Notes under the pieces: generated by a model
Told to the model about the DNA's origin: nothing
What the model saw: only the letters and a program-made list of their open reading frames with translations
Database searches by the model: none
Part shown: piece by piece, positions 1-64,000 of the stretch
How the letters are laid out: each line of letters starts with the position of its first letter
Numbering within the stretch: the stretch's first letter is position 1
Made by a program: the position numbers and the translations under genes
Source of the DNA: a virus
Lineage: Duplodnaviria > Caudoviricetes
DNA: 64,000 nucleotides
Direction: 5' to 3' (one strand)
Virus record (IMG/VR): IMGVR_UViG_3300033121_001553
Coordinates: 122,820-186,819 of that record

Positions 1-1
1 T

Positions 2-2071
2 GCTGTACGCGTAGTTGATCCAGTCGTACAACGCTTTCATTACGACGTTATTCTCTGTTGAGTCATGCTCAAGTATCTTGAACAGAGACTCATCTGTTAT
101 TTCAACTGTTTGAGAGCTTATAACGTTATTTGTTCCAACAGCTTTTCTTATTGCGAATACTAGCTGAACTGATGCCCTCTCTATTGCAGCCATAACTGGT
201 GATTGAGAGTTATTCTTTGATGCAGCACTCTTGTATTTGAGCCTCAAGAGAGAAAAATACGTAAACAATGCTGCGAGCACGTTATCGTTTCTTGATGCTA
301 TTTCTATCATTGCAAGAGCATGAGCGATAACATTCGTTGGCATAGACGACTCTACAAACCCAGTCTTTGTAGACTTTACTGGTTTCTTGATCCTCGTCTC
401 TCCAATAGTTCCAGCTGTAAAATCAACAACAGCGAGATGATCTAGCAATGACAAAAACAACGTATCATGTTCTTTTGCACTTGTTGCTTGATCTTTAGGA
501 TCTGCGGTTATTGCGTATGCATCGATGTACGACAAGAAACTAAGCATACCGCCGAATGTACTTGTCAGCAGCTTAAAAAGCGCATTGAGACGTTCAGGAT
601 TTGGCTCGCTTGTACCATCGAATCCAGCGAAATAATAGTCTGCTCCTGGTACAAAATCAATATTTGCGCCGACTGTATCATTTCTTTCAAACAATGCAAC
701 ATTTGCATTAGCGCGTCCTTCTGTGTAATTTTGCATACGCAATGAAGTCATTGCAGTATAAATTTGCGTCGTTGCATTCTGCTGATTATCGAACACATTC
801 GACGGAAACTGCCCAAACACAGTATCAAACATCTTTCTATTACCTGCGTCTATTGGTGCGTACCCGTACTTCTGTAGTTCGCTAACGAATGATTCATTTT
901 GCAATGCTGTCGAATATCTAACTTCCTTAGCAACTGAGTATAGCATCAATGCGCAATACTGCACTCTGTCAAGCGAGCCAACATATTTTTTGATTTTTTG
1001 GCTCTCTGCTGTAATCGTGCTTATGACTTGTTCAACTGTTTCTGAATTTGTAGCTGATAGCTCTCGATCAGAGAGAATCATATCAGACATTCTAATGAAT
1101 TTTGCAATATCAGAATTTGGTGTAACGAGCAGCTTATACTGTTCAGTATCATTTTGACGTGTTGTTGTATTACTACCAGCGTACTCTTGACTATGTCCAG
1201 CGAGCAAGTCACGTAGCTCATAAGCAAGCTGCATAAATTGTTTTGTTCCACTGAACTTTTGTATGTTCTGCTGCTTATAACCAAGTTCCTTCAACGCATC
1301 AGCGTACGTAATAGTTTCACCCAACAACTTTACTAGCGCTGAGTATTCTATATCTGCATCTGCTGAATTTACGCCAGCAGACTTCATGTACGAAAATACA
1401 GTCGTAAGCGTGTCTTTAACATTTATTTTAGCAACAGCCGGATCAAACAACAGCATCGTTGACTCAGACTTATCAACGTAATTTCGCAAATAGTTGACAT
1501 GTCTTCTGCTAATGATGCATTGCGAAAGATTATCTTTCTTTACTGTGTTATACAGTAGTTCAACAGCTTCGTTGTTAGCAGCAGCAACGCATACGTTATT
1601 TGTAAGCTTTTCTTGCATGCCAGCATACTCAGAGCTAAGTTTCATGCGATCGTAAGCGGGTGTTTCTCCGTGAACGCCCACGATTGGCAAAAAATTTGTG
1701 ATGCTAATAATTTCTGGTACGTAATGCGAAATACCGAGCTTCACCTTATACGTATTTTTTGGTGATTCTGCTACAGTCTGTTGAGGTTGTGATTTTGCTT
1801 GTGACTTTTGCTGTGGTGGAACTGCATTTTTAAATGCTGTGCTTGAATTTGCAACTTGCGTAGACTTTACGTTTGTCGCAACAATGGACTTTGCAGTCAT
1901 TCCATTGAGCGTGCCAACAACAGCGTCTGCGACTCCACCAACACTTGTTGCGTAGCTGCCCGGCGAAGTTGACTTCACTACTGTAACAGTATCTGTAACT
2001 TGCGCTGTTGGCTGCGTGCTTACGCTGCTAGCTGGAACAGCTTCTGTAATTTTCTTTATCAATGAAGTCAT
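2..2071 (-). CDS. large hypothetical protein, probably virion-associated (3' end runs off the window)
   Basis: Not in ORF track. ATG at 2071 overlaps the upstream TGA (ATGA); frame stays open to the window edge (MTSLIKKITEAVPASSVSTQPTAQ..., about 690 codons). Confidence 0.8.
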   Translation of the reverse strand, partial: MTSLIKKITEAVPASSVSTQPTAQVTDTVTVVKSTSPGSYATSVGGVADAVVGTLNGMTAKSIVATNVKSTQVANSSTAFKNAVPPQQKSQAKSQPQQTVAESPKNTYKVKLGISHYVPEIISITNFLPIVGVHGETPAYDRMKLSSEYAGMQEKLTNNVCVAAANNEAVELLYNTVKKDNLSQCIISRRHVNYLRNYVDKSESTMLLFDPAVAKINVKDTLTTVFSYMKSAGVNSADADIEYSALVKLLGETITYADALKELGYKQQNIQKFSGTKQFMQLAYELRDLLAGHSQEYAGSNTTTRQNDTEQYKLLVTPNSDIAKFIRMSDMILSDRELSATNSETVEQVISTITAESQKIKKYVGSLDRVQYCALMLYSVAKEVRYSTALQNESFVSELQKYGYAPIDAGNRKMFDTVFGQFPSNVFDNQQNATTQIYTAMTSLRMQNYTEGRANANVALFERNDTVGANIDFVPGADYYFAGFDGTSEPNPERLNALFKLLTSTFGGMLSFLSYIDAYAITADPKDQATSAKEHDTLFLSLLDHLAVVDFTAGTIGETRIKKPVKSTKTGFVESSMPTNVIAHALAMIEIASRNDNVLAALFTYFSLLRLKYKSAASKNNSQSPVMAAIERASVQLVFAIRKAVGTNNVISSQTVEITDESLFKILEHDSTENNVVMKALYDWINYAYS

Positions 2072-4296
2072 ATGTCAACCTGCGTTGTTATCTTTTTTCC
2101 GCTGCTGTAGTCAAGATAGAATGGTTTTACGCTGTATGTCATTGCACCGTCGTCTTCAGCATCAATGACGTAAACGTATTTTGATGTTCCGTACCCAGTA
2201 AGAACACGTGCGTGAGAAATTCCTATTACTTCATATGTTCCATCGTCATCGCACAGTCTTTCAAGAACGCATGAGTCAATGTCTGACGGTGACTTATCGT
2301 ATCCCCACTCGAACATAAGCGTTGAGCTTGTGAGTCTTTTGACTGAGAAGTTTTTTAGACTTGTTCTCTGTTCTGCGAAGTCGACAGCAACTGACGCATA
2401 GACTCCTATCTTTCCAAACGCGAATTGCGAACCAACATATTTTTGTTTTTGCGTTTCTGGTGTGCTTATAACGCCAGCTTTTAGAGCCGTCGGATGCTTG
2501 AATTTGCTAATCGGAAATGTATATTGCTTACCTGTAGTCAAATCAGTCTTTTGAACTCTAAGATTTTCTACCATGGTTTCTGTATCACGTAGCATTGGTC
2601 TTACAGTATAGACGTACCTTACACCATTTGCTAGTCTTTGCGCGCCAGATGAGTCAGCGGCTGCTTTATCGCTGTACGTTCCAGCAGGAAAAATTCCCAT
2701 GCTCTCTCTTTGACCGGTTGAAAGATTATGTCTTTCAACATCATAAACTATAACGGAACGCAATTTTTCACGGTTTGTAAGAAATTCATCACCGAAATAT
2801 TTTTCTATATCGTATGACTTCAACGCAGCTCTAAATTTATCGTAGTCAGAATCTTCAAACGCAAATGAGATGCCGAACGTGACTTCCGGGCTTCCATTTA
2901 CGATCGATGTTTGCTGATTTTCAATCAAAACGCGCCCTATCTTTTTTGCATCGTCAAAATACTGAATTATTTCATTACCGACGATCATGCTATTTCCGTA
3001 CGTGTCATACGCTCTTAGCACATATTCGTATATGTGACCATTTTTCATTGACGTATCGACAACGTCAAGAGAAGCTACACGTGATGTTGTTGGTAGCTGT
3101 ATGATTGAATTTTGTCTTGTTTTCGGAAAGCTAAATGACTCTACGATATCTCCAACTGCTACACGATCAGTTGTTTTCTCATTCAACGTAAGATCACGTT
3201 TAAGAACCTGATATGACATAAATTCTTTCGACAGCTTCTCAACATTGATCTTCATGCCAAGATCTGTTTGAAATGCTCTTATAACAACGTGCGAATCATG
3301 AAAATTTTTATTCTTGCCTGGTACGATAACTGATGTGTATTGACCACAAGAATTTTTCATTGAGTCTATTGCGACAATTTGAAAATGAGTTTCTCTATCT
3401 TCTGCAACAGATATCTTCGTTGTGATATCATCAGAAAAAAATAGCAGTTCAGACACAAGAGAATACTGCTCATTATTTCCACGTTTGTAGATACGTACGC
3501 CCGTTGTATTCCTATCGCCACGTGTTATGTACAGTTTTGCTTGTCCGCATCCTATGCGGACAACTTTTGCTGCTGGTCTCGATGTACGTTCAATAAACGC
3601 TGTTTTAGCGGATAGTATGTCAACGCTCTTTGTGATACTCTGTATCTTTTTTTCATTTGCATCACGTAGCGTAAATGTTACAACAAGCTGATCTACCCTG
3701 TCAACAGAATTTGTTGTGAAAAAATACTCTGTTGGAAGATTTACTTTAACATCTCTCTTTATCGTATTGCTTTTTTCAACTCTGTCAAAAATTTTTGGTT
3801 TGATCAGCTGTTGTTTGTCTGTTACGATATTCTTTACGTCAGATAGCTTTTTCAACTTTACAGCTGATCTAACAGATGATTCTTCTGACGTTACTGTTTT
3901 TGTTAGACTGAAGTTTCTTACTGGTAGATGCGTGATCTTTGATCCAGTCGACTGACTGGATTTCATCTTTGAACGTGCTATGTCTAGCAACGACACACGA
4001 GCGTCTGCAAGCGATGTAAGCTGATTTACAGTTTCTTGCTTGAAAGACGCAAATCCCTTTACGATGCTTGACGCATTCGTAATCTGCGGTTTAAGTTGCT
4101 GTTTTGCTGCTTTTTGCGAGTCAATCTTAGATATTTCTATGCTAACAGTTGACGCTCCATACGCAGACGTTACATTGGCATCAACATAAAACGTGATATT
4201 CGCTACGACAGATGAATTATCGTAACGTATAAAGTCAAAAAAATATTCTTCAACAGATACAGCTGGTATATCAAGTTTCTGTACTCTTGTAAGCAT
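2068..4296 (-). CDS. hypothetical virion structural protein (beta-rich, FN3/Ig-like segments)
   Basis: 742-aa ORF; FN3-like patterns (SYQVLKRD, YEYVLRAYD, YTVRP, MTYSVKPFY); structural gene context. Confidence 0.65.
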   Translation of the reverse strand: MLTRVQKLDIPAVSVEEYFFDFIRYDNSSVVANITFYVDANVTSAYGASTVSIEISKIDSQKAAKQQLKPQITNASSIVKGFASFKQETVNQLTSLADARVSLLDIARSKMKSSQSTGSKITHLPVRNFSLTKTVTSEESSVRSAVKLKKLSDVKNIVTDKQQLIKPKIFDRVEKSNTIKRDVKVNLPTEYFFTTNSVDRVDQLVVTFTLRDANEKKIQSITKSVDILSAKTAFIERTSRPAAKVVRIGCGQAKLYITRGDRNTTGVRIYKRGNNEQYSLVSELLFFSDDITTKISVAEDRETHFQIVAIDSMKNSCGQYTSVIVPGKNKNFHDSHVVIRAFQTDLGMKINVEKLSKEFMSYQVLKRDLTLNEKTTDRVAVGDIVESFSFPKTRQNSIIQLPTTSRVASLDVVDTSMKNGHIYEYVLRAYDTYGNSMIVGNEIIQYFDDAKKIGRVLIENQQTSIVNGSPEVTFGISFAFEDSDYDKFRAALKSYDIEKYFGDEFLTNREKLRSVIVYDVERHNLSTGQRESMGIFPAGTYSDKAAADSSGAQRLANGVRYVYTVRPMLRDTETMVENLRVQKTDLTTGKQYTFPISKFKHPTALKAGVISTPETQKQKYVGSQFAFGKIGVYASVAVDFAEQRTSLKNFSVKRLTSSTLMFEWGYDKSPSDIDSCVLERLCDDDGTYEVIGISHARVLTGYGTSKYVYVIDAEDDGAMTYSVKPFYLDYSSGKKITTQVDI

Positions 4297-4314
4297 CAAC
4301 GTTAATAATCATTG

Positions 4315-5169
4315 TAACTCGAATTTGATGCTAAACAACTTACAGAAACACGTAACGTCACTTGAATTTACATACAATTTTCCAACAATGTACGTTGACT
4401 TAGCAACCCTATACGCACTAAGCTTTTTTATTTTACCACCAGACACTTCAAAAAATTGAAATAGCAAACGCTTTTTTTCATCTTGGCTGAAGTATACTTT
4501 TTTTGTTGCAATGTCAGTACCATCAGTCATTAGCACATTTTTGTAAATTACACCTGTGCTTTTTTTTGTATCGCCATCTCTATATGTCGGTGGAAGATAA
4601 GAAAAATTCACAAGTTTCGCAAAACGTTTATCTTCTATCAATGTAGGTAGATCGTCGATAGACATACCATCGTACTTTGACTTTACGTCATCGTTGATCT
4701 TAAAAATCACTTTTTGATCAGATGTATTAAGATCATTTTCGCTTGAAAATTCATCATGCGTGTACAGCAGCTGAAGCTTTCTGAAAGCTTCAGCTGAAGA
4801 TTCTACGATATCGCCTACAATCGCTCCGAACGCTGCAGATGATGTAACGGGTGAGTAGACGCCATCTGACCCTGATAGTATCTCTCCGGACCTCACTGTG
4901 TACGAGTTAAGCGACTTGAATGGCTGCAAGCTTCCAAAGTCATCTGTCACGTATGTAATAAGATCGTGTGGTTGCGATGTCGACGCTTCAAGATGAGGAT
5001 AAGTCGTAGTATCAACTGTTCCGCTTACAAGATCTTTAGCGTACACAACATCAGCATCACTAAACGTAACGTAAGCTAGCTCCATAAGCCCTGATGCCAT
5101 CTGACGTCTTCCCTCGTCAGTAATAACGACATCCATCACTCTTGTCTTTGGATCTAGTATACCGCTCAC
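4315..5169 (-). CDS. conserved jumbo-phage virion protein
   Basis: GTG start at 5169 coupled to upstream TGA; N-terminus SGILDPKTRVMDVVITDEGRRQMASG resembles large-phage structural proteins (recalled, not searched); ends IKFE-TTA (standard stop 4309). Confidence 0.65.
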
Positions 5170-5435
5170 GATGTTTCTCTTTGGCTTATTATTGTTATTC
5201 CGGTAAGCGAGTGCCCAGAGTCTGGTGGACCTTCTGGATTCGTTGTTTGCCAATACTCGTGTTCACCGCCGGCAGTGTACCATCCACGCTTCAGATAAGT
5301 GACAGTTCGTGCAACTGATACATAAACTGTCACTGTTGACGTAAACGTAGGACGATCATTCTCAGAAAATGTTTGTATGTCTGATATGCCTGGTGTTACA
5401 GCTGATACGTCTGATGGTGTTTCTATTTGAGCCAT
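5166..5435 (-). CDS. hypothetical protein
   Basis: 89-aa ORF filling the gap, coupled to the next gene by GTGA overlap. Confidence 0.65.
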   Translation of the reverse strand: MAQIETPSDVSAVTPGISDIQTFSENDRPTFTSTVTVYVSVARTVTYLKRGWYTAGGEHEYWQTTNPEGPPDSGHSLTGITIISQRETS

Positions 5436-5447
5436 ATCATCTATGTA

Positions 5448-6644
5448 TCACGGTGTTCTAGTAAACTGTAGTCCCGCTCTCGTACCAACAGTACCAGGTG
5501 CGCTTCCAGACCACGGCACGCAGACACGTGACGAGTTTGCAGAAGTCGTACCAAAAAATGCGTGTCTGTCGCTCCAGTCAAGATTGTTGCTAAATAGTGC
5601 AACACCATAGCTATGCGATGTAAATTCAACAGTTCCGCAGTACCCGTACGTTGGCGCTTCATTGATGCAAAGACCAACTGGCCAGATATCGTATCTTGTT
5701 GAACCAGAGCCATGCTGCATATTTGGCTGCTGTGCTAGCGTACCTAGCACTGTCGTTGACATCATCGCTGTTAGACCAACCTTTGGGCAGTCGTTACCAA
5801 CATTTACGCGTGGATAAACACCACCTTCGTACGTAGAATTACCAGCAGTAGCGCCAATTGTAGTATTGTCAGCAGTTAGCGTTTGTCCACTGACTGTTCC
5901 TGTATAACCGAACATCGCGAATGGCAGCGTATGACTACTTGTAAATGCTTGAAGCGGTTTGTAAACACCCGCATAAAGAACATTATATCCGCTGCCAGCA
6001 CCAGCTGGCGTAAATACGCTAATGATGCTATCTCTCATGACGTAGAAAGAATAACGTGATCCACCCACAACGCCACCAGCAGCAGATGCAAAGTAAGCAC
6101 AATTTTGCTTATTAGCTGCATGAGTTCCACCAGCATTATTTGAGCGTGGCAATACATGTGATCCAGATGCCCACACTGACGAGCCTTTCGTATCTGCTCC
6201 ATTCGCGTTTGTTGTACCATTCCACGGTGATGTTCCGTTTGCCATCCACGCCAGCTGAATTCCTACAACGTTTGTTGGTGATGCAGCACCGATAGCTAGT
6301 GGGTTACCAGGCGTAGAACCATACGAAGTTGTACCAGCGTGCTGCAGCAAAATGTAAAAATCTACATTTCGTTCTGATGTTGAACCGCTGATTGAACCTG
6401 ATGGAAATTTCCATACGCTGAACGCACCATCTCCTGTGAATCTAGGCTGATCGTAATGGTTTGTACCGCCAACGTTCGCGCCACCTGCAACGCCCGTACT
6501 ATACGCGATCAACTGGACATAACTTGCTGATCTTGCAGAGTTTAGTAGCTTGAACGCGTTTACGTACATATCATTCGTGTGCTGCCACGCGTTTGCTGTA
6601 TTGCTGTAGTGGTCTATCGACATATAGATGTTGCTGTTGGCCAT
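5448..6644 (-). CDS. Gly/Ser/Thr-rich virion protein (tail fibre/spike-like)
   Basis: Likely start ATG 6644 (MANSNIYMS) after GGTG SD-like sequence; G/S/T/N-rich beta composition. Confidence 0.6.
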   Translation of the reverse strand: MANSNIYMSIDHYSNTANAWQHTNDMYVNAFKLLNSARSASYVQLIAYSTGVAGGANVGGTNHYDQPRFTGDGAFSVWKFPSGSISGSTSERNVDFYILLQHAGTTSYGSTPGNPLAIGAASPTNVVGIQLAWMANGTSPWNGTTNANGADTKGSSVWASGSHVLPRSNNAGGTHAANKQNCAYFASAAGGVVGGSRYSFYVMRDSIISVFTPAGAGSGYNVLYAGVYKPLQAFTSSHTLPFAMFGYTGTVSGQTLTADNTTIGATAGNSTYEGGVYPRVNVGNDCPKVGLTAMMSTTVLGTLAQQPNMQHGSGSTRYDIWPVGLCINEAPTYGYCGTVEFTSHSYGVALFSNNLDWSDRHAFFGTTSANSSRVCVPWSGSAPGTVGTRAGLQFTRTP

Positions 6645-6654
6645 TATTTCACCG

Positions 6655-7773
6655 TAAATACGTAACATCAATCCATGCTCCGCGGCATGAAACGGATGAT
6701 GTGACAGATCCTGATATTGTTTTCCAAAGTCTCGCTTCAATAATTACTGAAGCTGTAATTGCGCTAAACACTGACGTTAGATCGGCCGATACATACGCCG
6801 TCGTCTGCGATGTTGATGTTAGTATCGAACTCTCTATTGTTCCAGGCGAACCGTACACATGTCCATAGACATCGTACAGATCAACAGCGACAGGCACTGG
6901 CGTTTCAGAAGTGTCTACTAGCGCTTTCCACGTATAGTTCGTAGCTGTTACATTGAACAACGATGGATTGTAGTGGAACGTTCCTATTGACTGCTTGCTA
7001 CCCGTAAGCGCTGTTGATGTTGTTGATACACCGCGTAGAATATCAAATGTCAACAACATTGGTTTCGATTGAACAGTTATCTGTCCATTCGATGCAGACG
7101 TTATATCTACGTTCTTCCCAGCGACAAGATAACTTAGTCCGCTAACAAGCCTTTGTAGTGAACCAGACAAGTTTGATGCATTCACTTGACCAGTAAACGT
7201 TGTTCCACTGACTGTTGCGACAACGTTATTGTCTATAGCAACATCGAAGTCAACGCCAGCGCCTGTATCTGTGAACTTGATACCCGTACCTTGCTGTATC
7301 GCTCTACTACCAGGAAGCGGAGAACCTTCGCTGTTAACAGTCAAATACGACGAAAATCTATCTGCATAAACAGAACCAGATATTTGAACTTGTCCATTCG
7401 ACGCTGTTGTTACAGCGACTCCACCAGTTCCTGCAAATGCAGTTTCGCCTGTTGATAGTCGTTGTAGCGAACCGGTTAGCTTTGGCGCTATGACTGGGCC
7501 AGTAAACGTAGTACCGCTAACAGTCGCAACAATATCGTCATCGATTGTAAGCGTATAGCTTCCGCCAGCCCCACCATCTGTAGCAGATATGCCTGTACCT
7601 GGTACGAACAGACGCTCATTCGTCAATGAAGCTGTAAGCGCAAGTACAAGGTACTGCGCTCCTGGATCACCGCCAGCCACGATAATACCTACTTCTTCCG
7701 TATTTATGACGACAGGCCTGGCCCTGAATGCGCCGTATACTTTCCTGAACCTTGTGTTGTCTCTTATAGACAT
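6655..7773 (-). CDS. tail-fibre-like protein with internal duplication
   Basis: Two copies of VATVSGTTFTG..L(T/S)GSLQRL..G......ASNGQ; ends WIDVTY-TTA (standard stop 6649). Confidence 0.65.
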
Positions 7774-7804
7774 TCATTCGCACCAATCCTGTCTAAGTAA
7801 AAAG

Positions 7805-9208
7805 TAAAAGTATTTTTGACGCCAAAGTAGCAAGCTGTGAACGCTCGCCCTTAATCAGCGTAACATGACCTGCGATATCGTAATCTTTGAATTTTTCAAT
7901 CGCGTAGCTTAGACCATTTGTATACATGTCAACGTGCGTATTGTCGATCTGCTCGATATCGCCTGTCAAAACTATCTTCGTGCCATCACCAACACGTGTC
8001 ACTATTGTCTTTAGCTCGTGCATCGAAAGATTCTGCGCTTCGTCTATGATTACGAACGATCCTGGAATAGATCTGCCACGTATGTAAGATATCGCTTGTA
8101 TCTCTATGATTCCACGCTCGTACATTGTGTTCAGATACGAATTTTCGAATACAGCCGTTTCGTTGCTGTTCTTGCTTGAACCGCGCTTTTTTGTTTTCGT
8201 TGATGTTTCACAGTCATTGTTGATCAAGAAATTAAGATTATCTCTTATGGGTGCCATCCATGGATCAAGCTTTTCTTCTATTGTACCAGGCAAAAAGCCA
8301 ATATCGGCTCCAACAGACTGCGTTGGTTTAGCGATGATAAGCTTCTTGTAGCGTTGCTTCTTTTGATCACCGAGTCCAGTAAGCTGCTCAAGTCCAGCTG
8401 CAAGCGCTATAAGCGTTTTACCGCAGCCTGCTTGCCCAAGCAACGTAACAAAACTGATTTTCGGATCTAGCAAGATATCAAAAGCAAAATTTTGCTCTTT
8501 ATTACGTGGTTTAAGTCCGTAAACGTTATTAACACTTTCGATAAACTTGAAACGCTCATCTGTGTATCTTGTGATCACTGACTTTAGCGTTCTGTCACCT
8601 TCAACACTTTTTATTACAGCAATCTCATTTGGATAAAATTTTATATCTACTGGTAGCGTATCTCTTGGTATGCTACCATTATTGTAGATCTCATCCACTA
8701 TGTGCTCTTCAACTTCAACAATTTTTACGCCTGTGTAAAGTCCACGCTTGTCGTCTGTAACGCGTATCTTTCTGTACTCTTCGCTTTGAATTCCAAGAGC
8801 ATCGCATTTGATACGTACATTTGTGTCATTTGATACGACAACGACATTTTCATGCGCATTCGACTTAAGCTTGTATGCTGTCAGAATGATAAGATTGTCG
8901 ATCTTACCATCCTTAATTTCTACTGGCACAGACGCGTATTGCGCCTCTTCTATATTCGGTGAAGAACATACACGTATGATGCCACCAGACTCTAGCTTGA
9001 TACCATCGAATAGTTTACCTTCCTTACGATAGTGATCAAGCTTACGCGAAATTTCTCTCGATGATTCACCAACTTCATCTTTTCTGCTTTTAAGCTTGTC
9101 TAGCTCTTCAATAACAGCCAGTGGTATTACAACTTCGTTATCATCAAACGAAGTTAGACAATTTGTATCGCTGATTAGAACGTTTGTATCAAGAACGTAT
9201 ATCTTCAT
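7805..9208 (-). CDS. phoH: PhoH-family ATPase with N-terminal PIN domain (PhoH2/YlaK type)
   Basis: PIN VLDTNVL..IEELDK; Walker A GQAGCGKT; YIRGRSI; IIDEAQN; LTGDIEQID; ends LASKIL-TTA (standard TAG 7793). Confidence 0.93.
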
Positions 9209-9245
9209 TTTGTATTCTCGTGCTTGTTTATTTTACATTTGCCGT

Positions 9246-9515
9246 ATGAAAGAACGCAAGCACCTCAACATTATCGCACATGACAAAATTACAACATGTT
9301 ACGATACAATAAAGCAAAGAAATGAAAGCTGCAAAAATTCTAGCTGTAGCTACTGGGTTGAACATCAGCAAGGAAGAAATTGCGCAATTGTTATTGCTGA
9401 GTCTGGTTCAGCTATGACTCTTGCAGCTGTCGGTGAATTGTTCAATTTTAGTCGTATGAGAATCTGTCAACTTGAAAAATCTGCAATTCAGAAACTGAGC
9501 TCTATCATAAAGTAA
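9246..9515 (+). CDS. small sigma70 region-4-type HTH protein with Cys-rich N-terminus
   Basis: MTLAAVGELFNFSRMRICQLEKSAIQKL matches sigma70 r4 HTH; four Cys upstream; start ATG 9246. Confidence 0.75.
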   Translation: MKERKHLNIIAHDKITTCYDTIKQRNESCKNSSCSYWVEHQQGRNCAIVIAESGSAMTLAAVGELFNFSRMRICQLEKSAIQKLSSIIK

Positions 9516-9924
9516 CATTTTGATTCTTTGGTGGACGTCCTTTTCTTTTTGCAGTATGCGGAACTTCATCTTCTTTTACAGTAGTGACATGAGTAGTATC
9601 GTTTACTTCTTCTGACACGCTGATAACGATATCAGGTTTAATTTCTTCGACGACTAGTTGCCCTACCAAAGCTGCTGTAGATTGCACATCAAGCGTAATT
9701 TCTTCGACGACTAGTTGCTTTGCTACAGTTGCTGCTGTTGTAATTTCTTCAGCAACGACAACTTGTTCTGGCAGTTCTTGTTTTTGTTCTGCTGTCTCTA
9801 CGCTAGCTGCATCAGCTTGTACTTCGTTTTGAACCCTAAATGTTCCGTTGACGCCTATTGTTTTCCACGCTTTTTTTGGATTCAAACCCTTTTGCGCAAT
9901 ATCTCTTAGTATCGCTTTACGCAT
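9508..9924 (-). CDS. hypothetical protein with acidic repeats and C-terminal AT-hook-like motif
   Basis: KRKGRPPK near the C-terminus; QLVVEEI repeat; ends TTA-TGA-TAG. Confidence 0.65.
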
Positions 9925-9925
9925 A

Positions 9926-9972
9926 AAAAAACCCTCGTACTCTGCATTATATAGAGAGTACGAGGGTTTTTT
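9926..9972. terminator. 18-bp perfect inverted repeat with A/T tails (bidirectional intrinsic-terminator-like; TATAAT in loop)
   Basis: AAAAAACCCTCGTACTCT-11 nt-AGAGTACGAGGGTTTTTT, 17 nt downstream of the TTA at 9990-9992. Confidence 0.75.
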
Positions 9973-9989
9973 CTACAACGTAGTGTTTT

Positions 9990-10322
9990 TAACTTCGCTG
10001 TCTCTACAGCCTTAACTTCGCCGTCTTTACTGCCTTCTTCAGTCGCTGTCTCTACAGCCTTCTTCAGGCTCTTCTTTGCCTTACGCTCCGACTTAAGCTT
10101 CTTGTTATTCGCAAGAATCTCATCAGAGAAATTCTTGGCCTTCTTACGAAGATCTCTAAGCGATGCTCTTGCTTCAACGCCAGCCGAAACAACGCCAGCA
10201 TGATTCTTTGCGACATTATTTTGAAACTCAGTCGCTGTTGCTGCGCTCATGAGATCATTCAGCAGCGTTAGCAGCGAGGTGGCGACAGTAACTTCAACGG
10301 TTGTATTCTCTACATCAGACAT
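9990..10322 (-). CDS. histone H1-like (Hc1-type) nucleoid protein
   Basis: AGVEARASLRDLRKKAK resembles the Hc1 core, followed by a Lys-rich tail; ends at TTA just before the terminator (standard ORF reads through it to 9906). Confidence 0.6.
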
Positions 10323-10380
10323 ATTTTTTCTCCATTTAGCTCGTTTTTAGATTTTATCCAGGTTTGAAGATAGTAAATCA

Positions 10381-11010
10381 TTATCTTCTTTTTGTCACAA
10401 CATTTTTCTTTGCAGGGACATCTTTTGTATCGCCGATAATCTGATCAGCAAGACCCAGTCTAACTGCATCTTCAGCATGAATGTAATGATCCTTCTGAAC
10501 ATTCATGATTGAAATCAATTCTTCACGCTTAAACTTTCCTTGCGTTTCCTTAAGCAAAAGATCTACCATAAGCTGTTGCTTGTATTTTAGCTCGTCTGCA
10601 TCATTAATGATGTCAAAAATCTTTCCGAACATTCCAGAAGAGATTGGATGAATCATCACAGAAGTTGAACGCCCTATCATACGCTTACCTTTAACTCCTG
10701 CCGCTAGAAGCAAAACACCAGCTGACATTACTTTTCCGATGCCAACGGTGATTATCGGGCATTTAACGTACTTCATAACGTCATAAAGCCCAAACATTTC
10801 ATCAATCGCACCTCCGTACGTAGAAAGGATCAAAATTATTGGATCGTTAGACATGCTAGCATATCCAAGTATTTGAGCGATTGCCACGGATATGCTTTGC
10901 TCATTTACGTCGCTCGCAATGTAAACATACCTTTCTTGCGGTTGCTGCAGCGCAATTTGCGGTTGATCCATCATTACATCATTTTTTGGCTGTATAGCTG
11001 ATCTGCCCAT
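10381..11010 (-). CDS. clpP: ATP-dependent Clp protease proteolytic subunit
   Basis: STYGGAI, GKVMSAGVLLLAAG (catalytic Ser), VMIHPIS (His), KDHYIHAEDAVRLGLADQI. Confidence 0.93.
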   Translation of the reverse strand: MGRSAIQPKNDVMMDQPQIALQQPQERYVYIASDVNEQSISVAIAQILGYASMSNDPIILILSTYGGAIDEMFGLYDVMKYVKCPIITVGIGKVMSAGVLLLAAGVKGKRMIGRSTSVMIHPISSGMFGKIFDIINDADELKYKQQLMVDLLLKETQGKFKREELISIMNVQKDHYIHAEDAVRLGLADQIIGDTKDVPAKKNVVTKRR

Positions 11011-11013
11011 GAT

Positions 11014-11265
11014 TCACTTATTTTCTATTGTATCAATAAAAACCAAGCTATTACTAGTGTAGTGCAATTCAGCTTCTCGAATAGACTCAGTAATGTCTCT
11101 TGACATTTCGATATTATCAAGATTCAGCGCGATGAGACGCATGATGAACGTAAGCTGCTGCTGACTCAGATTCATGTCAATAATTCTTCGAACTATCTCT
11201 CTGCAGACAAGTAGATCTTGTGCCTGTTTATCAGCTTGTGATTCACCGTAAATTTTTTCGCTCAT
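11014..11265 (-). CDS. hypothetical protein
   Basis: 83-aa ORF, ATGA-coupled. Confidence 0.7.
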   Translation of the reverse strand: MSEKIYGESQADKQAQDLLVCREIVRRIIDMNLSQQQLTFIMRLIALNLDNIEMSRDITESIREAELHYTSNSLVFIDTIENK

Positions 11266-11726
11266 TCTACAATCTCTTTTGTCGACTTATCAACAATTTT
11301 TAGCAAAGTTTTACCTATTACATGCAAAAGTTTTACGTTGACATCAGATTCGAATTTTTCTTTTGTTAGAACAACAACAGAACCCCATAGCTCATTTTCG
11401 AGTATGAATGATACCTGTTGCCACGTTGCAAGATCAACATCATACTTCTCAAGAATGCTTGCATATTTCTCGTTCATTGTTTGCTTGATATCATCAACTG
11501 TTATTGACGACTTCAAGTCTTCATTCGCTAGTATTTTAGATTTATTGATTTCTATAATTTTATGAACAATACCGCAATTATTGCATTGCGCGTATGACTG
11601 CTGTACGTTACCATCGTCATCTATTACTGAGAATACGGCGAACTGATGTGCTGGCGGTGACGACTTCCCAACGTACTGACGCATAACGCATCTACATTGA
11701 ACATGATGCTTTACACCTGATGGCAT
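11262..11726 (-). CDS. hypothetical protein, putative Zn-binding
   Basis: HHVQCRC and QCNNCGIVH motifs. Confidence 0.7.
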   Translation of the reverse strand: MPSGVKHHVQCRCVMRQYVGKSSPPAHQFAVFSVIDDDGNVQQSYAQCNNCGIVHKIIEINKSKILANEDLKSSITVDDIKQTMNEKYASILEKYDVDLATWQQVSFILENELWGSVVVLTKEKFESDVNVKLLHVIGKTLLKIVDKSTKEIVE

Positions 11727-11768
11727 GTTACAAATTTACGAAATACATTCGTATACGTTCAAAGAAAT

Positions 11769-12026
11769 TTACTTTTTTTTAGCTTGCTGTTGCGCAGCCT
11801 TCTTTTCTGCTGCAACCTGTTTCTGGTAGTGATTCACGGCTTTAGAAGATGTTTCATCAAGTGAAGCGTTAATCATCAAAAGTAGCTTCTGCAAATCATT
11901 TTTTGTCATTTTACTTTCATTGCTAAAAGCTTCTGAGACGCACTTAATCACTGCACGCCCTACGCCATCTTTCGCGCTCTCGAATGCATCTACAAACTGA
12001 CGTTCTACTGAGTTATTTTTTGCCAT
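11769..12026 (-). CDS. hypothetical protein
   Basis: 85-aa helical ORF in series with its neighbours. Confidence 0.7.
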   Translation of the reverse strand: MAKNNSVERQFVDAFESAKDGVGRAVIKCVSEAFSNESKMTKNDLQKLLLMINASLDETSSKAVNHYQKQVAAEKKAAQQQAKKK

Positions 12027-12070
12027 ACGTTATATGTAATCTTTGTTACGAGACAGTAAAGGTCGCATTG

Positions 12071-13138
12071 ATGAAAAACGCATCTAGTTTGCACGAAAGA
12101 TACAGCATGTCAAAACCTGTGACGCTTGCTGAACGACACAACGCTATTACGCTGATTGAAGCTATAGACAAGCAGAAAATTCAAATGATGAATTCTTCAC
12201 TTGCAAAACTTGAAACAGCAACAAAAAATGTAAAAAGCGATGAACTTACATCGCTTATCAACTTGTGTAGACAGCGAATGATGTCAACGATAAATTCACA
12301 AAAAGAATTTGGCAACGCGTACAATAGCACACTACGTGCCCTTGAAGTCGTAAAAGATCTAATGTCTAGTTACGTAGAAATCATAAAGCCAATCGTTCAA
12401 AAATTCCCAGACTCAGAAACTGTTGCTGCTGCTCTACAGTCGGCAGGACAATCGCCAGAACAGCTGACGCAGATGCTTACACAGGCATATCCGAAGTTCA
12501 GCGGTTTCAACGATGGTCCTGTTAGCAAAATAATGAATTTTCTTCGCGGTATTGGAAAAGATTCGCAGATCGAGACAGCAATACAATCGCTAACGAACGA
12601 TCTAGGCGGATTCGTAACGGGTCTCATGCAGCTAGGTCCACAAGATGCTGCAAATTTGCTAAAGGTCGCATCTGACGTTGAAACTGCTGCTGCTAGCGCT
12701 GCTTCTGGAGCTCAGCCGACTACACCTACAAATCCAACAGCATCAACTACGAGCGCAACAACAACAGCTGGAACAACTGGAACTGAACAGACTACTGGGG
12801 CAGCTCAGCAAACTGGTACCAGCGCTAGCGCTGCCCCAGCGTCTGCAGAAGCTCCCGCTGCGGGCGGTGGCGGTCAACAAACTTTGATGCAAAGATTCGC
12901 CGCTAGACAAGGTACGCAAGGACCAGCTGCTCCTGCTGCAGGCGGTGGTACAGCGCAACCAGCCGCAGCTGGTCCCGACAATCAAAAAATTTCTAGCATT
13001 GTTAAAATGCTGAATGATGGTAATGGCATTACTCCATCTACGCTTGGAATAGCGATCAACAGTGGCGCAACTGATGCAGAACTTGGTGCGGCTATTAAAG
13101 CTTACATTAAGGAAAAGGGAAGACAGAAGCGTCGCTTA
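12071..13138 (+). CDS. hypothetical protein with Ala/Thr/Gly/Gln low-complexity region (possible internal head protein)
   Basis: Start ATG 12071; first in-frame TTA at 13136-13138 (standard stop 13198 overlaps the convergent gene by 97 nt). Confidence 0.7.
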
Positions 13139-14091
13139 CGTAGTTCATTTGCAAGAACGCGTAGCCCTTTGTCTAGCTGGCCTCTTCTGTATATGTGAAG
13201 AGGTCCGCTTTTAATATCTATTTTTACACGTCTTGTTGACAAGTTGCGTATTCTTGATGTTAGGATCTCGTCTGTGCCATCGTTGCATTCACGTAGTCTG
13301 CTGATGAGTCTTGCAACAAGCTGTTTTGCATTACGTCTACAGTCGTAACTTGCAAATGTTACAGTTCCATCTGGTACCAAAATAACATCTTTGACAGCAA
13401 CAGCTGTCTCTGGATCCCAAGATGATACAAGCTGGCCTGTCGCAGCTGTTACTGGTTCAATTTTCGTAACCTCGCACAGATCATGTAGATCGTTCAATCG
13501 CAAAGCTTCTGGCAAAAATGTCATCGGATACACAAATGTTGTGCCACGAGCGTTATTAACATGGGCTGTCTGAAATACGTCTGGATGTATTGTGTGAGCA
13601 ACTATCACGACAGCGTCTCTTGTCGCGCTAGAATACTGGAATGCTCTATCGACTTCTGACACTGACTCTATCGCGCCGTCAACGATCAAAAATTTAGCTG
13701 ATGTTAGCGTTCGTTTTTCTTGCTGTGTACTAATGAATTTCAGCGTTAGCCCGTCAGCAACTGTGACCATGTCGCCCACCTTTGACTCGCCAACCTCAAA
13801 GATAGCGTGTAGACCACCCAGAGCCAATGCAGAAAAAAATAGATCGCTGACTGTGTCATCAACCTCATACTCTGCTTCAGAATTTTTTCCCGTTATATTC
13901 TGAAGCAGAGTGCCAGGGTGTAGCTGCTCAATTGAAAATGCATCAGCGATTTTCATTTTCCACTCGTTTGTGTCTTCGCTGAATGGACCTGTGAGAAGCA
14001 GAGCATTGTCTGCGGTGCGTATAGCACCGCGAGCGTAAATTCCGTTTGACTCACTGATAAGTTCGAGTGCAGTTTTTTTCTGTTCATTCAT
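13108..14091 (-). CDS. divergent GroEL/chaperonin-like protein (apical and intermediate region)
   Basis: LIVDGAIESVSEV..VVIVAH..VNNARG..LHDLCEVT..GQL..RIRNLS..KIDI aligns by eye with the GroEL apical domain; no GDGTTT motif. Confidence 0.65.
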
Positions 14092-14456
14092 TTTCCGTAG
14101 AATTTGAATATAACCTGAACAAGTATCGAGATCACAACATTTGCCATAACGGCGAATACGATTCCTTGCGCATGAAATTTTTCAACAACTCTCATTCGCT
14201 GCTCATGTTCTTTTATCGTTTCATCATGCTTGTTAACGTCATGTTCAATACTATTATGTGATTTCTCAATTTTACGTATACGCTCATCGATGTCATCGAC
14301 TTCGTCTCTGATCGATGGCCAATCGTTCTGCAAGAACATTTGAACGCGTATACGTTGTTCTTCATTCTGTGAGACAAGCTTATCGATCGATTCTTTTATA
14401 CCAACGATCGATCTTACAGCGTCCTTGATCTCATTAATGTCTTTGTCTTGTGCCAT
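14088..14456 (-). CDS. coiled-coil protein with C-terminal TM helix (holin/XhlA-like)
   Basis: Heptad-rich body then GIVFAVMANVVISILVQVIF. Confidence 0.55.
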   Translation of the reverse strand: MAQDKDINEIKDAVRSIVGIKESIDKLVSQNEEQRIRVQMFLQNDWPSIRDEVDDIDERIRKIEKSHNSIEHDVNKHDETIKEHEQRMRVVEKFHAQGIVFAVMANVVISILVQVIFKFYGK

Positions 14457-14663
14457 CCGTACGCGCTCCAATTTCGATCTACGAAAATAGATAGCGGCAT
14501 TAAATTAGATAGATCACAAGCAATTAAATTATTCTTAAGATCTTAAGATAGACGCATTTTCTATGTTGTAAAATTGAATTGATCAACTTCCGCTTAAGCT
14601 TTAAAGAAAATGATCTTGAATTAAGTTGTAAACATTTAAGAGAATTGATTAAATCTCTCTTAA

Positions 14664-16556
14664 ATGAATTCTGAAATTGTATTCGTTGCTGACGTTTTCG
14701 CAAACGAATTTATCGGTGGAGCTGAGTTGACAACGCAAGCGTTGATCGACAGCTGTAAATTTACTTACACACGCGTACACGCTAAGGATGTAACAGCTCA
14801 GCTAATAGAGCTAAATAAGCACAAATATTGGATTTTTGGGAACTGCTCATCACTTAATTTTGACTTGTTTCCATTGATTATCTCGAATCTGAGATATTCA
14901 GTTCTCGAGTACGACTACAAATATTGCAAGTACAGAAGTCCAGAAAAACATCAAGCGACAGAAGGACGTTACTGTAACTGTCATGACACGATTCACGGGC
15001 AAACAATTGCAGCATTTTTTTACGCTGCAAAGTCAACATTTTGGATGAGTGAAGCGCAGCAAGACAGGTATACAACGAAATTTCCATTTCTAATGGAAAA
15101 GAAAAATATCGTACTATCGTCAGTATTCGATGATGAGTTTTTCGCTGCTGTTAAAATTCTAAATGAAAGATACAAAGATCACAATAGAACCAAATGGATC
15201 GTGCTAGGCTCAGATTCCTGGGTGAAGGGGTATTCAGCAGCAAAGCAGTATTGCGATTCAAGGTCACTAGATTACGAAGTCATATCTGGAGTAGCTCCAG
15301 GAACGATGCTAGATATTCTTGCGCGTGCAAAAGGGCTCGTGTACCTACCAAATGGCCCAGATACATGTCCAAGACTCGTAATAGAAGCAAAATTGCTTGG
15401 ATGCGAGCTAGTGCTAAATGACTACGTTCAGCATCGATACGAGAGTTGGTTCGATACAGACGATAAGCTAGCAATTACAGAGTATCTGTACTCAGCAAGA
15501 GATACTTTCTGGAAGCAGATCGAAACTGACATGAGCTGGCAGCCAAAACTCAGTGGTTACACCACGACGTACAACTGCATCAAACAGAATTACCCATTTG
15601 TTCAAAGCATCGACTCGATGCTAGGATTCTGTGACGAGATCTGCGTCGTCGATGGAGGATCGACGGATGGTACGTACGAGACGTTGCTCAGGCTAGCTGC
15701 GGAGACAGTCGTACAGGATCCTAAGACAGGTGAGCCTGTCCTCAAGATCAGGGTCAAACAAATCGAACGTGACTGGAAATCACCAGGATTTTCAGTTTTC
15801 GACGGTATGCAGAAGGCAGAAGCACGCGCAATGTGCAAAAATGAATTTCTATGGCAGCAAGATGTCGATGAAATCGTTCATGAAGATGACTACGATAAGA
15901 TCAAGAAGCTAGCAGCATCAATGAATGCTGGACTAGAGCTTGTTTCGTTGCCTGTTATTGAATACTGGGGCAGCGCTGATAAAGTCCGTATCGATGTTAC
16001 TCCGTGGAAATGGCGTCTCAGTAGAAATAATCGTAACATAACGCATGGCGCACCTGCAAATTTGCGTGTTTATGGAAAAGATGGCAAGCTTGAGAAATTT
16101 TTGCCCGGAACAGACGGCTGCGATATGATCTACGCTGATACAGGTCAGCCGGTGCCGCATGTAACATTTTACGATGCAAAAGCAAACTCTTTGCGTAGTC
16201 ATGCATTGTCTGGTAATGGAATGGCGTTGAAGCAGTATGAAGAATGGTTCAACAGCGCAGTAAATGAACTTCCATGTGTATTTCACTACAGCTGGTTTGA
16301 TATCAAAAGAAAAATAAAGTTGTACAGAGACTACTGGCTAGATCACTGGTCAGATATGTACGAACGTCGCAAGGGCGATAATCTTTTCTTTGATAAACCA
16401 TGGAATGAAGTAACAGACGAAGAGATACACGAACTTGCAATTAAGCTTGCAACTGAAACTGGTGGGCATGTGTTTCATTCTCGTTGGAGTGGTAAACGTA
16501 CTCCTCACATTAAAGTGAACAGAACGCAGCCAGCGATTATGTTGTCAAGTAAATGA
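14664..16556 (+). CDS. two-domain glycosyltransferase (GT-B-like plus GT2)
   Basis: GGAELT and DTCPRLVIEAKLLGC (GT-B acceptor-type motif); C-terminal VVDGGSTDGT..QQDVDE (GT2). Confidence 0.85.
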   Translation: MNSEIVFVADVFANEFIGGAELTTQALIDSCKFTYTRVHAKDVTAQLIELNKHKYWIFGNCSSLNFDLFPLIISNLRYSVLEYDYKYCKYRSPEKHQATEGRYCNCHDTIHGQTIAAFFYAAKSTFWMSEAQQDRYTTKFPFLMEKKNIVLSSVFDDEFFAAVKILNERYKDHNRTKWIVLGSDSWVKGYSAAKQYCDSRSLDYEVISGVAPGTMLDILARAKGLVYLPNGPDTCPRLVIEAKLLGCELVLNDYVQHRYESWFDTDDKLAITEYLYSARDTFWKQIETDMSWQPKLSGYTTTYNCIKQNYPFVQSIDSMLGFCDEICVVDGGSTDGTYETLLRLAAETVVQDPKTGEPVLKIRVKQIERDWKSPGFSVFDGMQKAEARAMCKNEFLWQQDVDEIVHEDDYDKIKKLAASMNAGLELVSLPVIEYWGSADKVRIDVTPWKWRLSRNNRNITHGAPANLRVYGKDGKLEKFLPGTDGCDMIYADTGQPVPHVTFYDAKANSLRSHALSGNGMALKQYEEWFNSAVNELPCVFHYSWFDIKRKIKLYRDYWLDHWSDMYERRKGDNLFFDKPWNEVTDEEIHELAIKLATETGGHVFHSRWSGKRTPHIKVNRTQPAIMLSSK

Positions 16557-17455
16557 TAACGATTGCAATAGTCTCGCACAATAGAGCAAAATACTTGCTA
16601 GCATTGCTTCGCAGCCTTGATCCAAAGTATCTCGTTGATCAAGGCTGCGAAGTGATCGTGGTTGATAACGCGTCAGTCGAAAAAGAGATCGAAGCAGCAC
16701 TTTCATTCGAATGTGTGAATGTGATCAGGAGAACAGACACCCCAGACTGGATCAACGATGAGTACATTGCAAAAAATATTGCGATTAAGGCTGCAAAGCA
16801 TAAAACAATTTTGTTTTTGCAAGATGACATGCAACTGTTGTTTGAGCCAAGAGCGCTCCTGTTCGCTGCGCAGCAATTTGAACAGTTGAACGTGAATTCT
16901 GTTTCGCTTACTGCTGCGAGAGGTACGACAACAGACGCGATGCTAGACTATAACGACGTAAAGAAGTACAAGAATTTCGTTACATATCATATAGCAGACG
17001 ATCATATATGCACAACAGGATTCTTCAGAAAAGAGCTATTTGACAAAGTTGGGTTGTATGTTGAAGATCATGCAACGTCTGCAACTAACTGGGGGAAGTC
17101 AGAAGATGAGTTTAATTTCAGAGCTCATCAGATACTGGGAACTGGTCAGTCGTATCATGCTAAAGTCCCGCTGTTCGCATCCGTATGGAACGATCCACGT
17201 GGCGGTTACGCTATTATGAGAGATGGTAAGCGTCATGGACACTACACCGATCCAGTAAGCGAAACAGGTCTTTACTACAAGCAGCACACCATAAATAACT
17301 GGATTTTCATGAATGCGTACACAGGTCAAAAACGTTACACATTTACTAGTGTTGCATCTCCGCTTGGTTGGACATACAAAACTGACTCTAGCGGAGAACA
17401 GTACAAATTTCCACAAAAACAGCTTATAGTAGAAGGCCCGTCAACGCTACCATGA
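16553..17455 (+). CDS. glycosyltransferase family 2
   Basis: IAIVSHNR..VIVVDNAS..LFLQDD; WGKSED. Confidence 0.85.
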   Translation: MITIAIVSHNRAKYLLALLRSLDPKYLVDQGCEVIVVDNASVEKEIEAALSFECVNVIRRTDTPDWINDEYIAKNIAIKAAKHKTILFLQDDMQLLFEPRALLFAAQQFEQLNVNSVSLTAARGTTTDAMLDYNDVKKYKNFVTYHIADDHICTTGFFRKELFDKVGLYVEDHATSATNWGKSEDEFNFRAHQILGTGQSYHAKVPLFASVWNDPRGGYAIMRDGKRHGHYTDPVSETGLYYKQHTINNWIFMNAYTGQKRYTFTSVASPLGWTYKTDSSGEQYKFPQKQLIVEGPSTLP

Positions 17456-18207
17456 AAAATAATAGATTTGTTTTTATTGCACCAATGTATAATGCGTCGA
17501 AAACGCTTCCACGTATGCTTCATTCGATATGTGGACAGTCGTACAGCAACTGGAAGCTTTTTCTTATTGATGACGTATCAAACGAAAACGAATGTCGAAA
17601 AATAGAAGCGATAATTGACTCTTTTGAAGATACGCTTATTACATGTAATGAAGAAATAAAAATTAACGTATACTGGAACGGTAAAAATGGACGTGGTAAG
17701 CAATGGGAAGTTTCAAATGTGCTGTACGGCGTATCGATGTGCGAAGACGATGACATCGTATGTAGAATAGACGCAGATGACTGGCTAACAGATCTGGACG
17801 CTCTTCACATCATAAATTACTTCTACAATGAGCTATCATGTGACACGTTGTGGACATCACATCGTTGGTCATACACAGATAAAAATATTTCTGCCCCAAT
17901 GCCAGATACAGCCGATCCATACAGCTATCCATGGGTAACAAGTCACCTAAAAACGTTCAGAAAGCATCTTCTGAATAGCGTAAATGACGTTAATTTTCGT
18001 GGACAAGACGGTAAATACATAAAAAGAGCAGGTGATCAAGCGATTTATCTGCCAGCATTGAAAAATTCAAAAAAACGTGTATATTTGCCAAGAGTAATGT
18101 ATCATTACACAATAGATGAACAAAATGGTGCTGTTTATCAAACAGATGACGCAAAATTTCAAAAAAGCGAAGCTGACTTCATAAGAGCCAGGGGATACGT
18201 CAAATGA
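17452..18207 (+). CDS. glycosyltransferase family 2
   Basis: IAPMYNA..LIDDVS..RIDADDWL. Confidence 0.9.
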   Translation: MKNNRFVFIAPMYNASKTLPRMLHSICGQSYSNWKLFLIDDVSNENECRKIEAIIDSFEDTLITCNEEIKINVYWNGKNGRGKQWEVSNVLYGVSMCEDDDIVCRIDADDWLTDLDALHIINYFYNELSCDTLWTSHRWSYTDKNISAPMPDTADPYSYPWVTSHLKTFRKHLLNSVNDVNFRGQDGKYIKRAGDQAIYLPALKNSKKRVYLPRVMYHYTIDEQNGAVYQTDDAKFQKSEADFIRARGYVK

Positions 18208-19124
18208 AAATTTACGTTCTTGCGCCAAAAGAAGATTGGATCTGTGATAGATTCGTAAAAGAGTGGTCGCAAGATAATACTGATATCACAACCGACAACA
18301 TTCATGATGCAGATATCATATGGCTGCTTGCTGACTGGTGCTGGAATCAAATCAGTCCACACATACTTAGATCGAAAATCGTCGTAGCGACAGTTCATCA
18401 TCTTGTTCCATCAAAGATGACATATCGAGCACGTAAAGAATTTGCTGAACGTGATGAATACATTGATCTATACCACGTACCGAATGTTCATACTAGACTT
18501 CAAATACTTGAGCTTACAGAAAAATCGAAATGCACAATTCCATTTTGGGCAAATCAAAAAATCTGGAAACGCACTAACGATAAAAAGACACTTAGAAAAA
18601 AGTATGGAATTGATGAAGATGCGTACATAGTCGGTTCATTTCAACGAGATACAGAAGGTAGCGATCTCGTAACTCCAAAATATGAAAAAGGTCCGGACCT
18701 GTTGGCTGACTATCTTGAGAAGATAAAGTCAGATAATCTTCATGTGCTTCTTAGCGGTTGGAGAAGGCAATACATCATAAAGCGCATCGAAGATGCGGGA
18801 ATAAACTACACATATATTCAGCTTCCACAGCAGCATGTGATCAATGAACTTTATCAAACGCTTGACCTGTATCCTGTCACTGCAAGATACGAAGGTGGAC
18901 CACAGTCACTTGTAGAATGCGGAATGCTTAATGTTCCTGTCGTATCAAGAGACGTAGGCATTGCAAGCGTTGTGCTGCCAAAAGAAGCAATTAACGATGA
19001 TGTTTCGCTTGCTACACCAGCCATACCAAATGTAGCTGAGCTTTTGCTTCCGCTTGGATACGACAAATTCAGAGAGATGTTTTACAATCTTTACTCAAGT
19101 ACTACACGATATGAAAAGATTTTA
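18204..19124 (+). CDS. glycosyltransferase family 4 (GT-B)
   Basis: EKGPD, RYEGGPQSLVECG..PVVSRDVG; first TTA at 19122-19124 (standard end 19268 overlaps the next gene by 158 nt). Confidence 0.85.
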
Positions 19125-19353
19125 TCTTCAAAGAGACGCAGATCACTCAGGCGTATCTGGCACCGGGAAAGTAGCAGAAGGCTGTCAGTTCGATACAAAG
19201 TGGTGTGCGTTGATATGGCTTACAGAGAAGTCATCCATGTGTTTCTACCCAGACATAGAAACGCTTGAGCATATTCATGGTCACAGCGGAAAAACAAAGA
19301 TTGTCTGGATAGATGATGAATCTTCTAACGTGGTGATTCAAAATGATAATTTA
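19111..19353 (+). CDS. conserved small phage protein
   Basis: RDADHSGVSGTGKVAEGCQF..HGHSGKTKIVW, a motif I recognise from phage hypothetical proteins; TTA 19351-19353 (standard TAG 19362). Confidence 0.75.
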
Positions 19354-20290
19354 CGTGAATAGAGAAACGATAAGAAAACCGTGGGGCGGCGGTGCACATT
19401 ACGTTAATGCGATATTCGACAACTGTAATGAAAACGTTGTTATCGACGATATAAGAACATTTCACTCTTACTCGTCTCTTCAAGCTCGTGGTGATGCTGT
19501 GATGCTGTGCTGTGGACTCGATGGAGATGATAAGCATCCAGTCGTAGAAGAGATGATAAACTACAGAAATTATGTTCGTGATAATTCTAGCACTTCGATA
19601 AAATTCTGTATCAGAGTTAATGAATGTGATGCACGAAAAGGTACGGTTGGCGTTGACCAGCGTGTTATGAAAGCGATAGCAGAAGCTGATGGTGTAATTT
19701 TCGTATCAGAATGGATGCGCGACTACTACACGTCACTCGGCGCTGCTCCAAAGCAATATGCTGTTATTTACAATGGTGTAGACAACGAAATTTATCATAA
19801 AAATGATAAGCCCAAGTCTTCAAACATTAGCGTTGTAACTCATCATTGGTCGAATAACCAAATGAAAGGATTTGATATTTACGACGAACTTGACAGAGCA
19901 CTTGGTGGTGAGCTTGGCAAAAAAATTGACTTTACGTACGTTGGACGTGACAGAGGAACATTCAAAAATACAAAAGTTGTTCAACCGCTGTACGGAGATG
20001 CACTCGGTAATGAACTACGCAAGCACAACGTATACATCTCAGCGAGCAGATTCGATCCGGGACCAAATCATATCATCGAAGCGCTCGCTTGCTTCGATAA
20101 TGTGTACGTCCACGCTGACGGTGGTGGATGCGTTGAATTTGCGGGAAATGATGCTACGTACAGAACGTTTGAAGAACTAGTTAACATGATACTGTCAAGA
20201 AAGTCAAATGCTAACGCAAAAAGTTTTGGTAGCTGGGAACAATGCGCAAAACAAACCTTCGAATTTCTTAAATTGGTATCTACGAAATGA
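19343..20290 (+). CDS. glycosyltransferase family 4 (GT-B)
   Basis: PWGGG, FVSEW, IYNGVD, SRFDPGPNHIIEALAC. Confidence 0.85.
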   Translation: MIIYVNRETIRKPWGGGAHYVNAIFDNCNENVVIDDIRTFHSYSSLQARGDAVMLCCGLDGDDKHPVVEEMINYRNYVRDNSSTSIKFCIRVNECDARKGTVGVDQRVMKAIAEADGVIFVSEWMRDYYTSLGAAPKQYAVIYNGVDNEIYHKNDKPKSSNISVVTHHWSNNQMKGFDIYDELDRALGGELGKKIDFTYVGRDRGTFKNTKVVQPLYGDALGNELRKHNVYISASRFDPGPNHIIEALACFDNVYVHADGGGCVEFAGNDATYRTFEELVNMILSRKSNANAKSFGSWEQCAKQTFEFLKLVSTK

Positions 20291-20721
20291 AAACAGCAAA
20301 AGTACCAGTTACAGACTACTACGGTTATCCACCAAGCAAGTTCGAAGGTCTTGTTGAAGATCTGATAGCGAAGAGGCTACAAGAGCTTGTCGAAGATGGA
20401 GTTACATTCGATGTAAACACGTCAGCCGTAATATCAAATCGTGAGTTGTGCAGCAGGGTTTATCTGATCATTCATGGCGTTATAGAAGAATGCCTGCAGA
20501 TCTGTAAGCTTGAGTCAACACGTGAATGCGTAGGTTACATCGTTCAGTCGTATTACAGCTCAATGCAAATAAACGATGCATTTTATTTTGATAAATCAAT
20601 AATAGAGCAACGTATTACAGTTGAAGATGTTCAAACTGCAGAGCTTAAAAAATTCGGTCCACTGTTTAGAGATGCTGACTTTGGAGTCGACATGATAAAT
20701 GAGCTCAAGAGACGTAACTGA
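20287..20721 (+). CDS. hypothetical protein
   Basis: 144-aa ORF, ATGA-coupled. Confidence 0.7.
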   Translation: MKTAKVPVTDYYGYPPSKFEGLVEDLIAKRLQELVEDGVTFDVNTSAVISNRELCSRVYLIIHGVIEECLQICKLESTRECVGYIVQSYYSSMQINDAFYFDKSIIEQRITVEDVQTAELKKFGPLFRDADFGVDMINELKRRN

Positions 20722-21464
20722 CGTAGCAAACCGTTTCCATTCGAACATTCACTTATCAACGCTGCTGTATCTATCCATCCCACTACAACGCGTGTGCCAA
20801 GTCCAGCAGCGCTAGGACCTGTATCTGTAGCAGATAGATACGGCAAACCATTTTTTTCTATTAGCTTACGTTTGCGTATTTTTACGCACTGCCCGCCATC
20901 GTCAACTTGACCTGCGTCTACGCTTGTTAGAACGTTATCATCCCACGAACATGCTATTAGTACATGTTCTAGGCCACCCTCTCCTATGATTACGATATCT
21001 CCAGGACGTGGCTTTATATCAAGTGTACGCTTAATCCAGAATTGTTTGCCGTGCTTTTTCTCTAGCGCAGGTGCTCCGTAGACTAGCTTTGAAACGTTTA
21101 CAGACACTTTCCACGCACTCATTTTTTCGTCGTCTTCGATATAGCCATTCCAGTTGTCGTCATCGCGGTTGACAATAACTGGATCTGTTACTCCGTTCAT
21201 CGACAAGATACAGTGCGCAAGATCTGCGCATGTTGAGTATCCCTTCCAGACATGTCTCCCTTCTGTAACAAAAAATAGTTTACAATTTTGATCGTATGAT
21301 GCATTTTTTGACTGAGATGCATCACTAAAGTACATTGCAGTATTGATAACATTCTCTGAGATTCCTTCACCTGAAAGCGAACGCGGATCGACATGATCAA
21401 ATTTCGATGTAACATTTTCAACTATTTCTTGACGTTTCGCTATCCAGTCATTGTACGTTATCAT
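20715..21464 (-). CDS. putative NlpC/P60/CHAP-like cysteine hydrolase
   Basis: YSTCADLA (Cys), PRPGDIVII..EHVLI (His), SVDAGQ; AGGTG SD; TTA 20715-20717 (standard end 20631). Confidence 0.6.
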
Positions 21465-21490
21465 TTGATCACCTTACCTTTAAGTATTCA

Positions 21491-22435
21491 ATGAAGATAC
21501 TCTTTTCAAACGTAAATTTTGGATCTCGCACAGGACCAAATACATTTGCAATGCGACTTGCGCTGCAGCTAGGTAATATGGGTCATGTTATCGCAGATCC
21601 AAATGACTATGATGTTGAGCTAACATTTATAGAAAATTCAGCCGGTAGGCTGAGTAGACCAGTTGTGCAAAGACTGGACGGTATCTGGTTTAAGCCCGAT
21701 GAGTATCATCTTAATAGCAGAATACAGTCGCTTTATAAGTCTAGTGACTATGTCGTGTGGCAGTCAGATTTTGATCGTCGCATGACAATAAAGCATTTTG
21801 GTGAAAAAATTTCCGGTGTCGTCATCAGTAATGGGTATCCGCTAAATAATGTGTCTTCGACTGTATACGAGATACACGAAGAAATTTTCAATCTAAAAAA
21901 CGAATATGACGTTATCTTCTGTTCATCTGCGAATTGGCATCCACAAAAACGTCTTACTGCAAACTACGATCTTTTTAAACTATGCGAAAAGCAGCTACGT
22001 AGCAACGGTAAGAAAGCTGCGTACATCATCATGGGTTCATCACCAGATATACGCATATCAGACAAAAATGTATTTTTTACTGGCAATGTAGAGCACGATG
22101 TGTGTTCATCTGTATACAGAGTGTCAGACTACATGATACATCTAGCGTGGCTTGATCACTGTCCAAATACAGTCGTCGAAGCGATAGCGCATGAATGTCC
22201 TGTCATATGTTCAAGCAGCGGTGGTACTCATGAGATTGTTAGTCCGTCTGGCGGTATAGTGATACAAGATGCAGACTACGGATTCGAGCTAATGAACTAC
22301 GATCGACCACCAAACATAGACATATCAAATTTCGTACTTCCAGCAGAAAAACCAAAAATCAACGCTGCATGCATTGACATTGTGAATGTCGCTAAGAAAT
22401 ATGAGCTTGTGTTCAATAAATTGTGTAATAAGTGA
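21491..22435 (+). CDS. glycosyltransferase family 4 (GT-B)
   Basis: QRLDG, WQSDF, HLAWLDHCPNTVVEAIA..PVICSSSGGTHE. Confidence 0.88.
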   Translation: MKILFSNVNFGSRTGPNTFAMRLALQLGNMGHVIADPNDYDVELTFIENSAGRLSRPVVQRLDGIWFKPDEYHLNSRIQSLYKSSDYVVWQSDFDRRMTIKHFGEKISGVVISNGYPLNNVSSTVYEIHEEIFNLKNEYDVIFCSSANWHPQKRLTANYDLFKLCEKQLRSNGKKAAYIIMGSSPDIRISDKNVFFTGNVEHDVCSSVYRVSDYMIHLAWLDHCPNTVVEAIAHECPVICSSSGGTHEIVSPSGGIVIQDADYGFELMNYDRPPNIDISNFVLPAEKPKINAACIDIVNVAKKYELVFNKLCNK

Positions 22436-22460
22436 ACAAAACTTATATATTGTGATAATA

Positions 22461-23585
22461 ATGCAAAAAAAGTACGACTACGCGATTGTTGGCGCTGGAC
22501 TATTTGGCGCAACGTTCGCTGAACGTGTGAAGCATTTCAACCCGTCTGCTAGAATTCTTGTAATCGACAAAAGAGATCACATCGCTGGAAACTGCTACAC
22601 TAGACGTGAAGATAACTACGATGTTCATGTTTACGGACCGCATATATTTCATACCAGCTCTGAGCGTATTTGGAATTACGTTAATAAATTTTCAAAGTTT
22701 AATAACTTTACGCTTAGAACAAAAGCGATGTACAAAAATCGCATTTATTCACTTCCTGTAAATTTGATGACGTTTCACCAAGTGTTCGGTGTGACTACGC
22801 CAAGCGAAGCAAAGAAACGCGTTGAATACGAAATACGTGCAGCTGCATCAAAAGGATACGACACTACAACATTCGAAGGATGGGCACGTACACAAGTAGG
22901 CGATACGCTTTACGAGATGTTCTACGATGGGTACACAAGAAAACAGTGGGGTAGACACCCAAATGAGCTGCCAGCTAGTATTGCAAAACGTCTCCCGATA
23001 CGTTTTATGTACGACGACAATTACTTTAACGATACGTATCAAGGGATACCTGTCGATGGCTACACAGCTATCGTAGATAAGATGCTGAGAGATACAGACG
23101 TACAGCTGAACACAGACTTTTTCGCTGAGCGCACTTTGATTGAAACGTTGGCTAATAAGATTGTCTATACTGGTCCAATCGACGCACTACTCAACTATAA
23201 ACACGGCAAGCTTGAGTATAGATCGCTGAAATTTGAACACAGCACGTTCAAAGGCGATTATCAAGGCAATGCTATCATCAACTATACAGATGTCGCTCAA
23301 AAGTGGACTCGTATTGTTGAGCATAAGCACTTTGTCGGCTCAACGTCAGAAAATTCGATATTCACAAAAGAATTTCCTGCATCGTACGAAAGTACGAATG
23401 AGCCTTATTATCCCGTAAATGACACAAAAAATAACGATATCGCATCATTGTACGCTGAAGATGCAAAAAAATTGAGCAATTATATCGTTGGTGGACGACT
23501 TGGAAGTTATCGTTATTATGATATGCATCAAGTGATTGCTGAAGCTTTGACAGCTGCACAAAAAGAAGGCTACTATGAAAAATGA
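22461..23585 (+). CDS. glf: UDP-galactopyranose mutase
   Basis: IVGAGLFG, HIAGNCY, HVYGPHIFHT, YFNDTYQGIP, EPYYPVND, GRLGSYRYYDMHQ. Confidence 0.96.
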   Translation: MQKKYDYAIVGAGLFGATFAERVKHFNPSARILVIDKRDHIAGNCYTRREDNYDVHVYGPHIFHTSSERIWNYVNKFSKFNNFTLRTKAMYKNRIYSLPVNLMTFHQVFGVTTPSEAKKRVEYEIRAAASKGYDTTTFEGWARTQVGDTLYEMFYDGYTRKQWGRHPNELPASIAKRLPIRFMYDDNYFNDTYQGIPVDGYTAIVDKMLRDTDVQLNTDFFAERTLIETLANKIVYTGPIDALLNYKHGKLEYRSLKFEHSTFKGDYQGNAIINYTDVAQKWTRIVEHKHFVGSTSENSIFTKEFPASYESTNEPYYPVNDTKNNDIASLYAEDAKKLSNYIVGGRLGSYRYYDMHQVIAEALTAAQKEGYYEK

Positions 23586-25236
23586 TTCTTACGTACTTGG
23601 GTTCTGGTCGGGTCATGATGCGTCTTACTGCGTTCTTGATGGTAGAGGCAGTATCGTTAGACACGTCGAGCTTGAACGTTACGTACGCCAAAAAGAGTGC
23701 GCAGGAGACATAGTTGAGTTTTTTCTTAACAATCACGCTAGCTCATTCGATCTTTCGAAAGTCGTTGGAATCGCGTTGTGTCACAATTCAAAAAATGTGA
23801 CAGAAAAATACGCTGTGTCTTGGAACAAGTTGCTTTCACTTATCCCACCAGATGTCGTAATCTCAACGTACGGTCATCACGAGGCTCACGCTGCGCATGC
23901 ATATTACAGCTCGCCGCATGATTCTGCGCTTGTTGTAACATGCGATGGAGGTGGATACGAAGATGAAAGCTGCGGAGAAACCGTAACAGGTACATGGTGG
24001 AAAGCAAAAAATAACGTTATCGAACGTGTGAAGCGTTTTGAATCAAATACGATAAATGTTGGTGGTCTATGGACACGCGTTACAAGATATGTTTTTAGAT
24101 GTGAAAGCGGATGGCCGCAAGGACATCAGGCTGGCACAATAATGGCAATGGCAGCATTGGGTAATTCAAGTCTATGGAAAGATGACTTTAGACTGATGTT
24201 TACACGTGATCATGCTGCAGCATGTTCAACGCCAGCTGGACATGTGAAGGGAATGAGCGCAAAAGATCCTCGTTCGCCAAAGCATAGCTTTCTACATAAG
24301 TGGGAAGAGCTAGCAAAAGATGAACAGACAAAATTTGATCTAGCTGCAGCATTTCAAGAGTGCACAGAAGAATATCTAGTCAAGCATTTCTCAGAGCTCG
24401 TGAATACTGTTGGCATTGGAGACAGCTACGATTGTGTATGTTTTGCTGGTGGTGTAGCGTTGAACTCTGTCGCAGTTGGCAAGCTTGAACGTGCAATAGG
24501 AAAGCAAATTTTTGTTCCACCTGTTCCTTACGATGGTGGGCTGTGTATAGGAGCCGCTCAGATACTGCTGCATAGACACTTTGGTGTTCCAAAGCTGAAC
24601 TCGTTTTGTAGTCCGTACATGGGAGCAACATACAGCACCATCGAAATTGAGCAAGCCATCACATCAGCTCAACTTGAAAATTACGTGATTAAACACAATG
24701 TTGAACTTAACGATGTAGTCAATGCACTTGCCGATCAAAAGATTGTTGCAGTATTCAACGGTAGCGCTGAAAGCGGTAGGCGCGCGCTTGGCAATCGTTC
24801 GATTCTTGCAGATCCACGCATGCATGCAATGAAGGCAAAGATAAACGAAAATGTGAAACATCGACAGTGGTTTAGACCATTCGCTCCATCGATACTACAG
24901 AAGCACGTTGCTGACTGGTTTGAACACGTCGTCTACAGCCCGTACATGACTCATGTCGTAAAATTCAAACATGACGCTGCAAAAAAAGTTCCCGCTGTTG
25001 TTCATTACGACGGATCTGCAAGACTGCAGACAGTGAATACATTCAATCAGTTTTACAATACGCTGCTTGAACTATGGAATGAAAAAACAGGTGTACCGAT
25101 ATTGCTTAATACATCTTTTAACGATCGAGAACCGATATGCGAAACGCCAAAGCACGCAATCGATTGTTTTCTTCGAACTGATATAGATGCGCTCTATTTT
25201 AACGATGCTAATATAATGATCGAAAGAAAATCATGA
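23575..25236 (+). CDS. carbamoyltransferase (NodU/CmcH family)
   Basis: GHDAS, HHEAHAAHAY, DGGG, AGGVALN, RALGNRSILADP, RPFAPS, LLNTSFN. Confidence 0.94.
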   Translation: MKNDSYVLGFWSGHDASYCVLDGRGSIVRHVELERYVRQKECAGDIVEFFLNNHASSFDLSKVVGIALCHNSKNVTEKYAVSWNKLLSLIPPDVVISTYGHHEAHAAHAYYSSPHDSALVVTCDGGGYEDESCGETVTGTWWKAKNNVIERVKRFESNTINVGGLWTRVTRYVFRCESGWPQGHQAGTIMAMAALGNSSLWKDDFRLMFTRDHAAACSTPAGHVKGMSAKDPRSPKHSFLHKWEELAKDEQTKFDLAAAFQECTEEYLVKHFSELVNTVGIGDSYDCVCFAGGVALNSVAVGKLERAIGKQIFVPPVPYDGGLCIGAAQILLHRHFGVPKLNSFCSPYMGATYSTIEIEQAITSAQLENYVIKHNVELNDVVNALADQKIVAVFNGSAESGRRALGNRSILADPRMHAMKAKINENVKHRQWFRPFAPSILQKHVADWFEHVVYSPYMTHVVKFKHDAAKKVPAVVHYDGSARLQTVNTFNQFYNTLLELWNEKTGVPILLNTSFNDREPICETPKHAIDCFLRTDIDALYFNDANIMIERKS

Positions 25237-26531
25237 TAACGGATACACCCGACAAGTCACGTCATAAGGCAACGATAACAAAAAAATTGCGTGAGCAGAT
25301 AGCTTCGTACGCTGGAAGCGATAAAGTTTTTTTGGAGCTGGGGTGCGATGTTGGTTACACATCTATTGCGCTTGCCGACAGTTTTGGTAAGCTACATGCT
25401 TACGATATTGAGCGATGGAAAATAGAAGAATGCAGAAAAAATGCTTCTAAATTTAACAAAGCAAATATTGAATTTCATAACAAGAAAACGACCGACATAT
25501 CGACAGGTCATTACGACGTTATTCTGATAGATGCGAATCACGAGTACAAAAATGTAAAACGTGACTATGAAGCAGCACTTTCTGCAAATACGTCAAATGA
25601 CTACATCGTCATATTTCACGACTACGGACTTGTTGAAGCAGGCGTAAAAAAATTCGTTCAAGAAATTGGCGGATATGAGCTGATCGGAGAAAAAGAAAAT
25701 TGGAATCCTCATGGCGGTAAAGTCAATGACTATGAGGCAGCCATTGTAAAAGTAAAAAAAAAGATTGAAGTCGTTACAGACGGTGGACCAAAAATATTTG
25801 TCGGTACAGCATATTCGTGTGAAAATGAATTTGACGAGTGCGTCAAAAGAATTAATTCGCAAGAGCAGGTAACGATAGTTGAACATAAAATTGTTAGTGG
25901 CCAAGGCGTGCTAGAAGCTCTTAGCGCTCTCTACAGTAGATGGAATGAGCTAAAAACTGAATGCGACATGTTTGTACAAGTTGACGCAGACATGGTTATT
26001 AAAAGAAATGATCTATTCAAGTGCGCTTGGCAACAGTTTAAACACAATACGCAAGGCTGCAACTACATGCAGCTAACAGTCTACGATCATTTCACTATGT
26101 CTGAGATAGGCGGAATGAATTTCTACAGACCAAGCGTTGTGTTTCCGCAACCTAAAAATCGTCTTGGACCAGATAAAGAAACGCTAGATAAAAAGCAGCT
26201 GCGTAACTCTAACAATCTGATCTCGTCTGCAGCCGATCATTGCCCGAATCCAAACGAAATTCAGTCATTTCATTATGGCTGGCATCGTCGACTAAGACAA
26301 AAGTACGAGATTGAAAATTCGATTCAAAATGCTGTAAAACGTCATAAAACAGACAAACTTGTAGATATGCGCATTTGGGCATTGCTCGGTATAAAATTTG
26401 CAGCAGCTCACGCAAAGTCAAAAATAGAAAATAAGCTTGAGCACGTCGACTACTCGAATCAGCATTTCATGAATGCATTTGAAGAAGCAAAATCGCAGTT
26501 TGACTCGTTCAAGAAAGAGATGCTAAAGTGA
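25233..26531 (+). CDS. class I SAM methyltransferase fused to GT-A-like domain
   Basis: LELGCDVG, LIDANHEY, FHDYG; C-terminal FVQVDADM. Confidence 0.78.
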   Translation: MITDTPDKSRHKATITKKLREQIASYAGSDKVFLELGCDVGYTSIALADSFGKLHAYDIERWKIEECRKNASKFNKANIEFHNKKTTDISTGHYDVILIDANHEYKNVKRDYEAALSANTSNDYIVIFHDYGLVEAGVKKFVQEIGGYELIGEKENWNPHGGKVNDYEAAIVKVKKKIEVVTDGGPKIFVGTAYSCENEFDECVKRINSQEQVTIVEHKIVSGQGVLEALSALYSRWNELKTECDMFVQVDADMVIKRNDLFKCAWQQFKHNTQGCNYMQLTVYDHFTMSEIGGMNFYRPSVVFPQPKNRLGPDKETLDKKQLRNSNNLISSAADHCPNPNEIQSFHYGWHRRLRQKYEIENSIQNAVKRHKTDKLVDMRIWALLGIKFAAAHAKSKIENKLEHVDYSNQHFMNAFEEAKSQFDSFKKEMLK

Positions 26532-27628
26532 GCGATAGAGAACATCACGAAGAACTTACACAGCTGTATTCTACGTGGGGAGACAAGCTGCTGCAGCACG
26601 CAGATCGCTTGAATGAAATTCAAAATGAACGTGTTATCAGACCAATAACAATTCAGATATCTCCGACAGAAGGCTGTCAAAGTAGCTGTCCATTCTGCAG
26701 CGTTTCTGGTCGACCGTTGAACGCGTACATGCCATACGCAAAAATTGTCAAGCTGCTCGAAGACTTCAAGTCGCTTGGTGCAAAAAGCATTGAGCTAACG
26801 GGCGGCGGTAATCCGCTGCTTTACAAAGATCGTGTAACGAAACAAAACATTAATGACGTTATTTCTACAGCACATTCACTTGGCTACGAAATAGGAATAA
26901 TCACAAATTCAGAAAAACTAACTGTTATCGACAAACAGCATTATGATAAAATAAGTTGGATACGCATTAGTCTAATACGACTAGATGAAGGATGCGAACC
27001 AGAAGACTACGACTTTAAAGATTTTCCATACGAGAAGCTAGGATTTTCTTACATCGTTTACGATGAATGTGCGAGTGATCCTGTAAGAAAGCGTTACTAC
27101 GAAGGCACATCTGAGTCTACAATTGCAAAAATAGCGAAGCTAGTAGAGCTTCATAGTGGAAAGATAAAATTCGTACGTTTTGCTGGCGACTGTCTCATAA
27201 AGGGAAATAACTCGCTTGTACGACGTAAGTTCGGCGATGTCATTCAGTCGAATGACACATACAAGAAATTTTTTCTAAAGACCATTGATACGAATGACGA
27301 TGCATTTAAACATGGATGCTATGTGGGTATGATACGACCGTACATTGCACCAGCACCAGATGGTAGCGGATACAATGTTTACATCTGTACTTCGCATGTT
27401 CTTAACAGTAGAACTTACGACAAAGACTACTCATTGTGCAGCGTAGATAACGTGATTGAAGCGTGGAATGATATGAATAAGTCGTTCCGTAGCAATGGTT
27501 ACCCATACAGCGTACGTGGTAACTGCGGCAAAAATTGGAATGAAACATGCAAGTATTGTTATTACTCAAATAACAACAAATTGTTGCATACTGTTGCAAA
27601 CGAAATGCCAGATAAAAATTTCCCATGA
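26528..27628 (+). CDS. radical SAM protein with C-terminal auxiliary-cluster (SPASM/twitch-like) region
   Basis: CQSSCPFC, LTGGGNP, C-terminal Cys including CKYCYY. Confidence 0.9.
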   Translation: MSDREHHEELTQLYSTWGDKLLQHADRLNEIQNERVIRPITIQISPTEGCQSSCPFCSVSGRPLNAYMPYAKIVKLLEDFKSLGAKSIELTGGGNPLLYKDRVTKQNINDVISTAHSLGYEIGIITNSEKLTVIDKQHYDKISWIRISLIRLDEGCEPEDYDFKDFPYEKLGFSYIVYDECASDPVRKRYYEGTSESTIAKIAKLVELHSGKIKFVRFAGDCLIKGNNSLVRRKFGDVIQSNDTYKKFFLKTIDTNDDAFKHGCYVGMIRPYIAPAPDGSGYNVYICTSHVLNSRTYDKDYSLCSVDNVIEAWNDMNKSFRSNGYPYSVRGNCGKNWNETCKYCYYSNNNKLLHTVANEMPDKNFP

Positions 27629-28236
27629 GCCCATATAACGAATCTTACTACACTCAAAAAAACTACATTAGCTATCTTGAACGACGAGAACGTTACACAA
27701 GAATGATAAATGAGCTCAACGATAGACTAATAAAGCCACTTGCGCTCGATAAGTTCTTGAAGCATGGTACGATCGTCGACTATGGCTGCGGCGTTGGATT
27801 TTCAACAAAAGCTCTTATTGAAATCGGTTACAAGGCTATTGGCTACGATCCTTCTGTGTGGGCTGTGGAATGGGGTAAAAAAAATCTTGGTCTCAAGGGT
27901 ACAGAGATAACAGATAAAAAAAATGAGATTCCTGGTCATTGTTCACTTATGCTTTCATTCGACGTATTTGAGCACATGTCCAGCGACGAAATAGCTGATA
28001 CATTGGCGTACTTTTCGCCGATATACTTGCTTGTTCGCATACCTCTTGCAAATACCGACAACGGAGATTATGTTCTGAGTGTATCAGAAAATGATCCAAC
28101 GCATATTATGCGTCTAACGCGTAGCTCGTGGAATCTTCTGCTACGTGAATGTAGATACGAATGGCTCTACGACGTAAATCTTACAATGTTTTACGATAGC
28201 GACGGTGTAATGTGTTCAATGTACAGAAAATATTTA
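27625..28236 (+). CDS. class I SAM-dependent methyltransferase
   Basis: VDYGCGVG, FDVFEH, DPTHI; ends KY-TTA-AAG-TGA (standard end 28242). Confidence 0.88.
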
Positions 28237-28256
28237 AAGTGATGCAAGAGGTAAAA

Positions 28257-29330
28257 ATGTCGAACGTCAAACCATCTATTGCTGTTATTGGTCAAGGCTT
28301 TGTCGGAGGTTCTCTTGCGACTGTTTTCGCTGAACGTGGATTCGATGTCTACGTTTACGATATCGCAGGAAAGTCAGCACCTGGCGCAGTAGAAAAAAAG
28401 TTCAATTCTGTACATGAGCTTGTAACAGCTTGTATCGCTACACCAGGTTTTAGCGGCGTTTATTTTCTTTGCGTTCCGACTCCAATGAATGTAGATGGCA
28501 GTGCAGATCTCAGCATTGTACAGTCAGCGCTTTACGAAGTTGTAGCATCGAATAAGCATCGTGCAGACGTCTGTAAGACTGTTGTTATCAAGTCAACGAT
28601 ACCGCCCGGAACAACAGAAACATTTAATCGTGATCTTGAAGTCACAAATACAAAAGTAGTCTTTAGCCCAGAATTTCTGACAGAAGCTAACGCGCTTGAC
28701 GATATGAGAGAACAGTCAAGAATTATTCTTGGTGGACCGCGACCGTATATCAATACTGTAAAACAAGTATTTTTGAAGGCTTTTCCAACACGTCCAATTA
28801 TTAAAACAAATAGCACAACTGCTGAAATGGTAAAATATTTCACCAATATACAGCTCGCCGCAAGAGTTGTATTGAGTTGTGAACTTGCTGAGATTTGTGA
28901 GTTGCTCGATAAGCGCGGATACAACATCGACTACGATAAGGTTCTAGAGTATGCGAAGTACGATGAGAGACTAGGTAATAGTCATATGAATGTCCCAGGA
29001 AATGATGGAATTCCTGGTGCACGTGGCCACTGCGTAATTGCTGGTACAGTTGTTAAAATGCGTAATGACGTAAACGGTAAAAATGTAGAAAATTTGAAAG
29101 CACTAGATGAAATTGATAGCTGCGATGCGTTGCTTACGCAGAATGAATCGAAATATGTAAAATCAGCATCAATGCGAAAATACAATGGTATGGTTTATAC
29201 ATTTGTCGTTGGCGATAAACGTGTAACATGCACACCAGAGCATATACTGCCAGTATATAGAGACGGTAAGATCGTTCTATCACGCGCCGAAGACATTACA
29301 ACATCTGATGAACTATTTGTTGCAGAATGA
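28257..29330 (+). CDS. ugd: UDP-glucose 6-dehydrogenase N-extein plus split intein N-half
   Basis: GQGFVG, CVPTP, IKSTIPPG, FSPEFL, AEMVKY, GARGH; then intein block A (CVIAGT) and block B (TCTPEH). Confidence 0.92.
   Translation: MSNVKPSIAVIGQGFVGGSLATVFAERGFDVYVYDIAGKSAPGAVEKKFNSVHELVTACIATPGFSGVYFLCVPTPMNVDGSADLSIVQSALYEVVASNKHRADVCKTVVIKSTIPPGTTETFNRDLEVTNTKVVFSPEFLTEANALDDMREQSRIILGGPRPYINTVKQVFLKAFPTRPIIKTNSTTAEMVKYFTNIQLAARVVLSCELAEICELLDKRGYNIDYDKVLEYAKYDERLGNSHMNVPGNDGIPGARGHCVIAGTVVKMRNDVNGKNVENLKALDEIDSCDALLTQNESKYVKSASMRKYNGMVYTFVVGDKRVTCTPEHILPVYRDGKIVLSRAEDITTSDELFVAE
29031..29327 (+). mobile_element. split intein, N-terminal half (99 aa)
   Basis: Starts with Cys1 after GARGH; TxxH motif; ends at TGA with no HN. 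Confidence 0.9.
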
Positions 29331-30049
29331 AAAATTCACAAGTCGAAATTACATGTAAATTCTGTAATACTATTTTCTCTGTTGAATACAAACATAGAAA
29401 AAAAGTATTTTGCAATCGCAAATGCATGAATCTTTATTACAGAGGTGAAAATTCAACCTCGTTTGGTAAAACGTATAGAACAAAAGAAACACATCCAGAA
29501 TGGGCAAAAAAGGTATCAGATACGCATAAGCTGCGTAGAACATTGGTCGATAACAATCCAATGAAAAATCCTGATATTGCAAAAAAAGCAAGCGAAACAA
29601 GAAAAAAACTTTTGCAAGATCCTGCAAAACGTAAAATCATTGCAGATGCAATGAGAAAAGCGTGGGCAGACGGTAAATTTGCAAATGTTAATGTTGGAAA
29701 ATGTAAATGGTTTTCATTCACAAAACGCAACGGTGAAATATGTAAAGTTCAGGGCAAGTGGGAATTGGCTTATGCAAAATGGCTTGACGAAAATCATATC
29801 AACTTCAAAACGCATATTGGAAGATTTCAATATGCGTTTGATGATGGTACGATAAGAAATTACTACCCTGATTTTTATCTTGTTGATGATGATCGTTACG
29901 TTGAAATTAAAAATGCATATCATCATAGCATCAATAAAAATAAAATTGATGCTGTTCGTTCGATGAATCCTAACGTTAGGATTGATCTATTGTTTAAAGA
30001 TGACTTGGTAGAGCTAGGTGTATTCAATGATAACAAAGAAAAAAATTGA
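29327..30049 (+). CDS. free-standing homing endonuclease (Zn-finger/NUMOD-like plus PD-(D/E)XK domain)
   Basis: CKFC..FCNRKC, NNPMK, QGKWE, YYPDFYL..YVEIK; AT-rich; lies between the intein halves. Confidence 0.85.
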   Translation: MKNSQVEITCKFCNTIFSVEYKHRKKVFCNRKCMNLYYRGENSTSFGKTYRTKETHPEWAKKVSDTHKLRRTLVDNNPMKNPDIAKKASETRKKLLQDPAKRKIIADAMRKAWADGKFANVNVGKCKWFSFTKRNGEICKVQGKWELAYAKWLDENHINFKTHIGRFQYAFDDGTIRNYYPDFYLVDDDRYVEIKNAYHHSINKNKIDAVRSMNPNVRIDLLFKDDLVELGVFNDNKEKN

Positions 30050-30161
30050 AAAAATTTTGATAGAAAATTATGTTGGTGATGTTTACAACATAGAAGTTGT
30101 ATCAAATGATGACGCAAATGATGATCTGTACTGGATTTGCAACGGTATCGTTGTGCATAAC
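30027..30161 (+). mobile_element. split intein, C-terminal half (45 aa)
   Basis: Blocks F/G ending His-Asn, followed by Cys+1. Confidence 0.9.
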
Positions 30162-30320
30162 TGCTTTCCCAAAGACCTTAATGCGCTTATCGCAAAAGCA
30201 AAAGAAGTTGGCCATAGCGCAAAATTGCTAAGTGCAATAAATGAACGTAATCTTGAAATTGTAAAACCTGAGCATCGTGACTGGGAACGTATGCTTGGTA
30301 GAGCAGTCACAAAAAAATAA
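30027..30320 (+). CDS. ugd: split intein C-half plus UDP-glucose dehydrogenase C-extein
   Basis: AGGTG SD; VYNIEV..NGIVVHN followed by CFPKDLNAL (catalytic Cys motif). Confidence 0.92.
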   Translation: MITKKKIEKILIENYVGDVYNIEVVSNDDANDDLYWICNGIVVHNCFPKDLNALIAKAKEVGHSAKLLSAINERNLEIVKPEHRDWERMLGRAVTKK

Positions 30321-30689
30321 CTTATCTATCTCGTTCATAAATGATTTCGCAATTTGTTGAGGGGAAAGTTCGAATAGTTCTACTTCATCAAATTGCGAAA
30401 TGTATCTCATAAGATCGTTTACGTTGAATGACTTACCTGACTTACTAAGGTAATTTCTTACTTGAACGAATTTATTTCTTTTTGGATCATTTCCGCGAAG
30501 ATTGATTTCTTCTTCATCTGCTTCTATATTTGCAGCGCTGTGAGCCCAACCGATTGGTTTTCTACCGTAACTTGGTGGCAGCATTGTTGCTTTTGATGGT
30601 GGAACAGTTGGGTCATCTGATGCTTCCATATAAAGCTGGACGTATTCTTTGATAAGCCTTCTGATTTTTGCTTTGTCATTTGTAAACAT
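30318..30689 (-). CDS. hypothetical protein (RRLIKE motif, possible internal head protein)
   Basis: GAGG SD; its TTA is the exact complement of the ugd TAA (standard end 30228). Confidence 0.7.
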
Positions 30690-30801
30690 TTTAGCTACCT
30701 CTTATATTTATGGTCATGCATTAGGTTCATTCAAGAGGCCCTCCAAATTTTTGCGCCGTAAAGTTGTGTATAACTTGTTGTTGTGAATTTTGGAGGATAA
30801 G

Positions 30802-31113
30802 ATGAAAAAGTATGAATATTTGTATGCGTATGCTAGAAATTTGATTAGAGCAGAACTACGTGGTATTGAATTGACTGCAAAGTCAATAAAACGACGTAAA
30901 GCAAAAAAAGATTTGTTGCTCTCATGCCGTGCTAGGAATTTGATTCTTGCTCGAGCATTTTTGCTTGGTAAGAATTATTTGCAAGCAGAACGTAAAGCAA
31001 AAATCTCTCCAGTCCCTGAGGAAATATCAAAAACGATTAGAAGCTATTTCCCGAATGCTGTAATGTGTCCAACAAGCGAAGAGATACGGCAATGGATGAA
31101 AAGCTGTATATTA
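30802..31113 (+). CDS. basic hypothetical protein
   Basis: GGAGG SD; LARAFLLGKNYLQAE; TTA 31111-31113 (standard end 31248). Confidence 0.7.
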
Positions 31114-31406
31114 TCGTTCGTAAGGATCTGCCATACGGCGCGCAGTTTGCTCAAGCGATACACGCTGTTGCAGAATTTGCAATTGAGCATAACGATCTTT
31201 ATCGCGAATGGCATTCGACAACAAATACAGTTGTTGTGCTTAGCGTAAAAGATGAAACAGAATTGTTGAAAATTCAACAGCTTTCTATTGAAAATGGAAT
31301 CGCGCATTCTCTTTTTAGAGAACCAGACTACTCTGGTTCTGCGACTTCAATTGCGTTGAAATCAAAGAAAATAAAATTTCTAAACAGACTCAAGCTCGCA
31401 AATTTA
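31092..31406 (+). CDS. peptidyl-tRNA hydrolase, Pth2-like
   Basis: LYIIVRKDL..GAQFAQAIHA..TVVVL..FREPD..TSIAL; ends TTA-TGA. Confidence 0.82.
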
Positions 31407-31417
31407 TGAGTCTGATA

Positions 31418-31488
31418 GCGTCATTTGCGTAGTGGCAACGCAGTTGATTCTAAATCGACTTACGCGGGTTCGATTCCCGCATGACGCA
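31418..31488 (+). tRNA. tRNA with CTA anticodon (amber suppressor type)
   Basis: Acceptor GCGTCAT/ATGACGC, D-arm GCGT/ACGC, anticodon arm GTTGA-TT CTA AA-TCGAC, T-arm GCGGG TTCGATT CCCGC; short variable loop. Confidence 0.88.
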
Positions 31489-31490
31489 CG

Positions 31491-31949
31491 ATGAACTACA
31501 TCGAACTAATTGTTGGCGATCCATTTAAACGTGGTCATGCGATGAAGTCAACTGTTCGTGTTGAATGCACGCAAGATGCATTCGCTGTCTCGTCTGCATA
31601 TAAAGAAGGATGCGCAGTAGTGGGATTCGATATAACAGAAGAATACAGTTCAGATGACTCGAACGAAGTTATATCTGAAGAGCGCGTTGAAATACTCAAG
31701 TCGATAGATTTTGCTGGCGTTATCTTTCACGATAAAGATGGATTGTATCGACTGTCACCACGCAGTTACGCAGAAATTTATATGTTTATCGCTAACATCG
31801 GAGACAGTAGCATAAAGTACAAAGTTCTGAATGATCCTGACTACAAACTTGAAATTGGCGGTTACGGAATTTTTAACAAAGTAGCACGTCAAGAAAATGT
31901 AGAAGTTGAATTCAAAGATCCAGAACGATCGAAAAAACGTAACAAATGA
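31491..31949 (+). CDS. hypothetical protein
   Basis: 152-aa ORF; GDPFKRGH and IGGYGIF motifs. Confidence 0.72.
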   Translation: MNYIELIVGDPFKRGHAMKSTVRVECTQDAFAVSSAYKEGCAVVGFDITEEYSSDDSNEVISEERVEILKSIDFAGVIFHDKDGLYRLSPRSYAEIYMFIANIGDSSIKYKVLNDPDYKLEIGGYGIFNKVARQENVEVEFKDPERSKKRNK

Positions 31950-32104
31950 TGAATGTTCATGTTCACTGCAACGACTGCGGTCGTGCTGTTGAACAACGCG
32001 ATACGTGGCGTTGTTTGTGGTGTTATCGTACGATCTGCGCGTATTGCTATATTTTTCACAGTACAGAAATGCATGGTGACAAATACATAAAACGCGATAA
32101 ATTA
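31946..32104 (+). CDS. small Cys-rich (Zn-finger-like) protein
   Basis: CNDC, CLWC, CAYC; ends at in-frame TTA 32102-32104. Confidence 0.55.
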
Positions 32105-32110
32105 ATATGC

Positions 32111-32359
32111 GTGAATTGGACCGTTAGCGACAATTACGCAAAAGCAGCTGTTGCTGCGTGTAAAGCTACTCCTGATGCTGTTGAATCGATACTACGAGAA
32201 AAACACGGCGGTTGGAGTAGACTGATAGCGAAGATGCAAAAAGAGAATCAAGAGCTAACATGCGTTGCTAGCTGTTGGATGGCCATTCGCGATGTTATAG
32301 AAGAAATCAAACGAATAAAGGCGATGAATGCAACAACAGACAACGGAAAAAAAACTTAG
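32111..32359 (+). CDS. hypothetical protein
   Basis: In-frame GTG two codons after the TTA; helical composition; TAG stop. Confidence 0.45.
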   Translation: MNWTVSDNYAKAAVAACKATPDAVESILREKHGGWSRLIAKMQKENQELTCVASCWMAIRDVIEEIKRIKAMNATTDNGKKT

Positions 32360-33119
32360 AGTACTACCAACGCTAAAGTCGCACATCTCATTCAGCGAAA
32401 TGAGAGAGTGGAATGAGTGTCCGCACAGACATTACATTTCTCAAGTGAAAAAACTCATGCCACCTCAAAATTCTGAGGAGCTTGTAGTTGGTAAACTCAT
32501 ACATGCTGCGATTGAAAATAAGTTTACGAATGGTACTAAGTCGATCTCAGAGCTTGTTCAAGAGTGCATTGAGTTGAACAAAGAATACGAGCTAGACTAC
32601 ATAACGCTTACAGAGTCTTGCGAAAAAGCGACAACGTCTGCTTACAACTGCATAGCGGAAAAAATAAAGAATTTTCGTGTTCACTCTGTTGAAGAACAGT
32701 TGTATGAAATAATTGATGATGAAAAATACAATGATGTAGCATTCAACGGTTACATTGACGCTGTATTTTACGATGTTGATAACGATGTGTATTGGATAGT
32801 AGACTGGAAAACAACTCGTAGTGGCTGGAATTCGTACAAACGACTTGACGAAAAAACACATGCGCAGCTTGTCTACTACAGAAATTACTGGTCAAAAAAG
32901 CACAACGTGCCAGAGCATAAAGTACGTTGTGCTTTTGTGTTGCTATCAAAGTCTGGTTGGACAACAGAATTTTTCGAGATACAGATGTCCGTACCAAAAA
33001 CAGAACGCTGTCTATCAATGCTTAGAAGCACTGTTAATGGTATATCACGTGGGCTTGTTTTCAAAAACAAGCATTCATGTACTTATTGCCCAATACGTTG
33101 GACAGAACTCTGCCCTTAA
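32328..33119 (+). CDS. PD-(D/E)XK exonuclease, Cas4/RecB-like
   Basis: SFS..ECP, GKLIH, GYID..IVDWKT, QL..Y, CTYC..C (Fe-S staple pattern). Confidence 0.88.
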   Translation: MQQQTTEKKLRVLPTLKSHISFSEMREWNECPHRHYISQVKKLMPPQNSEELVVGKLIHAAIENKFTNGTKSISELVQECIELNKEYELDYITLTESCEKATTSAYNCIAEKIKNFRVHSVEEQLYEIIDDEKYNDVAFNGYIDAVFYDVDNDVYWIVDWKTTRSGWNSYKRLDEKTHAQLVYYRNYWSKKHNVPEHKVRCAFVLLSKSGWTTEFFEIQMSVPKTERCLSMLRSTVNGISRGLVFKNKHSCTYCPIRWTELCP

Positions 33120-33162
33120 ATATCTTTGTACATTTGCTGCGCTTGCATTAAAAAGTAGATAA

Positions 33163-34428
33163 ATGCTACTCAAGCCAGCAACGCAGCAACAGAAGTACAA
33201 GATAATGATGCTATCAGACCACCCGCTTTCTGTAAGCGGTGTTGGATGTCAAGCACGTTATCTGTCGATGGGACTAATCAATACAGGAAAGTACACATTT
33301 CGTTGTCTTGGCGGCGCAATTAAGCATGAAAATTACGAAGTTGTAGCGCCGCATCCAGATATGATTATTAAGCCAGTCGATGGATTTGGTACTCGCGAGA
33401 TGCTACGTGTCTTTCTTGCGACTGAGAAACCTGACGCGGTTCTGCTTTTTACAGATCCGCGTTTTTTTATTTGGGTTTGGGAGATGGAAGACGAAGTGCA
33501 CCAAGTCTGCCCGATAGTCTATAACCATCTCTGGGATAACTATCCGTGGCCAGACTTCAATAGAGTGCTCTATGAGTCTACTGACTTGCTGAACTGTATA
33601 AATTGGCCGACGTATCAAATGTTGAAGGAGCGCTTTCCAGAGAAAACGCATTACGCGCCGCATGCGCTACCAACAGAGATATTTCACACTATTCCAGATG
33701 AAGATGCTGCAGCTGTGCGTGATAGAATACTGAACGGGAAGAAAACAGAATTTCTGCTTACATGGGTTAGCAGAAACGCAAGAAGAAAACTTCCGTCGGA
33801 TGTTATCGCATCTTGGAAACTATTTCTCGACGATCTTGAGTCAAAATACGGTCATAGAAACGCAAAGCTTCTTATGCATACCGATCCGTACGATCAGGAA
33901 GGACCGAACCTTATTCATGTCGCTGGTATGCTAGGTGTTAATGACTCTGTTATTTTTTCAACAGAGAAAGCTTCATTTCAAGACATGAATGCGTTGTATA
34001 ACGCATCAGATGCTTGCATCAATATTTCAAACGCAGAAGGATTCGGTCTTGGCATACTTGAGTCTCTGTATACTGGAACGCCGGTCATCGCTATCAAAAC
34101 TGGCGGGCTAACACGACAAGTTGTAAATCCATACGATGGATTCATAAATGGCGTTGCACTAGAACCAGAAGTAAAGTCGCTAGTAGGCTCTCAGCTTGTG
34201 CCGTACATCTACGAAGACTACGTAAGTCATCGCTCTGTTGCTAACGGCATCATGCAGATGTACGAGTACGGTCCTGAAAAACGAAAAGAGATCGGTAAGC
34301 GTGCAAAAGAATACGTCCTATCAGAGTACAGCATGAACAGACTCATAGAAACTTGGGACACGACGCTAGAAAATACAATACTAAATTGGCGAGCGAACAG
34401 CAAGCGTTGGGAGATGATTAAGCTATGA
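33163..34428 (+). CDS. glycosyltransferase family 4
   Basis: SGVG, RNARRK, EGFGLGILESL..GTPVI. Confidence 0.9.
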   Translation: MLLKPATQQQKYKIMMLSDHPLSVSGVGCQARYLSMGLINTGKYTFRCLGGAIKHENYEVVAPHPDMIIKPVDGFGTREMLRVFLATEKPDAVLLFTDPRFFIWVWEMEDEVHQVCPIVYNHLWDNYPWPDFNRVLYESTDLLNCINWPTYQMLKERFPEKTHYAPHALPTEIFHTIPDEDAAAVRDRILNGKKTEFLLTWVSRNARRKLPSDVIASWKLFLDDLESKYGHRNAKLLMHTDPYDQEGPNLIHVAGMLGVNDSVIFSTEKASFQDMNALYNASDACINISNAEGFGLGILESLYTGTPVIAIKTGGLTRQVVNPYDGFINGVALEPEVKSLVGSQLVPYIYEDYVSHRSVANGIMQMYEYGPEKRKEIGKRAKEYVLSEYSMNRLIETWDTTLENTILNWRANSKRWEMIKL

Positions 34429-35600
34429 AAAAGATATTGCTCAGAGGTCCGTTTCTAACACAGAGCGGGTACGGTGTTCATGCGCGTCAAATTTTCAAGT
34501 GGGTTAAGTCACTTGGCGTAAATTTTGATGTTCAAGTGCTACCATGGGGCGACACAAGCTGGTACACAAATCCGTCAGAGCTCGATGGCATGATCGGCGA
34601 GATAATGATGAAAACAAAGCCGATAGAAGGTCAGTACGATGTATCCATACAGCTACAGCTACCAAATGAGTGGGACACAAAACTAGCAAAATTCAATGTA
34701 GGTGTAACTGCTGCTGTTGAAACAGACAAATGCAATCCACGTTGGATAGAGTGCTGTAATGCTATGGATGTTGTTGTTGTTCCATCGAAATTCACAAAAA
34801 ACGTTATAATGAACACAGCAACGGCGTTCGGACTGAAGGTACGTGAGCCTCACGTCGTTGGCGAAACATTTAACGAAGCAGCGTATCACAGCAATTACGA
34901 TACAGGCATCGACTTTCAAACAACATGTAACTTTCTCATATTTGGTCAGCTAGTGGCTAGAGATGATGACATGGATCGTAAAAATGTTCTAAGAGCGATA
35001 AAGCTTCTGTCAACAACATTCAGCGATGATCCAGACGTTGGTATCGTTATAAAAACAAACTCTGGACGTAACTCTTTGATCGATCGAAAAGTGACAATTG
35101 GCTCGCTAAAAACCGTACTAGATAAGATACCGCATCCAAGACCGCCTGTCTATCTGCTACACGGAAATATGTCTGATGAAGAAGTGTATAGTCTCTACAA
35201 GTCAAATAAACTAACAGCGCTTGTAGCGCCAACTAAAGGTGAAGGTTTCGGATTGCCGATACTAGAAGCAGCAGCATGTAATCTACCTGTTATCGCGACA
35301 AATTGGTCTGGTCATCTTGATTTCCTTGAAAGCGGAAAATTTAGTCCAATTGCATACAAGCTAAAGCAAATAGCTCCACAGCGAGTTGACAACAACATAT
35401 TCATGACTGGAACACGTTGGGCTGATATCGACAACGATGACTTTGTTAAACGTGTTAAGCGCATTCGTGCAAATAGCGCTGAGGCTCGAAGCAATGCACT
35501 CGCGCTCGGAGAAAACGTTAGAAAGAAATTCTCAGAGCATGCTATCTTTACGCAGTGGAGCAGCGCAGTCGGTTACGCTCTTGCTGATTCTGCGAAATGA
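34425..35600 (+). CDS. glycosyltransferase family 4
   Basis: SGYG, RKN, GEGFGLPILEAAACNLPVIATNWSGHLDF. Confidence 0.9.
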   Translation: MKKILLRGPFLTQSGYGVHARQIFKWVKSLGVNFDVQVLPWGDTSWYTNPSELDGMIGEIMMKTKPIEGQYDVSIQLQLPNEWDTKLAKFNVGVTAAVETDKCNPRWIECCNAMDVVVVPSKFTKNVIMNTATAFGLKVREPHVVGETFNEAAYHSNYDTGIDFQTTCNFLIFGQLVARDDDMDRKNVLRAIKLLSTTFSDDPDVGIVIKTNSGRNSLIDRKVTIGSLKTVLDKIPHPRPPVYLLHGNMSDEEVYSLYKSNKLTALVAPTKGEGFGLPILEAAACNLPVIATNWSGHLDFLESGKFSPIAYKLKQIAPQRVDNNIFMTGTRWADIDNDDFVKRVKRIRANSAEARSNALALGENVRKKFSEHAIFTQWSSAVGYALADSAK

Positions 35601-35902
35601 TTTACGTATTTATCGCTCTACTTGTGATATTCGCCGTATGGGCATGCATTGCGAGTTATTTTTGTTACAAATTTGCAAAAAAGATATTTGAATTTGAAAC
35701 AGCGTTTGAAAATGCAATCGATATGATCGATGCAAGTGTATTGAAAATACAAGCGCTGTCTTCAAGACACGTGCTTTTTGATGACTACGTCACACGAGAA
35801 GTTGTGCATGAAATAGCAGAAACGCAAAAATCGCTTATCGTGATAGCACGCTCTCTAACTACTATTAATGAAACGAGAAACGATGAGCGAGAAACGAAAT
35901 AA
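35597..35902 (+). CDS. membrane-anchored hypothetical protein
   Basis: N-terminal TM helix followed by a helical domain. Confidence 0.7.
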   Translation: MIYVFIALLVIFAVWACIASYFCYKFAKKIFEFETAFENAIDMIDASVLKIQALSSRHVLFDDYVTREVVHEIAETQKSLIVIARSLTTINETRNDERETK

Positions 35903-36611
35903 AAAGATAGTAAGACGTAAGAGTACCGATCCAAACAAGTACTACTTTACGAAAGATACGCATGCTGCTGTTGTTGAATTCAAAGAATGTGATATCAACG
36001 ACAAGAAGAGACGTAATCAAATTTACGTTGAGCGTATCAAACCAGCATTCGATAAGATCGCTGAAAATCTTATTAACATACACAAATTTACTGGTGCTTA
36101 TATAACTCACGAAGAGTTGCAAGCCGGGTGTACTAATCATCTATTCGAAGCAATCTCGAAATTCAATCCAGAAAAATGTACGAATGCGTTCAGTTACTTT
36201 AATGTTGTTGCGAAGCGTTGGCTAATCATCCAAACAAGAAATAGCAGTAAAGTACGCAGAGATGTAGCAATCGATGACTACGAAAGACTTGTTACGAAAG
36301 ATCGTAATAGCATCGAAGAAAAAAATACTATTCTTACACCAGAGCAAGAAATAAGAAAAAAGACATCTATTAATGATGTGACATTGCTTCTAGAAGAGAT
36401 GAAAAAACTCGCTGTCTCAGAAGATGAGATCAAATGCATCGAATCAATAAAGCTTTTGATCGATGCTCAAGGTGAACTAGATCTGCAGAACAGAGCGGCT
36501 GCTGTTATATACATACGTGAGCTTATGGGCGTAAACCATAAAAACGCATTGTTTGTGATTTCAAAACTAAAGCATACGTATAGAAAGCTTAGGGACGATA
36601 TTCTATGCTAA
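35883..36611 (+). CDS. late-transcription sigma factor (T4 gp55-like)
   Basis: YYFT..KIAENL..KFNPEK..AFSYF.VVAKR region-2-like motif; precedes the baseplate module. Confidence 0.75.
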   Translation: MSEKRNKKIVRRKSTDPNKYYFTKDTHAAVVEFKECDINDKKRRNQIYVERIKPAFDKIAENLINIHKFTGAYITHEELQAGCTNHLFEAISKFNPEKCTNAFSYFNVVAKRWLIIQTRNSSKVRRDVAIDDYERLVTKDRNSIEEKNTILTPEQEIRKKTSINDVTLLLEEMKKLAVSEDEIKCIESIKLLIDAQGELDLQNRAAAVIYIRELMGVNHKNALFVISKLKHTYRKLRDDILC

Positions 36612-36949
36612 ACGAAGAACAGATAACAGAACAGACGAAATCATTTGAAAAACTTCTCGAGGGCATCGAATCAATAAACGATAGAAAACGTCAGCTGTGG
36701 GTTGAAATATATAAGAATGCGCTTCAAGACAGAGTGAACGCATACGCAATGTACGTGCAACTTGCAAAAATAGTACGCGATGACTCACCAGAGCACGCAG
36801 TGCACGGTCAGAATATCGCAAGGTACATTGAACGTATGAGCAGAGCAAACGATCAGCTGACAAAACTCGCAGAGCTAATCGCAGAAGCAGAGAAAAAGTC
36901 AGAAGACATCGACGTTAGCCAGATATACAAGGATATGACGGACGACTTA
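36605..36949 (+). CDS. conserved hypothetical protein
   Basis: Helical ORF; TTA 36947-36949 overlaps the next ATG (standard TAG 36970). Confidence 0.72.
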
Positions 36950-38391
36950 TGTCAAGCCAACACGATATAGCAAGGCAGCTTGCAGAAGGTGTACCATACA
37001 GCGAAATTATCTCTCGTTTGACGAGAGATATTGCTGTTGGTGCTGTTCAAACGGCTTCTTTCACTCTCATAGAGCGTTACGTCGTACTTGAAGTTTTTTC
37101 AAATGCGAAGATGCTAACAGAGGAGAAATTCGATGAACTTGCAAAGCTATACGGCGTAAATGCTCCATCAGAAGACTTGCTTTATTACCCTCATGGGACA
37201 ATACTAGCCCAAAAAATAAATGATGGGTCGGCTGGACTACCAATACCTACTTTCATTTATCCATTTTTTCCACCTCATCTACAGTTCCCAATAAACTCTG
37301 GTGAACATGTCTGGGTGCTACGTGAAGCTTACGGTGCTGGATCAACGCCCAAGTGCTATTATCTTTTTCGTGTGAATGAACCACGTCACACAGACGATCT
37401 GAATCACACGCACGCTCCAAGAGCGTATAGTGAAAGAAGTACACCTGAAAAATCCAGCCAAGCGGGAGACGGCGAACCAAAGTATGACTATGCGAACGGA
37501 GCAAGTTCTGATGATGATGAGGGTGGCGTTTACACAGACTCAGCAACTTCTCCATTGCTTATCAATCAAGACTCATCAATAACACCAGATAGAGCGTACG
37601 AACATCTTGTAACTGAGTCTGACACAGCGAAGCAGACAACTTACGAAGCCGTGCCACGTTACAAAAAACGTCCAGGCGAATTTGCAATTCAAGGCTCGAA
37701 CAATACGCTTATCTCGCTTGGTACATTTAGAGATGATGGTTCACTTGAGATACCCGCAGATAGCTTTAATCAAAAGAAGGGTACAATCGATATTGTCGTT
37801 GGTAGAGGTAGAGGAGCAAAAACAGCTGCGAAAGTCGTTAAGACAAAGTCTCTAGACGATGCAGAACTGTACGATGAAATTAATAAATCGTACGCTGCTG
37901 AGAACGACAAAGAAGGTGATCCTGACTACGCAACTGATGCTGGTAGAATTATACTAACGATTGATGGTGATGTTGACAATTCATTTGGAATCAAAGATGA
38001 TGTAAAAAGCAATGGTGCATCGAACAGCAGCGGTCCGTCAATAGTCGTAAAGTCAGATCATCTTAGATACGTTGCAAGAAAATCACTATCAATAGTTATC
38101 ACTGGTACGAAGCAAGAAAACGGAGTTGAGTCAGACGCTACTAGCTATGATGACAAGATCGTACTAACTTTTGATGCTGAAACTGGCGATATTATTATGA
38201 AGCCTGCTAAAAAAGGCGTGATAAAGCTCGGTGGACCAAACGCAAACAAAGCTATCGCATGCACGTCTGAGCCCGCTGTAAACGCCGATGGACAGGTCAC
38301 TGCGCCTCCAATGATTTCAACAATGGCTGGTGCTACATGCACAGGTATTCCAGGTCAGGGAACATGGGCAAAAAAGATTCTTGTAGAATGA
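36949..38391 (+). CDS. baseplate hub/central spike protein (gp5/VgrG-like)
   Basis: FPINSGEHVWV OB-like region, IQGSNNTLISLG, IVVKSDHLR, IKLGG; position before the gp25-like gene. Confidence 0.62.
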   Translation: MSSQHDIARQLAEGVPYSEIISRLTRDIAVGAVQTASFTLIERYVVLEVFSNAKMLTEEKFDELAKLYGVNAPSEDLLYYPHGTILAQKINDGSAGLPIPTFIYPFFPPHLQFPINSGEHVWVLREAYGAGSTPKCYYLFRVNEPRHTDDLNHTHAPRAYSERSTPEKSSQAGDGEPKYDYANGASSDDDEGGVYTDSATSPLLINQDSSITPDRAYEHLVTESDTAKQTTYEAVPRYKKRPGEFAIQGSNNTLISLGTFRDDGSLEIPADSFNQKKGTIDIVVGRGRGAKTAAKVVKTKSLDDAELYDEINKSYAAENDKEGDPDYATDAGRIILTIDGDVDNSFGIKDDVKSNGASNSSGPSIVVKSDHLRYVARKSLSIVITGTKQENGVESDATSYDDKIVLTFDAETGDIIMKPAKKGVIKLGGPNANKAIACTSEPAVNADGQVTAPPMISTMAGATCTGIPGQGTWAKKILVE

Positions 38392-38406
38392 ATATAATAA
38401 TGCCCT

Positions 38407-40062
38407 ATGGGCGCAACGCAAGCAATCGGCATACTTGACGCAAACGAGAAGCTAGCTGAGAAAGCATGGCTTAATTTCGTTCAAGAAGTCAAAGATGAGC
38501 TTAAGGGGATCGATACTGGTATTTTGCCATGTAACGATCCCCTTATTACTGTTCCATACGCTGACTTGATGGATCTTGAAAATAAAGAAAAATTTCCAAC
38601 GTTCCATGAAATTTGGCGTAATCTTTACGAAGCAATCGCGAAAGCGTTGAACGTAGATAACAACTTCAGCATCGCTCCAATCTTTGATCCTCTAGCTGTG
38701 ATATGTCAGCTCAAAATACCGCTGCCAGACATTGAGTTCGGGCTTTTTCTACCATCGCCAGACTTTCTAATACAGCTTGATATACCACCAATCGATATAC
38801 CGCTGAAACTACTTGAACTTCCGATAAAGATTCCACCTGAGCTTCCGTCTTTTAACTTCAAGCTTCCAGACATAAGCCTTGATCTAATTTTCAATCTTAA
38901 GCTTGACTTGCCGAATCTCGGCAAGATGTTTCTCGATCTTGCGCTTGCGCTTCCAAAACTGCTGCTCGATCTTGTGCTAAAGGTTCTTCTCATACTACCG
39001 AAGCTGCCTGACGTTGGAGCATTTTTTTGTGCGATATACAAAGAAATAAAAGACTCGTTGTTTAGTGCTCTTCAAGTCGATATTCTTAAAAATTTCGTTC
39101 ACGCTGCTGCGCTTAAAGTCATGATCAAAAAGATAGCTGAAATGCTTTCTGCTGCCATGATCTCTCTTACTGTTGGCGCTGCATCATGCTTCGATGCAGA
39201 TGGTAACCCAACACCGGCTGGTATCGCCGGTCTTCTTGGTACGGCATACGGTTATTTTCCACCAAAACAGAAAAAGTCAGGTGGCGGTGGAAGCAAGCCA
39301 GATCGCATGAAAAAAGCTGCCAACGACTCTGTTGGCTCATCTTACGCTATCACGTCTGTCAAGATAACGAAGCAAGACGGCAGCGAAGAAACTGTCAACG
39401 ATGGAACATCAAGAAAAAAATACGTTGACTTTCTTTTTGCGAAGGATGAGCAAAGTGATAAAATAAAATTTGGTGAGTCTGTGCCATCCACAGGTCCGTT
39501 TATTGCAGCGCTTCTTAGAGCAGGTGAAAGCAAGGAAAGCATTGCTGTTGATCCTTACGCTACAGTGATAAGCAAGTTTACGCAACCCGATAAAACAGAG
39601 CAGTTTATCGTCAGCACGATTGAGCTTGCAAAAAAGCACGGTGTTCTGCTTGTTGAAGAAGGCGCTGGTGAAATTGACGCAAGCGGATATGATTCGAAAT
39701 GCGTTGTTGTGCTCGCAAAGCTTGATGACGGTAGCAACAGAGCGTTTGTTCCAACGAAGCTGTTGCTCTCTGAGAAGACACAAACGCCGCAGCAAGATGC
39801 AGAAAACAAATATGTATGGTATTACGGCGCTGAAGCTGGCGTAAAAAAAGATAACAACAATATGATTTCATCTGCTATCTACGCAATATCAAAAACAGGC
39901 GAAATACAGATATGGAAGCGTTCCGGTGGTGCTGCAGATCAGTCAAGCGAAGTATCCGTTGCAGGTGACAATGGGCAGCAAGATCCGAACAAAAACGTTT
40001 ACGGAAACGCAAGCGTACGTGCTATCATAGACTTGGGAGCGCTTGCTGAGAAAACGTCATGA
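38407..40062 (+). CDS. baseplate-region protein with Pro/Leu-rich stretch
   Basis: 551-aa ORF between spike-like and gp25-like genes. Confidence 0.6.
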   Translation: MGATQAIGILDANEKLAEKAWLNFVQEVKDELKGIDTGILPCNDPLITVPYADLMDLENKEKFPTFHEIWRNLYEAIAKALNVDNNFSIAPIFDPLAVICQLKIPLPDIEFGLFLPSPDFLIQLDIPPIDIPLKLLELPIKIPPELPSFNFKLPDISLDLIFNLKLDLPNLGKMFLDLALALPKLLLDLVLKVLLILPKLPDVGAFFCAIYKEIKDSLFSALQVDILKNFVHAAALKVMIKKIAEMLSAAMISLTVGAASCFDADGNPTPAGIAGLLGTAYGYFPPKQKKSGGGGSKPDRMKKAANDSVGSSYAITSVKITKQDGSEETVNDGTSRKKYVDFLFAKDEQSDKIKFGESVPSTGPFIAALLRAGESKESIAVDPYATVISKFTQPDKTEQFIVSTIELAKKHGVLLVEEGAGEIDASGYDSKCVVVLAKLDDGSNRAFVPTKLLLSEKTQTPQQDAENKYVWYYGAEAGVKKDNNNMISSAIYAISKTGEIQIWKRSGGAADQSSEVSVAGDNGQQDPNKNVYGNASVRAIIDLGALAEKTS

Positions 40063-40526
40063 CTATAAACTTCAAAAATGTTGGTAAGCTTAAGTCGCAA
40101 CAGCTGCAGGAGAACGTAAGCGGTAGCGTAAATTTCTTTGGCATCAAAACGCCGCTGCGATACGGTGGTGAAAACGATGGTATATTTGCACTGCACACAA
40201 ACCTAGCAGACTTCTCAGCAGATAATCTTAGAAACTTGATTCAAACGAATCACGGAGATAGAGTCATCTTGTACAACTATGGCGCAAATCTGCAGCCACT
40301 GATATCTGAATTTACGAATCTTCAAAGTTTTGATGACGAAGCTGTAGTTAGAATCAAGAACGCAGTCGCAGCGTGGATGCCGTTTGTTGAGCTTGATACG
40401 TATGAGTCAAGAGTCGATCGTGAAGACAACAAAACTACAGCGAAACTAATCATTACGATATCATTTAGCGTTCCATCAGTAGAAGTTTTCAACAGAAAAC
40501 TTGATGTTACGTTCTACATAATTTGA
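40059..40526 (+). CDS. baseplate wedge subunit, gp25-like
   Basis: NLRNLIQTNHGDRV..YGANL..IKNAVAAWMPFV. Confidence 0.88.
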   Translation: MTINFKNVGKLKSQQLQENVSGSVNFFGIKTPLRYGGENDGIFALHTNLADFSADNLRNLIQTNHGDRVILYNYGANLQPLISEFTNLQSFDDEAVVRIKNAVAAWMPFVELDTYESRVDREDNKTTAKLIITISFSVPSVEVFNRKLDVTFYII

Positions 40527-40535
40527 GCGGGCGAT

Positions 40536-42365
40536 ATGGCAAAGTCGATCAAACAAGTCAGAGCAAGAAAATTCGTTGGTAAAGATTTCGATTCGCTCAA
40601 ATCATCACTAAACGAGTATTGGAAAACGTATTACGACACAACGTTGAAAGATAGATCTGAGAACGGTGTCGGTGGGCTATTTCTCGATCTAGCATCTTAC
40701 GTTGGCGATAATTTGATGTTCTATCTAGATCATCAATACAACGAACTAGATCCAGAGACTGCAGTCGAAACAAAAAGTATCGAACGTATGCTAAAAACAG
40801 CTGGCGTTCCTATACAGGGCGCAAGCCCAGCCATAGTCGAAGAAACATTCAGCTGCGTTGTACCAGCAACGTACACTAACGGTCAGTACTCGCCAAGAGA
40901 AGATGCGCTTGGAATCATAGAAAGCGGTACAATCGTAAAAAGCGACTCAGGAATAAATTTTGTACTTGCAGAAGATATTGATTTTCGTGAAGTTACAGAC
41001 GATGGTAAGCTGAAGGCTTCAGTAAGGATAGGACAAACAAATTCTGATGGCACACCAAAGAATTTCGTTGTCTCACGTAAGTCAGTAATGCTCTCAGGTC
41101 AGATAACGTCTGAGGAGGTAACTGTTGGATCGACATTTGTGCCGTTTAGACGTATATCGCTTGTAGAGAAAGATATTACTGAAATCGTTAGCGTAACAGA
41201 TGCGCTTGGAAACAAGTACTACGAAGTCGGACATCTAACGCAAGATGTCGTGTTTAGAGCAATGCCGAACGTGTCATCTGACAGCGAGCAGGTAAAGGAT
41301 GCGCTAAAGATTGTACCAGCTCCGTACAGATTTACAAAAACTGTTGATCTATCAACGCGTGTAACTACTTTGATCTTTGGTGGTGGAGAAGCTGGTACGC
41401 TTGAAGATGATGTTATACCCGATCCAAGCGAATTTGCGCTTGCGCTGCCGTACAGAAGAAATTTTACACGCACAAGTATTGATCCGCAAAGCTTGCTACA
41501 AACAAAAACTCTTGGTGTTGCTGCGCTTAATACGACTCTAACGATAACGTACAGATACGGTGGCGGTCTTAACCACAACTCTGAAGCTGGTACTGTAAGA
41601 TCAGTGTCACAGCTTAGAATGAATTTCCCGCGTAATCCACCATTCAGCGTTGCAGCGCTCGTTCGTTCAAGCGTAGAAGCAACAAATGAACGTAAGGCAG
41701 ACGGTGGCGAAGATCAGCTTACGATAGAAGAACTAAGAGCACTGATACCAGCCTACAAAAATTCGCAGAATCGCGTTGTCATACGAGAGGATTTGCTTGC
41801 GAGAATCTACACGCTGCCATCTAACTTTGGAAGAGTTTTTAGAGCAAGCGTTCATTCAAATCCCACGAATCCTCTAGCAACGCAACTGTACATCATCTCG
41901 AGAAATGGTAGCAATCTAACTGTATCACCAGATACGTTGAAAAAGAATATTAGAACGTATATCAATCCGTACAGAATGATGGTTGACGCAATAGACATAC
42001 TTGATGCAAGCGTTATAAACATTAGAGTTGTATTCGAAGTTGTTGTAGATTCATCGTTGAATCGTCAGCTTGTCGTGCAAGATGTTATAAAAACGATAAA
42101 AGATAACTTCCAGATCAAAAACTTCACCATCGATCAACCAATAATACTGTCAGATCTTGTAACAAGAATTGGGCTTATGGATGGTATCGTATCGATAAAG
42201 AAGCTTGCAATTGAAAACGTTTCTGGTTTCTACGATGGGCGTCAATACTCTAACGTTATGTTCGACGTAGATGCATACGAAAAAAATGGTATCATATCGC
42301 CACCAGCTGGCGGCATATTCGAGCTAAAGTATCCTAACTTCGACATTGTCGGAAGGGCAGTGTTA
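40536..42365 (+). CDS. baseplate wedge protein, gp6/BppJ-like
   Basis: KDFDSLK..DLASYVGD..FYLD, GGEDQ, QNRVV..ED; ends FELKYPNFDIVGRAV-TTA (standard end 42395). Confidence 0.88.
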
Positions 42366-42366
42366 A

Positions 42367-43863
42367 ATGCAGATACATCTTACAGCAAGCGCTGATACAT
42401 ACATTACCAATCGATACATCTCTTCTTTTCTAGCAACTGGTTCAAACGTTGGACGAGCTGGTACGCTTGACTTGTTCAAACTTTACGGCGTCAAGATGAG
42501 CGGTTCGACGCCTCTAACAGAGCTTAGCAGACTACTGGTAAAATTCGATCTAGCGCCATTGCGTACTGCTGTATCAGAAGGTCGCGTTTCTATAACTGAC
42601 TCTTCGTTTAAAGTATACATGCGTCTAAAAGACGTGTACGGTGGTCAACCGCCGCCAATGAATTTTACTGCTATCGTTATGCCATGCTCACGTAGCTGGG
42701 AAGAAGGGCTTGGAAAAGACGTAACGAGGTATCAAGATCTACACGCTGCGAACTGGGTAACTGCTGCGCTAAATCCACTTGGACTGTGGAATACAACTGG
42801 AGCAAACTCTGTCGGTCTACTCGGTTCGTCTAATATAGACGTCATTGGTAGCGCTTCGTTCGGTGCGGGCATCGTAAGTACAACGTATAGCCAATCATTC
42901 GCAGAAGGCACCGAAGATCTTTATATAGACGTAACTTCAGCTGTGTCAGCAACCATTGCGTCCCAGCTCCCAGACTACGGTTTTAGAATCAGTTTTTCAT
43001 CTGCAGAAGAGACTGACGGTTACACAAGATTCGTAAAACGCTTTGCATCTCGTCATTCATTTAACGAAGCGCTGCAGCCACGCCTTATCGTTAAGTACAG
43101 TGACTACATCAGAGACGACGGTATGCAACCGTACGTAGACACTTCTAACGTAATTTATCTACGAAATTACGTTAGAGGAAAGCTTGCTAATGTAATGTCT
43201 GGTAGCACAGCACTAACTGGCGCAAACTGTATTGCTTTCAAGCTAAGATTTCATTCGACTGGCGGCGTAACAAATTTCGCATACACAGGTAGTCAGCTAC
43301 AAACTGGCATCTACTACGTAACAGCGTCAGTTTCATCGTCAAATACGTATTTCAAAAATACTGTCGCTCAAAGCGGTACATTTGCTCCAACTCCGATATG
43401 GTCATCGCTCGATGGAACAGTACCGTACTACACTGGTAGCGCTCTCGTATTCTCATTTCCAAGCGCTGCTGGTGTAAGCATGGAAACGAGTAGAATACGC
43501 GTATCGTTCAGTGATCTTCCGTCTGAGGTCAAGCTCGGTGAAAATACGCGTGTTCGTGTATCGTTGATAGATGAGTCAAAGTCGATCGTATTTCTATCAC
43601 GTATACCAATAGAAGCGAAAAGCGTGCTATACGATGAAGTTTATTACGCAATCAGAGATGTTGTTACTAACGAAGTTGTTGTTGACTTTGACTTTACGAA
43701 TGGTTCGACAAGGCTATCTAATGACTGGATCAACTACTACTTTGATCTGTACACAACTGGTATGATACCAGGACACTCATACGCTATTGATATCGCAGTA
43801 AAGTGGTCTCAATCAACATCGTATTACAGAAGTTCATCACCGCTCTTCAGAATCGTAAAGTGA
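42367..43863 (+). CDS. baseplate/virion structural protein
   Basis: ADTYITN..SRLLVKFDL..SWEEGLG..PRLIV; RLSND..YFD; structural context. Confidence 0.7.
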   Translation: MQIHLTASADTYITNRYISSFLATGSNVGRAGTLDLFKLYGVKMSGSTPLTELSRLLVKFDLAPLRTAVSEGRVSITDSSFKVYMRLKDVYGGQPPPMNFTAIVMPCSRSWEEGLGKDVTRYQDLHAANWVTAALNPLGLWNTTGANSVGLLGSSNIDVIGSASFGAGIVSTTYSQSFAEGTEDLYIDVTSAVSATIASQLPDYGFRISFSSAEETDGYTRFVKRFASRHSFNEALQPRLIVKYSDYIRDDGMQPYVDTSNVIYLRNYVRGKLANVMSGSTALTGANCIAFKLRFHSTGGVTNFAYTGSQLQTGIYYVTASVSSSNTYFKNTVAQSGTFAPTPIWSSLDGTVPYYTGSALVFSFPSAAGVSMETSRIRVSFSDLPSEVKLGENTRVRVSLIDESKSIVFLSRIPIEAKSVLYDEVYYAIRDVVTNEVVVDFDFTNGSTRLSNDWINYYFDLYTTGMIPGHSYAIDIAVKWSQSTSYYRSSSPLFRIVK

Positions 43864-43867
43864 AAAG

Positions 43868-46800
43868 ATGGCTGTATACAGACGAACAATATCGCAGCTT
43901 TCAAACGCAGCAAAGAAAAATATTGTTGCGAATAATCGTACGCTTGTCGAATCAAGCGAAACGCTTTCAGATACAAGTATTGATGATAAAGACTCATTTT
44001 TGTACAGAGCGTCTGGTCCTCTTACATCTACGCAGCAGCTAAAAGTAGACTGGTCAGACTTCTCAAATCACGTATTCTTTAGTTCGGCTGAGGTTGCAAC
44101 AAACGTAGCTTTTAACAAAATAATCAACCAATTTCCATTTGACGGAACAAGAGCAGAATACGATCGTTACATCGAATCGCTGACAGGTTACGAGAAATAC
44201 GTACTTGATCAGTTTCCAAAAAATACTGGATACATAAATTTTGATGGAAGCTCTTACATAGTCATAAAAGATAGCCCAGGATATCTACTACCAGAAGTAT
44301 CGAAAAAAAATGATGCGTATTCTGTTATTGATCCGCTAACGGGTTCATTTACGCTTGAATTCTACATTCGTCCAACATCAGCAGCAAACGATGTTCAGTG
44401 CGTATTCCAGAAGTTTGGAAATGGTTCGAATATATCTGTGATGCTATCGCAGAGCGCAGGCTCGACAGTAACGCTTGCAGCTGCTGTTGCCGCATCGTCA
44501 AAGTCTACAATTCTTACGCATACGCTTACGAAGGGTGAATTCACGCATATCGCGCTTGTTCACGATAAAGATGAAAGCAAGCTGCGTCTATACGCTGACG
44601 GTGAAATTTCAACTGAGAGCGTCATATCGTTCGATAATATCAATACGCTCTCAGCAGATGTAACGATAGGTACAGGATCTGCTGTAACTGCGCTTGTTGG
44701 TACAGGCAATCCATCTCCATTCACAATTACGCCCGTCGAAACGCTCTCAGGTTCAATCGACGAACTTCGTTTTTACAGGACAGCACGTTCAACGCATCAG
44801 ATAAAGTCATTTATGAATCGTGGCGTCTTCTCTGAGACCGAACTTGTGCTTTACTATAAATTCAATGAGCCGTTCGGTCAAATAATGTCTAGCAGCGGTG
44901 ATGCTTACAATGCAGTTGTGCTAGACAGTTCTGGCTATTCTCATCATGCGTTGATAACAAACTACACATCGTCGTTGAGACTAACGTCTTCTTCACCACC
45001 GCTGCGTCAAGAAAAATCGTTTTTCAATCCAGTACTCTTTCCAAATTACAGCGGTGTTACGACGCTAAATTCAACATTGCTTACATCTGGCAGCGAATAC
45101 GATAGACAAAACCCAAATCTTATCACACGACTCATACCACCGCACTATCTCATCGAAGGTCAAGCATTCGATGGTTTGCAGACAATAGATGGTACGATCG
45201 TAGACACGTATATCGGCAATAACGTTCCTGGGACTGGTAAGTTGGGTTCAACTCAACTCTTGCTCGGTTTGCTGTACTCGTACGCTAAATATTTTGATGA
45301 ATTGAAGCTTTATGTTGATTCATTTGCAAATCTATCGTTTATCGACTATGACGAATACGATACAGCACCTGATATTTTCATTCGAAAATACTTCGAAAGC
45401 AAAGGGTTCAGTGTACCAAACATATTTGAGAATGTATCAATAGAGCAGTACGTTGATGGGTACAACGTAAATGACGACGGATCAAACTCAGACTACAGTA
45501 TAAGAGAAATAGAAGCAAGCGTACTTAGAAGGATTGCCACTGCGCTTCCTGAAATTATTTCTTCTCGCGGCACACTGCACAGCGTAAAAGCATTTTTGCG
45601 TAGCGTTGGTATAGATCCAGATTCGTCGTTGAAAATACGTGAACACGGAGGTGCAGCTGGTGGTAGCATCCGTAGCGCTAGAGACACGAATACAACGCTC
45701 GCGTATTACGTGAATGTTACTGGCTCGAATGCGCTACTAAAATCTCAGTATCTGAGTGGAACTAGACGCGAAGTTGGATGGCCGCAAATAGCAGGCACTT
45801 TTGCGAATACAGCGTCTTATCCACCGCATGGTGCATCAAATCAGCTAAGCGACGGTCTGCAAACTTCTGGTTCATGGACATGCGAGCTATCGTTCTGGTA
45901 CCCATTCACGAATCAGAGCAGTATATCGACTGCATATGAATCTATTGCACGTTTGTGCACAACTGGCAGTAACTCGTCTAACGGTGGGGTGTGGTGCAAT
46001 GTTTTGGCTGGTTCTGGCAGCTACGATGTCAAAATGTACATTGCAGGAGACGCATCTTACGAAGCTGGTACCGTAAGAACGCATATGCTTTATCTAACTG
46101 GATGCAATGTATTTGATGGAGATCGATGGTATCTATCGTTTGGTAGAGTACGCGGAGATCAAGACGGCGCATCAACGCTTACTTCTTCTTATTTTTTGCG
46201 TGTTGCAAAAACAAACGATGGTAAGGTATTTGCAGCTCATGCAACGAGTTCGCTATACGCAGAAACTCTCAGCTACGCATCTGCATCATTCAACCCACAA
46301 CAAAGCATATCTTCAAGTTTTAATGCGTCAGGAAGTTATTTTGTTGTAGGCGCTGGACAGCAAATGCAAACCGGTGCAACAGCAGACTACACGTTTCTCA
46401 ACAATACGTCTTCACCGAGCACAAGCAGAATTATCGCTTGCAATGCAAGACTCGGAGAACTACGCTTCTGGTCAAAATACTTGTCGCAAGAAGAGTGGTA
46501 CGATCACGTACGTTCTCACGAAAGTTTTGGTGTCGACGATCCACGAAGAAATTACAACTACAACAATGATCTAAGCGGTAGCTTTGGTAAGCTAAGACTA
46601 CATTCGCTTACAAGAAACGAAGTAACGTCGTCTGACTCGCTTGGAGCGATAAGCTTTTATGACTACTCTGAGCACGGAACGGGCGTAACAGGCTCTGGTT
46701 TCGATGTATCATCGAAACTTGTGTACGGCGAACACATCGTAAGATCACGTCTAACGCCAAAGTTTGATCAAAATTCAAACGCAGATAAAGTGCGTATACG

Positions 46801-47323
46801 CAGCATGCTCGATCAACGCAACATCGACTACGAGTCATCAACATGGGTTCATACAGCTCCGCTCAACGAAATACCAAAGTCTGAGACGCCGACAGACAGC
46901 ACGAAAGTTACAATAGAACTGTCAGTCGTCGATGCGCTTGACAGAGACATCATAAATGCAATGTCAGACTATTCGTTGTTCGAAACTGCATTGGGATCTA
47001 TCGGTAACCAGAACTTCGATTCGTATCCAGAGCTAGAACAATTCGCAACCGTTTACTTTAATCGACTGAAGTCAAAAATAGACTTTAAGCAGTACCTTGA
47101 CTACTATACGTGGATAAATTCAAGCATAGGCGAATTTATCAAGCAAATAATGCCCAGAAAAGCGTCGTACAGAGGAATTGACTACGTAATTGAGCCAAAT
47201 GCACTTGAACGTGCAAAAGTTAGATACTCTCCATCTGAGCATCTATTTTCTGATGGTCAACGTTTTAGAACACGCGACTTGTTGCTAGTTCAACAGATCG
47301 TCGGCATAGTAAAGAAGTACTAA
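43868..47323 (+). CDS. large baseplate/tail protein with LamG-like domain
   Basis: FTLEFY..HIALV..GSIDELRFY..LYYKFNE; RGTLHSVKAF; IEPNALER. Confidence 0.75.
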   Translation: MAVYRRTISQLSNAAKKNIVANNRTLVESSETLSDTSIDDKDSFLYRASGPLTSTQQLKVDWSDFSNHVFFSSAEVATNVAFNKIINQFPFDGTRAEYDRYIESLTGYEKYVLDQFPKNTGYINFDGSSYIVIKDSPGYLLPEVSKKNDAYSVIDPLTGSFTLEFYIRPTSAANDVQCVFQKFGNGSNISVMLSQSAGSTVTLAAAVAASSKSTILTHTLTKGEFTHIALVHDKDESKLRLYADGEISTESVISFDNINTLSADVTIGTGSAVTALVGTGNPSPFTITPVETLSGSIDELRFYRTARSTHQIKSFMNRGVFSETELVLYYKFNEPFGQIMSSSGDAYNAVVLDSSGYSHHALITNYTSSLRLTSSSPPLRQEKSFFNPVLFPNYSGVTTLNSTLLTSGSEYDRQNPNLITRLIPPHYLIEGQAFDGLQTIDGTIVDTYIGNNVPGTGKLGSTQLLLGLLYSYAKYFDELKLYVDSFANLSFIDYDEYDTAPDIFIRKYFESKGFSVPNIFENVSIEQYVDGYNVNDDGSNSDYSIREIEASVLRRIATALPEIISSRGTLHSVKAFLRSVGIDPDSSLKIREHGGAAGGSIRSARDTNTTLAYYVNVTGSNALLKSQYLSGTRREVGWPQIAGTFANTASYPPHGASNQLSDGLQTSGSWTCELSFWYPFTNQSSISTAYESIARLCTTGSNSSNGGVWCNVLAGSGSYDVKMYIAGDASYEAGTVRTHMLYLTGCNVFDGDRWYLSFGRVRGDQDGASTLTSSYFLRVAKTNDGKVFAAHATSSLYAETLSYASASFNPQQSISSSFNASGSYFVVGAGQQMQTGATADYTFLNNTSSPSTSRIIACNARLGELRFWSKYLSQEEWYDHVRSHESFGVDDPRRNYNYNNDLSGSFGKLRLHSLTRNEVTSSDSLGAISFYDYSEHGTGVTGSGFDVSSKLVYGEHIVRSRLTPKFDQNSNADKVRIRSMLDQRNIDYESSTWVHTAPLNEIPKSETPTDSTKVTIELSVVDALDRDIINAMSDYSLFETALGSIGNQNFDSYPELEQFATVYFNRLKSKIDFKQYLDYYTWINSSIGEFIKQIMPRKASYRGIDYVIEPNALERAKVRYSPSEHLFSDGQRFRTRDLLLVQQIVGIVKKY

Positions 47324-48867
47324 TGGATTACGGATCAATCAAGCCATTCAATGATACGCTAAAAGAGCATAAGCCCGCTGATACTGCTCCGGAAAGCGGT
47401 AGCATCAATACAGCTGAATACGACAGATTTAGACAGGGCATCGAAGTCGTAACAGAACGACATAAAGCCGCCGTTACGTATCGTGTGTATTCTGGTCGTG
47501 ATGATCACGTACTTGAAACCGTCAACTTTGGGCAAACATCACCGCGGTTGACAGGTAGCGTAACATTCTCAGACGCAGAACGTTGGACAGCGGGTCAATA
47601 CATACTGATCGATCATCTACCGCAGACATCACGCGATTTTCCATTCGCTGTTTATGATAGCGATGTAGATGCACGTAACTGGGACGGAGTAATTGAACCA
47701 CTTGATATAAGAGCTCCTGCAACGCTTGATACATCATTTTTTCCAGTTGATCCTAGGGCCATCAGAGGGCAGGTTATGGGAGGTGGCGGCGTAACAGCCA
47801 ACAGTTCGCAGCTAGTATCACAGTTTTATCAGAAACGTACGACAGCAAGAATAGACAGATACGTCGACGATGGTTACGACTTCGGTAATCGTACGGCGTA
47901 CGCGTACATCGATACGACTGACAGCGCTGAAGAACCGTTCAATGACACTGTCAGTCGTACATGTGATACATTTTTTACATCTTCTCTCGTAAAAAATTAC
48001 GCATCGAACTCAGCAAGCGTAGACAGCTCAGACTACATAAACAAAAAGAGTTTTAGCAGTACATGCGGATTTGTATTCGATAACTCGATACGTGGCATCG
48101 ACAGCATTGGATACGGTGGCATGATCTATAAAGTAGCGTACGAGGCAAGTTCAAGTATCGCTGTTGCTGCATCATTTAGCCCAACAGATATTGCTGGACT
48201 TTACGGTTGGTATGATGCTAGTGTTTTGTCTTCGCTTTATCAAGACAGCGGAAGAACCACGCCTGTTGCTGTTGATGGTGATCCGGTCGGCGCGTGGTCT
48301 GATAGATCTGGTAACAACAGACACCTAACAGCAGCTGGAGGTGTACGTCCAACGTACAAGTCAAGCGGAACGTATATTCAGTTCGATGGTGTAGATGATA
48401 CCGTTTCTGCTCTTATGGCGCTTGGTAACTGCACAATTGTTGCCGTGCTAAAAGTTAACGATGCTGGATATGGTGTTGCGTGGGATCTTGAGGAAAGCGC
48501 AACATCGTTCATGTTCACTGTTAAACCAGACTCGCATACGCTTGGTATCTATAGAGGAGCAACATCTGCTGCTGCAAGTAATGCAAGCGCGTATTCGACG
48601 GGAACGAAAAACTGTTATGCGTGGCGTACGAATACATCATCTCCGTACTATGAAATGTACAGAGATCAAACATCTCAAGTAACTATAACTGCTACGAATC
48701 CAGGATCTGGCACTGTCAACGGAACGATGTATATTGCTAGCTATCAAGGAGCATCAATATATCTTAAAGCAGACTATTACGAAATTGTGATATACAATTC
48801 GCATCTATCTGACTCTGATTTGTTGCTTGTAGAAGCATACTTGCAAAGCAAATGGGGTACACCATGA
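47323..48867 (+). CDS. virion protein with C-terminal ConA/LamG-like domain
   Basis: DGVIEPLDIR..DSIGYGG, then LYGWYDAS..WSDRSGN..FDGVDD..EIVIYN..YLQSKWG. Confidence 0.7.
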   Translation: MDYGSIKPFNDTLKEHKPADTAPESGSINTAEYDRFRQGIEVVTERHKAAVTYRVYSGRDDHVLETVNFGQTSPRLTGSVTFSDAERWTAGQYILIDHLPQTSRDFPFAVYDSDVDARNWDGVIEPLDIRAPATLDTSFFPVDPRAIRGQVMGGGGVTANSSQLVSQFYQKRTTARIDRYVDDGYDFGNRTAYAYIDTTDSAEEPFNDTVSRTCDTFFTSSLVKNYASNSASVDSSDYINKKSFSSTCGFVFDNSIRGIDSIGYGGMIYKVAYEASSSIAVAASFSPTDIAGLYGWYDASVLSSLYQDSGRTTPVAVDGDPVGAWSDRSGNNRHLTAAGGVRPTYKSSGTYIQFDGVDDTVSALMALGNCTIVAVLKVNDAGYGVAWDLEESATSFMFTVKPDSHTLGIYRGATSAAASNASAYSTGTKNCYAWRTNTSSPYYEMYRDQTSQVTITATNPGSGTVNGTMYIASYQGASIYLKADYYEIVIYNSHLSDSDLLLVEAYLQSKWGTP

Positions 48868-48880
48868 TAATTTACGTAAG

Positions 48881-51800
48881 ATGACTGTACTCGAAAATTA
48901 CGCTCTTCACAAAATACTGAACGAGAATTCAGAACCGTCTCAGCTGTCACCGAGCCAGCTGTACGATTTTAATCAAAACGGGTACAGAATTGTAATACCG
49001 CACAGACATCCATCGATCGCGTCAGGCTCTGCTGATGTTAATACGACTGGATCGTACGGTTACTATGGGCTATCTCAAACAGCTCCGTACACGTCTGCAT
49101 CGTTTCCGTATGGATTTCATACAGGTTCAGCAATACCGTTGGGCTTCGGCTTTCCATTTGATACATACACGTATCATCGTTGCTACGTCAATTCGTATGG
49201 TTTTATCGTTCTTACGAATGACTCTGGTACTGCTGCTGTTGGTATGCCGTCGATAACAATATCAACTAACACATTTAACAATAACGTTGGCACTGAACCT
49301 CTGGTTGCACCGTGGTGGGATACGCTTGAACTAGCACCATCGAATGATGGCGGCGGCGTATTCGTCAAATACGCTCTTGATCAAGAGCGCAATGAGAAGA
49401 TTTTTATAGTTCGTTGGGTCGTTTGGCCATCATCTGGCTACGATCGTGCAGTTATAACATTCGAATGCTGGCTACGTGAACGTGGTCTAATAGAGTACAG
49501 ATATTGTAAAAAATCATCGACAATTAAAGGTATACCTGACTCTGTTGCTGGCGCGTCTTGCGGTGTAATAGGAATTGGTAATACTTCTCCGTATACACGC
49601 AAACGTGATTTTTTTGCCGAAGTGTACGGAGCGACAGTCGAATACAAGCACGGCGGTTCGATTTATTCAAACAATAATACTCTCAAATACAACTCTGACT
49701 GGCCTGGCAATGAAACGACGGGAGTTAGATTCGAATTCTATCCAATACCAGCTAGTAGAGAAAAACTACCAAGAGTAGAGCTACGAAAACAAGACGCATA
49801 TCAGACGTACCCAATAGAACTTTCAACCGGTAATCATCAGCTGCGCGGGCTTGAAAGCAGACTTTACGATGATCGTAAGTCGATAACGTATGAGTCGCTT
49901 GTAACGTCACCAGCTGGACGTCGACGCGTTGTAACGTATCCGACAACGATACCGCGCATGTATAGCGATTTCAACGGAAAACGTAAGGATATTTACTACG
50001 TTCATACTGATATCGAAGTCTCTGGATCGACGATAAAGTCAGCCGCCGAAGAGTGGATCGCTAAACGTGAACAGAAGCGGTACAATAATCCATTTGTCGA
50101 AATTGGGCTTCATGAGCAAGATATCAAGTCAACAGAATTTTACGCTTCTGGTACAACACCGACAGAGCTTGGAACGGCTGGCTTCGATTCAAGTATAGCA
50201 TCAAAAACTCAGCTACGACTTGAGTTTTACAACTCTCAGAAGTACACGTTTGCAACTCAATCATCTGAATTTGTGTACTTTAGCCCATCGACAAATAAAT
50301 TTGAACGCAGAGGATTTGCAGATGGAGAAGGCTGGGCAAACTTTCAGGGATTCGTGTTCTCAAGTCCATATGGGTATCCGATACTGTCAGGTTCTGAACC
50401 ATTCGATAGTTATAAGATTGGCGATCTTGTTACTCCTGGTGGAAGCGATGATACAGCGACTGTTGCGAATTTGCTTGATATCGTACCAGATATAAGAAGA
50501 TCAACTGCATTTCTAACAGCGAGTGCTGCAGCGACATCATCACAATATTTTACCGTTGGACAGATAAATCATCCATTTCTGCTTGAAAAGCTAATAGTTG
50601 AATTTCCGTTTGAAGCTGGCGCTGGATGGTTTAACGACTGGACTGTACGACGCGATGATCAAGTCGGTGGTCCTGCGATCACATTTGCATTGCTCAATCA
50701 AATACGAGATGACTACAGAGATATTATCGTAACTGGTTCATTTATACCGCGTAACGATGATACTGAGACATTCGAGATCGGCAGCTTTGGCGTAGGCGTC
50801 AATGACATCAGAAACAGCGGATTCTCTTCTGTTGCCACTGCCGCTGCAACGATAACACCGTCGAATTCAACGTTCACCGGTTCCGTCAGGTTGAATCTTG
50901 AAGCGACAGTTACAACAGGTTTTTTGCTTGGAACAGAAAATACGTCAACAGACTTGAATAATGCGCTTGTTCTAACATCTATACCGAATGGCAGAACAAC
51001 AGCCGGGCTACAACGTAAGAATGGAAGATCTTATGGGCGTAATTTGATCGGTCCAAGCGCGACGTCAAGCTTCAACATACTCTCAGAGCTTGGAGCGTCA
51101 GAAGCGCTAAAAGCAGCTGCAAGCACTGCATTCTGCACATACAACTACACAAAAACGCAGAAGTCACCATACATCGTATACCCGAATGACAAACTCATAC
51201 TTGCATTTTCGAAATGTAGACCATGCATCGGAGCTGGTGCAGCATTTACTTCTTCTCATGATGCTGGAATCGGTAAAGGGCCAATACGCGTTACGTTGTA
51301 CGGTTCGTTGATCAGAAACGAAGCAGAATTTCATAGCCAGCTGCAACAGTCAACAGTTACAGATGCTGTACACACTGTGATAGGCGACGATCACGTACTG
51401 GATCAGTTCGATGTCGAAGCGACTGAGCATCTTTCTGGCTCGATATACGATCAGTGCGTAACAGGCAGCATGACGCTGCGAACAAGAAACGATCTTATCG
51501 ATAGAAGATACATCGGTAGCATCGTATTTTCACGCGAAGGTTCGCAGCTGTCTGGTTCGTTCGCAACGATACTAACGCCTCGTTACGAACGCTGCGGTAT
51601 ACCACGATTCAGCGTAGCATCAAGCGACTACGAACGTTACTGGGACTCTTGTGTTCCTGGGCTCGCTGACGTTATCAAGCGTTCATCGCCGTATAGCCGC
51701 GGTTTGCCAAGCTGGCCCTATGGTGAAAGATTCATATTCGGTTACCGCGGTACGCTTGTTAATACAGGCTCAGTCAAGTACCCTGGAACAGTATTCGGTT

Positions 51801-52822
51801 ATCACACACGTGGTTGGGAAGAAGGATTTCCTTTTGCTGGACTGTATGCAGACACGCAACGTTTTACGTCTCCACAGTCAGCACTGAATGTAGCTCAGCT
51901 ATTCACATCGTCTTTTGACAATGTCGCTGGTGTAGATGGAAGCGACTCTGTTGATCACAAGATTGGTTGGCACGATTACGTGCAGTACCAGAAAGGCGCG
52001 AACTACTCTAATCCGCATAGCATCGCAAATGAAGCACGTAGTGCTGTATGGCTAATCGACGTACCATTCTCGACTGGCACGATGGGCGCAATTACAAACA
52101 GTAACTCCGGTAGATATGATGATAAGATTAAACATATCTACGGCTTTGGCGATGGAATAGGAAACCTTGACTATCTGTCAGGATCTTTCTACGACTCTGC
52201 ACTATCGAATAGAGCACATCTACGTGCATCTAGAAAATACAGAACAGGTTTCAGAAAGATCCTAATGCATGACTATCAAGGATTTTCTAGATTTAGCTCT
52301 TACATAAACAGCGACTACTGGTTTACCGACTTGACAAACTGTCTTTACGGCGTTGGCTCTATTGTACGTGGATGGAAATATGGTCTTGTAAGCGGTCTAC
52401 CGTATTACACACGTGCTGTATTTAGACGAGATCACTACGGTCATCCAAGAGACATGCTCGAGCAACGTCATGATACAAAATTCGTATACATGAAAAACGA
52501 CAACTCGCCAGGCGCACCAAAAGTTCAGTATCTAAGCGATAGCCCAGTGAAGATACGTTTTGTAAATCCAGAAACTGGTGCAAGCGTTGACCCGGTACTT
52601 ACAGACTCATGCAATCTGAGCAATGAAGCAACAAGCTCACTACCATTTTTTGATGATACACTACGCAACAGGCCAGTCGTATCGAGCGGAAACTCTCAGC
52701 TTACCGTTGTTACGCCAAAATTTGATCAGCAACCGTTCACATCAGCAGTTACAGTGCCAGGAATATCGCAAGGCGCCGCAGCTATCGTGAAGAAAACAGT
52801 TACGAAGCAAGTGAAACTATGA
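48881..52822 (+). CDS. large virion structural protein
   Basis: 1313 aa; NIDO-like segment (LGFGFPF..VAPWWDTL); FRRDHYGHPRDMLEQR. Confidence 0.68.
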   Translation: MTVLENYALHKILNENSEPSQLSPSQLYDFNQNGYRIVIPHRHPSIASGSADVNTTGSYGYYGLSQTAPYTSASFPYGFHTGSAIPLGFGFPFDTYTYHRCYVNSYGFIVLTNDSGTAAVGMPSITISTNTFNNNVGTEPLVAPWWDTLELAPSNDGGGVFVKYALDQERNEKIFIVRWVVWPSSGYDRAVITFECWLRERGLIEYRYCKKSSTIKGIPDSVAGASCGVIGIGNTSPYTRKRDFFAEVYGATVEYKHGGSIYSNNNTLKYNSDWPGNETTGVRFEFYPIPASREKLPRVELRKQDAYQTYPIELSTGNHQLRGLESRLYDDRKSITYESLVTSPAGRRRVVTYPTTIPRMYSDFNGKRKDIYYVHTDIEVSGSTIKSAAEEWIAKREQKRYNNPFVEIGLHEQDIKSTEFYASGTTPTELGTAGFDSSIASKTQLRLEFYNSQKYTFATQSSEFVYFSPSTNKFERRGFADGEGWANFQGFVFSSPYGYPILSGSEPFDSYKIGDLVTPGGSDDTATVANLLDIVPDIRRSTAFLTASAAATSSQYFTVGQINHPFLLEKLIVEFPFEAGAGWFNDWTVRRDDQVGGPAITFALLNQIRDDYRDIIVTGSFIPRNDDTETFEIGSFGVGVNDIRNSGFSSVATAAATITPSNSTFTGSVRLNLEATVTTGFLLGTENTSTDLNNALVLTSIPNGRTTAGLQRKNGRSYGRNLIGPSATSSFNILSELGASEALKAAASTAFCTYNYTKTQKSPYIVYPNDKLILAFSKCRPCIGAGAAFTSSHDAGIGKGPIRVTLYGSLIRNEAEFHSQLQQSTVTDAVHTVIGDDHVLDQFDVEATEHLSGSIYDQCVTGSMTLRTRNDLIDRRYIGSIVFSREGSQLSGSFATILTPRYERCGIPRFSVASSDYERYWDSCVPGLADVIKRSSPYSRGLPSWPYGERFIFGYRGTLVNTGSVKYPGTVFGYHTRGWEEGFPFAGLYADTQRFTSPQSALNVAQLFTSSFDNVAGVDGSDSVDHKIGWHDYVQYQKGANYSNPHSIANEARSAVWLIDVPFSTGTMGAITNSNSGRYDDKIKHIYGFGDGIGNLDYLSGSFYDSALSNRAHLRASRKYRTGFRKILMHDYQGFSRFSSYINSDYWFTDLTNCLYGVGSIVRGWKYGLVSGLPYYTRAVFRRDHYGHPRDMLEQRHDTKFVYMKNDNSPGAPKVQYLSDSPVKIRFVNPETGASVDPVLTDSCNLSNEATSSLPFFDDTLRNRPVVSSGNSQLTVVTPKFDQQPFTSAVTVPGISQGAAAIVKKTVTKQVKL

Positions 52823-53271
52823 TTACGAAAAGTTCAACGACTGGTTCACCATTCGCTTACGTTCTTGATCAGAACGGTAACATCGTAATCATAGCAGCGA
52901 TGTCAAATTTTCAAGTTGGCATTGATGGACGACCACAAGAATTTTACACAAATGGACGTGTTGTATCGAATTCGAGGCGTATTGGATCGTCGAGCGAAAC
53001 TCAATACGAAATTTACGAATACGACTATGTTGTTGCATTCGTCTCTGGAAGCCAACTTGGAGTTACAGCTTCGCTACCAAGAAATGCAAAAACGGGTCAA
53101 TGGCTCATTATTTACGATGCAGATGGCGTCGCAAACAACAGAGGGATCAACATAGTTGATCCCCAAGGTACCCGAATCTCGGGTGGGACTGAGGCTACGA
53201 TTAGCTCAAGTTACGGTTCAATGACGTTGTACAGAGATATCAACTCTTGGATCGTCATAAACGGCCGATAA
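52819..53271 (+). CDS. small tail-associated protein
   Basis: LP..G..LIIYD..I.G..YGSMTL..W pattern seen in fibre-associated modules. Confidence 0.6.
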   Translation: MITKSSTTGSPFAYVLDQNGNIVIIAAMSNFQVGIDGRPQEFYTNGRVVSNSRRIGSSSETQYEIYEYDYVVAFVSGSQLGVTASLPRNAKTGQWLIIYDADGVANNRGINIVDPQGTRISGGTEATISSSYGSMTLYRDINSWIVINGR

Positions 53272-53608
53272 TACGTTCGCTTGTTATGTTACAGTACTGT
53301 TTGATATCTTGATCAAACAACTGTGGACATATATAACCAACGCGTTTCGTATCATCACTTGCACGTTGCATCTCTACTTTTCGTAGCTCAAAGAATGATC
53401 CGCTTTTGTAGATCCACACTGACTCTAGCCACTCAAGCCGTATCTGCTCACCTGGATAGAGCGCGTATGAATCATCATACAAAACGATATAGTCATCATA
53501 GATCGTTTTGTTTGCCATCTCTACGGTGGCAGTATCGCTTGTTTTCCAAAAACCGAAGTTAATGCCCTCTTCGTACCCAACAGAATGCGAAATTGTCCAG
53601 ATCTTCAT
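53258..53608 (-). CDS. hypothetical protein
   Basis: Start ATG 53608 in a TTATG overlap; ends TTA-TGA. Confidence 0.65.
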
Positions 53609-53829
53609 AAGATTACTTTCGGGTAAACAACACCGCAAATGGCACACTTTATTTTTGACTCTTCGCCGTCAATTTTTCTGATCACAAGATTTGAAACCGA
53701 CATCAGTTTACACCGACAGCCGTAAAGCAAAGCATATGATGCGATATCATAGATTTTGTTTAGTTTGTCTTGATTGTCTCCGCATGATGCGATGACGTTC
53801 AACAATGGAGTAATTTTTTCTTCGTTCAA
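53608..53829 (-). CDS. small Cys-containing hypothetical protein
   Basis: CRC and CAIC; ends TTA-TGA. Confidence 0.6.
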
Positions 53830-54164
53830 TTCAAATCTTTCTTGCTTTTTTGCGCAACAACTACCTGTGAGAGCGGTGTTACGACGCCCATCTTTGATAG
53901 TATCGTACCCATCTTCACTATCTTACGAACGTCAGCTGCTGACTTCATCTCTGTCAAATTCGCAGTGCCTTTCGCTATAACAAGTTCGGCAGCATGTCTG
54001 TCACAAACATTGTATTTTTCACCTGGCGGTACTTCGTATACATGTGTACAAAATTCGTTGCATGTATCGCTACCACTGCATTTTGGCGCGTAGTCAACGA
54101 TGATATTCATCATCGTTTTCACGACTGACTCTAGTATTTTTCCGTAATTGATCTTTTTTTGCAT
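53826..54164 (-). CDS. hypothetical protein
   Basis: 112-aa ORF with Cys/His cluster. Confidence 0.62.
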   Translation of the reverse strand: MQKKINYGKILESVVKTMMNIIVDYAPKCSGSDTCNEFCTHVYEVPPGEKYNVCDRHAAELVIAKGTANLTEMKSAADVRKIVKMGTILSKMGVVTPLSQVVVAQKSKKDLN

Positions 54165-54348
54165 TTGAATACAAATCCGACGCCCATCCGCCTCCTTTTA
54201 GTATAAACGGTGACGGGCCAGATATCAATCTTTTTGCTGTTTCATTTTTGCAGGATGGACAAATCTTTACAGCATCAGATCCGAATTTTTGTTCCATCAT
54301 GTACTGCGCACCGCAGCTATCGCATGAGTACTCGTAGTTAACATTCAT
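54145..54348 (-). CDS. FmdB-family zinc-ribbon protein
   Basis: YEYSCDSCG..CPSC..RLIS..FILKGGGW; TTA 54145-54147 (standard end 54094). Confidence 0.85.
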
Positions 54349-54677
54349 ATTATTTCTCCAAGCGCAAGCAACGCGTTTATGACTCTTTTACGTTCTTTTT
54401 TTATGTCACCGCCAGCTGACGTGATCCTGAATTCATAAGCTGTGTCATTCAGTGTTTCTTGTTCGTATCGCAGCAACTGAACTTTTGTTGGTTGACACGT
54501 TGATTTTCTGTACTCACGTATCATTACGCTTCCAACGTAGATACGTGGTGTGTATTCAACGGTGTAGAAGATCGGATTTTCTTCAACGATCATTCTCATA
54601 TCTGCGGGTTTGGTGCACATGCTATCATCGTCTTCGCAGTTGCCCATGATGCTTGATACAAAACCCCAGCCAATCAT
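54345..54677 (-). CDS. hypothetical protein
   Basis: ATGA-coupled ORF. Confidence 0.62.
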   Translation of the reverse strand: MIGWGFVSSIMGNCEDDDSMCTKPADMRMIVEENPIFYTVEYTPRIYVGSVMIREYRKSTCQPTKVQLLRYEQETLNDTAYEFRITSAGGDIKKERKRVINALLALGEII

Positions 54678-54865
54678 TGTATCGTGCTCACAATCTCGAA
54701 CTCACGTTCGTTTATGACCTCTACGCCGTTGACGCCAACGCATAGAGTTGAAATATTGTACGGATGTATAACAACGTAGTACATATCGTTGTAGTAGACG
54801 ATAGTGCCGCAATGATTATTTCTGACGTATTTCGTGCACATTTTATTTTTTTGTTTGAAAGTCAT
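54674..54865 (-). CDS. hypothetical protein
   Basis: Short coupled ORF. Confidence 0.5.
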   Translation of the reverse strand: MTFKQKNKMCTKYVRNNHCGTIVYYNDMYYVVIHPYNISTLCVGVNGVEVINEREFEIVSTIQ

Positions 54866-54998
54866 TTTTGACAAAGAAGGACAAAATAAATGTGAATGTG
54901 AACAGAACTGCCGCCATTCCGTAACGTTGCGTTACAGCTTCGTGTATGCCAACAATAAGCGTAAAGATAAAAGAGCCAAGTGTTACGTATTTTATCAT
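54843..54998 (-). CDS. small membrane protein (51 aa)
   Basis: Below track cutoff; MIKYVTLGSFIFTLIVG..AAVLFTFTFILSFFV; ATGA-coupled. Confidence 0.55.
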   Translation of the reverse strand: MIKYVTLGSFIFTLIVGIHEAVTQRYGMAAVLFTFTFILSFFVKNDFQTKK

Positions 54999-55381
54999 GT
55001 TTTTATCAACGGAAATTTTCTCGATACAAGATAAGCATCAGTATCGGTTACGAGAGCATTATAGCTACCTTCATCTGACTGAATTACTGCTAGTCCCTTG
55101 TCTGTTTCAACGATGTCTACTTTCGTCATGACGCATTGCTGTATCGGCGCCAAAGACGTCTGCTCGTCTTTGAAAGTTGACTGCTTCGCTTCATCAAATG
55201 TTTTATACGAGCCAATATAGTCAGAACCCATTCCATGACCCCTCCAGCTGGTCCAGAATTTATTATTCTCAACTATCCAGTAGGAGATACTACCGTTATT
55301 TCTAATATAACCTGTGCATCCACACGAGCATTTTGTAAACGTACGCTTCTTCTGCCAAAGCTTATACGCCGATCTTTTCAC
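54995..55381 (-). CDS. hypothetical protein
   Basis: 128-aa coupled ORF. Confidence 0.62.
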   Translation of the reverse strand: MKRSAYKLWQKKRTFTKCSCGCTGYIRNNGSISYWIVENNKFWTSWRGHGMGSDYIGSYKTFDEAKQSTFKDEQTSLAPIQQCVMTKVDIVETDKGLAVIQSDEGSYNALVTDTDAYLVSRKFPLIKT

Positions 55382-55725
55382 GATTCCTCTGCAACGATGT
55401 ACCTAAAAAATGCTTTTGCTCTTGGATCAATGTTCTGTCTTGATAGCATCTCATCAGCTGCGTTAACAAATTCTTCTATCAGAAATTCGTCAGGTTTTAC
55501 GACCCAGTCGTTCATAATTGTGCACCAGCACGAGTACTGCGTTCCTGCTGATCGATGAACATGCAATACTGATGCAAACAATGCTCTTTCGTTGTTTTGC
55601 AACGAAACATTTTTTGCTTCATTTACACCAGTTTCCCATGCTTGAATATCGAATACGTAGACAACGTTGCCGTAGCACGCAACAATTTTGTTTCCAAAGA
55701 TAGCTTCACTCATCTTTGAAATCAT
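55378..55725 (-). CDS. hypothetical protein
   Basis: 115-aa coupled ORF. Confidence 0.62.
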   Translation of the reverse strand: MISKMSEAIFGNKIVACYGNVVYVFDIQAWETGVNEAKNVSLQNNERALFASVLHVHRSAGTQYSCWCTIMNDWVVKPDEFLIEEFVNAADEMLSRQNIDPRAKAFFRYIVAEES

Positions 55726-55942
55726 ACGCTTCTATCTCTTCTTGTATCAACAAAATCAGCTCATCGACTGAAACTGACTCGTGTTTGCTACGTTCTATTG
55801 CAGCTATTTGAGCTTTCGCTCCACCTTCGCTTGAATTGCACGATGAGTGATGTTTACCGTGCTTATCTACGTACGACACAACATGCGTGCCATGCGTACC
55901 ATCTGACTTTTTACACTTACGTTTACGTACTTTGTACGGCAT
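55706..55942 (-). CDS. small basic protein with C-terminal LIQEEI motif
   Basis: MPYKVRKRKCKK..AKAQIAAIE. Confidence 0.68.
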   Translation of the reverse strand: MPYKVRKRKCKKSDGTHGTHVVSYVDKHGKHHSSCNSSEGGAKAQIAAIERSKHESVSVDELILLIQEEIEAYDFKDE

Positions 55943-55953
55943 ATCGACATAAA

Positions 55954-56184
55954 TAAGTCGATACCGTGTTTGAGAAAAACGTGATAGTCGGTGATGTATT
56001 CTTCTTTCAAATGTTCCTCAATACTGGTTTCATCACGTTCGATAGACAAAACAAGCACAGTTCTACGTGGCGTATGCTTTTCATAAAGATTTGCAATGCA
56101 TACATTGATCCTAACGCCTATTCCTCCGCTGAACGCGATAGCAACAGCATCACCAACTTCTTTACAGATCGTACGTATGGCCAT
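55954..56184 (-). CDS. hypothetical protein
   Basis: TTA 55954-55956 removes a 76-nt overlap (standard end 55867). Confidence 0.58.
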
Positions 56185-56223
56185 GATTTATCATACCACG
56201 GCCACGAGGCGGATTGCACAGTC

Positions 56224-56844
56224 TAAAATAAGACCTTTACGTTTCATGTAGTCTTTTGCTTGTGAGTCAGACTTACCCATAGCCCTCAACGCTTTGTAAG
56301 TCGCTGCTGCTTGTGACTCCTCAGAGCTTTCTGGGTTGTAGCTGGTTCTACCCTGCTGCTGACGGTCGAAAATCGACTGCGCTGACTCGATGGCTTCCAA
56401 AGTCGGTTCAGAAGCGAGACGTGAAGAACCGTGCATGGTCATCTGAACGTTTGTCTTAAGCTTCTGCACGTCTGCAACAAGTTTTTTGATCTGAGCAATT
56501 GTTTGATCATCACTTTTATCACGTGCACGCTCTGCTTGAGATCTTGCAAACTGTAGCAGCTGTGTATACGTTTGATCAATGCTCTGAAGGATGCCTTGTT
56601 TCTGCTCTTCGTCTTTCTTCATGTAGTAAGCATTCGTCAGCTGCTTAACTCTTTGGAGCGTCTGTTGTTTTGCTGACTCAAATGCTTTTACTTCGTTAGA
56701 TTTTACGAATCGTTGTTTTACAGCAGAACCCATGCTAGACAGTGTGTCAAAAAAACCTTCGTCGAGCAGTTCTTCTTCAAATGCGGTTGTTTCAATCAAA
56801 AAGCGCAATTCACCGCGTGTAAGCTTAATCGTTTCGTTTTTCAC
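56224..56844 (-). CDS. hypothetical protein (IKLTRGELRFLIE, possible internal head protein)
   Basis: GTG start; TTA 56224-56226 (standard end 56191). Confidence 0.7.
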
Positions 56845-56885
56845 GAAATGTAATTATACACGCCATTAAACAACAATGGACGCGT

Positions 56886-57068
56886 TTAGCGTCCAAGCAT
56901 CAATGAAAAATTTACTGTTGGTGTGTCTGTCATGGATGAAATTGCAACAACAGCGTAGCTATCAGCAATAATTTCTTCATCTCGTATTTCAAGATTCGAG
57001 ATGCCCATGACACGTTGTTTTAGTCGTTCAAACTCTGACTTATTTTGACAAGTAACTCTATATTTCAC
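56886..57068 (-). CDS. hypothetical protein
   Basis: GTG start just downstream of tRNA-Ser. Confidence 0.45.
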   Translation of the reverse strand: MKYRVTCQNKSEFERLKQRVMGISNLEIRDEEIIADSYAVVAISSMTDTPTVNFSLMLGR

Positions 57069-57070
57069 TT

Positions 57071-57160
57071 TGGAGGAAGCGGTGGGATTCGAACCCACGG
57101 ACGGCTTTCACCGCCTACTGTTTTCAAGACAGTTCAAATAATCCACTCTTGCACGCTTCC
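57071..57160 (-). tRNA. tRNA-Ser(TGA)
   Basis: ACTGT-CT TGA AA-ACAGT, long variable arm, encoded CCA. Confidence 0.92.
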
Positions 57161-57164
57161 AGAG

Positions 57165-57237
57165 TCGTGAGTAAGGGGATCGAACCCTTCTATGCTTGTT
57201 TGTAAGACAAGTGACGTCACCAGACGACAAACTCACG
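57165..57237 (-). tRNA. tRNA-Val(TAC)
   Basis: CTTGT-CT TAC AA-ACAAG; acceptor CGTGAGT/ACTCACG. Confidence 0.88.
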
Positions 57238-57240
57238 TTA

Positions 57241-57314
57241 CGCTTGTAGGGGGATTCGAACCCTCCCGGCAGTTGATTGACAATCAACCGGCCCCACCAG
57301 GAGCCTGTACAAGC
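57241..57314 (-). tRNA. tRNA-Asp(GTC)
   Basis: GTTGA-TT GTC AA-TCAAC; G73. Confidence 0.9.
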
Positions 57315-57327
57315 ATCTTGCATGATA

Positions 57328-57356
57328 ACTATACATTATCATGCGTCAGTGTACAA
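57328..57356 (-). promoter_or_regulatory. sigma70-like promoter for the tRNA trio
   Basis: TTGTAC-17 nt-TATAGT, 13 nt upstream of tRNA-Asp; the -10 lies inside a 9-bp inverted repeat. Confidence 0.55.
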
Positions 57357-57357
57357 A

Positions 57358-58170
57358 TTAAAATCTAAAAACGCACTGTTTCTTGCATTTCATAATTTTG
57401 TCTATTCTTTTCTTGCTAGCAGCAAGCGTAAGTTGCTTTCCATTTTTTGAATAGAATCTGAATGGACTATTCCTGCGCACAAAAATCGCTTCTAGAAATT
57501 CCCTGTACGCATCATTTGAAATTACAAAATCGTGTTTATCAAATGAAATAGTCGTTGTATCACTATCGTTATGAACTGTAGCAGATATTGTTTTGAATTC
57601 TTCATTTAGTAGTTTGTCATTTGTTATAAACAAACAATTATGAAAAACATTTACAAAAATCTTACATGCATTTTCATCGTAAAAAGTAATCAGCTTTGAT
57701 GCATAACATACTCCATATTCGCGCCTATCGTCATATTCCTGAACGTACGTAGGTTCGATCGCATCAGCGTCTTTAACAGCGTCCACATTCTTGTAACTGA
57801 AGAAAATAACGCCATACGTAGTTATCTTTGTAAATGTATCAGCAGCCGAATTGTCTACGCTTACATTCTTACTACGCAAGAATAGCTTACGAATAAACGT
57901 TTCGTAGTTCTCCGCTGAGAGATACGTTATTTTACACACGTCGTCTTCAAATTTGAAGATTATTTTGTATATGCCATCGTCTTCGTAACAAATAACAATT
58001 GCATTGAATTCAGCAGGTTTAGTATTCTTATTCTCATCTATGAAACGAACATACGAACTGTTGTTTTTGAACAAAATTACAATATGCTTATGAACAAATT
58101 TAGTTGCTGATGATTTGCTGTTGAGCAGTACTGTTAGCATAGCTCTCTCGTGGAACGTTTGGATAAACAT
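57358..58170 (-). CDS. hypothetical protein
   Basis: 270-aa AT-rich ORF; none of its 14 Leu codons is TTA. Confidence 0.7.
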   Translation of the reverse strand: MFIQTFHERAMLTVLLNSKSSATKFVHKHIVILFKNNSSYVRFIDENKNTKPAEFNAIVICYEDDGIYKIIFKFEDDVCKITYLSAENYETFIRKLFLRSKNVSVDNSAADTFTKITTYGVIFFSYKNVDAVKDADAIEPTYVQEYDDRREYGVCYASKLITFYDENACKIFVNVFHNCLFITNDKLLNEEFKTISATVHNDSDTTTISFDKHDFVISNDAYREFLEAIFVRRNSPFRFYSKNGKQLTLAASKKRIDKIMKCKKQCVFRF

Positions 58171-58192
58171 TTTCTTTTCCGCTCTTGGTTGC

Positions 58193-58786
58193 TAACGCAT
58201 TAGTCGCTGTTTCAGCGAAACCGAAACAAACTTTGATATCTTCGTCAAGATGATTTATAACTTTTTTCGCAGTAAGCTTTGTACCATCTACTGTGTCAAC
58301 TACGAAAAGTGGATTTTTGGGTCCAAAGAGTCGAATAATCAGATTTTTCAGTCCTGTTCTTGTTACGATAATAGTTTTTGATGTAACATTTTCGATGAAA
58401 CAAACTTTGTATTTTTCTATATCATAATTTTCGATCGTAATATGCGTAAAAAAGAAGGCATATAGATCATCGCTTGATGAAATTGCATATTCATAGCTGT
58501 GTCTTTTGTACTGTTGTGCTAGTATCGTATATCTTTTTTTATCGAAGCTAAAAAAATCAATTCCTACGTCATGATCGATATCGTTGACATCAACAGCGTA
58601 GTGCACGCTATGCTCTGCTTTATCGCTGATGTCAGCTTTGACACTATTATGTTCTTGTTCTTGTTTGTCGTGAAAAACAACAGCAGCCTTTAGCTGCTCA
58701 ACAACTTTTTTGTTACCGCGTCTACCAAGAGCGTAAATCGTATCAATAAAAAGCTCATACGGAATTGAAACTGACTGTTCATTCAT
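58193..58786 (-). CDS. hypothetical protein
   Basis: TTA 58193-58195 removes a 71-nt overlap (standard end 58100). Confidence 0.7.
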
Positions 58787-59594
58787 CTTCTTTTTCCTCG
58801 CTTACGCTGTCTGGTGCTGTTAGAGCTATTTCGATTTGCTTCATTATCGTTTCGATGTATTTTTCTTCTTTTTCGAATACGATAAATTTTCTTTTAAGCT
58901 TAATTGCAGCTGCTGCTGTTGTTCCAGAACCAGCGAATGGATCAATGACCCAGTCGCCTGGCTGCGTATGAACTTCTATTGGTATCTCTACAACACGTTG
59001 CTTTTTTTGCGTCGGGTGAACTTTACCACGAAAAATTTCGTTTACATCTGTCCAAACATTAGTGCGTCTGTACTTTTCGCTTTTTGCCGGATACTTTGAG
59101 TTGTAACCTGCGTAACCACGTACAGCTTCAAGGTACGGTATATTAAAACACAATGGTTTTTTTGCATCACCGTTGATGAACATCGCGAGTTCTTCACGCG
59201 TGAACAGATAGTTGTTATCGACTCCGTAGCCTCTCTTCTTCGACCAGGTGATGAGGTTGGCAAGCTGAAGTTTCGTTCGATGTTCAACTTTCGTTATGTA
59301 CTTGAAGAATGGTCTGAACTGTGGCTTCCCGATGCCGCCCCAGACGTAGAATGCGCCGCCCGGCTTAAGTGCACGAAGCCACTTTTCTGTCCACTCCACC
59401 ATCCACTCAGAGAAATCTTCGTCGTTACTGTGGGTGTTATCCCAGTCTTCGTTTACCGTTTTACCGTACGGCGGATCTGTAACGATTAGCGGAACAGCAC
59501 CATCTGTGATCTGAAGCGCTGCGTCAACAGCGGCACTTCGTGTTGAATCGCCATGAATTACGTAACCGTGATCATCGATATCGATGATATTCAT
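58779..59594 (-). CDS. DNA methyltransferase, N4-C/N6-A beta class
   Basis: TDPPY, HPTQK, DPFAGSGTT; start ATG 59594. Confidence 0.93.
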   Translation of the reverse strand: MNIIDIDDHGYVIHGDSTRSAAVDAALQITDGAVPLIVTDPPYGKTVNEDWDNTHSNDEDFSEWMVEWTEKWLRALKPGGAFYVWGGIGKPQFRPFFKYITKVEHRTKLQLANLITWSKKRGYGVDNNYLFTREELAMFINGDAKKPLCFNIPYLEAVRGYAGYNSKYPAKSEKYRRTNVWTDVNEIFRGKVHPTQKKQRVVEIPIEVHTQPGDWVIDPFAGSGTTAAAAIKLKRKFIVFEKEEKYIETIMKQIEIALTAPDSVSEEKEDE

Positions 59595-60436
59595 TTTGTG
59601 CTCCCGTAAATGTGAACACATTCTCGCATTGTGTTATCGTGGATCTCAAGAACCTTTGGAATCGAGCCATCACGTTCTGTCTGATATCCGCCAGCAAGAT
59701 CCCACGCGATTGGAACGCCTGCTTTCTTCGCTGCCTTAAAAACGATTTCGTCCCTTCTACGCAGCTGCATTGTTGTAAGAAAGCCACCGTACGGATCATC
59801 AACGTGTGGATCAGCACCAGCTTGGTAAAGAATAACATCGCTGTCTGACATCCACTCAAGTCTTGATTCTAGTTCATTGAAAAACTCTTGCGCTTGACTT
59901 GGTTCCGTGTATTTTTTACCAGCCGTGAAATGCTTTACAAACGTAACATTTCGCTTACGGATGATATCATCAGTACCATTTCCGTAGTGCATATCAAGAT
60001 CGAGAATCGCTACGTTCTTGACACCATCAGCTGCGAGTGCAAGCGCGGCAACCATGAGACCATTGAATGTGCAAAAGCCTTCAGATGAAGCAAATCCCGC
60101 GTGATGAAATCCAGAAACTGGTGCAGCAGCGACGCTCTTTGTTTTAATAGCATGACGTGCAGCAGAAAGCATCGCACCTGATGTATACTTCAACGAAGCA
60201 GCGACTTGCGGTGACTTGTTACCAAACCCATTTTCAATGTTGCACGACAGAACACCATCGACAAAGTCACGTTCATGTGCTCTGTACAGTTCATCGTTTG
60301 TAACAGGAACAGGTTCGATGATCTCTATTGGGAACTGCTTGTTCCATGAGTCAACAACTTTTGCTGGTTTTGCTGCGCTAGGCGATATACTTCGTGAGTC
60401 AGCTACCATAAGCGGTGTGTAAAAAACAGGAATCAT
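59591..60436 (-). CDS. histone deacetylase-family (Zn-dependent amidohydrolase)
   Basis: GFHHA..GFCTFN..DLDMHYGNGT..QAGADPH..AGGY. Confidence 0.93.
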   Translation of the reverse strand: MIPVFYTPLMVADSRSISPSAAKPAKVVDSWNKQFPIEIIEPVPVTNDELYRAHERDFVDGVLSCNIENGFGNKSPQVAASLKYTSGAMLSAARHAIKTKSVAAAPVSGFHHAGFASSEGFCTFNGLMVAALALAADGVKNVAILDLDMHYGNGTDDIIRKRNVTFVKHFTAGKKYTEPSQAQEFFNELESRLEWMSDSDVILYQAGADPHVDDPYGGFLTTMQLRRRDEIVFKAAKKAGVPIAWDLAGGYQTERDGSIPKVLEIHDNTMRECVHIYGSTK

Positions 60437-61053
60437 TCTTTTTTTCCTTCAACTGTTACACGTAGCTGTTTTGTGAGCACAATTGGTTCGCCTGTAATAA
60501 GCGTACAACTGCTCCAGTCACGATGTTCATCCAAGAATTCATCTACAGCTGTTTTCACACCGTGCTTCGTTGTTTCTACTCGCGCAGTCACGTCAGCAAC
60601 AGCAGCATGCGTATCACGTTCAGCGTACCACAAATCGCGTTCAGCCCAACGTCCGCTGTAGTCGTCAACGACAACGAATGAATACTCATGCGTAAGTTTA
60701 TCTATAAGCTCAAGCTCGCGCTTCACTGTGTAGTAGTTGTGATCACCGTCCAACAGAACAATATCGTACTTTTCGCCAGCTTCAACGCTTGCTGGTAGCA
60801 CATTCAAACTGTTATTATTGATGATGCGTACATTCTGATCTTTTTCGTAGTTGATGTTACCAAGTACGACGCTGATATGATCTTGTATCTTTACGTCTAT
60901 TCCGGTAAAACCAAACTTTTTACCGCTACGTACGAGATCAAAAACAAGCGGAAATAGCGTTGCACCTGTGTCAATACCAACTTCAAGTATATTTGGTGCA
61001 TCGATATGCGTTATAAGTTGTTTAACAATCGGTATGTAACCGTGATAGCTCAA
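60433..61053 (-). CDS. class I SAM methyltransferase (Methyltransf_24-like)
   Basis: LEVGIDTG, LLDGDHNYYTV, VDDY, GVKTAVDEF. Confidence 0.87.
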   Translation of the reverse strand: MSYHGYIPIVKQLITHIDAPNILEVGIDTGATLFPLVFDLVRSGKKFGFTGIDVKIQDHISVVLGNINYEKDQNVRIINNNSLNVLPASVEAGEKYDIVLLDGDHNYYTVKRELELIDKLTHEYSFVVVDDYSGRWAERDLWYAERDTHAAVADVTARVETTKHGVKTAVDEFLDEHRDWSSCTLITGEPIVLTKQLRVTVEGKKE

Positions 61054-61603
61054 GCAATTCCTCTACTTCTTTCCACGTCTTTGCTCGCTTGATATTACCA
61101 AAGTCGTTATGCTCTTCATTGTATTTGTGATCACCGTACAGTACAGCAAGTCCAGCTGGAAATCTTTTGCTCCAGTTGACTACGTTCGTGTAGTTGTCAT
61201 CGATAAACACGTCTCCAACAATGTGCTGTTTTTCGCGAGCAAAAATAACTTTTTCGCTGGGTATGTTGAAATATTGTTCAAGCCAAACAGTACGTTCGTA
61301 CATCCAATGCCGCGCGTGCATGGGAGACGTAACGATAATAAGTTCACCATGCGAACGTAGCATATCAATACCGCACTTCGCATCATTGTATGGTTTTATT
61401 CCCAAACACCATCCACCGCATTCGACAGCACTGTCAAGAATGTGCTTCATGTGTTTAAGTCCAAGCGAACCGAAGATATCGTGTTCTTTGATTTCTTCTT
61501 TTGTTCTTGGAACACCAGTTGCAGCTTCAATTAGCTCAAGACACGCACCAGCAAAGTCAGCGATAACACCATCGCAATCACACAGTATTGTTCGCATTAT
61601 CAT
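61037..61603 (-). CDS. 5'(3')-deoxyribonucleotidase (HAD, NT5C-like)
   Basis: DCDGVIADF, IVTSP, WL, FIDDN; TTA 61037-61039 (standard end 61022). Confidence 0.88.
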
Positions 61604-62216
61604 TCTCTACGATCATTTGCGCAAGTTCTTCCCTGATGTCTTGACCGTTAATTTCATTGCCAAGACACGTCCAACCGCTGCGTGAACGTCTCGCAAACAG
61701 TTCAAGACACGTTTGCTCATCACAGTCGAACATGAGTTCAAGACTGTCTTGAAGATGTTCTGGTTTCTTTGAATGTCGCTCATTCAGACCGAATGATACG
61801 CTGCGTTGCGACTTATTTTTGAGAAGTTTTGTAACTGAGCCTCTCGTTCCGATCAACGCAATTTCATGAGCTTGTCTGAAGAGACGTCCCATACCGAAAG
61901 ACAAACAGTCATCTACGAGCACGGCGTCTTTTTTTGTCTTTACCCAAACATACATTTGCTTGTACTTGTACCCCCACGCCTGCATTACTTTAAGACCGTC
62001 TGACAGCAACGTCGACGGTACCCATAGCGCTAGGATACTGTTTGAAGCAGCGATCTCCGACACTGGCAACGCAGCAATTTGATCTGCTGTCAAAGTTTGA
62101 TAGTTTGCAGCAGCACCACGTTTTACCTTTTTAAGGGACGGAGAACCATCTAGTTTATCGTTGAACGACCATGGTGGATCTGCAACAATAACTCGAAATT
62201 CATATTTTTTGTTCAT
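61578..62216 (-). CDS. MT-A70-family adenine methyltransferase
   Basis: ADPPW, LWV, WVK, HSKKP, LELFARR..GW..GNE. Confidence 0.93.
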   Translation of the reverse strand: MNKKYEFRVIVADPPWSFNDKLDGSPSLKKVKRGAAANYQTLTADQIAALPVSEIAASNSILALWVPSTLLSDGLKVMQAWGYKYKQMYVWVKTKKDAVLVDDCLSFGMGRLFRQAHEIALIGTRGSVTKLLKNKSQRSVSFGLNERHSKKPEHLQDSLELMFDCDEQTCLELFARRSRSGWTCLGNEINGQDIREELAQMIVENDNANNTV

Positions 62217-62264
62217 AACACCCTGTTATTGAAAAACAACACAGAATTTTACATCGTACGTTAG

Positions 62265-62336
62265 AGCGACCGGTGGGACTCGAACCCACGACGAATTGGG
62301 TGGAAACCAATCATTCTACCACTGAATTACGGTCGC
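62265..62336 (-). tRNA. tRNA-Gly(TCC)
   Basis: ATTGG-TT TCC AC-CCAAT; U73. Confidence 0.92.
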
Positions 62337-62392
62337 GGCAGGAAAACTTTTAGTAACGGCACTGTTGCTCCGTTGCACAAAATGTTTTCCAG

Positions 62393-62478
62393 CGGAAGCC
62401 AGAGGAGTCGAACCCCAGACCTTTCGGTTCAATCTGACTAGCAATCAGACTGCCATTCCATCAATGACTTTAGCTTCC
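62393..62478 (-). tRNA. tRNA-Ser(GCT)
   Basis: TCTGA-TT GCT AG-TCAGA; long variable arm; G73. Confidence 0.88.
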
Positions 62479-62487
62479 AAAATTTTA

Positions 62488-62559
62488 GGTGTTGGATGGG
62501 ATTCGAACCCATGTAAGCTGGCTTCACAAACCAACGCTCTACCGCTGAGCTACCAACAC
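62488..62559 (-). tRNA. tRNA-His(GTG)
   Basis: TTGGT-TT GTG AA-GCCAG; C73. Confidence 0.9.
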
Positions 62560-62729
62560 AAACTTCCCGTATTACGATGTCCACCAGAACCTGACATTGA
62601 ACCACTGTTACAGCGACGAAGTTCGTGCTCTGTCTTATCAACAGAATTTTCGCCATCGTTACTTGAGCATGCTACAGCAGCCGCAGCAGCTGCAAGAGTT
62701 ATCAAAAAATGTCTTTTTGTGTAATACAT
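62550..62729 (-). CDS. putative small lipoprotein inside the tRNA array
   Basis: MYYTKRHFLITLAAAAAAVACSSND.. signal peptide with lipobox; 59 aa; TAG stop lies in tRNA-His. Confidence 0.5.
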   Translation of the reverse strand: MYYTKRHFLITLAAAAAAVACSSNDGENSVDKTEHELRRCNSGSMSGSGGHRNTGSLCW

Positions 62730-62733
62730 TTTG

Positions 62734-62805
62734 CACTCGTAGCGGGACTCGAACCCGCATATTCACCTTGAAAGGGTGTCATCCTAACCTTTAGACGATA
62801 CGAGC
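62734..62805 (-). tRNA. tRNA-Glu(TTC)
   Basis: CACC-CT TTC AA-GGTG; Glu-type D-arm. Confidence 0.9.
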
Positions 62806-62808
62806 AAA

Positions 62809-62880
62809 CGATCGTACTGAGACTCGAACTCAGATTTGCACATTGAGAATGTGCCGTCCTAACCTTTAGACGATACGACC
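62809..62880 (-). tRNA. tRNA-Glu(CTC)
   Basis: GCACA-TT CTC AA-TGTGC. Confidence 0.9.
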
Positions 62881-62900
62881 TTATTTATCTTAATAACTAG

Positions 62901-62973
62901 TGTGTCCGGTGGGACTCGAACCCACATCTAACTGATTAAGAGTCAGCTGCTCTTCCGATTAAGCTACGAACAC
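62901..62973 (-). tRNA. tRNA-Lys(CTT)
   Basis: GCTGA-CT CTT AA-TCAGT. Confidence 0.92.
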
Positions 62974-62974
62974 G

Positions 62975-63046
62975 TAGGGACGACGAGATTCGAACTCGTA
63001 TCTGACCGGGTCAAAGCCGATTGCATTACCGTTGTGCTACGTCCCA
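62975..63046 (-). tRNA. tRNA-Gln(TTG)
   Basis: ATCGG-CT TTG AC-CCGGT; unpaired 1:72. Confidence 0.88.
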
Positions 63047-63054
63047 ATAAAATT

Positions 63055-63127
63055 TACCTGGAATAGGACTCGAACCTATGACCTCGTGGTTATGAACCAC
63101 GCGAGCTAACCGCTGCTCCATCCAGTT
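63055..63127 (-). tRNA. tRNA-Met(CAT), initiator-like D-arm
   Basis: TGGAGCAGCGGTTAGCTCG; CGTGG-TT CAT AA-CCACG. Confidence 0.85.
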
Positions 63128-63128
63128 G

Positions 63129-63200
63129 TACCGACTATGGGAGTCGAACCCATAACATTGAGCTTATGAAACTCACGTTCTACCGCTGAACTAAGTCGGC
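63129..63200 (-). tRNA. tRNA-CAT (elongator Met or Ile2)
   Basis: TGAGT-TT CAT AA-GCTCA. Confidence 0.87.
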
Positions 63201-63203
63201 AAG

Positions 63204-63389
63204 GAGGCGAAGAATACAGGAGCTAGATAAGATTGGTGCGTCATTGAAGTTAACAAGTAATCTTGTGTCTTTGAGATAATATGACACGGAGCACTTAGGT
63301 AACAAATGATTTTGCACAAACCGGTAAACAAATTTCTTTGTTCGATTCAATATGAATCTTCGCCTCGACGCAAGTATTTATCTTGCGTC
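63204..63389 (-). ncRNA. candidate structured RNA
   Basis: 10-bp closing stem GAGGCGAAGA/TCTTCGCCTC around about 143 nt, abutting an 8-bp hairpin GACGCAAG/CTTGCGTC. Confidence 0.4.
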
Positions 63390-63399
63390 CTTTACAGAG

Positions 63400-63909
63400 T
63401 CATTCTTCAAAAAATGACTTGTACAAGTCTTCTACTTCTAGTTCGCTTCCATTGCCAACAGCGATCGCTGCGCGATAAGATGAAGCGAGCTTTGTATGCT
63501 GTGATGCTTTCTTTGCAGCATCATCTTGCGAGACAGTCGGTACAGCAACAACTACGTTGCTTTCACGACGATCATCGTAACCACTATAGTGTGACTCTGC
63601 GGGAGTCGCAACGCTACGCCAAAGTTTTTCGAGTCTACCAACTCCACCAACGCGCTTGATTGCTTCTGCAAGCGTCATACTCTTTTCTTGAACTTTGACA
63701 TTCACAGAAAGATTATAACGCATCTGCAGTGCTTGCAACTTTGCTATGGCTTCCTCTGCTTGCATAAGCTGATCTGCTAGCAGCAGCGGAGACTTTTTTG
63801 TTTCGTCTGGAAACGCTTTCAGCGATGACGAAAAAGATGTCTTCGCAGAGTCGCGCTTGAGCTCTTGCTGCTTAATCGCTTGCGTAATTGCGTATCCTGT
63901 AATCTTCAT
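63400..63909 (-). CDS. coiled-coil hypothetical protein (possibly DIP1984/DUF6847-like)
   Basis: IAKLQALQMRYN..MTLAEAIK..AAIAVGN. Confidence 0.7.
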   Translation of the reverse strand: MKITGYAITQAIKQQELKRDSAKTSFSSSLKAFPDETKKSPLLLADQLMQAEEAIAKLQALQMRYNLSVNVKVQEKSMTLAEAIKRVGGVGRLEKLWRSVATPAESHYSGYDDRRESNVVVAVPTVSQDDAAKKASQHTKLASSYRAAIAVGNGSELEVEDLYKSFFEE

Positions 63910-64000
63910 GTAACTTACTTTATGCTCTTTTTGTTGGTTTTACAGGTCAAAAGTTTACTGACGTTTTCGTTTTGAACTATGGACGGTTTATTCAAAACAT

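Follow-up and report, generated by a model that had tools for sequence, protein, structure and literature searches.

To our knowledge, changes of a sense codon to a stop have been reported only in organelles with a handful of genes, and the published code changes of bacteria and phages all run from stop to sense or exchange one amino acid for another. In recoded phages, such as Lak, crAss-like and other gut phages, TAG has become Gln and TGA Trp. Three of the systems closest to the one described here are organellar. In labyrinthulean (Thraustochytrium) mitochondria, UUA as a stop is tied to an RF2-type factor in which Ser204 is changed to Ala, Gly or Cys (PMC12574857). In the plastids of green-coloured dinoflagellates (peDinoflagellates), UUA and UCA are both stops and a modified RF2 has been proposed (PLoS Genet 2025, PMC12574857); the same paper calls this the first sense-to-stop change outside mitochondria. 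In the mitochondria of Marsupiomonadales and Pseudoscourfieldia, UUA and UUG are stops through an altered mtRF1a (PMC12574857). Among organelles generally, UUA-only stops accompany changes at RF2 Ser204, and RF1-type changes make stops of both UUA and UUG (PMC12574857). As far as the literature was searched, UUA as a stop has so far been published only for mitochondria and plastids, and no paper was found that reports it in a phage or bacterium, in agreement with the first-pass annotation of this DNA, which knew of no phage case.

The phage considered here is large, uncultured, tailed and T4-like, with a genome of about 360 kb and 42% GC. The sequence examined comprises 186,819 bp, or 52% of that genome, and includes the window, which is the whole stretch of 64,000 nucleotides in whose numbering positions are given below unless stated otherwise. 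The gp23-type capsid matches PF07068 (E 2e-78), a trait of T4-like myophages, and the relatives carry in synteny the T4-type myophage set of Portal_T4, Peptidase_S77, gp13, gp15, sheath and GPW_gp25; the nearest cultured phage has a capsid identity of only 37%. We conclude, with a probability of roughly 0.88, that UUA is not read as Leu in this phage but ends translation alongside UGA and UAA, most likely through an RF2-type release factor. That UUA is a stop is the part which follows from the sequence comparisons; the RF2-type reader is the part that we infer, as the most likely mechanism. Leu is apparently written with CUN and UUG only.

The first-pass annotation had listed 24 in-frame TTA codons at gene ends in the window, and had seen none in the gene bodies that it read codon by codon. 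All 24 are present, on the strand implied, with an upstream open frame of 53-612 codons, and there is no TTA among the 10,832 interior codons of window ORFs of at least 250 codons. The same interiors hold 407 off-frame TTA, 274 in one of the other frames and 133 in the second, and the remaining NTA codons are frequent there (CTA 224, ATA 265, GTA 261). The wider count that the annotation had called for finds, over 186,819 bp, 15 TTA in frame among 35,703 interior codons, with 865 and 383 out of frame; those of the in-frame copies that were traced are antisense shadow ORFs or same-frame gene junctions. When TTA is counted as a stop, genes of 120 codons or more stop first at TGA in 75 cases, at TTA in 52, at TAA in 26 and at TAG in 2, and a crude gene caller applied to the window finds ends at TGA (39), TTA (22), TAA (13) and TAG (3). 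TTA is the first stop-like codon in about 31% of genes, among them those with the highest expression (major capsid, scaffold and sheath), and UAG has been almost abandoned as a stop. The codon TTG occurs 493 times in gene interiors and aligns to Leu in relatives, so that UUG keeps its Leu meaning, and TCA, with 865 interior copies, is often used for Ser. It is instructive to consider CGG, which is equally rare, with 39 in-frame copies. Since these are spread evenly along gene bodies and TTA is found only at the ends, TTA is not merely rare but confined to gene ends. Genes interrupted by TAG or TGA at sense positions, as in stop-to-sense recoding, were not seen: no TAG or TGA lying in frame and flanked on either side by coding sequence was credible, the matches being antisense shadows or gene junctions.

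Comparison with homologues leads in the same direction, in that conservation stops at TTA. Standard-code relatives end exactly at the phage TTA in the major capsid, the scaffold and the genes at 17690-18328 and 11606-12028 (genome coordinates), and exact matches were also found for PhoH and for 36605-36949. The gp6-like end is at most one residue off, and at other gene ends, including that of the glycosyltransferase, TTA lies within 1-5 residues of the homologue end. Five of 120 capsid homologues run past the family end, and in all five the extension begins with L. In conserved Leu columns, standard-code relatives use TTA in 43 of 652 cases and the phage in 0 of 652; put the other way, 43 of the 75 TTA codons of these relatives align to a phage Leu, which is never TTA. 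A tRNA-Leu(UAA) is present in two standard-code relatives (G003 and G010). Furthermore, no Pfam domain crosses any TTA.

A near relative, with 92.7% DNA identity over 44.6 kb and known from independent ENA and Logan assemblies, shows how the sequence evolves on either side of these codons. In a codon alignment of the two strains (n=13,822), in-frame TTA is absent from both, and substitutions at codon positions 1, 2 and 3 amount to 2.4, 1.4 and 17.9%. None of the 207 synonymous Leu swaps involves TTA, the exchanges including CTA-CTG (56) and CTG-TTG (50). All 15 of the TTA ends covered are kept, and the tails beyond TTA show no third-position excess (2/147; binomial P 1.4e-10 against the body rate). 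The proposal that the stop set is TGA/TAA/TTA is thus upheld by the domain, homologue-end and tail-constraint tests alike.

Overlaps between genes also shrink, as had been claimed. For 66 TTA-ended genes, overlaps of at least 30 nt fall from 23 to 2 when TTA is a stop, and the total overlap falls from 4,905 to 254 nt. The commonest junction after TTA is a one-base overlap, TTATG, like TAATG. Fusions are split at TTA into scaffold and capsid, CN-hydrolase and the next gene, and metallophosphoesterase and the next gene.

The individual window sites can be followed from the left. On the minus strand, TTA at 4315-4317 ends gene 4318-5169 after 315 open codons, with TGA one codon later, and is unchanged in the 92.7% relative; TTA at 6655-6657 ends gene 6658-7773 after 372 open codons and is kept in the near relative. 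The PIN-PhoH gene (7808-9208, minus) ends at 7805-7807, as homologues do: the standard-code relatives L021 and L022 end in ..LAS[KR]IL exactly at this TTA, and in the TTA-stop relative L110 a TGA takes its place. The C-terminus expected in the first-pass annotation proved to be characteristic, an ..LAS-x-IL-type end being found in 118/120 homologues. TTA at 9508-9510 (minus) ends gene 9511-9924 in frame, is followed directly by TGA, and is conserved in the near relative. The Hc1-like gene 9993-10322 ends at 9990-9992 (minus), with a strong hairpin (-33.9 kcal/mol, z -6.3) and U-tract following 18 nt downstream, and so stops before its terminator as had been suggested; the standard reading runs through the hairpin and into the next gene. 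At 13108-13110 (minus), TTA ends gene 13111-14091 after 357 open codons, and at 13136-13138 (plus) it ends the convergent gene 11984-13135, the overlap between them falling from 97 to 31 nt; both are conserved in the near relative.

The glycosyltransferase gene 18204-19121 ends at 19122-19124 (plus), which brings it close to the length of its orthologue: it has 306 aa with the TTA stop and 354 aa in the standard code, the orthologue in the TTA-stop lineage L023 having 301 aa and a TAA end. In the tail after 19122, substitutions fall at the third positions of another frame. A small gene, about 19054-19350, ends at 19351-19353 (plus) after 105 open codons, and the substitutions that separate it from the near relative show its frame to be coding; this site and 32102, discussed below, had been added to the list as extra sites, and both stand by substitution patterns, 32102 also by homologues. 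At 20715-20717 (minus), TTA ends the CHAP-like gene 20718-21464, reducing a convergent overlap from 91 to 7 nt. The methyltransferase gene 27625-28233 ends in frame at 28234-28236 (plus), with TGA one codon later, and the site is conserved in L104. TTA at 30318-30320 (minus) ends gene 30321-30689 (overlap 93 to 3 nt), that at 31111-31113 (plus) ends a basic ORF, 30802-31110 (overlap with the PTH2-like gene 157 to 22 nt), and that at 31404-31406 (plus) ends the PTH2-like gene itself, 31092-31403, where TTA and then TGA precede a tRNA by 11 nt; all three are conserved in a relative. The PTH2-like product matches PF01981 (E 9e-12) over residues 4-90 of 104.

Gene 36605-36946 ends at 36947-36949 (plus) in a TTATG overlap with the next ATG; its L011 orthologue continues for equally many residues beyond the last aligned block, and its L111 orthologue has TGA at the identical place. 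The gp6-like baseplate gene 40536-42362 ends at 42363-42365 (plus), at the family end, and L111 has TTA at the same place. Here too the expected C-terminus was confirmed, 102 of 108 scored homologues ending 2-3 residues after ..IVG[KR]; the five real longer homologues, all extending at least 12 residues past this motif, have L at the TTA point. The seven remaining sites (53258-61037), all on the minus strand, lie in a region that no relative covers and are judged by layout only. They are 53258-53260, ending gene 53261-53608 in frame with TGA after; 53608-53610, ending 53611-53829 in a TTATG overlap with the next start (gap -1); 54145-54147, ending 54148-54348 (overlap 71 to 20 nt); 55954-55956, ending 55957-56184 (a 76-nt overlap becoming an 11-nt gap); 56224-56226, ending 56227-56844 after 208 open codons; 58193-58195, ending 58196-58786 (a 71-nt overlap becoming a 22-nt gap); and 61037-61039, ending the NT5C-like gene 61040-61603 (overlap 32 to 17 nt), in which the Pfam NT5C match spans residues 6-184 of 188.

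The same behaviour is seen in further lineages (L023, L109/L110, L111 and L112), with 0-5 in-frame TTA against 73-311 off-frame. Among TTA-stop lineages, TTA, TGA and TAA interchange at orthologous gene ends, the stop pairs being TTA-TTA 10, TTA-TGA 5, TGA-TTA 4, TAA-TTA 3 and TTA-TAA 1. The trait appears to be heritable and old, being common to a strain 7% divergent in DNA and to at least four further lineages of the phage family. In a capsid tree of loci of known status, the phage groups with L023 in one clade, with SH-aLRT 99. The trait may have arisen once or several times: on a tree of 125 capsid rows, those with the TTA signature require at least four changes, the signature being visible only where the capsid gene itself ends in TTA. 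In GC-rich relatives TTA is rare yet sense, one copy in G001 lying inside a 5'-3' exonuclease domain.

As to mechanism, UUA would most likely be recognised by an RF2-type factor in which reading of the second base is relaxed to U-[G/A/U]-A. A reader of this type is favoured because all the stops used end in A and UUG stays Leu. The factor could come from the host, or from a phage gene in the unsequenced half, and it is assumed that the infected cell has no active tRNA-Leu(UAA) competing for UUA. A release-factor domain search of the sequenced 52% found none, a PCRF match of 18 bits inside the portal gene being weak and spurious, and there is no tRNA-Leu among the 12 phage tRNAs of that portion. 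A metagenome scan with the last gene of the sequence, intended to extend past its end, found no relative. The DNA pattern [A/G]PFD..RRHTSF, for an RF2 whose SPF serine is replaced by Ala or Gly, gave 0 matches in IMG/VR, and in 185,579 species genomes only two unrelated ones, the first a broken copy in Rodentibacter and the second in a Pseudomonas isolate that has GPF and still contains internal TTA. The pattern search having given no relevant match, an organelle-type RF2 change is unsupported here. A short RF1-type factor was also considered as the agent. It occurs in two members of the phage family, G001 and G003, with a PPT or PPN motif, and G001 has, upstream and in another frame, an ORF whose product resembles a release-factor N-terminus. 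Both, however, read TTA as Leu, as indicated by the TTA in the exonuclease domain of the first and the tRNA-Leu(UAA) of the second, so that the occurrence of the factor does not follow that of the trait.

The tRNA that follows the PTH2-like gene (31418-31489, plus; ARAGORN and Rfam, 62 bits) has the anticodon CUA and reads UAG, and is thus a phage-borne tRNA of suppressor type. It is conserved in near relatives, and the TTA-stop lineage L111 has a different tRNA(CUA) at the syntenic spot. A comparison with other phage tRNAs, as to its origin, gave no close match, and it has almost no UAG target in the sequenced half of the genome. It is possibly linked to the altered code. One speculative suggestion, which we consider conceivable but rather doubtful, is that the phage shuts off a standard-code host by imposing the code on it, using as its weapon a factor from the unsequenced half that would either turn UUA into a terminator or eliminate tRNA-Leu(UAA). 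Host mRNAs containing UUA would then be truncated and tRNA(CUA) would read through host UAG stops, and the phage genes, without internal UUA and almost without UAG, would be immune. Alternatively, an unrecognised bacterial host lineage may itself use UUA as a stop.

Of the other explanations for the distribution of TTA, the one that survives best, though it is unlikely, is that UUA is an unassigned, 'hungry' codon at which ribosomes stall, followed by rescue or by peptidyl-tRNA drop-off and hydrolysis, possibly with the phage PTH2-like enzyme. It would fit the PTH2-family gene (E 9e-12) that adjoins tRNA(CUA) and is kept in near relatives, and the sequenced half with neither release-factor gene nor tRNA-Leu. 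However, small proteins of PTH2 type are widespread among phages, and no example turned up in those portions of the other TTA-stop lineages that were retrieved, so that PTH2 was rejected as a specific marker. Stalling and rescue are slow, and tmRNA would mark the products for degradation, yet capsid, scaffold and sheath, needed in hundreds of copies, end in TTA. Nor is a backup standard stop within one codon downstream commoner after TTA (10/52) than after TGA (22/75) or TAA (10/26).

A dual role, in which TTA is usually a stop but is read through at some sites to give extended or fused products, is very improbable. The best candidate is 32102-32104 (plus), which ends the Zn-ribbon gene 31946-32101; coding-type conservation resumes in the same frame only 6 nt (two codons) on, at a weak GTG start (second gene 32111-32359), and both halves show coding-type substitutions. 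Against this, first-half homologues stand alone (54 and 71 aa), the match of the second half is to another protein, and only the standard-code gene calls of near relatives span both; elsewhere the tails have no in-frame coding constraint.

It could also be argued that TTA is still Leu and very rare by codon bias, its place at gene ends being chance or a by-product of AT-rich junctions; other codons are indeed very rare (CGG has 17 interior copies in the genome-wide count), and GC-rich relatives such as G001 have rare but sense TTA. We regard this as having next to no probability, given 42% GC with other NTA codons abundant, the even distribution of CGG copies set against a TTA that is never internal, relatives' proteins that end exactly at TTA, tails that are non-coding in frame (P 1.4e-10), and Leu swaps that never involve TTA (0/207). 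Equally negligible is an origin of the pattern in assembly or base-calling errors, in base modification or in an altered record. Nothing was found in favour of it, the pattern recurs in eight ENA assemblies and two Logan runs of the 92-94% identical strain and in four more divergent lineages from other samples, and an error process would be blind to reading frame on both strands.

If UUA is indeed a stop, the change spans hundreds of genes under bacterial translation, at a base composition (42% GC) that cannot explain the absence of the codon, and it is found again in several lineages of a phage family that is large, widespread and uncultured. Gene callers using table 11 would mis-annotate about one third of the proteins of such phages, with false C-terminal tails, fusions (as of scaffold and capsid) and long overlaps, and public protein databases already contain the wrong table-11 forms. 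The phages would offer a natural system in which a release factor, or another agent, has been retargeted to a sense codon, which bears on genome recoding and on phage-host conflict.

It is useful finally to set the phage beside the known systems. In Streptomyces, TTA is nearly absent from genes and is read by the single bldA tRNA, still as Leu, in genomes of 72% GC; the near absence from gene bodies is shared, but the phage has 42% GC and its TTA marks gene ends. Stop-codon-recoded phages likewise have a non-standard code and a phage-borne suppressor-type tRNA(CUA), but their change runs in the opposite direction, from stop to sense, and no gene of the present phage is interrupted by TAG or TGA. 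The Marsupiomonadales and Pseudoscourfieldia mitochondria share the Leu-to-stop change of UUA, but their RF1-type reader also takes UUG; that UUG is normal Leu in the phage argues for an RF2-type reader, unlike these mtRF1a systems. The peDinoflagellate plastids resemble the phage in that a large share of genes end in a former sense codon, as deduced from codons found only at CDS ends, and differ in that UCA, a common Ser codon in the phage, is a stop there as well. A further parallel is NCBI table 23, the code of the labyrinthulean mitochondria. Those organelles carry a few dozen genes and depend on a factor encoded in the nucleus, whereas here we have a tailed phage of about 360 kb under bacterial translation, in which no altered RF2 was found, UAG is nearly unused and a tRNA(CUA) is present. 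What the two have in common is that the same codon has passed from Leu to stop, that UUG stays Leu, and that UUA stands at the homologous ends of genes.

Genomic comparisons demonstrate, as far as nucleotide sequence can, that UUA is unused as a sense codon in this phage and marks gene ends under selection. The first-pass annotation had proposed TTA (UUA, normally Leu) as a stop codon at 24 sites between 4315 and 61037, and all 24 are in-frame TTA codons, preceded by 53-612 open codons. As a trinucleotide TTA is common (962 on one strand, 1,001 on the other). In the window, the interiors of long ORFs have no in-frame TTA among 10,832 codons, compared with 274 and 133 copies in the other two frames; CTA, ATA and GTA each exceed 220 copies in the same interiors. 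Genome-wide, 15 TTA are counted in 35,703 interior codons, and those that were traced lie within antisense shadow ORFs or at three same-frame gene junctions. CGG is as rare as TTA, yet its 39 in-frame copies are distributed evenly along genes, so the TTA pattern is one of position and not of frequency alone. Counting TTA as a stop, and using gene calls that are crude, the first stop among the 155 genes with 120 codons or more is TGA in 75, TTA in 52, TAA in 26 and TAG in 2. Codon usage in the record has two further features: those with CC or GG as their last two bases are strongly underused (interior counts TCC 57, CCC 71, ACC 98, CGG 17, AGG 91), and the Leu codon CTA is unusually frequent (550 interior copies).

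Several relatives use TTA freely within their genes, namely L008 and L009 (69% capsid identity) and L011, L021 and L022 (56% gp6 identity). In the capsid, the scaffold and two other proteins of the relatives, the last residue is the one before the phage TTA. The C-termini that had been expected for these families are also seen: for PhoH, both relatives end ..LAS[KR]IL exactly at window 7805, and for gp6 the relative's end is at most one residue from the TTA at 42363. The orthologue of 36605-36949 is of equal length. With termination at TTA, the phage's own capsid would end ..NMNII and its PhoH ..ASKIL. Among database homologues, whose genes were called under the standard code, the capsid family end is ..MN[IV]I in 115 of 120, and all five exceptions run on with L, as do five gp6 homologues at their family end. 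An apparent 1,127-residue scaffold-capsid fusion and two other fusions divide at TTA into products that each match a Pfam domain or a relative of their own. A TTA within a conserved domain would have spoken against a stop; in about 50 proteins scanned, none is crossed by a Pfam domain. Of 75 TTA codons in relatives, 43 align to a phage Leu, which is encoded by CTN or TTG every time.

The layout of the genes agrees with the earlier proposal that stopping at TTA reduces overlaps: for the 66 TTA-ended genes, overlaps of at least 30 nt fall from 23 with the standard stop to 2 with the TTA stop. After a TTA, genes most often join through TTATG, a one-base overlap that is the counterpart of TAATG, and the Hc1-like gene stops 18 nt ahead of a strong terminator. 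For seven window sites, at 53258-61037, the support comes from layout alone. At 32102 the coding sequence goes on in the same frame past the TTA; on protein comparison two genes meet here, the second with a weak GTG start, since the two halves have separate homologous proteins. The second gene (32111-32359, about 82 residues) has its GTG start 6 nt past the TTA stop, in the same frame.

Eight ENA assemblies and, separately, two Logan runs contain a strain whose DNA is 92.7% identical over 44.6 kb of the window; its contigs include one of 208 kb and one of 114 kb. Over 13,822 aligned codons, substitutions at codon positions 1, 2 and 3 amount to 2.4, 1.4 and 17.9%, and neither strain has an in-frame TTA in these codons. 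TTA is involved in none of the 207 synonymous Leu exchanges between the strains, whereas equivalent Leu transitions are frequent (CTA-CTG 56, CTG-TTG 50). All 15 of the TTA ends covered are unchanged. In the tails, that is, the stretches from TTA to the next standard stop in the same frame, third-position changes number only 2/147 (P 1.4e-10 against the body rate), which implies that the tails are not coding in the frame of the TTA gene; tail periodicity, where present, follows the frame of another gene. TTA thus behaves as a stop, as first suggested, being absent from gene bodies, coinciding with the ends of homologues, and followed by tails that are not coding in frame. One ENA assembly, ERZ27282920, contains both the TTA-stop near relative (L010/L014) and a 322-kb standard-code sister phage (L021), from the same sample.

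The IMG/VR record is 186,819 bp long (CheckV completeness 52%), with a GC content of 42%, and the window spans its bases 122,820-186,819. It encodes a T4-type virion, including a Gp23 capsid (E 2e-78) and scaffold, with portal, sheath and gp6/gp25-like baseplate genes in an order shared with relatives. Its other genes include DnaE, a PIN-PhoH protein, ClpP and a long sugar-modification cluster. This sugar or surface modification cluster, of about 20 kb (14664-36611), lies between the replication and baseplate modules and contains several GT2/GT4 glycosyltransferases, UDP-galactopyranose mutase, a carbamoyltransferase, a radical SAM enzyme, UDP-glucose dehydrogenase and several methyltransferases. 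At 58779-62216, genes for nucleotide or DNA modification stand in a row (N6/N4 DNA methylase, histone-deacetylase-fold protein, Methyltransf_24 protein, NT5C-type 5'-nucleotidase and MT-A70 methyltransferase), and after them comes an 11-tRNA array at the contig end. There is no near match among cultured phages, the top capsid identity being only 37%; uncultured metagenomic relatives number thousands (roughly 8,000 family members in public data), the longest contigs reaching about 357 kb.

Four further TTA-stop lineages were identified by a scan of IMG/VR and the signature of an L-tail: L023, L109/L110 (277-kb contig, ERZ4208449 NODE_9), L111 (166-kb Logan contig, SRR21686407) and L112. These have a GC content of 38-47% and 0-5 in-frame TTA compared with 73-311 off-frame. 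Where orthologous gene ends align within 8 residues, TTA stands opposite TTA in 10 cases, TGA in 9 and TAA in 4; these cases include the window genes PhoH, 33163-34428, 36605-36949, 36949-38391 and 40059-40526. On the capsid tree, L023 and this phage group together with support. The capsid-based signature is blind to any member with TGA or TAA at the end of its capsid gene, so the lineages may share one origin or have several. Standard-code members of the family have tRNA-Leu(UAA), and one has a TTA inside its 5'-3' exonuclease domain.

At most about four credible genes end in TAG, each with TTA or TAA 0-3 codons after it, and no gene is interrupted by TAG. One such end is that of the gene at 32111-32359, which has 32 nt in common with the gene after it. 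A tRNA(CUA) is found 11 nt downstream of a PTH2-like gene; a small basic ORF, this PTH2-family peptidyl-tRNA hydrolase gene and the tRNA are consecutive at 30802-31489, an arrangement conserved in near relatives. If the tRNA reads TAG, the product of 32111-32359 would be 18 residues longer. The L111 lineage has a non-homologous tRNA(CUA) (1084-1159, 41/76 identical) in the syntenic place upstream of a PD-(D/E)XK nuclease gene, and there the standard-code gene call passes straight through the tRNA. The association of tRNA(CUA) with the altered code is suggestive only.

The working stops are all of the form U-N-A and UUG stays Leu, which fits an RF2-type and not an RF1-type reader, and UUA may be read in this way. 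In organelles, UUA-only stops accompany RF2 Ser204 substitutions, while UUA and UUG stops together accompany RF1 changes (PMC12574857). The sequenced half of the phage genome has no release factor, and searches gave no altered-RF2 pattern in IMG/VR and no bacterial lead. The RF2 of Pseudomonas sp. 286 (UTBG01000116.1, L108:932-970) has GPF where SPF is otherwise invariant; genes beside it keep a few in-frame TTA codons. A mechanism of ribosome stalling followed by rescue is less likely, given that TTA closes capsid-class genes and that the TTA ends have no special backup by a nearby standard stop.

A short RF1-type factor was rejected as the agent, as it is carried by two family members that read TTA as Leu (G001, L193:1453-2398; G003, L194:1453-2076). 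It consists of a PCRF end and an RF-1 domain with GGQ, with PPT or PPN as the codon-reading tripeptide, and in G001 its start is apparently in another frame. The 20-kb stretch of G003 holding the factor has 32 tRNA genes, and the corresponding 20 kb of G001 has 26. A tRNA array of G001 includes a 96-nt tRNA-like gene that ARAGORN assigns a four-base anticodon, gttc (L197:15523-15618).

Searches of the open literature turned up UUA as a stop only in mitochondria and, since 2025, in plastids, and no phage or bacterial case, which agrees with the earlier statement that none is known. This phage contributes a genome of intermediate GC content, so that base composition is no explanation for its lack of TTA, together with strain-level evolutionary evidence and standard-code sister phages that allow a direct contrast.

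Follow-up and report, generated by a model that had tools for sequence, protein, structure and literature searches.

In the phage DNA analysed here (64,000 nucleotides, referred to below as the window), a gene of the UDP-glucose/GDP-mannose-dehydrogenase family is encoded in two parts, with intein-like sequences at the break and a third gene between them. The question raised by this locus is whether the two parts are reunited after translation into one enzyme, and what part the intervening gene plays. Fractured genes of this general layout were described in 2009 by Dassa, London, Stoddard, Schueler-Furman & Pietrokovski for the gp41-1/-8, NrdJ-1, NrdA-2, IMPDH-1, DnaE, ligase and terminase loci (PMC2677866), and all eight of the host types published there serve DNA synthesis or repair (PMC2677866). 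We conclude, with a probability of about 0.85, that the present locus is a genuine fractured gene, in which a two-domain dehydrogenase-family enzyme is interrupted before its catalytic Cys by a class-1-type split intein and would be restored by protein trans-splicing.

Organization of the locus

The gene is located in a ~20-kb glycan-synthesis island of a large phage and comprises the following features of the window:

28257-29330, plus strand: N-fragment open reading frame (N-extein and IntN); an ATG at 28242 is a possible alternative start
28257..29030, plus strand: N-extein, 258 aa, C-terminal end GARGH; short UDP-glucose/GDP-mannose-dehydrogenase-family enzyme
29031..29327 (..29330 with the TGA stop), plus strand: IntN, 99 aa, from CVIAGT to SDELFVAE
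29327..30049, plus strand: endonuclease open reading frame, 240 aa, free-standing and homing-endonuclease-like
30027-30320, plus strand: C-fragment open reading frame (IntC and C-extein)
30027..30161, plus strand: IntC, 45 aa, C-terminal end NGIVVHN
30162..30317 (..30320 with the TAA stop), plus strand: C-extein, 52 aa, first residues CFPKD

The alternative ATG at 28242 overlaps the stop codon of the upstream gene, the ATG of the endonuclease and the stop of IntN overlap as ATGA, and the C-fragment, with AGGTG 6 nt upstream of its ATG, overlaps the 3' end of the endonuclease gene by 23 nt. The endonuclease and the extein genes use different frames, and that of the N- and C-fragments contains 8 stops across the endonuclease region, a number that rules out a contiguous intein interrupted by one sequencing error. 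A promoter and terminator scan of positions 27500-31000 yielded fewer sites than shuffled sequences, and separate expression signals are therefore unsupported. In sum, two parts of one gene lie at one locus in the same orientation, with intein halves at the break and an endonuclease gene between them. [quoted passage not shown]

The host enzyme

The N-extein matches PF03721 at 92 bits, and PF00984 (the Pfam UDPG_MGDP_dh central domain) is divided between the fragments, with profile positions 2-64 in the N-fragment (33.9 bits) and 62-92 in the C-fragment (23.7 bits); the exteins thus abut exactly at the break. When joined, they form a protein of 310 aa. Intein-free viral homologues of 300-335 aa are abundant and colinear with it; the N-extein is 60-68% identical to them, and their C-terminus (...RDWE.M.GRAV.KK) is colinear with the C-extein. 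Two of these homologues, P0007 and P0035 (311-312 aa), have the sequence ...GARGHCFPKD...RDWEKM.GRAVSKK, precisely what splicing is predicted to yield. The rebuilt active site, GARGH-CFPKD, conforms to the family motif GGxC(F/L)PKD, and the GHCFPKD of P0007 aligns with the GGSCFPKD of the solved UDP-glucose dehydrogenases (UGDHs) 4a7p, 3gg2 and 3vtf. The +1 Cys of CFPKD, which is present in all sequences aligned, occupies the position of the catalytic nucleophile of the family.

The 310-aa product lacks PF03720, the C-terminal UDP-sugar-binding domain, as the earlier note had stated, and no other gene of the 186.8-kb record supplies this domain. Of ~7,000 homologues, all 120 listed carry PF03721 and PF00984 alone, which makes the short form characteristic of the family. 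Because PF03720 is missing, the protein, a putative nucleotide-sugar dehydrogenase, is assigned to a short two-domain subfamily rather than to the bona fide UGDHs. A megablast search with positions 27600-30700 against 50,697 GenBank phage records gave no match, and a tblastn search of cultured phages with an intein-free homologue as the query retrieved UGDH genes only, at no more than 31% identity, so that these searches yielded no cultured relative. In comparison with the 94%-identical locus L086, dN/dS was 0.044 for the N-extein and 0.094 for IntN, values that indicate strong purifying selection on both exteins and IntN.

The split intein

IntN begins directly after GARGH with the block A Cys1 in CVIAGT and contains a block B (TxxH) motif, TCTPEH; Cys1 and the Thr and His of block B are invariant in 9 diverged alleles. 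IntC contains a block F-like segment, VYNIEVV, and block G, NGIVVHN, and the terminal HN followed by the +1 Cys is kept in all intein-bearing alleles aligned. The tail of IntN (SDELFVAE) is acidic and the head of IntC (MITKKKIEKIL) is basic. Against PF14890, of which each half covers only a part, IntN scores 20.4 bits (E 4.7e-4) and IntC 10.6 bits, for a cut-off of 35.8 bits. Every allele aligned has Asn (VYN or VHN) at the block F position, which is Asp in the split inteins Npu DnaE and gp41-1.

Contiguous mini-inteins occupy the same site in two allelic proteins, P0015 (465 aa) and P0243 (471 aa), in which a stretch of only ~10 residues spans the position of the break in the split alleles. 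IntN aligns with the N part of these mini-inteins, and IntC with their C part as well as with the IntC of other split alleles; the alignment of the halves of the window with a contiguous mini-intein is gap-free except for the loop at the break. The AlphaFold2 (AF2) model of the P0015 mini-intein (locus L081), an allelic intein ~41-47% identical to the halves of the window and not the halves themselves, has a pLDDT of 94.8 and a pTM of 0.87 and confidently predicts a HINT fold. With this model, Foldseek gave a probability of 1.00 to the NrdJ-1 split intein 8ubs (TM 0.78), to gp41-1 6qaz (TM 0.74 when normalised by the model and 0.85 by the target) and to the Mtu RecA and Npu DnaE inteins, and TM values of 0.7-0.85 were obtained with many solved inteins. 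Sequence identity to every solved intein listed, gp41-1 and NrdJ-1 included, is 10-20%, and a phmmer search of PDB sequences with a contiguous allele matched its extein only and no solved intein.

The endonuclease

The protein encoded between the intein halves consists of an N-terminal four-Cys zinc finger (CxxC...CxxxC), helical NUMOD-like repeats and a C-terminal PD-(D/E)XK nuclease domain with E146, P181-D182 and E193-x-K195, of which E146, P181, D182 and K195 are invariant in 47 homologues. The family profile (A4) identifies T7 endonuclease I (1m0d, E 8.5e-10) with the PDF...VE.K segment aligned, and several homologues carry a precomputed PF05367 (T7 endonuclease I-like) annotation. Searched singly, the protein of the window did not match PF05367 at E<=1, and phmmer against PDB sequences returned nothing at E<=10, T7 endonuclease I being reached by the family profile only. 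The AF2 model has a pLDDT of 91.7; its residues 124-235 matched TnsA (Z 9.3), I-Bth0305I (Z 7.2) and Vsr (Z 6.7) in VIA-align, and Foldseek with the whole model found no match at E<=0.001. The GIY-YIG or Vsr-like (EDxHD) endonuclease types, which are typical but not strictly defining of fractured genes, do not describe this protein, and in place of the EDxHD motif with its His general base it has the canonical PD-(D/E)XK site with Lys. Judged from its sequence, the protein is a canonical PD-(D/E)XK endonuclease related to T7 endonuclease I, with intact catalytic residues and a predicted activity. Its dN/dS against L086 is 0.18.

Alleles and recurrence

The three-gene layout recurs in L001/L002 (IMG/VR), L083-85 (three JGI samples), L087-89 (three SRA runs) and L086. 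Furthermore, C-fragments at least 90% identical to one another form a cluster on 21 contigs (representative 99% identical to that of the window), and the endonuclease cluster (representative 100% identical) is found on 5 contigs. The earlier note had called a split intein in a sugar-pathway gene unusual, a judgement to be tempered because the split allele is common in viral metagenomes. With the phage mini-intein as the query, phmmer retrieved no more than 18 representative clusters, almost all of which consist of short UGDH-like proteins of the viral type.

Homologues of the endonuclease also lie free-standing immediately downstream of alleles that lack an intein, at a distance of ~180 bp from the insertion site. 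On the extein tree, intein presence changes at least 5 times and endonuclease presence 11 times. In one pairwise comparison, nucleotide identity to L086 was 95-99% over positions 29343-30242 versus 83-97% in the flanks. The state changes and the lower divergence over the endonuclease may be taken as signs of mobility. A 239-aa minus-strand open reading frame beside the mini-intein allele of L081 was considered as an endonuclease candidate and rejected, with no Pfam hit and no homology to the endonuclease.

Proposed mechanism and alternative explanations

We propose that the three tightly overlapping genes are probably co-transcribed and that, once the proteins are made, IntN and IntC would associate through their acidic tail and basic head, respectively, and fold into a HINT domain. 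Trans-splicing would then proceed through an N-S acyl shift at Cys1, trans-thioesterification onto the +1 Cys, cyclisation of the terminal Asn and an S-N shift that joins GARGH to CFPKD. In the resulting 310-aa enzyme the active-site Cys would be in its native context only once splicing is done. The endonuclease, presumably of the homing type, would cut the intein-less alleles of co-infecting phages and spread itself along with the flanking intein halves.

The halves might instead assemble non-covalently, or the intein might have lost splicing and persist as an association module, in which case the enzyme would be a two-chain complex, as has been described for an endonuclease-split phage NrdA (PMC3045599). 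In favour of such a complex, the spliced product is a prediction from sequence, and Asn stands in every allele where block F usually has Asp. Against it, the same Asn occurs in the contiguous mini-inteins of P0015 and P0243, which must splice in cis because their active-site Cys is otherwise not freed. Cys1, TxxH, HN and the +1 Cys are all retained across alleles that are only 35-50% identical, and in an unspliced product the catalytic Cys would sit behind the 45-aa IntC. We regard a two-chain enzyme as quite improbable.

Decay of the gene to a pseudogene, after disruption by a mobile endonuclease and ahead of its loss, would be in keeping with the position of the gene in an accessory glycan island and with the variable interval between the C-fragment gene and the downstream PDDEXK_1 gene. 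The low dN/dS values of the exteins and IntN, the tight start/stop overlaps and the intactness of all reading frames in at least 5 diverged lineages argue against decay, which is highly improbable. An artefact of assembly or sequencing in one contiguous endonuclease-containing intein, or an RNA intron joining the halves, both of which the earlier note had allowed for, is practically negligible: nothing was found in its favour, the 8 in-frame stops and the endonuclease with its own ATG in another frame speak against it, the architecture is identical across independent JGI, ENA, Logan and IMG/VR assemblies and the clusters extend over 21 and 5 contigs, and an Rfam search of positions 27500-31500 gave a tRNA as the sole match, with no group I or II intron model at E<=1.

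Beyond the preferred reading of a trans-spliced fractured gene, the allelic variants suggest a further and more tentative one, namely that the gene family still shows, side by side, the steps proposed for the entry of a free-standing homing endonuclease into an intein, in a "collaborative homing" system. The stages would be an intein-less allele with the endonuclease in the next intergenic spacer, a contiguous mini-intein without an endonuclease, and a split intein with the endonuclease inside. The predicted target of the endonuclease would be the stretch coding for GGH|CFPKD (the type of the L003 allele), and immunity would be conferred by intein interruption or by variants of the active-site motif (GGS|CF[I/V/C]KD, the type of the L012 and L019 alleles). 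The raw association of endonuclease presence with active-site variants is strong (8/9 versus 14/60); it reduces to 4 phylogenetically independent pairs, for which a sign test is not significant, and serves as a lead only. We consider this staged scenario unlikely. More speculatively still, the phage might exploit the dependence of the catalytic Cys on splicing to time or redox-gate glycan synthesis. Since intein-less, endonuclease-adjacent, mini-intein and split alleles all exist, the family is a natural system in which the entry of free-standing endonucleases into inteins can be studied.

Relation to known systems

The phage locus shares with the genes described in 2009 a conserved enzyme gene divided into two parts that keep their orientation at one locus, an intein half on each side of the break, a free-standing endonuclease frame in between, overlapping or tightly packed frames, a phage or metagenomic setting, and allelic variants with and without the endonuclease. 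It differs in that its host is a sugar-metabolism gene, its endonuclease is of the PD-(D/E)XK, T7-endonuclease-I-like type instead of GIY-YIG or Vsr-like EDxHD, and its intein is distant from gp41-1 and NrdJ-1. A literature search on split inteins together with UDP-glucose or nucleotide-sugar dehydrogenases or jumbo phages, in which subscription journals were thinly covered, did not return this case; the layout is known, and no published description of this host enzyme or endonuclease type within such a layout was found. With this locus, the fractured-gene layout would no longer be confined to DNA synthesis and repair but would include an enzyme of a glycan pathway, and the combination of a zinc finger with a T7-endonuclease-I-like PD-(D/E)XK domain would bring a further lineage into the set of endonucleases linked to split inteins. 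Given its low identity to the solved inteins listed, the natural 99/45-aa Cys1/Cys+1 split intein is a candidate for orthogonal protein ligation.

Contiguous inteins in UGDH genes, to which the earlier note had also referred, are represented by the "udp" allele in archaeal and bacterial UDP-glucose 6-dehydrogenases, including those of Methanocaldococcus jannaschii and Halobacteria (PMC4071816, PMC4760082). We examined 80 cellular loci (at least 120 stretches matched the pattern), of which 37 contained a contiguous insert between the end of the extein (e.g. GGS) and HN|CFPKD, among them those of Halorubrum xinjiangense and Halonotius pteroides. The insertion point is identical to that of the phage intein. 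The cellular inserts are contiguous, mostly ~450-490 aa long, enough to accommodate a possible nested endonuclease domain, and reside in full-length three-domain UGDHs, whereas the phage intein is split and the endonuclease that goes with it belongs to another family and has its own gene.

The phage endonuclease resembles the Vsr-like homing endonuclease I-Bth0305I (PDB 3r3p), for which the EDxHD motif was defined (PMC3239194), in its bipartite structure of N-terminal helical DNA-binding repeats and a C-terminal nuclease of the restriction-endonuclease fold (the structural match spans 82 residues at 23% identity), and shares with the EDxHD enzymes the association with split inteins. In contrast to I-Bth0305I, it has an E...PD...(D/E)xK site with an invariant Lys rather than the His-based EDxHD, carries the N-terminal zinc finger, and is linked by sequence profiles to T7 endonuclease I, with 3r3p not among the matches listed. 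Another known jumbo-phage fractured gene likewise has an endonuclease frame between its intein halves, but its host is a replication enzyme, its endonuclease is of the HNH type and its intein uses Ser1 and a +1 Ser.

Organization of the fractured gene

The gene is distributed over three overlapping open reading frames (ORFs) on the same strand:

28257-29330, plus strand: N-fragment ORF, a 258-aa N-extein ending in GARGH, followed by a 99-aa intein N-half (IntN) and TGA
29327-30049, plus strand: endonuclease-like ORF of 240 aa in a different frame, its ATG overlapping the IntN stop as ATGA
30027-30320, plus strand: C-fragment ORF, a 45-aa intein C-half (IntC) and a 52-aa C-extein (CFPKD...GRAVTKK)

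These coordinates and lengths are exactly those claimed in the earlier note, and the fractured gene with a split intein that it proposed proved to be real: the first ORF matches positions 2-64 of the Pfam central-domain profile PF00984 and the third ORF its positions 62-92, two abutting pieces, and the break therefore lies inside one domain. The sequence AGGTG is located 6 nt 5' of the C-fragment ATG. A scan around the locus detected no promoter or terminator signals above shuffles, which is consistent with co-transcription.

An RNA intron joining the halves was ruled out by an Rfam search, which gave no intron match in 27500-31500. An assembly artefact of a contiguous intein was ruled out by recurrence in independent samples: the three-gene layout was also identified in IMG/VR (L001/L002), three JGI samples (L083-L085), three SRA runs (L087-L089) and the close relative L086, with a 94% identical protein and the same neighbours, and a C-fragment cluster of near-identical members, its representative 99% identical to that of the window, was found on 21 contigs. 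The extein frame itself contains 8 stops across the endonuclease region. The locus is thus a well-supported fractured gene.

Host enzyme

More than 7,000 relatives were retrieved in a homologue search of 5.8 billion proteins. The closest belong to three classes: proteins of 300-335 aa without an intein (60-68% identity over the N-extein), N-fragments of 350-380 aa ending a few residues past DELF, as in the window, and contiguous forms of ~465-471 aa (P0015, P0243). The predicted spliced product is matched by the intein-free proteins P0007 and P0035 (...GARGHCFPKD...RDWEKM.GRAVSKK). The C-terminal UDP-binding domain PF03720, correctly described as missing from the gene, is also absent from the whole virus record and from all 120 homologues listed, and the ESM-Atlas neighbours are two-domain, mostly viral proteins of 280-338 aa; shortness is therefore characteristic of the family. 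In solved UDP-glucose dehydrogenases (UGDHs), the sequence aligned with the active-site motif is GGSCFPKD. Of the original annotation as UDP-glucose dehydrogenase, the family assignment stands; because the nucleotide-binding domain is missing, UDP-glucose is no more than a possible substrate, and the protein is best filed under the UGDH family.

Intein

IntN carries the marks CVIAGT...TCTPEH...SDELFVAE, and IntC those of MITKKKIEKIL...VYNIEVV...NGIVVHN. Among alleles that share 35-50% identity, neither Cys1 nor the Thr or His of TxxH varies. Every allele with an intein retains the terminal His-Asn, and all sequences have the +1 Cys. Contiguous alleles bridge the split point by ~10 residues and otherwise align with the split halves without gaps. 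The IntN tail is acidic (net -3 over the last 25 residues) and the IntC head basic (+2 over the first 15). All alleles, contiguous ones included, have Asn at the block F position, where Npu DnaE and gp41-1 have Asp. Trans-splicing of the two halves is predicted.

The 150-aa intein of the contiguous allele was modelled with high confidence (AlphaFold pLDDT 94.8, pTM 0.87) as a HINT fold, and its Foldseek matches, at probability 1.00 and 10-20% sequence identity, include the split intein NrdJ-1 (8ubs), gp41-1 (6qaz), Mtu RecA and Npu DnaE. By phmmer, only 18 clusters were retrieved from 1.84 billion representatives, nearly all UGDH-like with an insert at the same site, which marks this intein as belonging to a distinct, site-specific lineage.

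The same site is occupied in cells, bearing out the earlier statement that contiguous UGD inteins exist. A search of bacterial and archaeal genomes with the pattern HN-CFPKD (hyphen, splice junction) matched at least 120 stretches; 37 of the 80 loci analysed, including Halorubrum xinjiangense and Halonotius pteroides, have a contiguous insert of 173-494 aa in the same ORF, flanked by an extein end (GGS, for example) and this motif. A "udp" intein allele is known in Halobacteria and Methanococci (PMC4071816, PMC4760082), and the cellular inserts fit it. We infer that the published allele is located at the same site, in which case the phage element would occupy an already known insertion point, in split form and evolving separately.

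Two further inteins were observed. The same virus record contains, outside the window (G000:C1:64517-65368, minus strand; L210), a contiguous intein in a ribonucleotide reductase large subunit (PF02867, 265 bits; PF14890, 48 bits) with an HNH endonuclease domain inside (HNH_3, weak). In the phage locus with a contiguous mini-intein allele (L081/L082, 7054-9398), the GT4 glycosyltransferase gene located downstream (797 aa) has its own intein (PF14890, Hint_2); glycan genes of such phages seem to have been invaded repeatedly.

Endonuclease

Common to the 47 endonuclease homologues are a zinc finger of the form CxxC...CxxxC, helical repeats with the sequences NP.YGK.YRTK..HPEWA and NGMKNPEVAKR, and a C-terminal domain in which E146, P181-D182 and K195 are invariant. 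The family profile matches T7 endonuclease I (E 8.5e-10) with PDF...VE.K aligned. The AF2 model (pLDDT 91.7) has restriction-endonuclease-fold matches over residues 124-235, including TnsA (Z 9.3), I-Bth0305I (Z 7.2) and Vsr (Z 6.7). The Vsr-like EDxHD type was rejected, the His-based site being missing, as was the GIY-YIG type. This is the family's only copy in the record.

The arrangement is that of the "fractured gene" described by Dassa et al. in 2009 (PMC2677866). There, the enzymes of all eight host types act in DNA synthesis or repair and the endonucleases are GIY-YIG or Vsr-like, whereas here the host is of the UGDH family and the endonuclease is neither GIY-YIG nor equipped with an EDxHD site. 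A jumbo-phage PolB fractured gene with an HNH endonuclease has also been published (PMC6892783). The literature searched, which lacks most subscription journals, yielded no description of a UGDH-family gene with a split intein. New for this layout are the host enzyme class and the endonuclease lineage, for which no description was found.

Selection and mobility

Purifying selection acts on the N-extein, IntN and endonuclease, as estimated from one pair, the window and L086:

Substitution rates between the window and L086
N-extein: dN/dS 0.044, dS 0.62
IntN: dN/dS 0.094, dS 0.28
Endonuclease: dN/dS 0.18, dS 0.07

Nucleotide identity to L086 is 95-99% over 29343-30242 versus 83-97% in the flanks; a recently homed segment would be expected to show this pattern, seen here in a single pair. 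Alleles with an intein are dispersed over a tree of exteins from 75 viral loci: they require at least 5 changes, 2 of them forced by well-supported branches, and endonuclease presence requires 11.

Among 75 distinct viral loci, 9 have an endonuclease homologue directly downstream of a gene without an intein; seven of these homologues have 39-46% identity and intact catalytic residues, and two (L034, L043) are weaker, partial matches. The usual gap of 39-127 nt between the dehydrogenase gene and the downstream PDDEXK_1 nuclease gene is ~825 nt in these loci and is occupied by the endonuclease, ~180 bp from the intein site. In the endonuclease tree, the downstream copies cluster and adjoin the intein-resident copies of L083/L085. 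Ser replaces His at -1 in 8/9 endonuclease-adjacent versus 14/60 other intein-less alleles, and I, V or C replaces Pro at +3 in 6/9 versus 6/60. As a lead, such variants would suit an endonuclease targeting the GGH-CFPKD-coding stretch; the sign test, with only 4 phylogenetically independent contrasts, was not significant. Free-standing copies between an intein-less dehydrogenase and PDDEXK_1 were listed in L012, L013, L019-L021, L036, L038, L042 and L052 (~4950-5700 in most), mostly with variant motifs GGS-CF(I/V/C)KD.

Genomic context

The IMG/VR record is linear and 186.8 kb long, and the window makes up its final 64 kb. Because this record is only ~52% complete (CheckV estimate), the source is an uncultured phage of large size, probably a jumbo phage; megablast gave no match among GenBank phages. 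The fractured gene sits within a ~20-kb glycan-synthesis island that also contains three GT2 and several GT4 glycosyltransferases, methyltransferases and the following genes:

22386-23585: UDP-galactopyranose mutase (PF03275, E 3.6e-73)
23575-25236: carbamoyltransferase
26528-27628: radical SAM protein

The large glycan island with these three genes is listed at 14664-27628. The PD-(D/E)XK (PDDEXK_1) nuclease gene and two further GT4 genes lie 3' of the fractured gene, and the order short dehydrogenase, PDDEXK_1 nuclease, two GT4 (28257-35600) is conserved in many diverged viral contigs (L001-L089). The sugar genes 5' of this block differ: L083 has a DegT aminotransferase and a formyltransferase, and L087 has NeuB and a CMP-sugar transferase.

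Leu is almost never encoded by TTA: in the 40 long ORFs of the window (200 codons or more; 41% GC genome), 22 of 1,239 Leu codons are TTA, and the three genes at 28257-30320 have none. If TTA were read as a stop, a convergent minus-strand ORF would end at 30318-30320, the same triplet as the C-fragment TAA. The gene for a PTH2-like peptidyl-tRNA hydrolase (PF01981, E 1.2e-11), also present in L086, lies immediately upstream of a tRNA (31418-31488, Rfam 62 bits), together spanning 31065-31488.

What the first reader, a model, noticed from the sequence alone, without database searches (positions are those of the whole stretch)
30802..31488. Translation-termination locus: Pth2-like hydrolase next to an amber (CUA) tRNA, in a genome that barely uses TAG
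Seen: a basic ORF and a Pth2-like ORF (both TTA-ended) followed 11 nt later by a well-formed tRNA with anticodon CTA, away from the main tRNA arrays. My manual stop tally is about 37 TGA, 24 TTA, 13 TAA and 2 TAG (both doubtful small ORFs), and no gene is interrupted by TAG. Inference: TAG has been vacated while TTA was recruited as a stop. The tRNA could read through host TAG stops or decode TAG elsewhere in the genome, and Pth2 could recycle peptidyl-tRNA dropped at UUA. The charged amino acid is unclear (short variable arm, A73).
Basis: partly seen in the sequence, partly recalled or inferred. Interest (0 to 1): 0.82.

Follow-up and report, generated by a model that had tools for sequence, protein, structure and literature searches.

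The report
Phage amber tRNA beside Pth2-like gene
A large uncultured phage carries a stop-codon-reading tRNA right behind a small tRNA-hydrolase-like gene, a pairing that turns out to be conserved in dozens of distant phages, and although this phage also seems to use TTA as a fourth stop codon, the gene pair is not what explains that.

Summary
A Pth2-fold gene (31092-31409) is followed 8-11 nt later by an intact tRNA with anticodon CUA (31418-31489).

TTA does behave as a stop. It is about tenfold depleted in frame. It piles up just before standard stops, and it sits where nine capsid homologues have their stop.

The proposed link between the locus and TTA fails. The Pth2-like plus stop-reading-tRNA pair is a widespread phage module: 60 of 80 IMG/VR loci, cluster C mycobacteriophages and Lak megaphages. 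All sampled carriers use TTA normally, including a relative from the same capsid clade.

This scan found the module before on other DNA, as an "amber-gated Pth2". I confirmed an early in-frame TAG in 64 of 80 homologues. This copy has no such TAG, so it is an ungated variant.

TAG is rare as a stop (about 3% versus 13% in the relative) but not vacated. What the tRNA reads here, and which amino acid it carries (weakly Lys-like), remain open.

The parts
30802..31113 (+). ORF1, a basic 103-aa protein of unknown function. It ends at in-frame TTA 31111-31113; the standard-code stop comes only at 31246-31248.
   Evidence: No Pfam or PHROG match and no Atlas lead. One homologue (36% identity, E 1e-4) lies 1 kb upstream of the Pth2-like gene in L183; it ends about 8 residues beyond the position of the TTA.
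31092..31409 (+). Pth2-like hydrolase gene of 104-105 aa, ending TTA-TGA. It has no in-frame TAG, so it is ungated.
   Evidence: PF01981 E 9e-12; phrog_1866 E 1e-19; AF2 pLDDT 94 with the Pth2 fold at TM 0.75-0.78. The family keeps Q21, H24 and E77-P78-D79 invariant, but the GK lysine of archaeal Pth2 is missing.
31418..31489 (+). tRNA with anticodon CUA (31450-31452): class I, A73, no encoded CCA.
   Evidence: All four near-identical strains keep it. Their only difference (31445 T>C) turns a G-U pair of the anticodon stem into G-C.
31491..31949 (+). Downstream ORF3 (152 aa, unknown function), starting 2 nt after the tRNA on the same strand.
   Evidence: no family match.
32111..32359 (+). The only credible TAG-terminated ORF of the window (TAG 32357-32359), about 870 nt downstream of the tRNA. 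Reading through the TAG adds 18 codons that do not look coding.

Best explanation
The locus is one copy of a widespread two-gene phage module. The module pairs a small Pth2-fold hydrolase (phrog_1866 family) with a stop-codon-reading tRNA on the same strand.

Shown here: both genes are intact. The tRNA is under structural selection. The pair sits at the head of a rightward gene block next to sugar-modification genes.

Inferred: a host synthetase charges the tRNA (its features are weakly Lys-like), and it inserts an amino acid at UAG. The hydrolase cleaves the ester bond of peptidyl- or N-blocked aminoacyl-tRNA. It thereby either clears by-products of suppression or limits suppression.

In about four fifths of homologous loci the hydrolase mRNA carries UAG at about codon 2-5, so the enzyme is made only when the tRNA overrides that stop. 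In this phage that gate is absent, and the hydrolase can be translated without the tRNA.

The phage also ends about a third of its genes at TTA. That trait is independent of the module.
For: Module:
- 60 of 80 IMG/VR loci with a homologue have a stop-reading tRNA within 3 kb, always on the same strand. CUA accounts for 61 of about 215 nearby tRNAs; the next most common anticodon appears 16 times.
- The same order, Pth2-like then tRNA(CUA), occurs in cultured Bixzunavirus and Myrnavirus phages, with different flanking genes.
- Lak megaphages have a tRNA(UUA) about 600 nt upstream of their homologue.
- The tRNAs have varied acceptor stems and discriminator bases, so the pairing is not one inherited tRNA.

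Gate:
- 64 of 80 homologues have an early in-frame TAG. The gate goes with a nearby CUA tRNA (45/8 versus 3/11, Fisher p = 1.4e-5).
- This copy has none.

Independence from TTA:
- Module-bearing loci with GC below 45% use in-frame TTA at 12-77 per 1000 codons.
- G005 has a capsid 65% identical to this phage's. It has an ungated Pth2-like gene plus tRNA(UUA), and TTA at 9.7 per 1000 codons, evenly spread along its ORFs.

tRNA under selection:
- A G-U to G-C change in the anticodon stem across strains.

Lys-like features:
- The best match among the phage's own 11 tRNAs is tRNA-Lys(CUU).
- The acceptor and anticodon stems resemble E. coli tRNA-Lys; that comparison is from my memory.
Against: - No in-frame TAG target was found in the 187 kb held, so what the tRNA reads in this phage is unknown.
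- Back-up stops after the few TAG stops are no closer than after TGA or TAA (p = 0.39), so nothing here shows that TAG is leaky.
- The hydrolase lacks the GK lysine of characterised Pth2 enzymes, so its activity and substrate are inferred only.
- The relative G005 carries an ochre-type suppressor yet ends 30% of its genes at TAA. Carrying such a tRNA therefore does not by itself force avoidance of its codon.
- The record is only about 52% complete by CheckV.
Confidence: 0.7

Rival explanations
1. One reading: the locus is part of a rewired termination system. UUA has become a stop, UAG has lost efficient release and is read by the tRNA(CUA), and the Pth2-like enzyme frees chains or recycles peptidyl-tRNA that drops off at UUA.
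For: - TTA behaves as a stop.
- TAG stops fall to about 3%, against 13% in G005.
- The Pth2-like gene is ungated here, so it could be made constitutively.
- No release-factor domain was found in the fragment, so some other mechanism is needed.
Against: - The same module is common in phages with normal TTA use, and none of the 80 module loci shows TTA depletion at low GC.
- G005 is also ungated and has normal TTA use.
- Anticodon CUA cannot pair with UUA.
- From established knowledge, drop-off is efficient only for very short nascent chains. Pth2 acts on free peptidyl-tRNA, so it cannot explain release of a 629-aa capsid protein.
Confidence: 0.1
2. The tRNA serves in-frame TAG codons (gates or recoded genes) that lie in the roughly half of the genome not in this record.
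For: - CheckV completeness is 52%.
- In most carriers the tRNA has a conserved TAG target.
- The tRNA is under structural selection although no target is visible here.
Against: The capsid, portal, terminase, baseplate and tail genes are all in the fragment held. These are the class usually recoded in TAG-recoded phages, and none carries an in-frame TAG.
Confidence: 0.25
3. The tRNA is a decaying leftover of a formerly gated module and no longer functions.
For: The gate is missing, and no TAG target is visible.
Against: - The cloverleaf is canonical, at 62 bits.
- It is kept in five strains that differ at 0.5-1.4% of positions.
- The one change in it preserves base pairing.
Confidence: 0.05

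Closest known systems
Amber-gated Pth2-like gene plus suppressor-tRNA module of large phages
   Same: Same protein family (phrog_1866, Pth2 fold). A stop-reading tRNA on the same strand within tens of bases. Host genomes are large phages with tRNA sets.
   Different: The Pth2-like ORF has no early in-frame TAG here, so the defining translational gate is absent. The host phage also ends genes at TTA.
Cluster C mycobacteriophages (Bixzunavirus and Myrnavirus, e.g. NoodleTree, Bread, ScoobyDoobyDoo, Myrna): annotated 'peptidyl tRNA hydrolase' followed by 'tRNA-Pyl/OTHER'
   Same: Identical gene order and orientation. The protein is 40-45% identical, and the tRNA has anticodon CUA.
   Different: There the pair sits inside a roughly 30-tRNA array, and a TAG codon lies directly before the annotated start (ATG-TAG-GTG or GTG-TAG-GTG). 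Here the pair stands alone and has no TAG.
Stop-codon-recoded phages (code 15, TAG read as Gln; Lak and crAss-like phages)
   Same: A phage-encoded suppressor tRNA. Lak phages also carry a Pth2-like homologue near a suppressor tRNA.
   Different: No in-frame TAG in any gene of the 187 kb. TAG is a rare stop here, not a sense codon.
Archaeal and eukaryotic Pth2 (PF01981; M. jannaschii MJ0051, human Bit1/PTRH2)
   Same: Same fold, and the Q..HA motif is shared.
   Different: The GK lysine is missing, the loop after the acidic motif is shorter, and E-P-D is invariant where Pth2 has D-A-G. The substrate is unknown.
NCBI genetic code table 23 (Thraustochytrium mitochondria, TTA = stop)
   Same: TTA is absent from gene bodies and sits at gene ends.
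   Different: That code belongs to a mitochondrial genome. I found no report of TTA as a stop in a phage or bacterium.

Membership tests
Pth2 peptidyl-tRNA hydrolase (PF01981) | Matches the family profile above the curated cut-off | tested here: met
   45.7 bits against a cut-off of 23
Pth2 peptidyl-tRNA hydrolase (PF01981) | Pth2 alpha/beta fold | tested here: met
   AF2 pLDDT 94; Foldseek TM 0.75-0.78 to 2zv3, 1wn2, 1q7s and 1xty
Pth2 peptidyl-tRNA hydrolase (PF01981) | Catalytic residues of characterised enzymes (the Lys of the GK motif and the Asp of the D-A-G motif; recalled from the literature) | tested here: inconclusive
   The Lys position is deleted. An invariant E-P-D replaces D-A-G. 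Q21 and H24 are kept.
Pth2 peptidyl-tRNA hydrolase (PF01981) | Hydrolyses peptidyl-tRNA | not testable with these tools
   Needs an enzyme assay
Amber suppressor tRNA | Canonical cloverleaf with CUA at positions 34-36 of a 7-nt loop, U33 and a purine at 37 | tested here: met
Amber suppressor tRNA | Is aminoacylated and inserts an amino acid at UAG | not testable with these tools
tRNA-Pyl (ARAGORN's label) | Pyl-type architecture: 6-bp anticodon stem, 3-nt variable loop, small D-loop without G18G19 (recalled from the literature) | tested here: not met
   5-bp anticodon stem, 4-nt variable loop, and G18G19 and TTCGA present. The label reflects only the anticodon.
Amber-gated Pth2-like plus suppressor-tRNA module | phrog_1866-type gene with a stop-reading tRNA on the same strand within 3 kb | tested here: met
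   8 nt apart, counted from the TGA; 60 of 80 homologous loci share the layout
Amber-gated Pth2-like plus suppressor-tRNA module | In-frame TAG within the first few codons of the Pth2-like ORF | tested here: not met
   No TAG in or upstream of the ORF in frame; 64 of 80 homologues have one
TAG-recoded phage (code 15) | In-frame TAG inside conserved genes | tested here: not met
   Coding coverage is 0.939 under the standard code and 0.936 with TAG as sense. Extensions beyond TAG stops do not look coding.
Genome with TTA as a stop codon | TTA missing from gene bodies, and found at positions homologous to stops in relatives | tested here: met
   a second lineage, L021
Genome with TTA as a stop codon | A factor that releases the chain at UUA | tested here: inconclusive
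   No RF-1 or PCRF domain in the fragment held, but half of the genome and the host are unknown

The most novel reading that the evidence does not exclude
The module and the code change are connected. In cells infected by this phage, termination is rewired so that UUA is released and UAG is not. The tRNA(CUA) has captured the freed UAG, and the normally amber-gated Pth2-like gene lost its gate because UAG no longer terminates. That would make this the first phage caught with both a sense-to-stop and a stop-to-sense shift.
Probability: 0.08. Interest if true: 0.95.

Novelty: new variant of a known kind. Interest (0 to 1): 0.66.

Why it matters
- **Orphan suppressor tRNAs.** Large phages with a normal genetic code often carry suppressor tRNAs with no known target. 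The XacN1 paper says so explicitly (PMC5852040). A conserved partner gene gives this puzzle a concrete handle, and cultured mycobacteriophages make it testable.
- **This copy separates two roles.** The tRNA is kept under selection even though the Pth2-like gene has lost its TAG gate. The tRNA must therefore do more than gate its neighbour.
- **The TTA trait.** The phage is also a strong case for TTA as a fourth stop codon. This report gives comparative evidence for that, and shows that the cause should be sought elsewhere than in this locus.

Tried and rejected
**Searches that found little or nothing**
- Close DNA relatives in the phage collection: none.
- Relatives of the neighbouring nuclease in IMG/VR: none.
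- Exact match to the T-arm and acceptor of the tRNA in IMG/VR: none.
- BLAST of the tRNA against phage records: only weak, mixed hits to Trp, Glu and His tRNAs, so no amino-acid identity could be drawn.
- Word-indexed protein search with the Pth2-like protein: only near-identical strains and one frameshifted copy in an AT-rich phage without a tRNA.
- The three ORFs that precede the Pth2-like gene in this phage, Lak and NoodleTree: no similarity to each other.
- ORF1: no family and no Atlas lead.

**Ideas rejected**
- TAG-TTA tandems as evidence that TAG is leaky. Two of five TAG stops are followed directly by TTA. Overall, though, back-up stops are no closer after TAG than after TGA or TAA (p = 0.39).
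- Early-TAG gates elsewhere in the 187 kb. A few ATG-x-TAG strings lie upstream of genes. They sit in normal intergenic or Shine-Dalgarno sequence and are not convincing.
- Promoter and terminator scans around the locus: no more sites than in shuffled sequence.
- Release-factor domains: none, apart from an 18-bit sub-threshold PCRF hit inside the portal gene.

**Could not be done**
- Contigs from Logan and ENA could not be searched whole.

Full report
**What the record is.** The window is the last 64 kb of a single 186,819-bp IMG/VR virus record with 43% GC, which CheckV rates about 52% complete. It encodes a T4-type large terminase, portal, gp23-like capsid protein, a baseplate J-like protein and a GroEL. 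The capsid is 65-72% identical to those of many uncultured 300-360-kb phages. The nearest cultured phages are distant: Microcystis phage Mel-JY01 and Flavobacterium 'immuto' phages, at 37-49%. The host is unknown.

**The observation.**
- ARAGORN and Rfam both find a tRNA at 31418-31489 (+) with anticodon CUA. It folds as a normal cloverleaf.
- It has a 7-nt anticodon loop with U33 and A37, G18G19, a TTCGA T-loop, a 4-nt variable loop and A73. ARAGORN's label 'tRNA-Pyl' reflects only the anticodon.
- The other 11 tRNAs lie 25 kb away, on the other strand.
- Directly upstream is a 105-codon ORF (31092-31409). It matches Pfam PTH2 and PHROG 1866. Its confident model (pLDDT 94) superposes on archaeal Pth2 and human Bit1.
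- Upstream of that, overlapping it, is a basic ORF from 30802.
- Both ORFs reach an in-frame TTA before a standard stop: ORF1 at 31111-31113, and the Pth2-like gene at 31404-31406, where TGA follows directly.

**TTA as a stop.**
- In a greedy standard-code ORF set (187 ORFs, 58,725 codons), TTA occurs 98 times in frame, against 1451 and 672 times in the other two frames. CTA, ATA and GTA are common.
- 47 of the 98 lie in the last tenth of their ORF, mostly 2-20 codons before the standard stop. Another 18 lie in the first tenth. Six equally rare control codons are spread evenly.
- Many of these TTAs overlap the next gene's ATG as TTATG.
- With TTA added as a stop, the genome resolves into 203 genes: TGA 93, TTA 65, TAA 38, TAG 7.
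- The capsid gene ends ...NMNII-TTA-SIR-stop, and nine homologues all end ...MNII or ...MNVI-stop at that column.
- The scaffold and capsid genes form one 1127-codon standard-code ORF. They are separated only by two TTAs, a GGAGA and an ATG.
- Two strains carry a 2-nt deletion three codons before the TTA of a neighbouring minus-strand gene. Their product is 121 aa. The window's product is 123 aa if TTA stops, and 153 aa by the standard code.
- Relatives of similar GC use TTA normally and evenly: L020 at 13.6 per 1000 codons and G005 at 9.7 per 1000.
- A second lineage, L021 (capsid 68% identical), also ends its scaffold and capsid genes at TTA.
- No release-factor domain is present in the fragment held. 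I found no paper reporting TTA as a stop in a phage.
- I put the odds that TTA terminates translation here at about 85-90%. The mechanism is unknown.

**TAG usage.**
- Seven genes of the model end at TAG, and five of those are credible. Read-through would add 0, 0, 2, 3 and 18 codons that do not look coding.
- TAG is significantly rarer than in the relative G005 (7 of 203 versus 13 of 99, p = 0.003), but it has not been vacated.
- Treating TAG as a sense codon does not improve the gene map.
- A search for early TAG 'gates' found nothing convincing.
- Back-up stops are no closer after TAG than after other stops.

**What the locus is.** The decisive result came from looking at homologues of the Pth2-like protein.
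- In the annotated phage collection it matches 241 records. Of these, 206 are cluster C mycobacteriophages, where it is annotated 'peptidyl tRNA hydrolase', and 15 are Lak megaphages.
- In NoodleTree, Bread (Bixzunavirus) and ScoobyDoobyDoo (Myrnavirus) the gene is immediately followed by a tRNA with anticodon CUA. The order and strand match this window, although the flanking tRNAs differ.
- In Lak-B4 and Lak-A1 a tRNA with anticodon UUA lies about 600 nt upstream.
- I then collected 80 IMG/VR loci with a homologue. Sixty of them hold a stop-reading tRNA within 3 kb, always on the same strand and often within 100 nt. CUA is by far the commonest anticodon nearby, 61 of about 215.
- These tRNAs have varied acceptor stems and discriminator bases. 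Some look Gln-like (U1-A72, G73). The pairing is therefore functional rather than one co-inherited tRNA.

**Earlier notes of this scan.** After these results I consulted the scan's earlier notes. They describe the same pairing on other genomes as an 'amber-gated Pth2', with a TAG among the first codons of the hydrolase gene. I tested that claim.
- 64 of the 80 homologues have M-x(1-4)-TAG just before the conserved KLY...R.DL start.
- The gate goes with a nearby CUA tRNA (Fisher p = 1.4e-5).
- The mycobacteriophages have ATG-TAG-GTG or GTG-TAG-GTG at the annotated start.
- The copy in this window has no TAG in or before the ORF. It belongs to the rare 'tRNA present, gate absent' class (3 of 68 distinct loci).
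- The relative G005, from the same capsid clade, is also ungated. It carries a tRNA(UUA) downstream of its homologue.

**Is the locus tied to TTA?** No.
- Module-bearing loci with GC below 45% use in-frame TTA at 12-77 per 1000 codons.
- G005 uses it at 9.7 per 1000, evenly along its ORFs.
- Anticodon CUA cannot pair with UUA.
- From established knowledge, Pth2 acts on free peptidyl-tRNA, and drop-off is efficient only for very short chains. It cannot explain release of full-length capsid protein.

**State of the tRNA.**
- Four near-identical strains (98.6-99.5% identical) all keep the tRNA.
- Its only difference from them, 31445 T>C, converts a G-U pair of the anticodon stem into G-C.
- Gene bodies in the same 20 kb show 99 synonymous and 23 non-synonymous differences.
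- The tRNA is therefore maintained by selection, although its usual target is missing.
- Among the phage's own tRNAs it is closest to tRNA-Lys(CUU). Its acceptor and anticodon stems resemble E. coli tRNA-Lys as I recall that sequence. Lys is a weak guess, about 40%.

**Literature.** Papers on the jumbo phages XacN1 and Atu_ph07 list suppressor tRNAs and peptidyl-tRNA hydrolases as separate items. The XacN1 paper reports that no target of the CUA tRNAs could be found (PMC5852040, PMC6102473). I found no paper that describes the pairing or the gate.

**Verdict.**
Its central link is wrong: the locus does not explain TTA.
- The locus is an ungated variant of a conserved phage module that this scan has met before.
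- Its function is inferred, not shown.

Noticed in passing
window 28212-30320: The UDP-glucose dehydrogenase gene is 'fractured'. ORF A (28212-29330) carries the NAD domain, part of the central domain and an intein N-part. An endonuclease-like ORF (DUF7487, 29327-30049) lies in another frame. ORF C (30018-30320) carries an intein C-part (...VVHN|C) and the rest of the central domain. This looks like a split intein with a free-standing homing endonuclease.
   Followed up: partly
L021:9830-11980 (IMGVR_UViG_3300033066_001998): A second phage lineage, with a capsid 68% identical, ends its scaffold (...AGLPAK-TTA) and capsid (...LDMNII-TTA) genes at TTA. L069 may do the same. The TTA-stop trait is therefore not confined to one phage.
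   Followed up: partly
L101:2474-2482 and L102:2474-2482: In cultured cluster C mycobacteriophages, the annotated GTG start of the 'peptidyl tRNA hydrolase' is directly preceded by start-TAG (ATG-TAG-GTG or GTG-TAG-GTG). The next gene is the tRNA(CUA), variously annotated tRNA-Pyl, tRNA-OTHER or tRNA-Arg.
   Followed up: partly
L110, L114, L147, L158, L162-L166, L115-L117, L148, L153, L181: Several Pth2-like loci without a CUA tRNA carry odd tRNAs right beside the gene. ARAGORN reports 2-nt or 4-nt 'anticodons' (unusual loop sizes) or A34 anticodons (aat, aaa).
   Followed up: no
L187:19473-19828 (G005, IMGVR_UViG_3300044712_001255): The 324-kb relative with the normal code encodes a tmRNA (tag ANDNATVLRAAA), as well as an ungated Pth2-like gene and a tRNA(UUA).
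   Followed up: no
window 30318-30689 (-) and strains L008, L010: A 2-nt deletion (30329-30330) three codons before the in-frame TTA gives a 121-aa product in two strains. The window's product is 123 aa if TTA stops, and 153 aa by the standard code.
   Followed up: yes
L183:1617-1982: The only detectable homologue of ORF1 (36% identity, E 1e-4) lies 1 kb upstream of the Pth2-like gene of a 437-kb phage. That phage is also ungated and carries two tRNA(CUA) genes.
   Followed up: partly
whole record (codon table): Besides TTA, codons ending in CC (GCC, CCC, TCC, ACC) and GG (CGG, AGG, GGG) are strongly under-used. They are spread evenly along genes, so this is ordinary codon bias and not stop-like behaviour.
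   Followed up: partly
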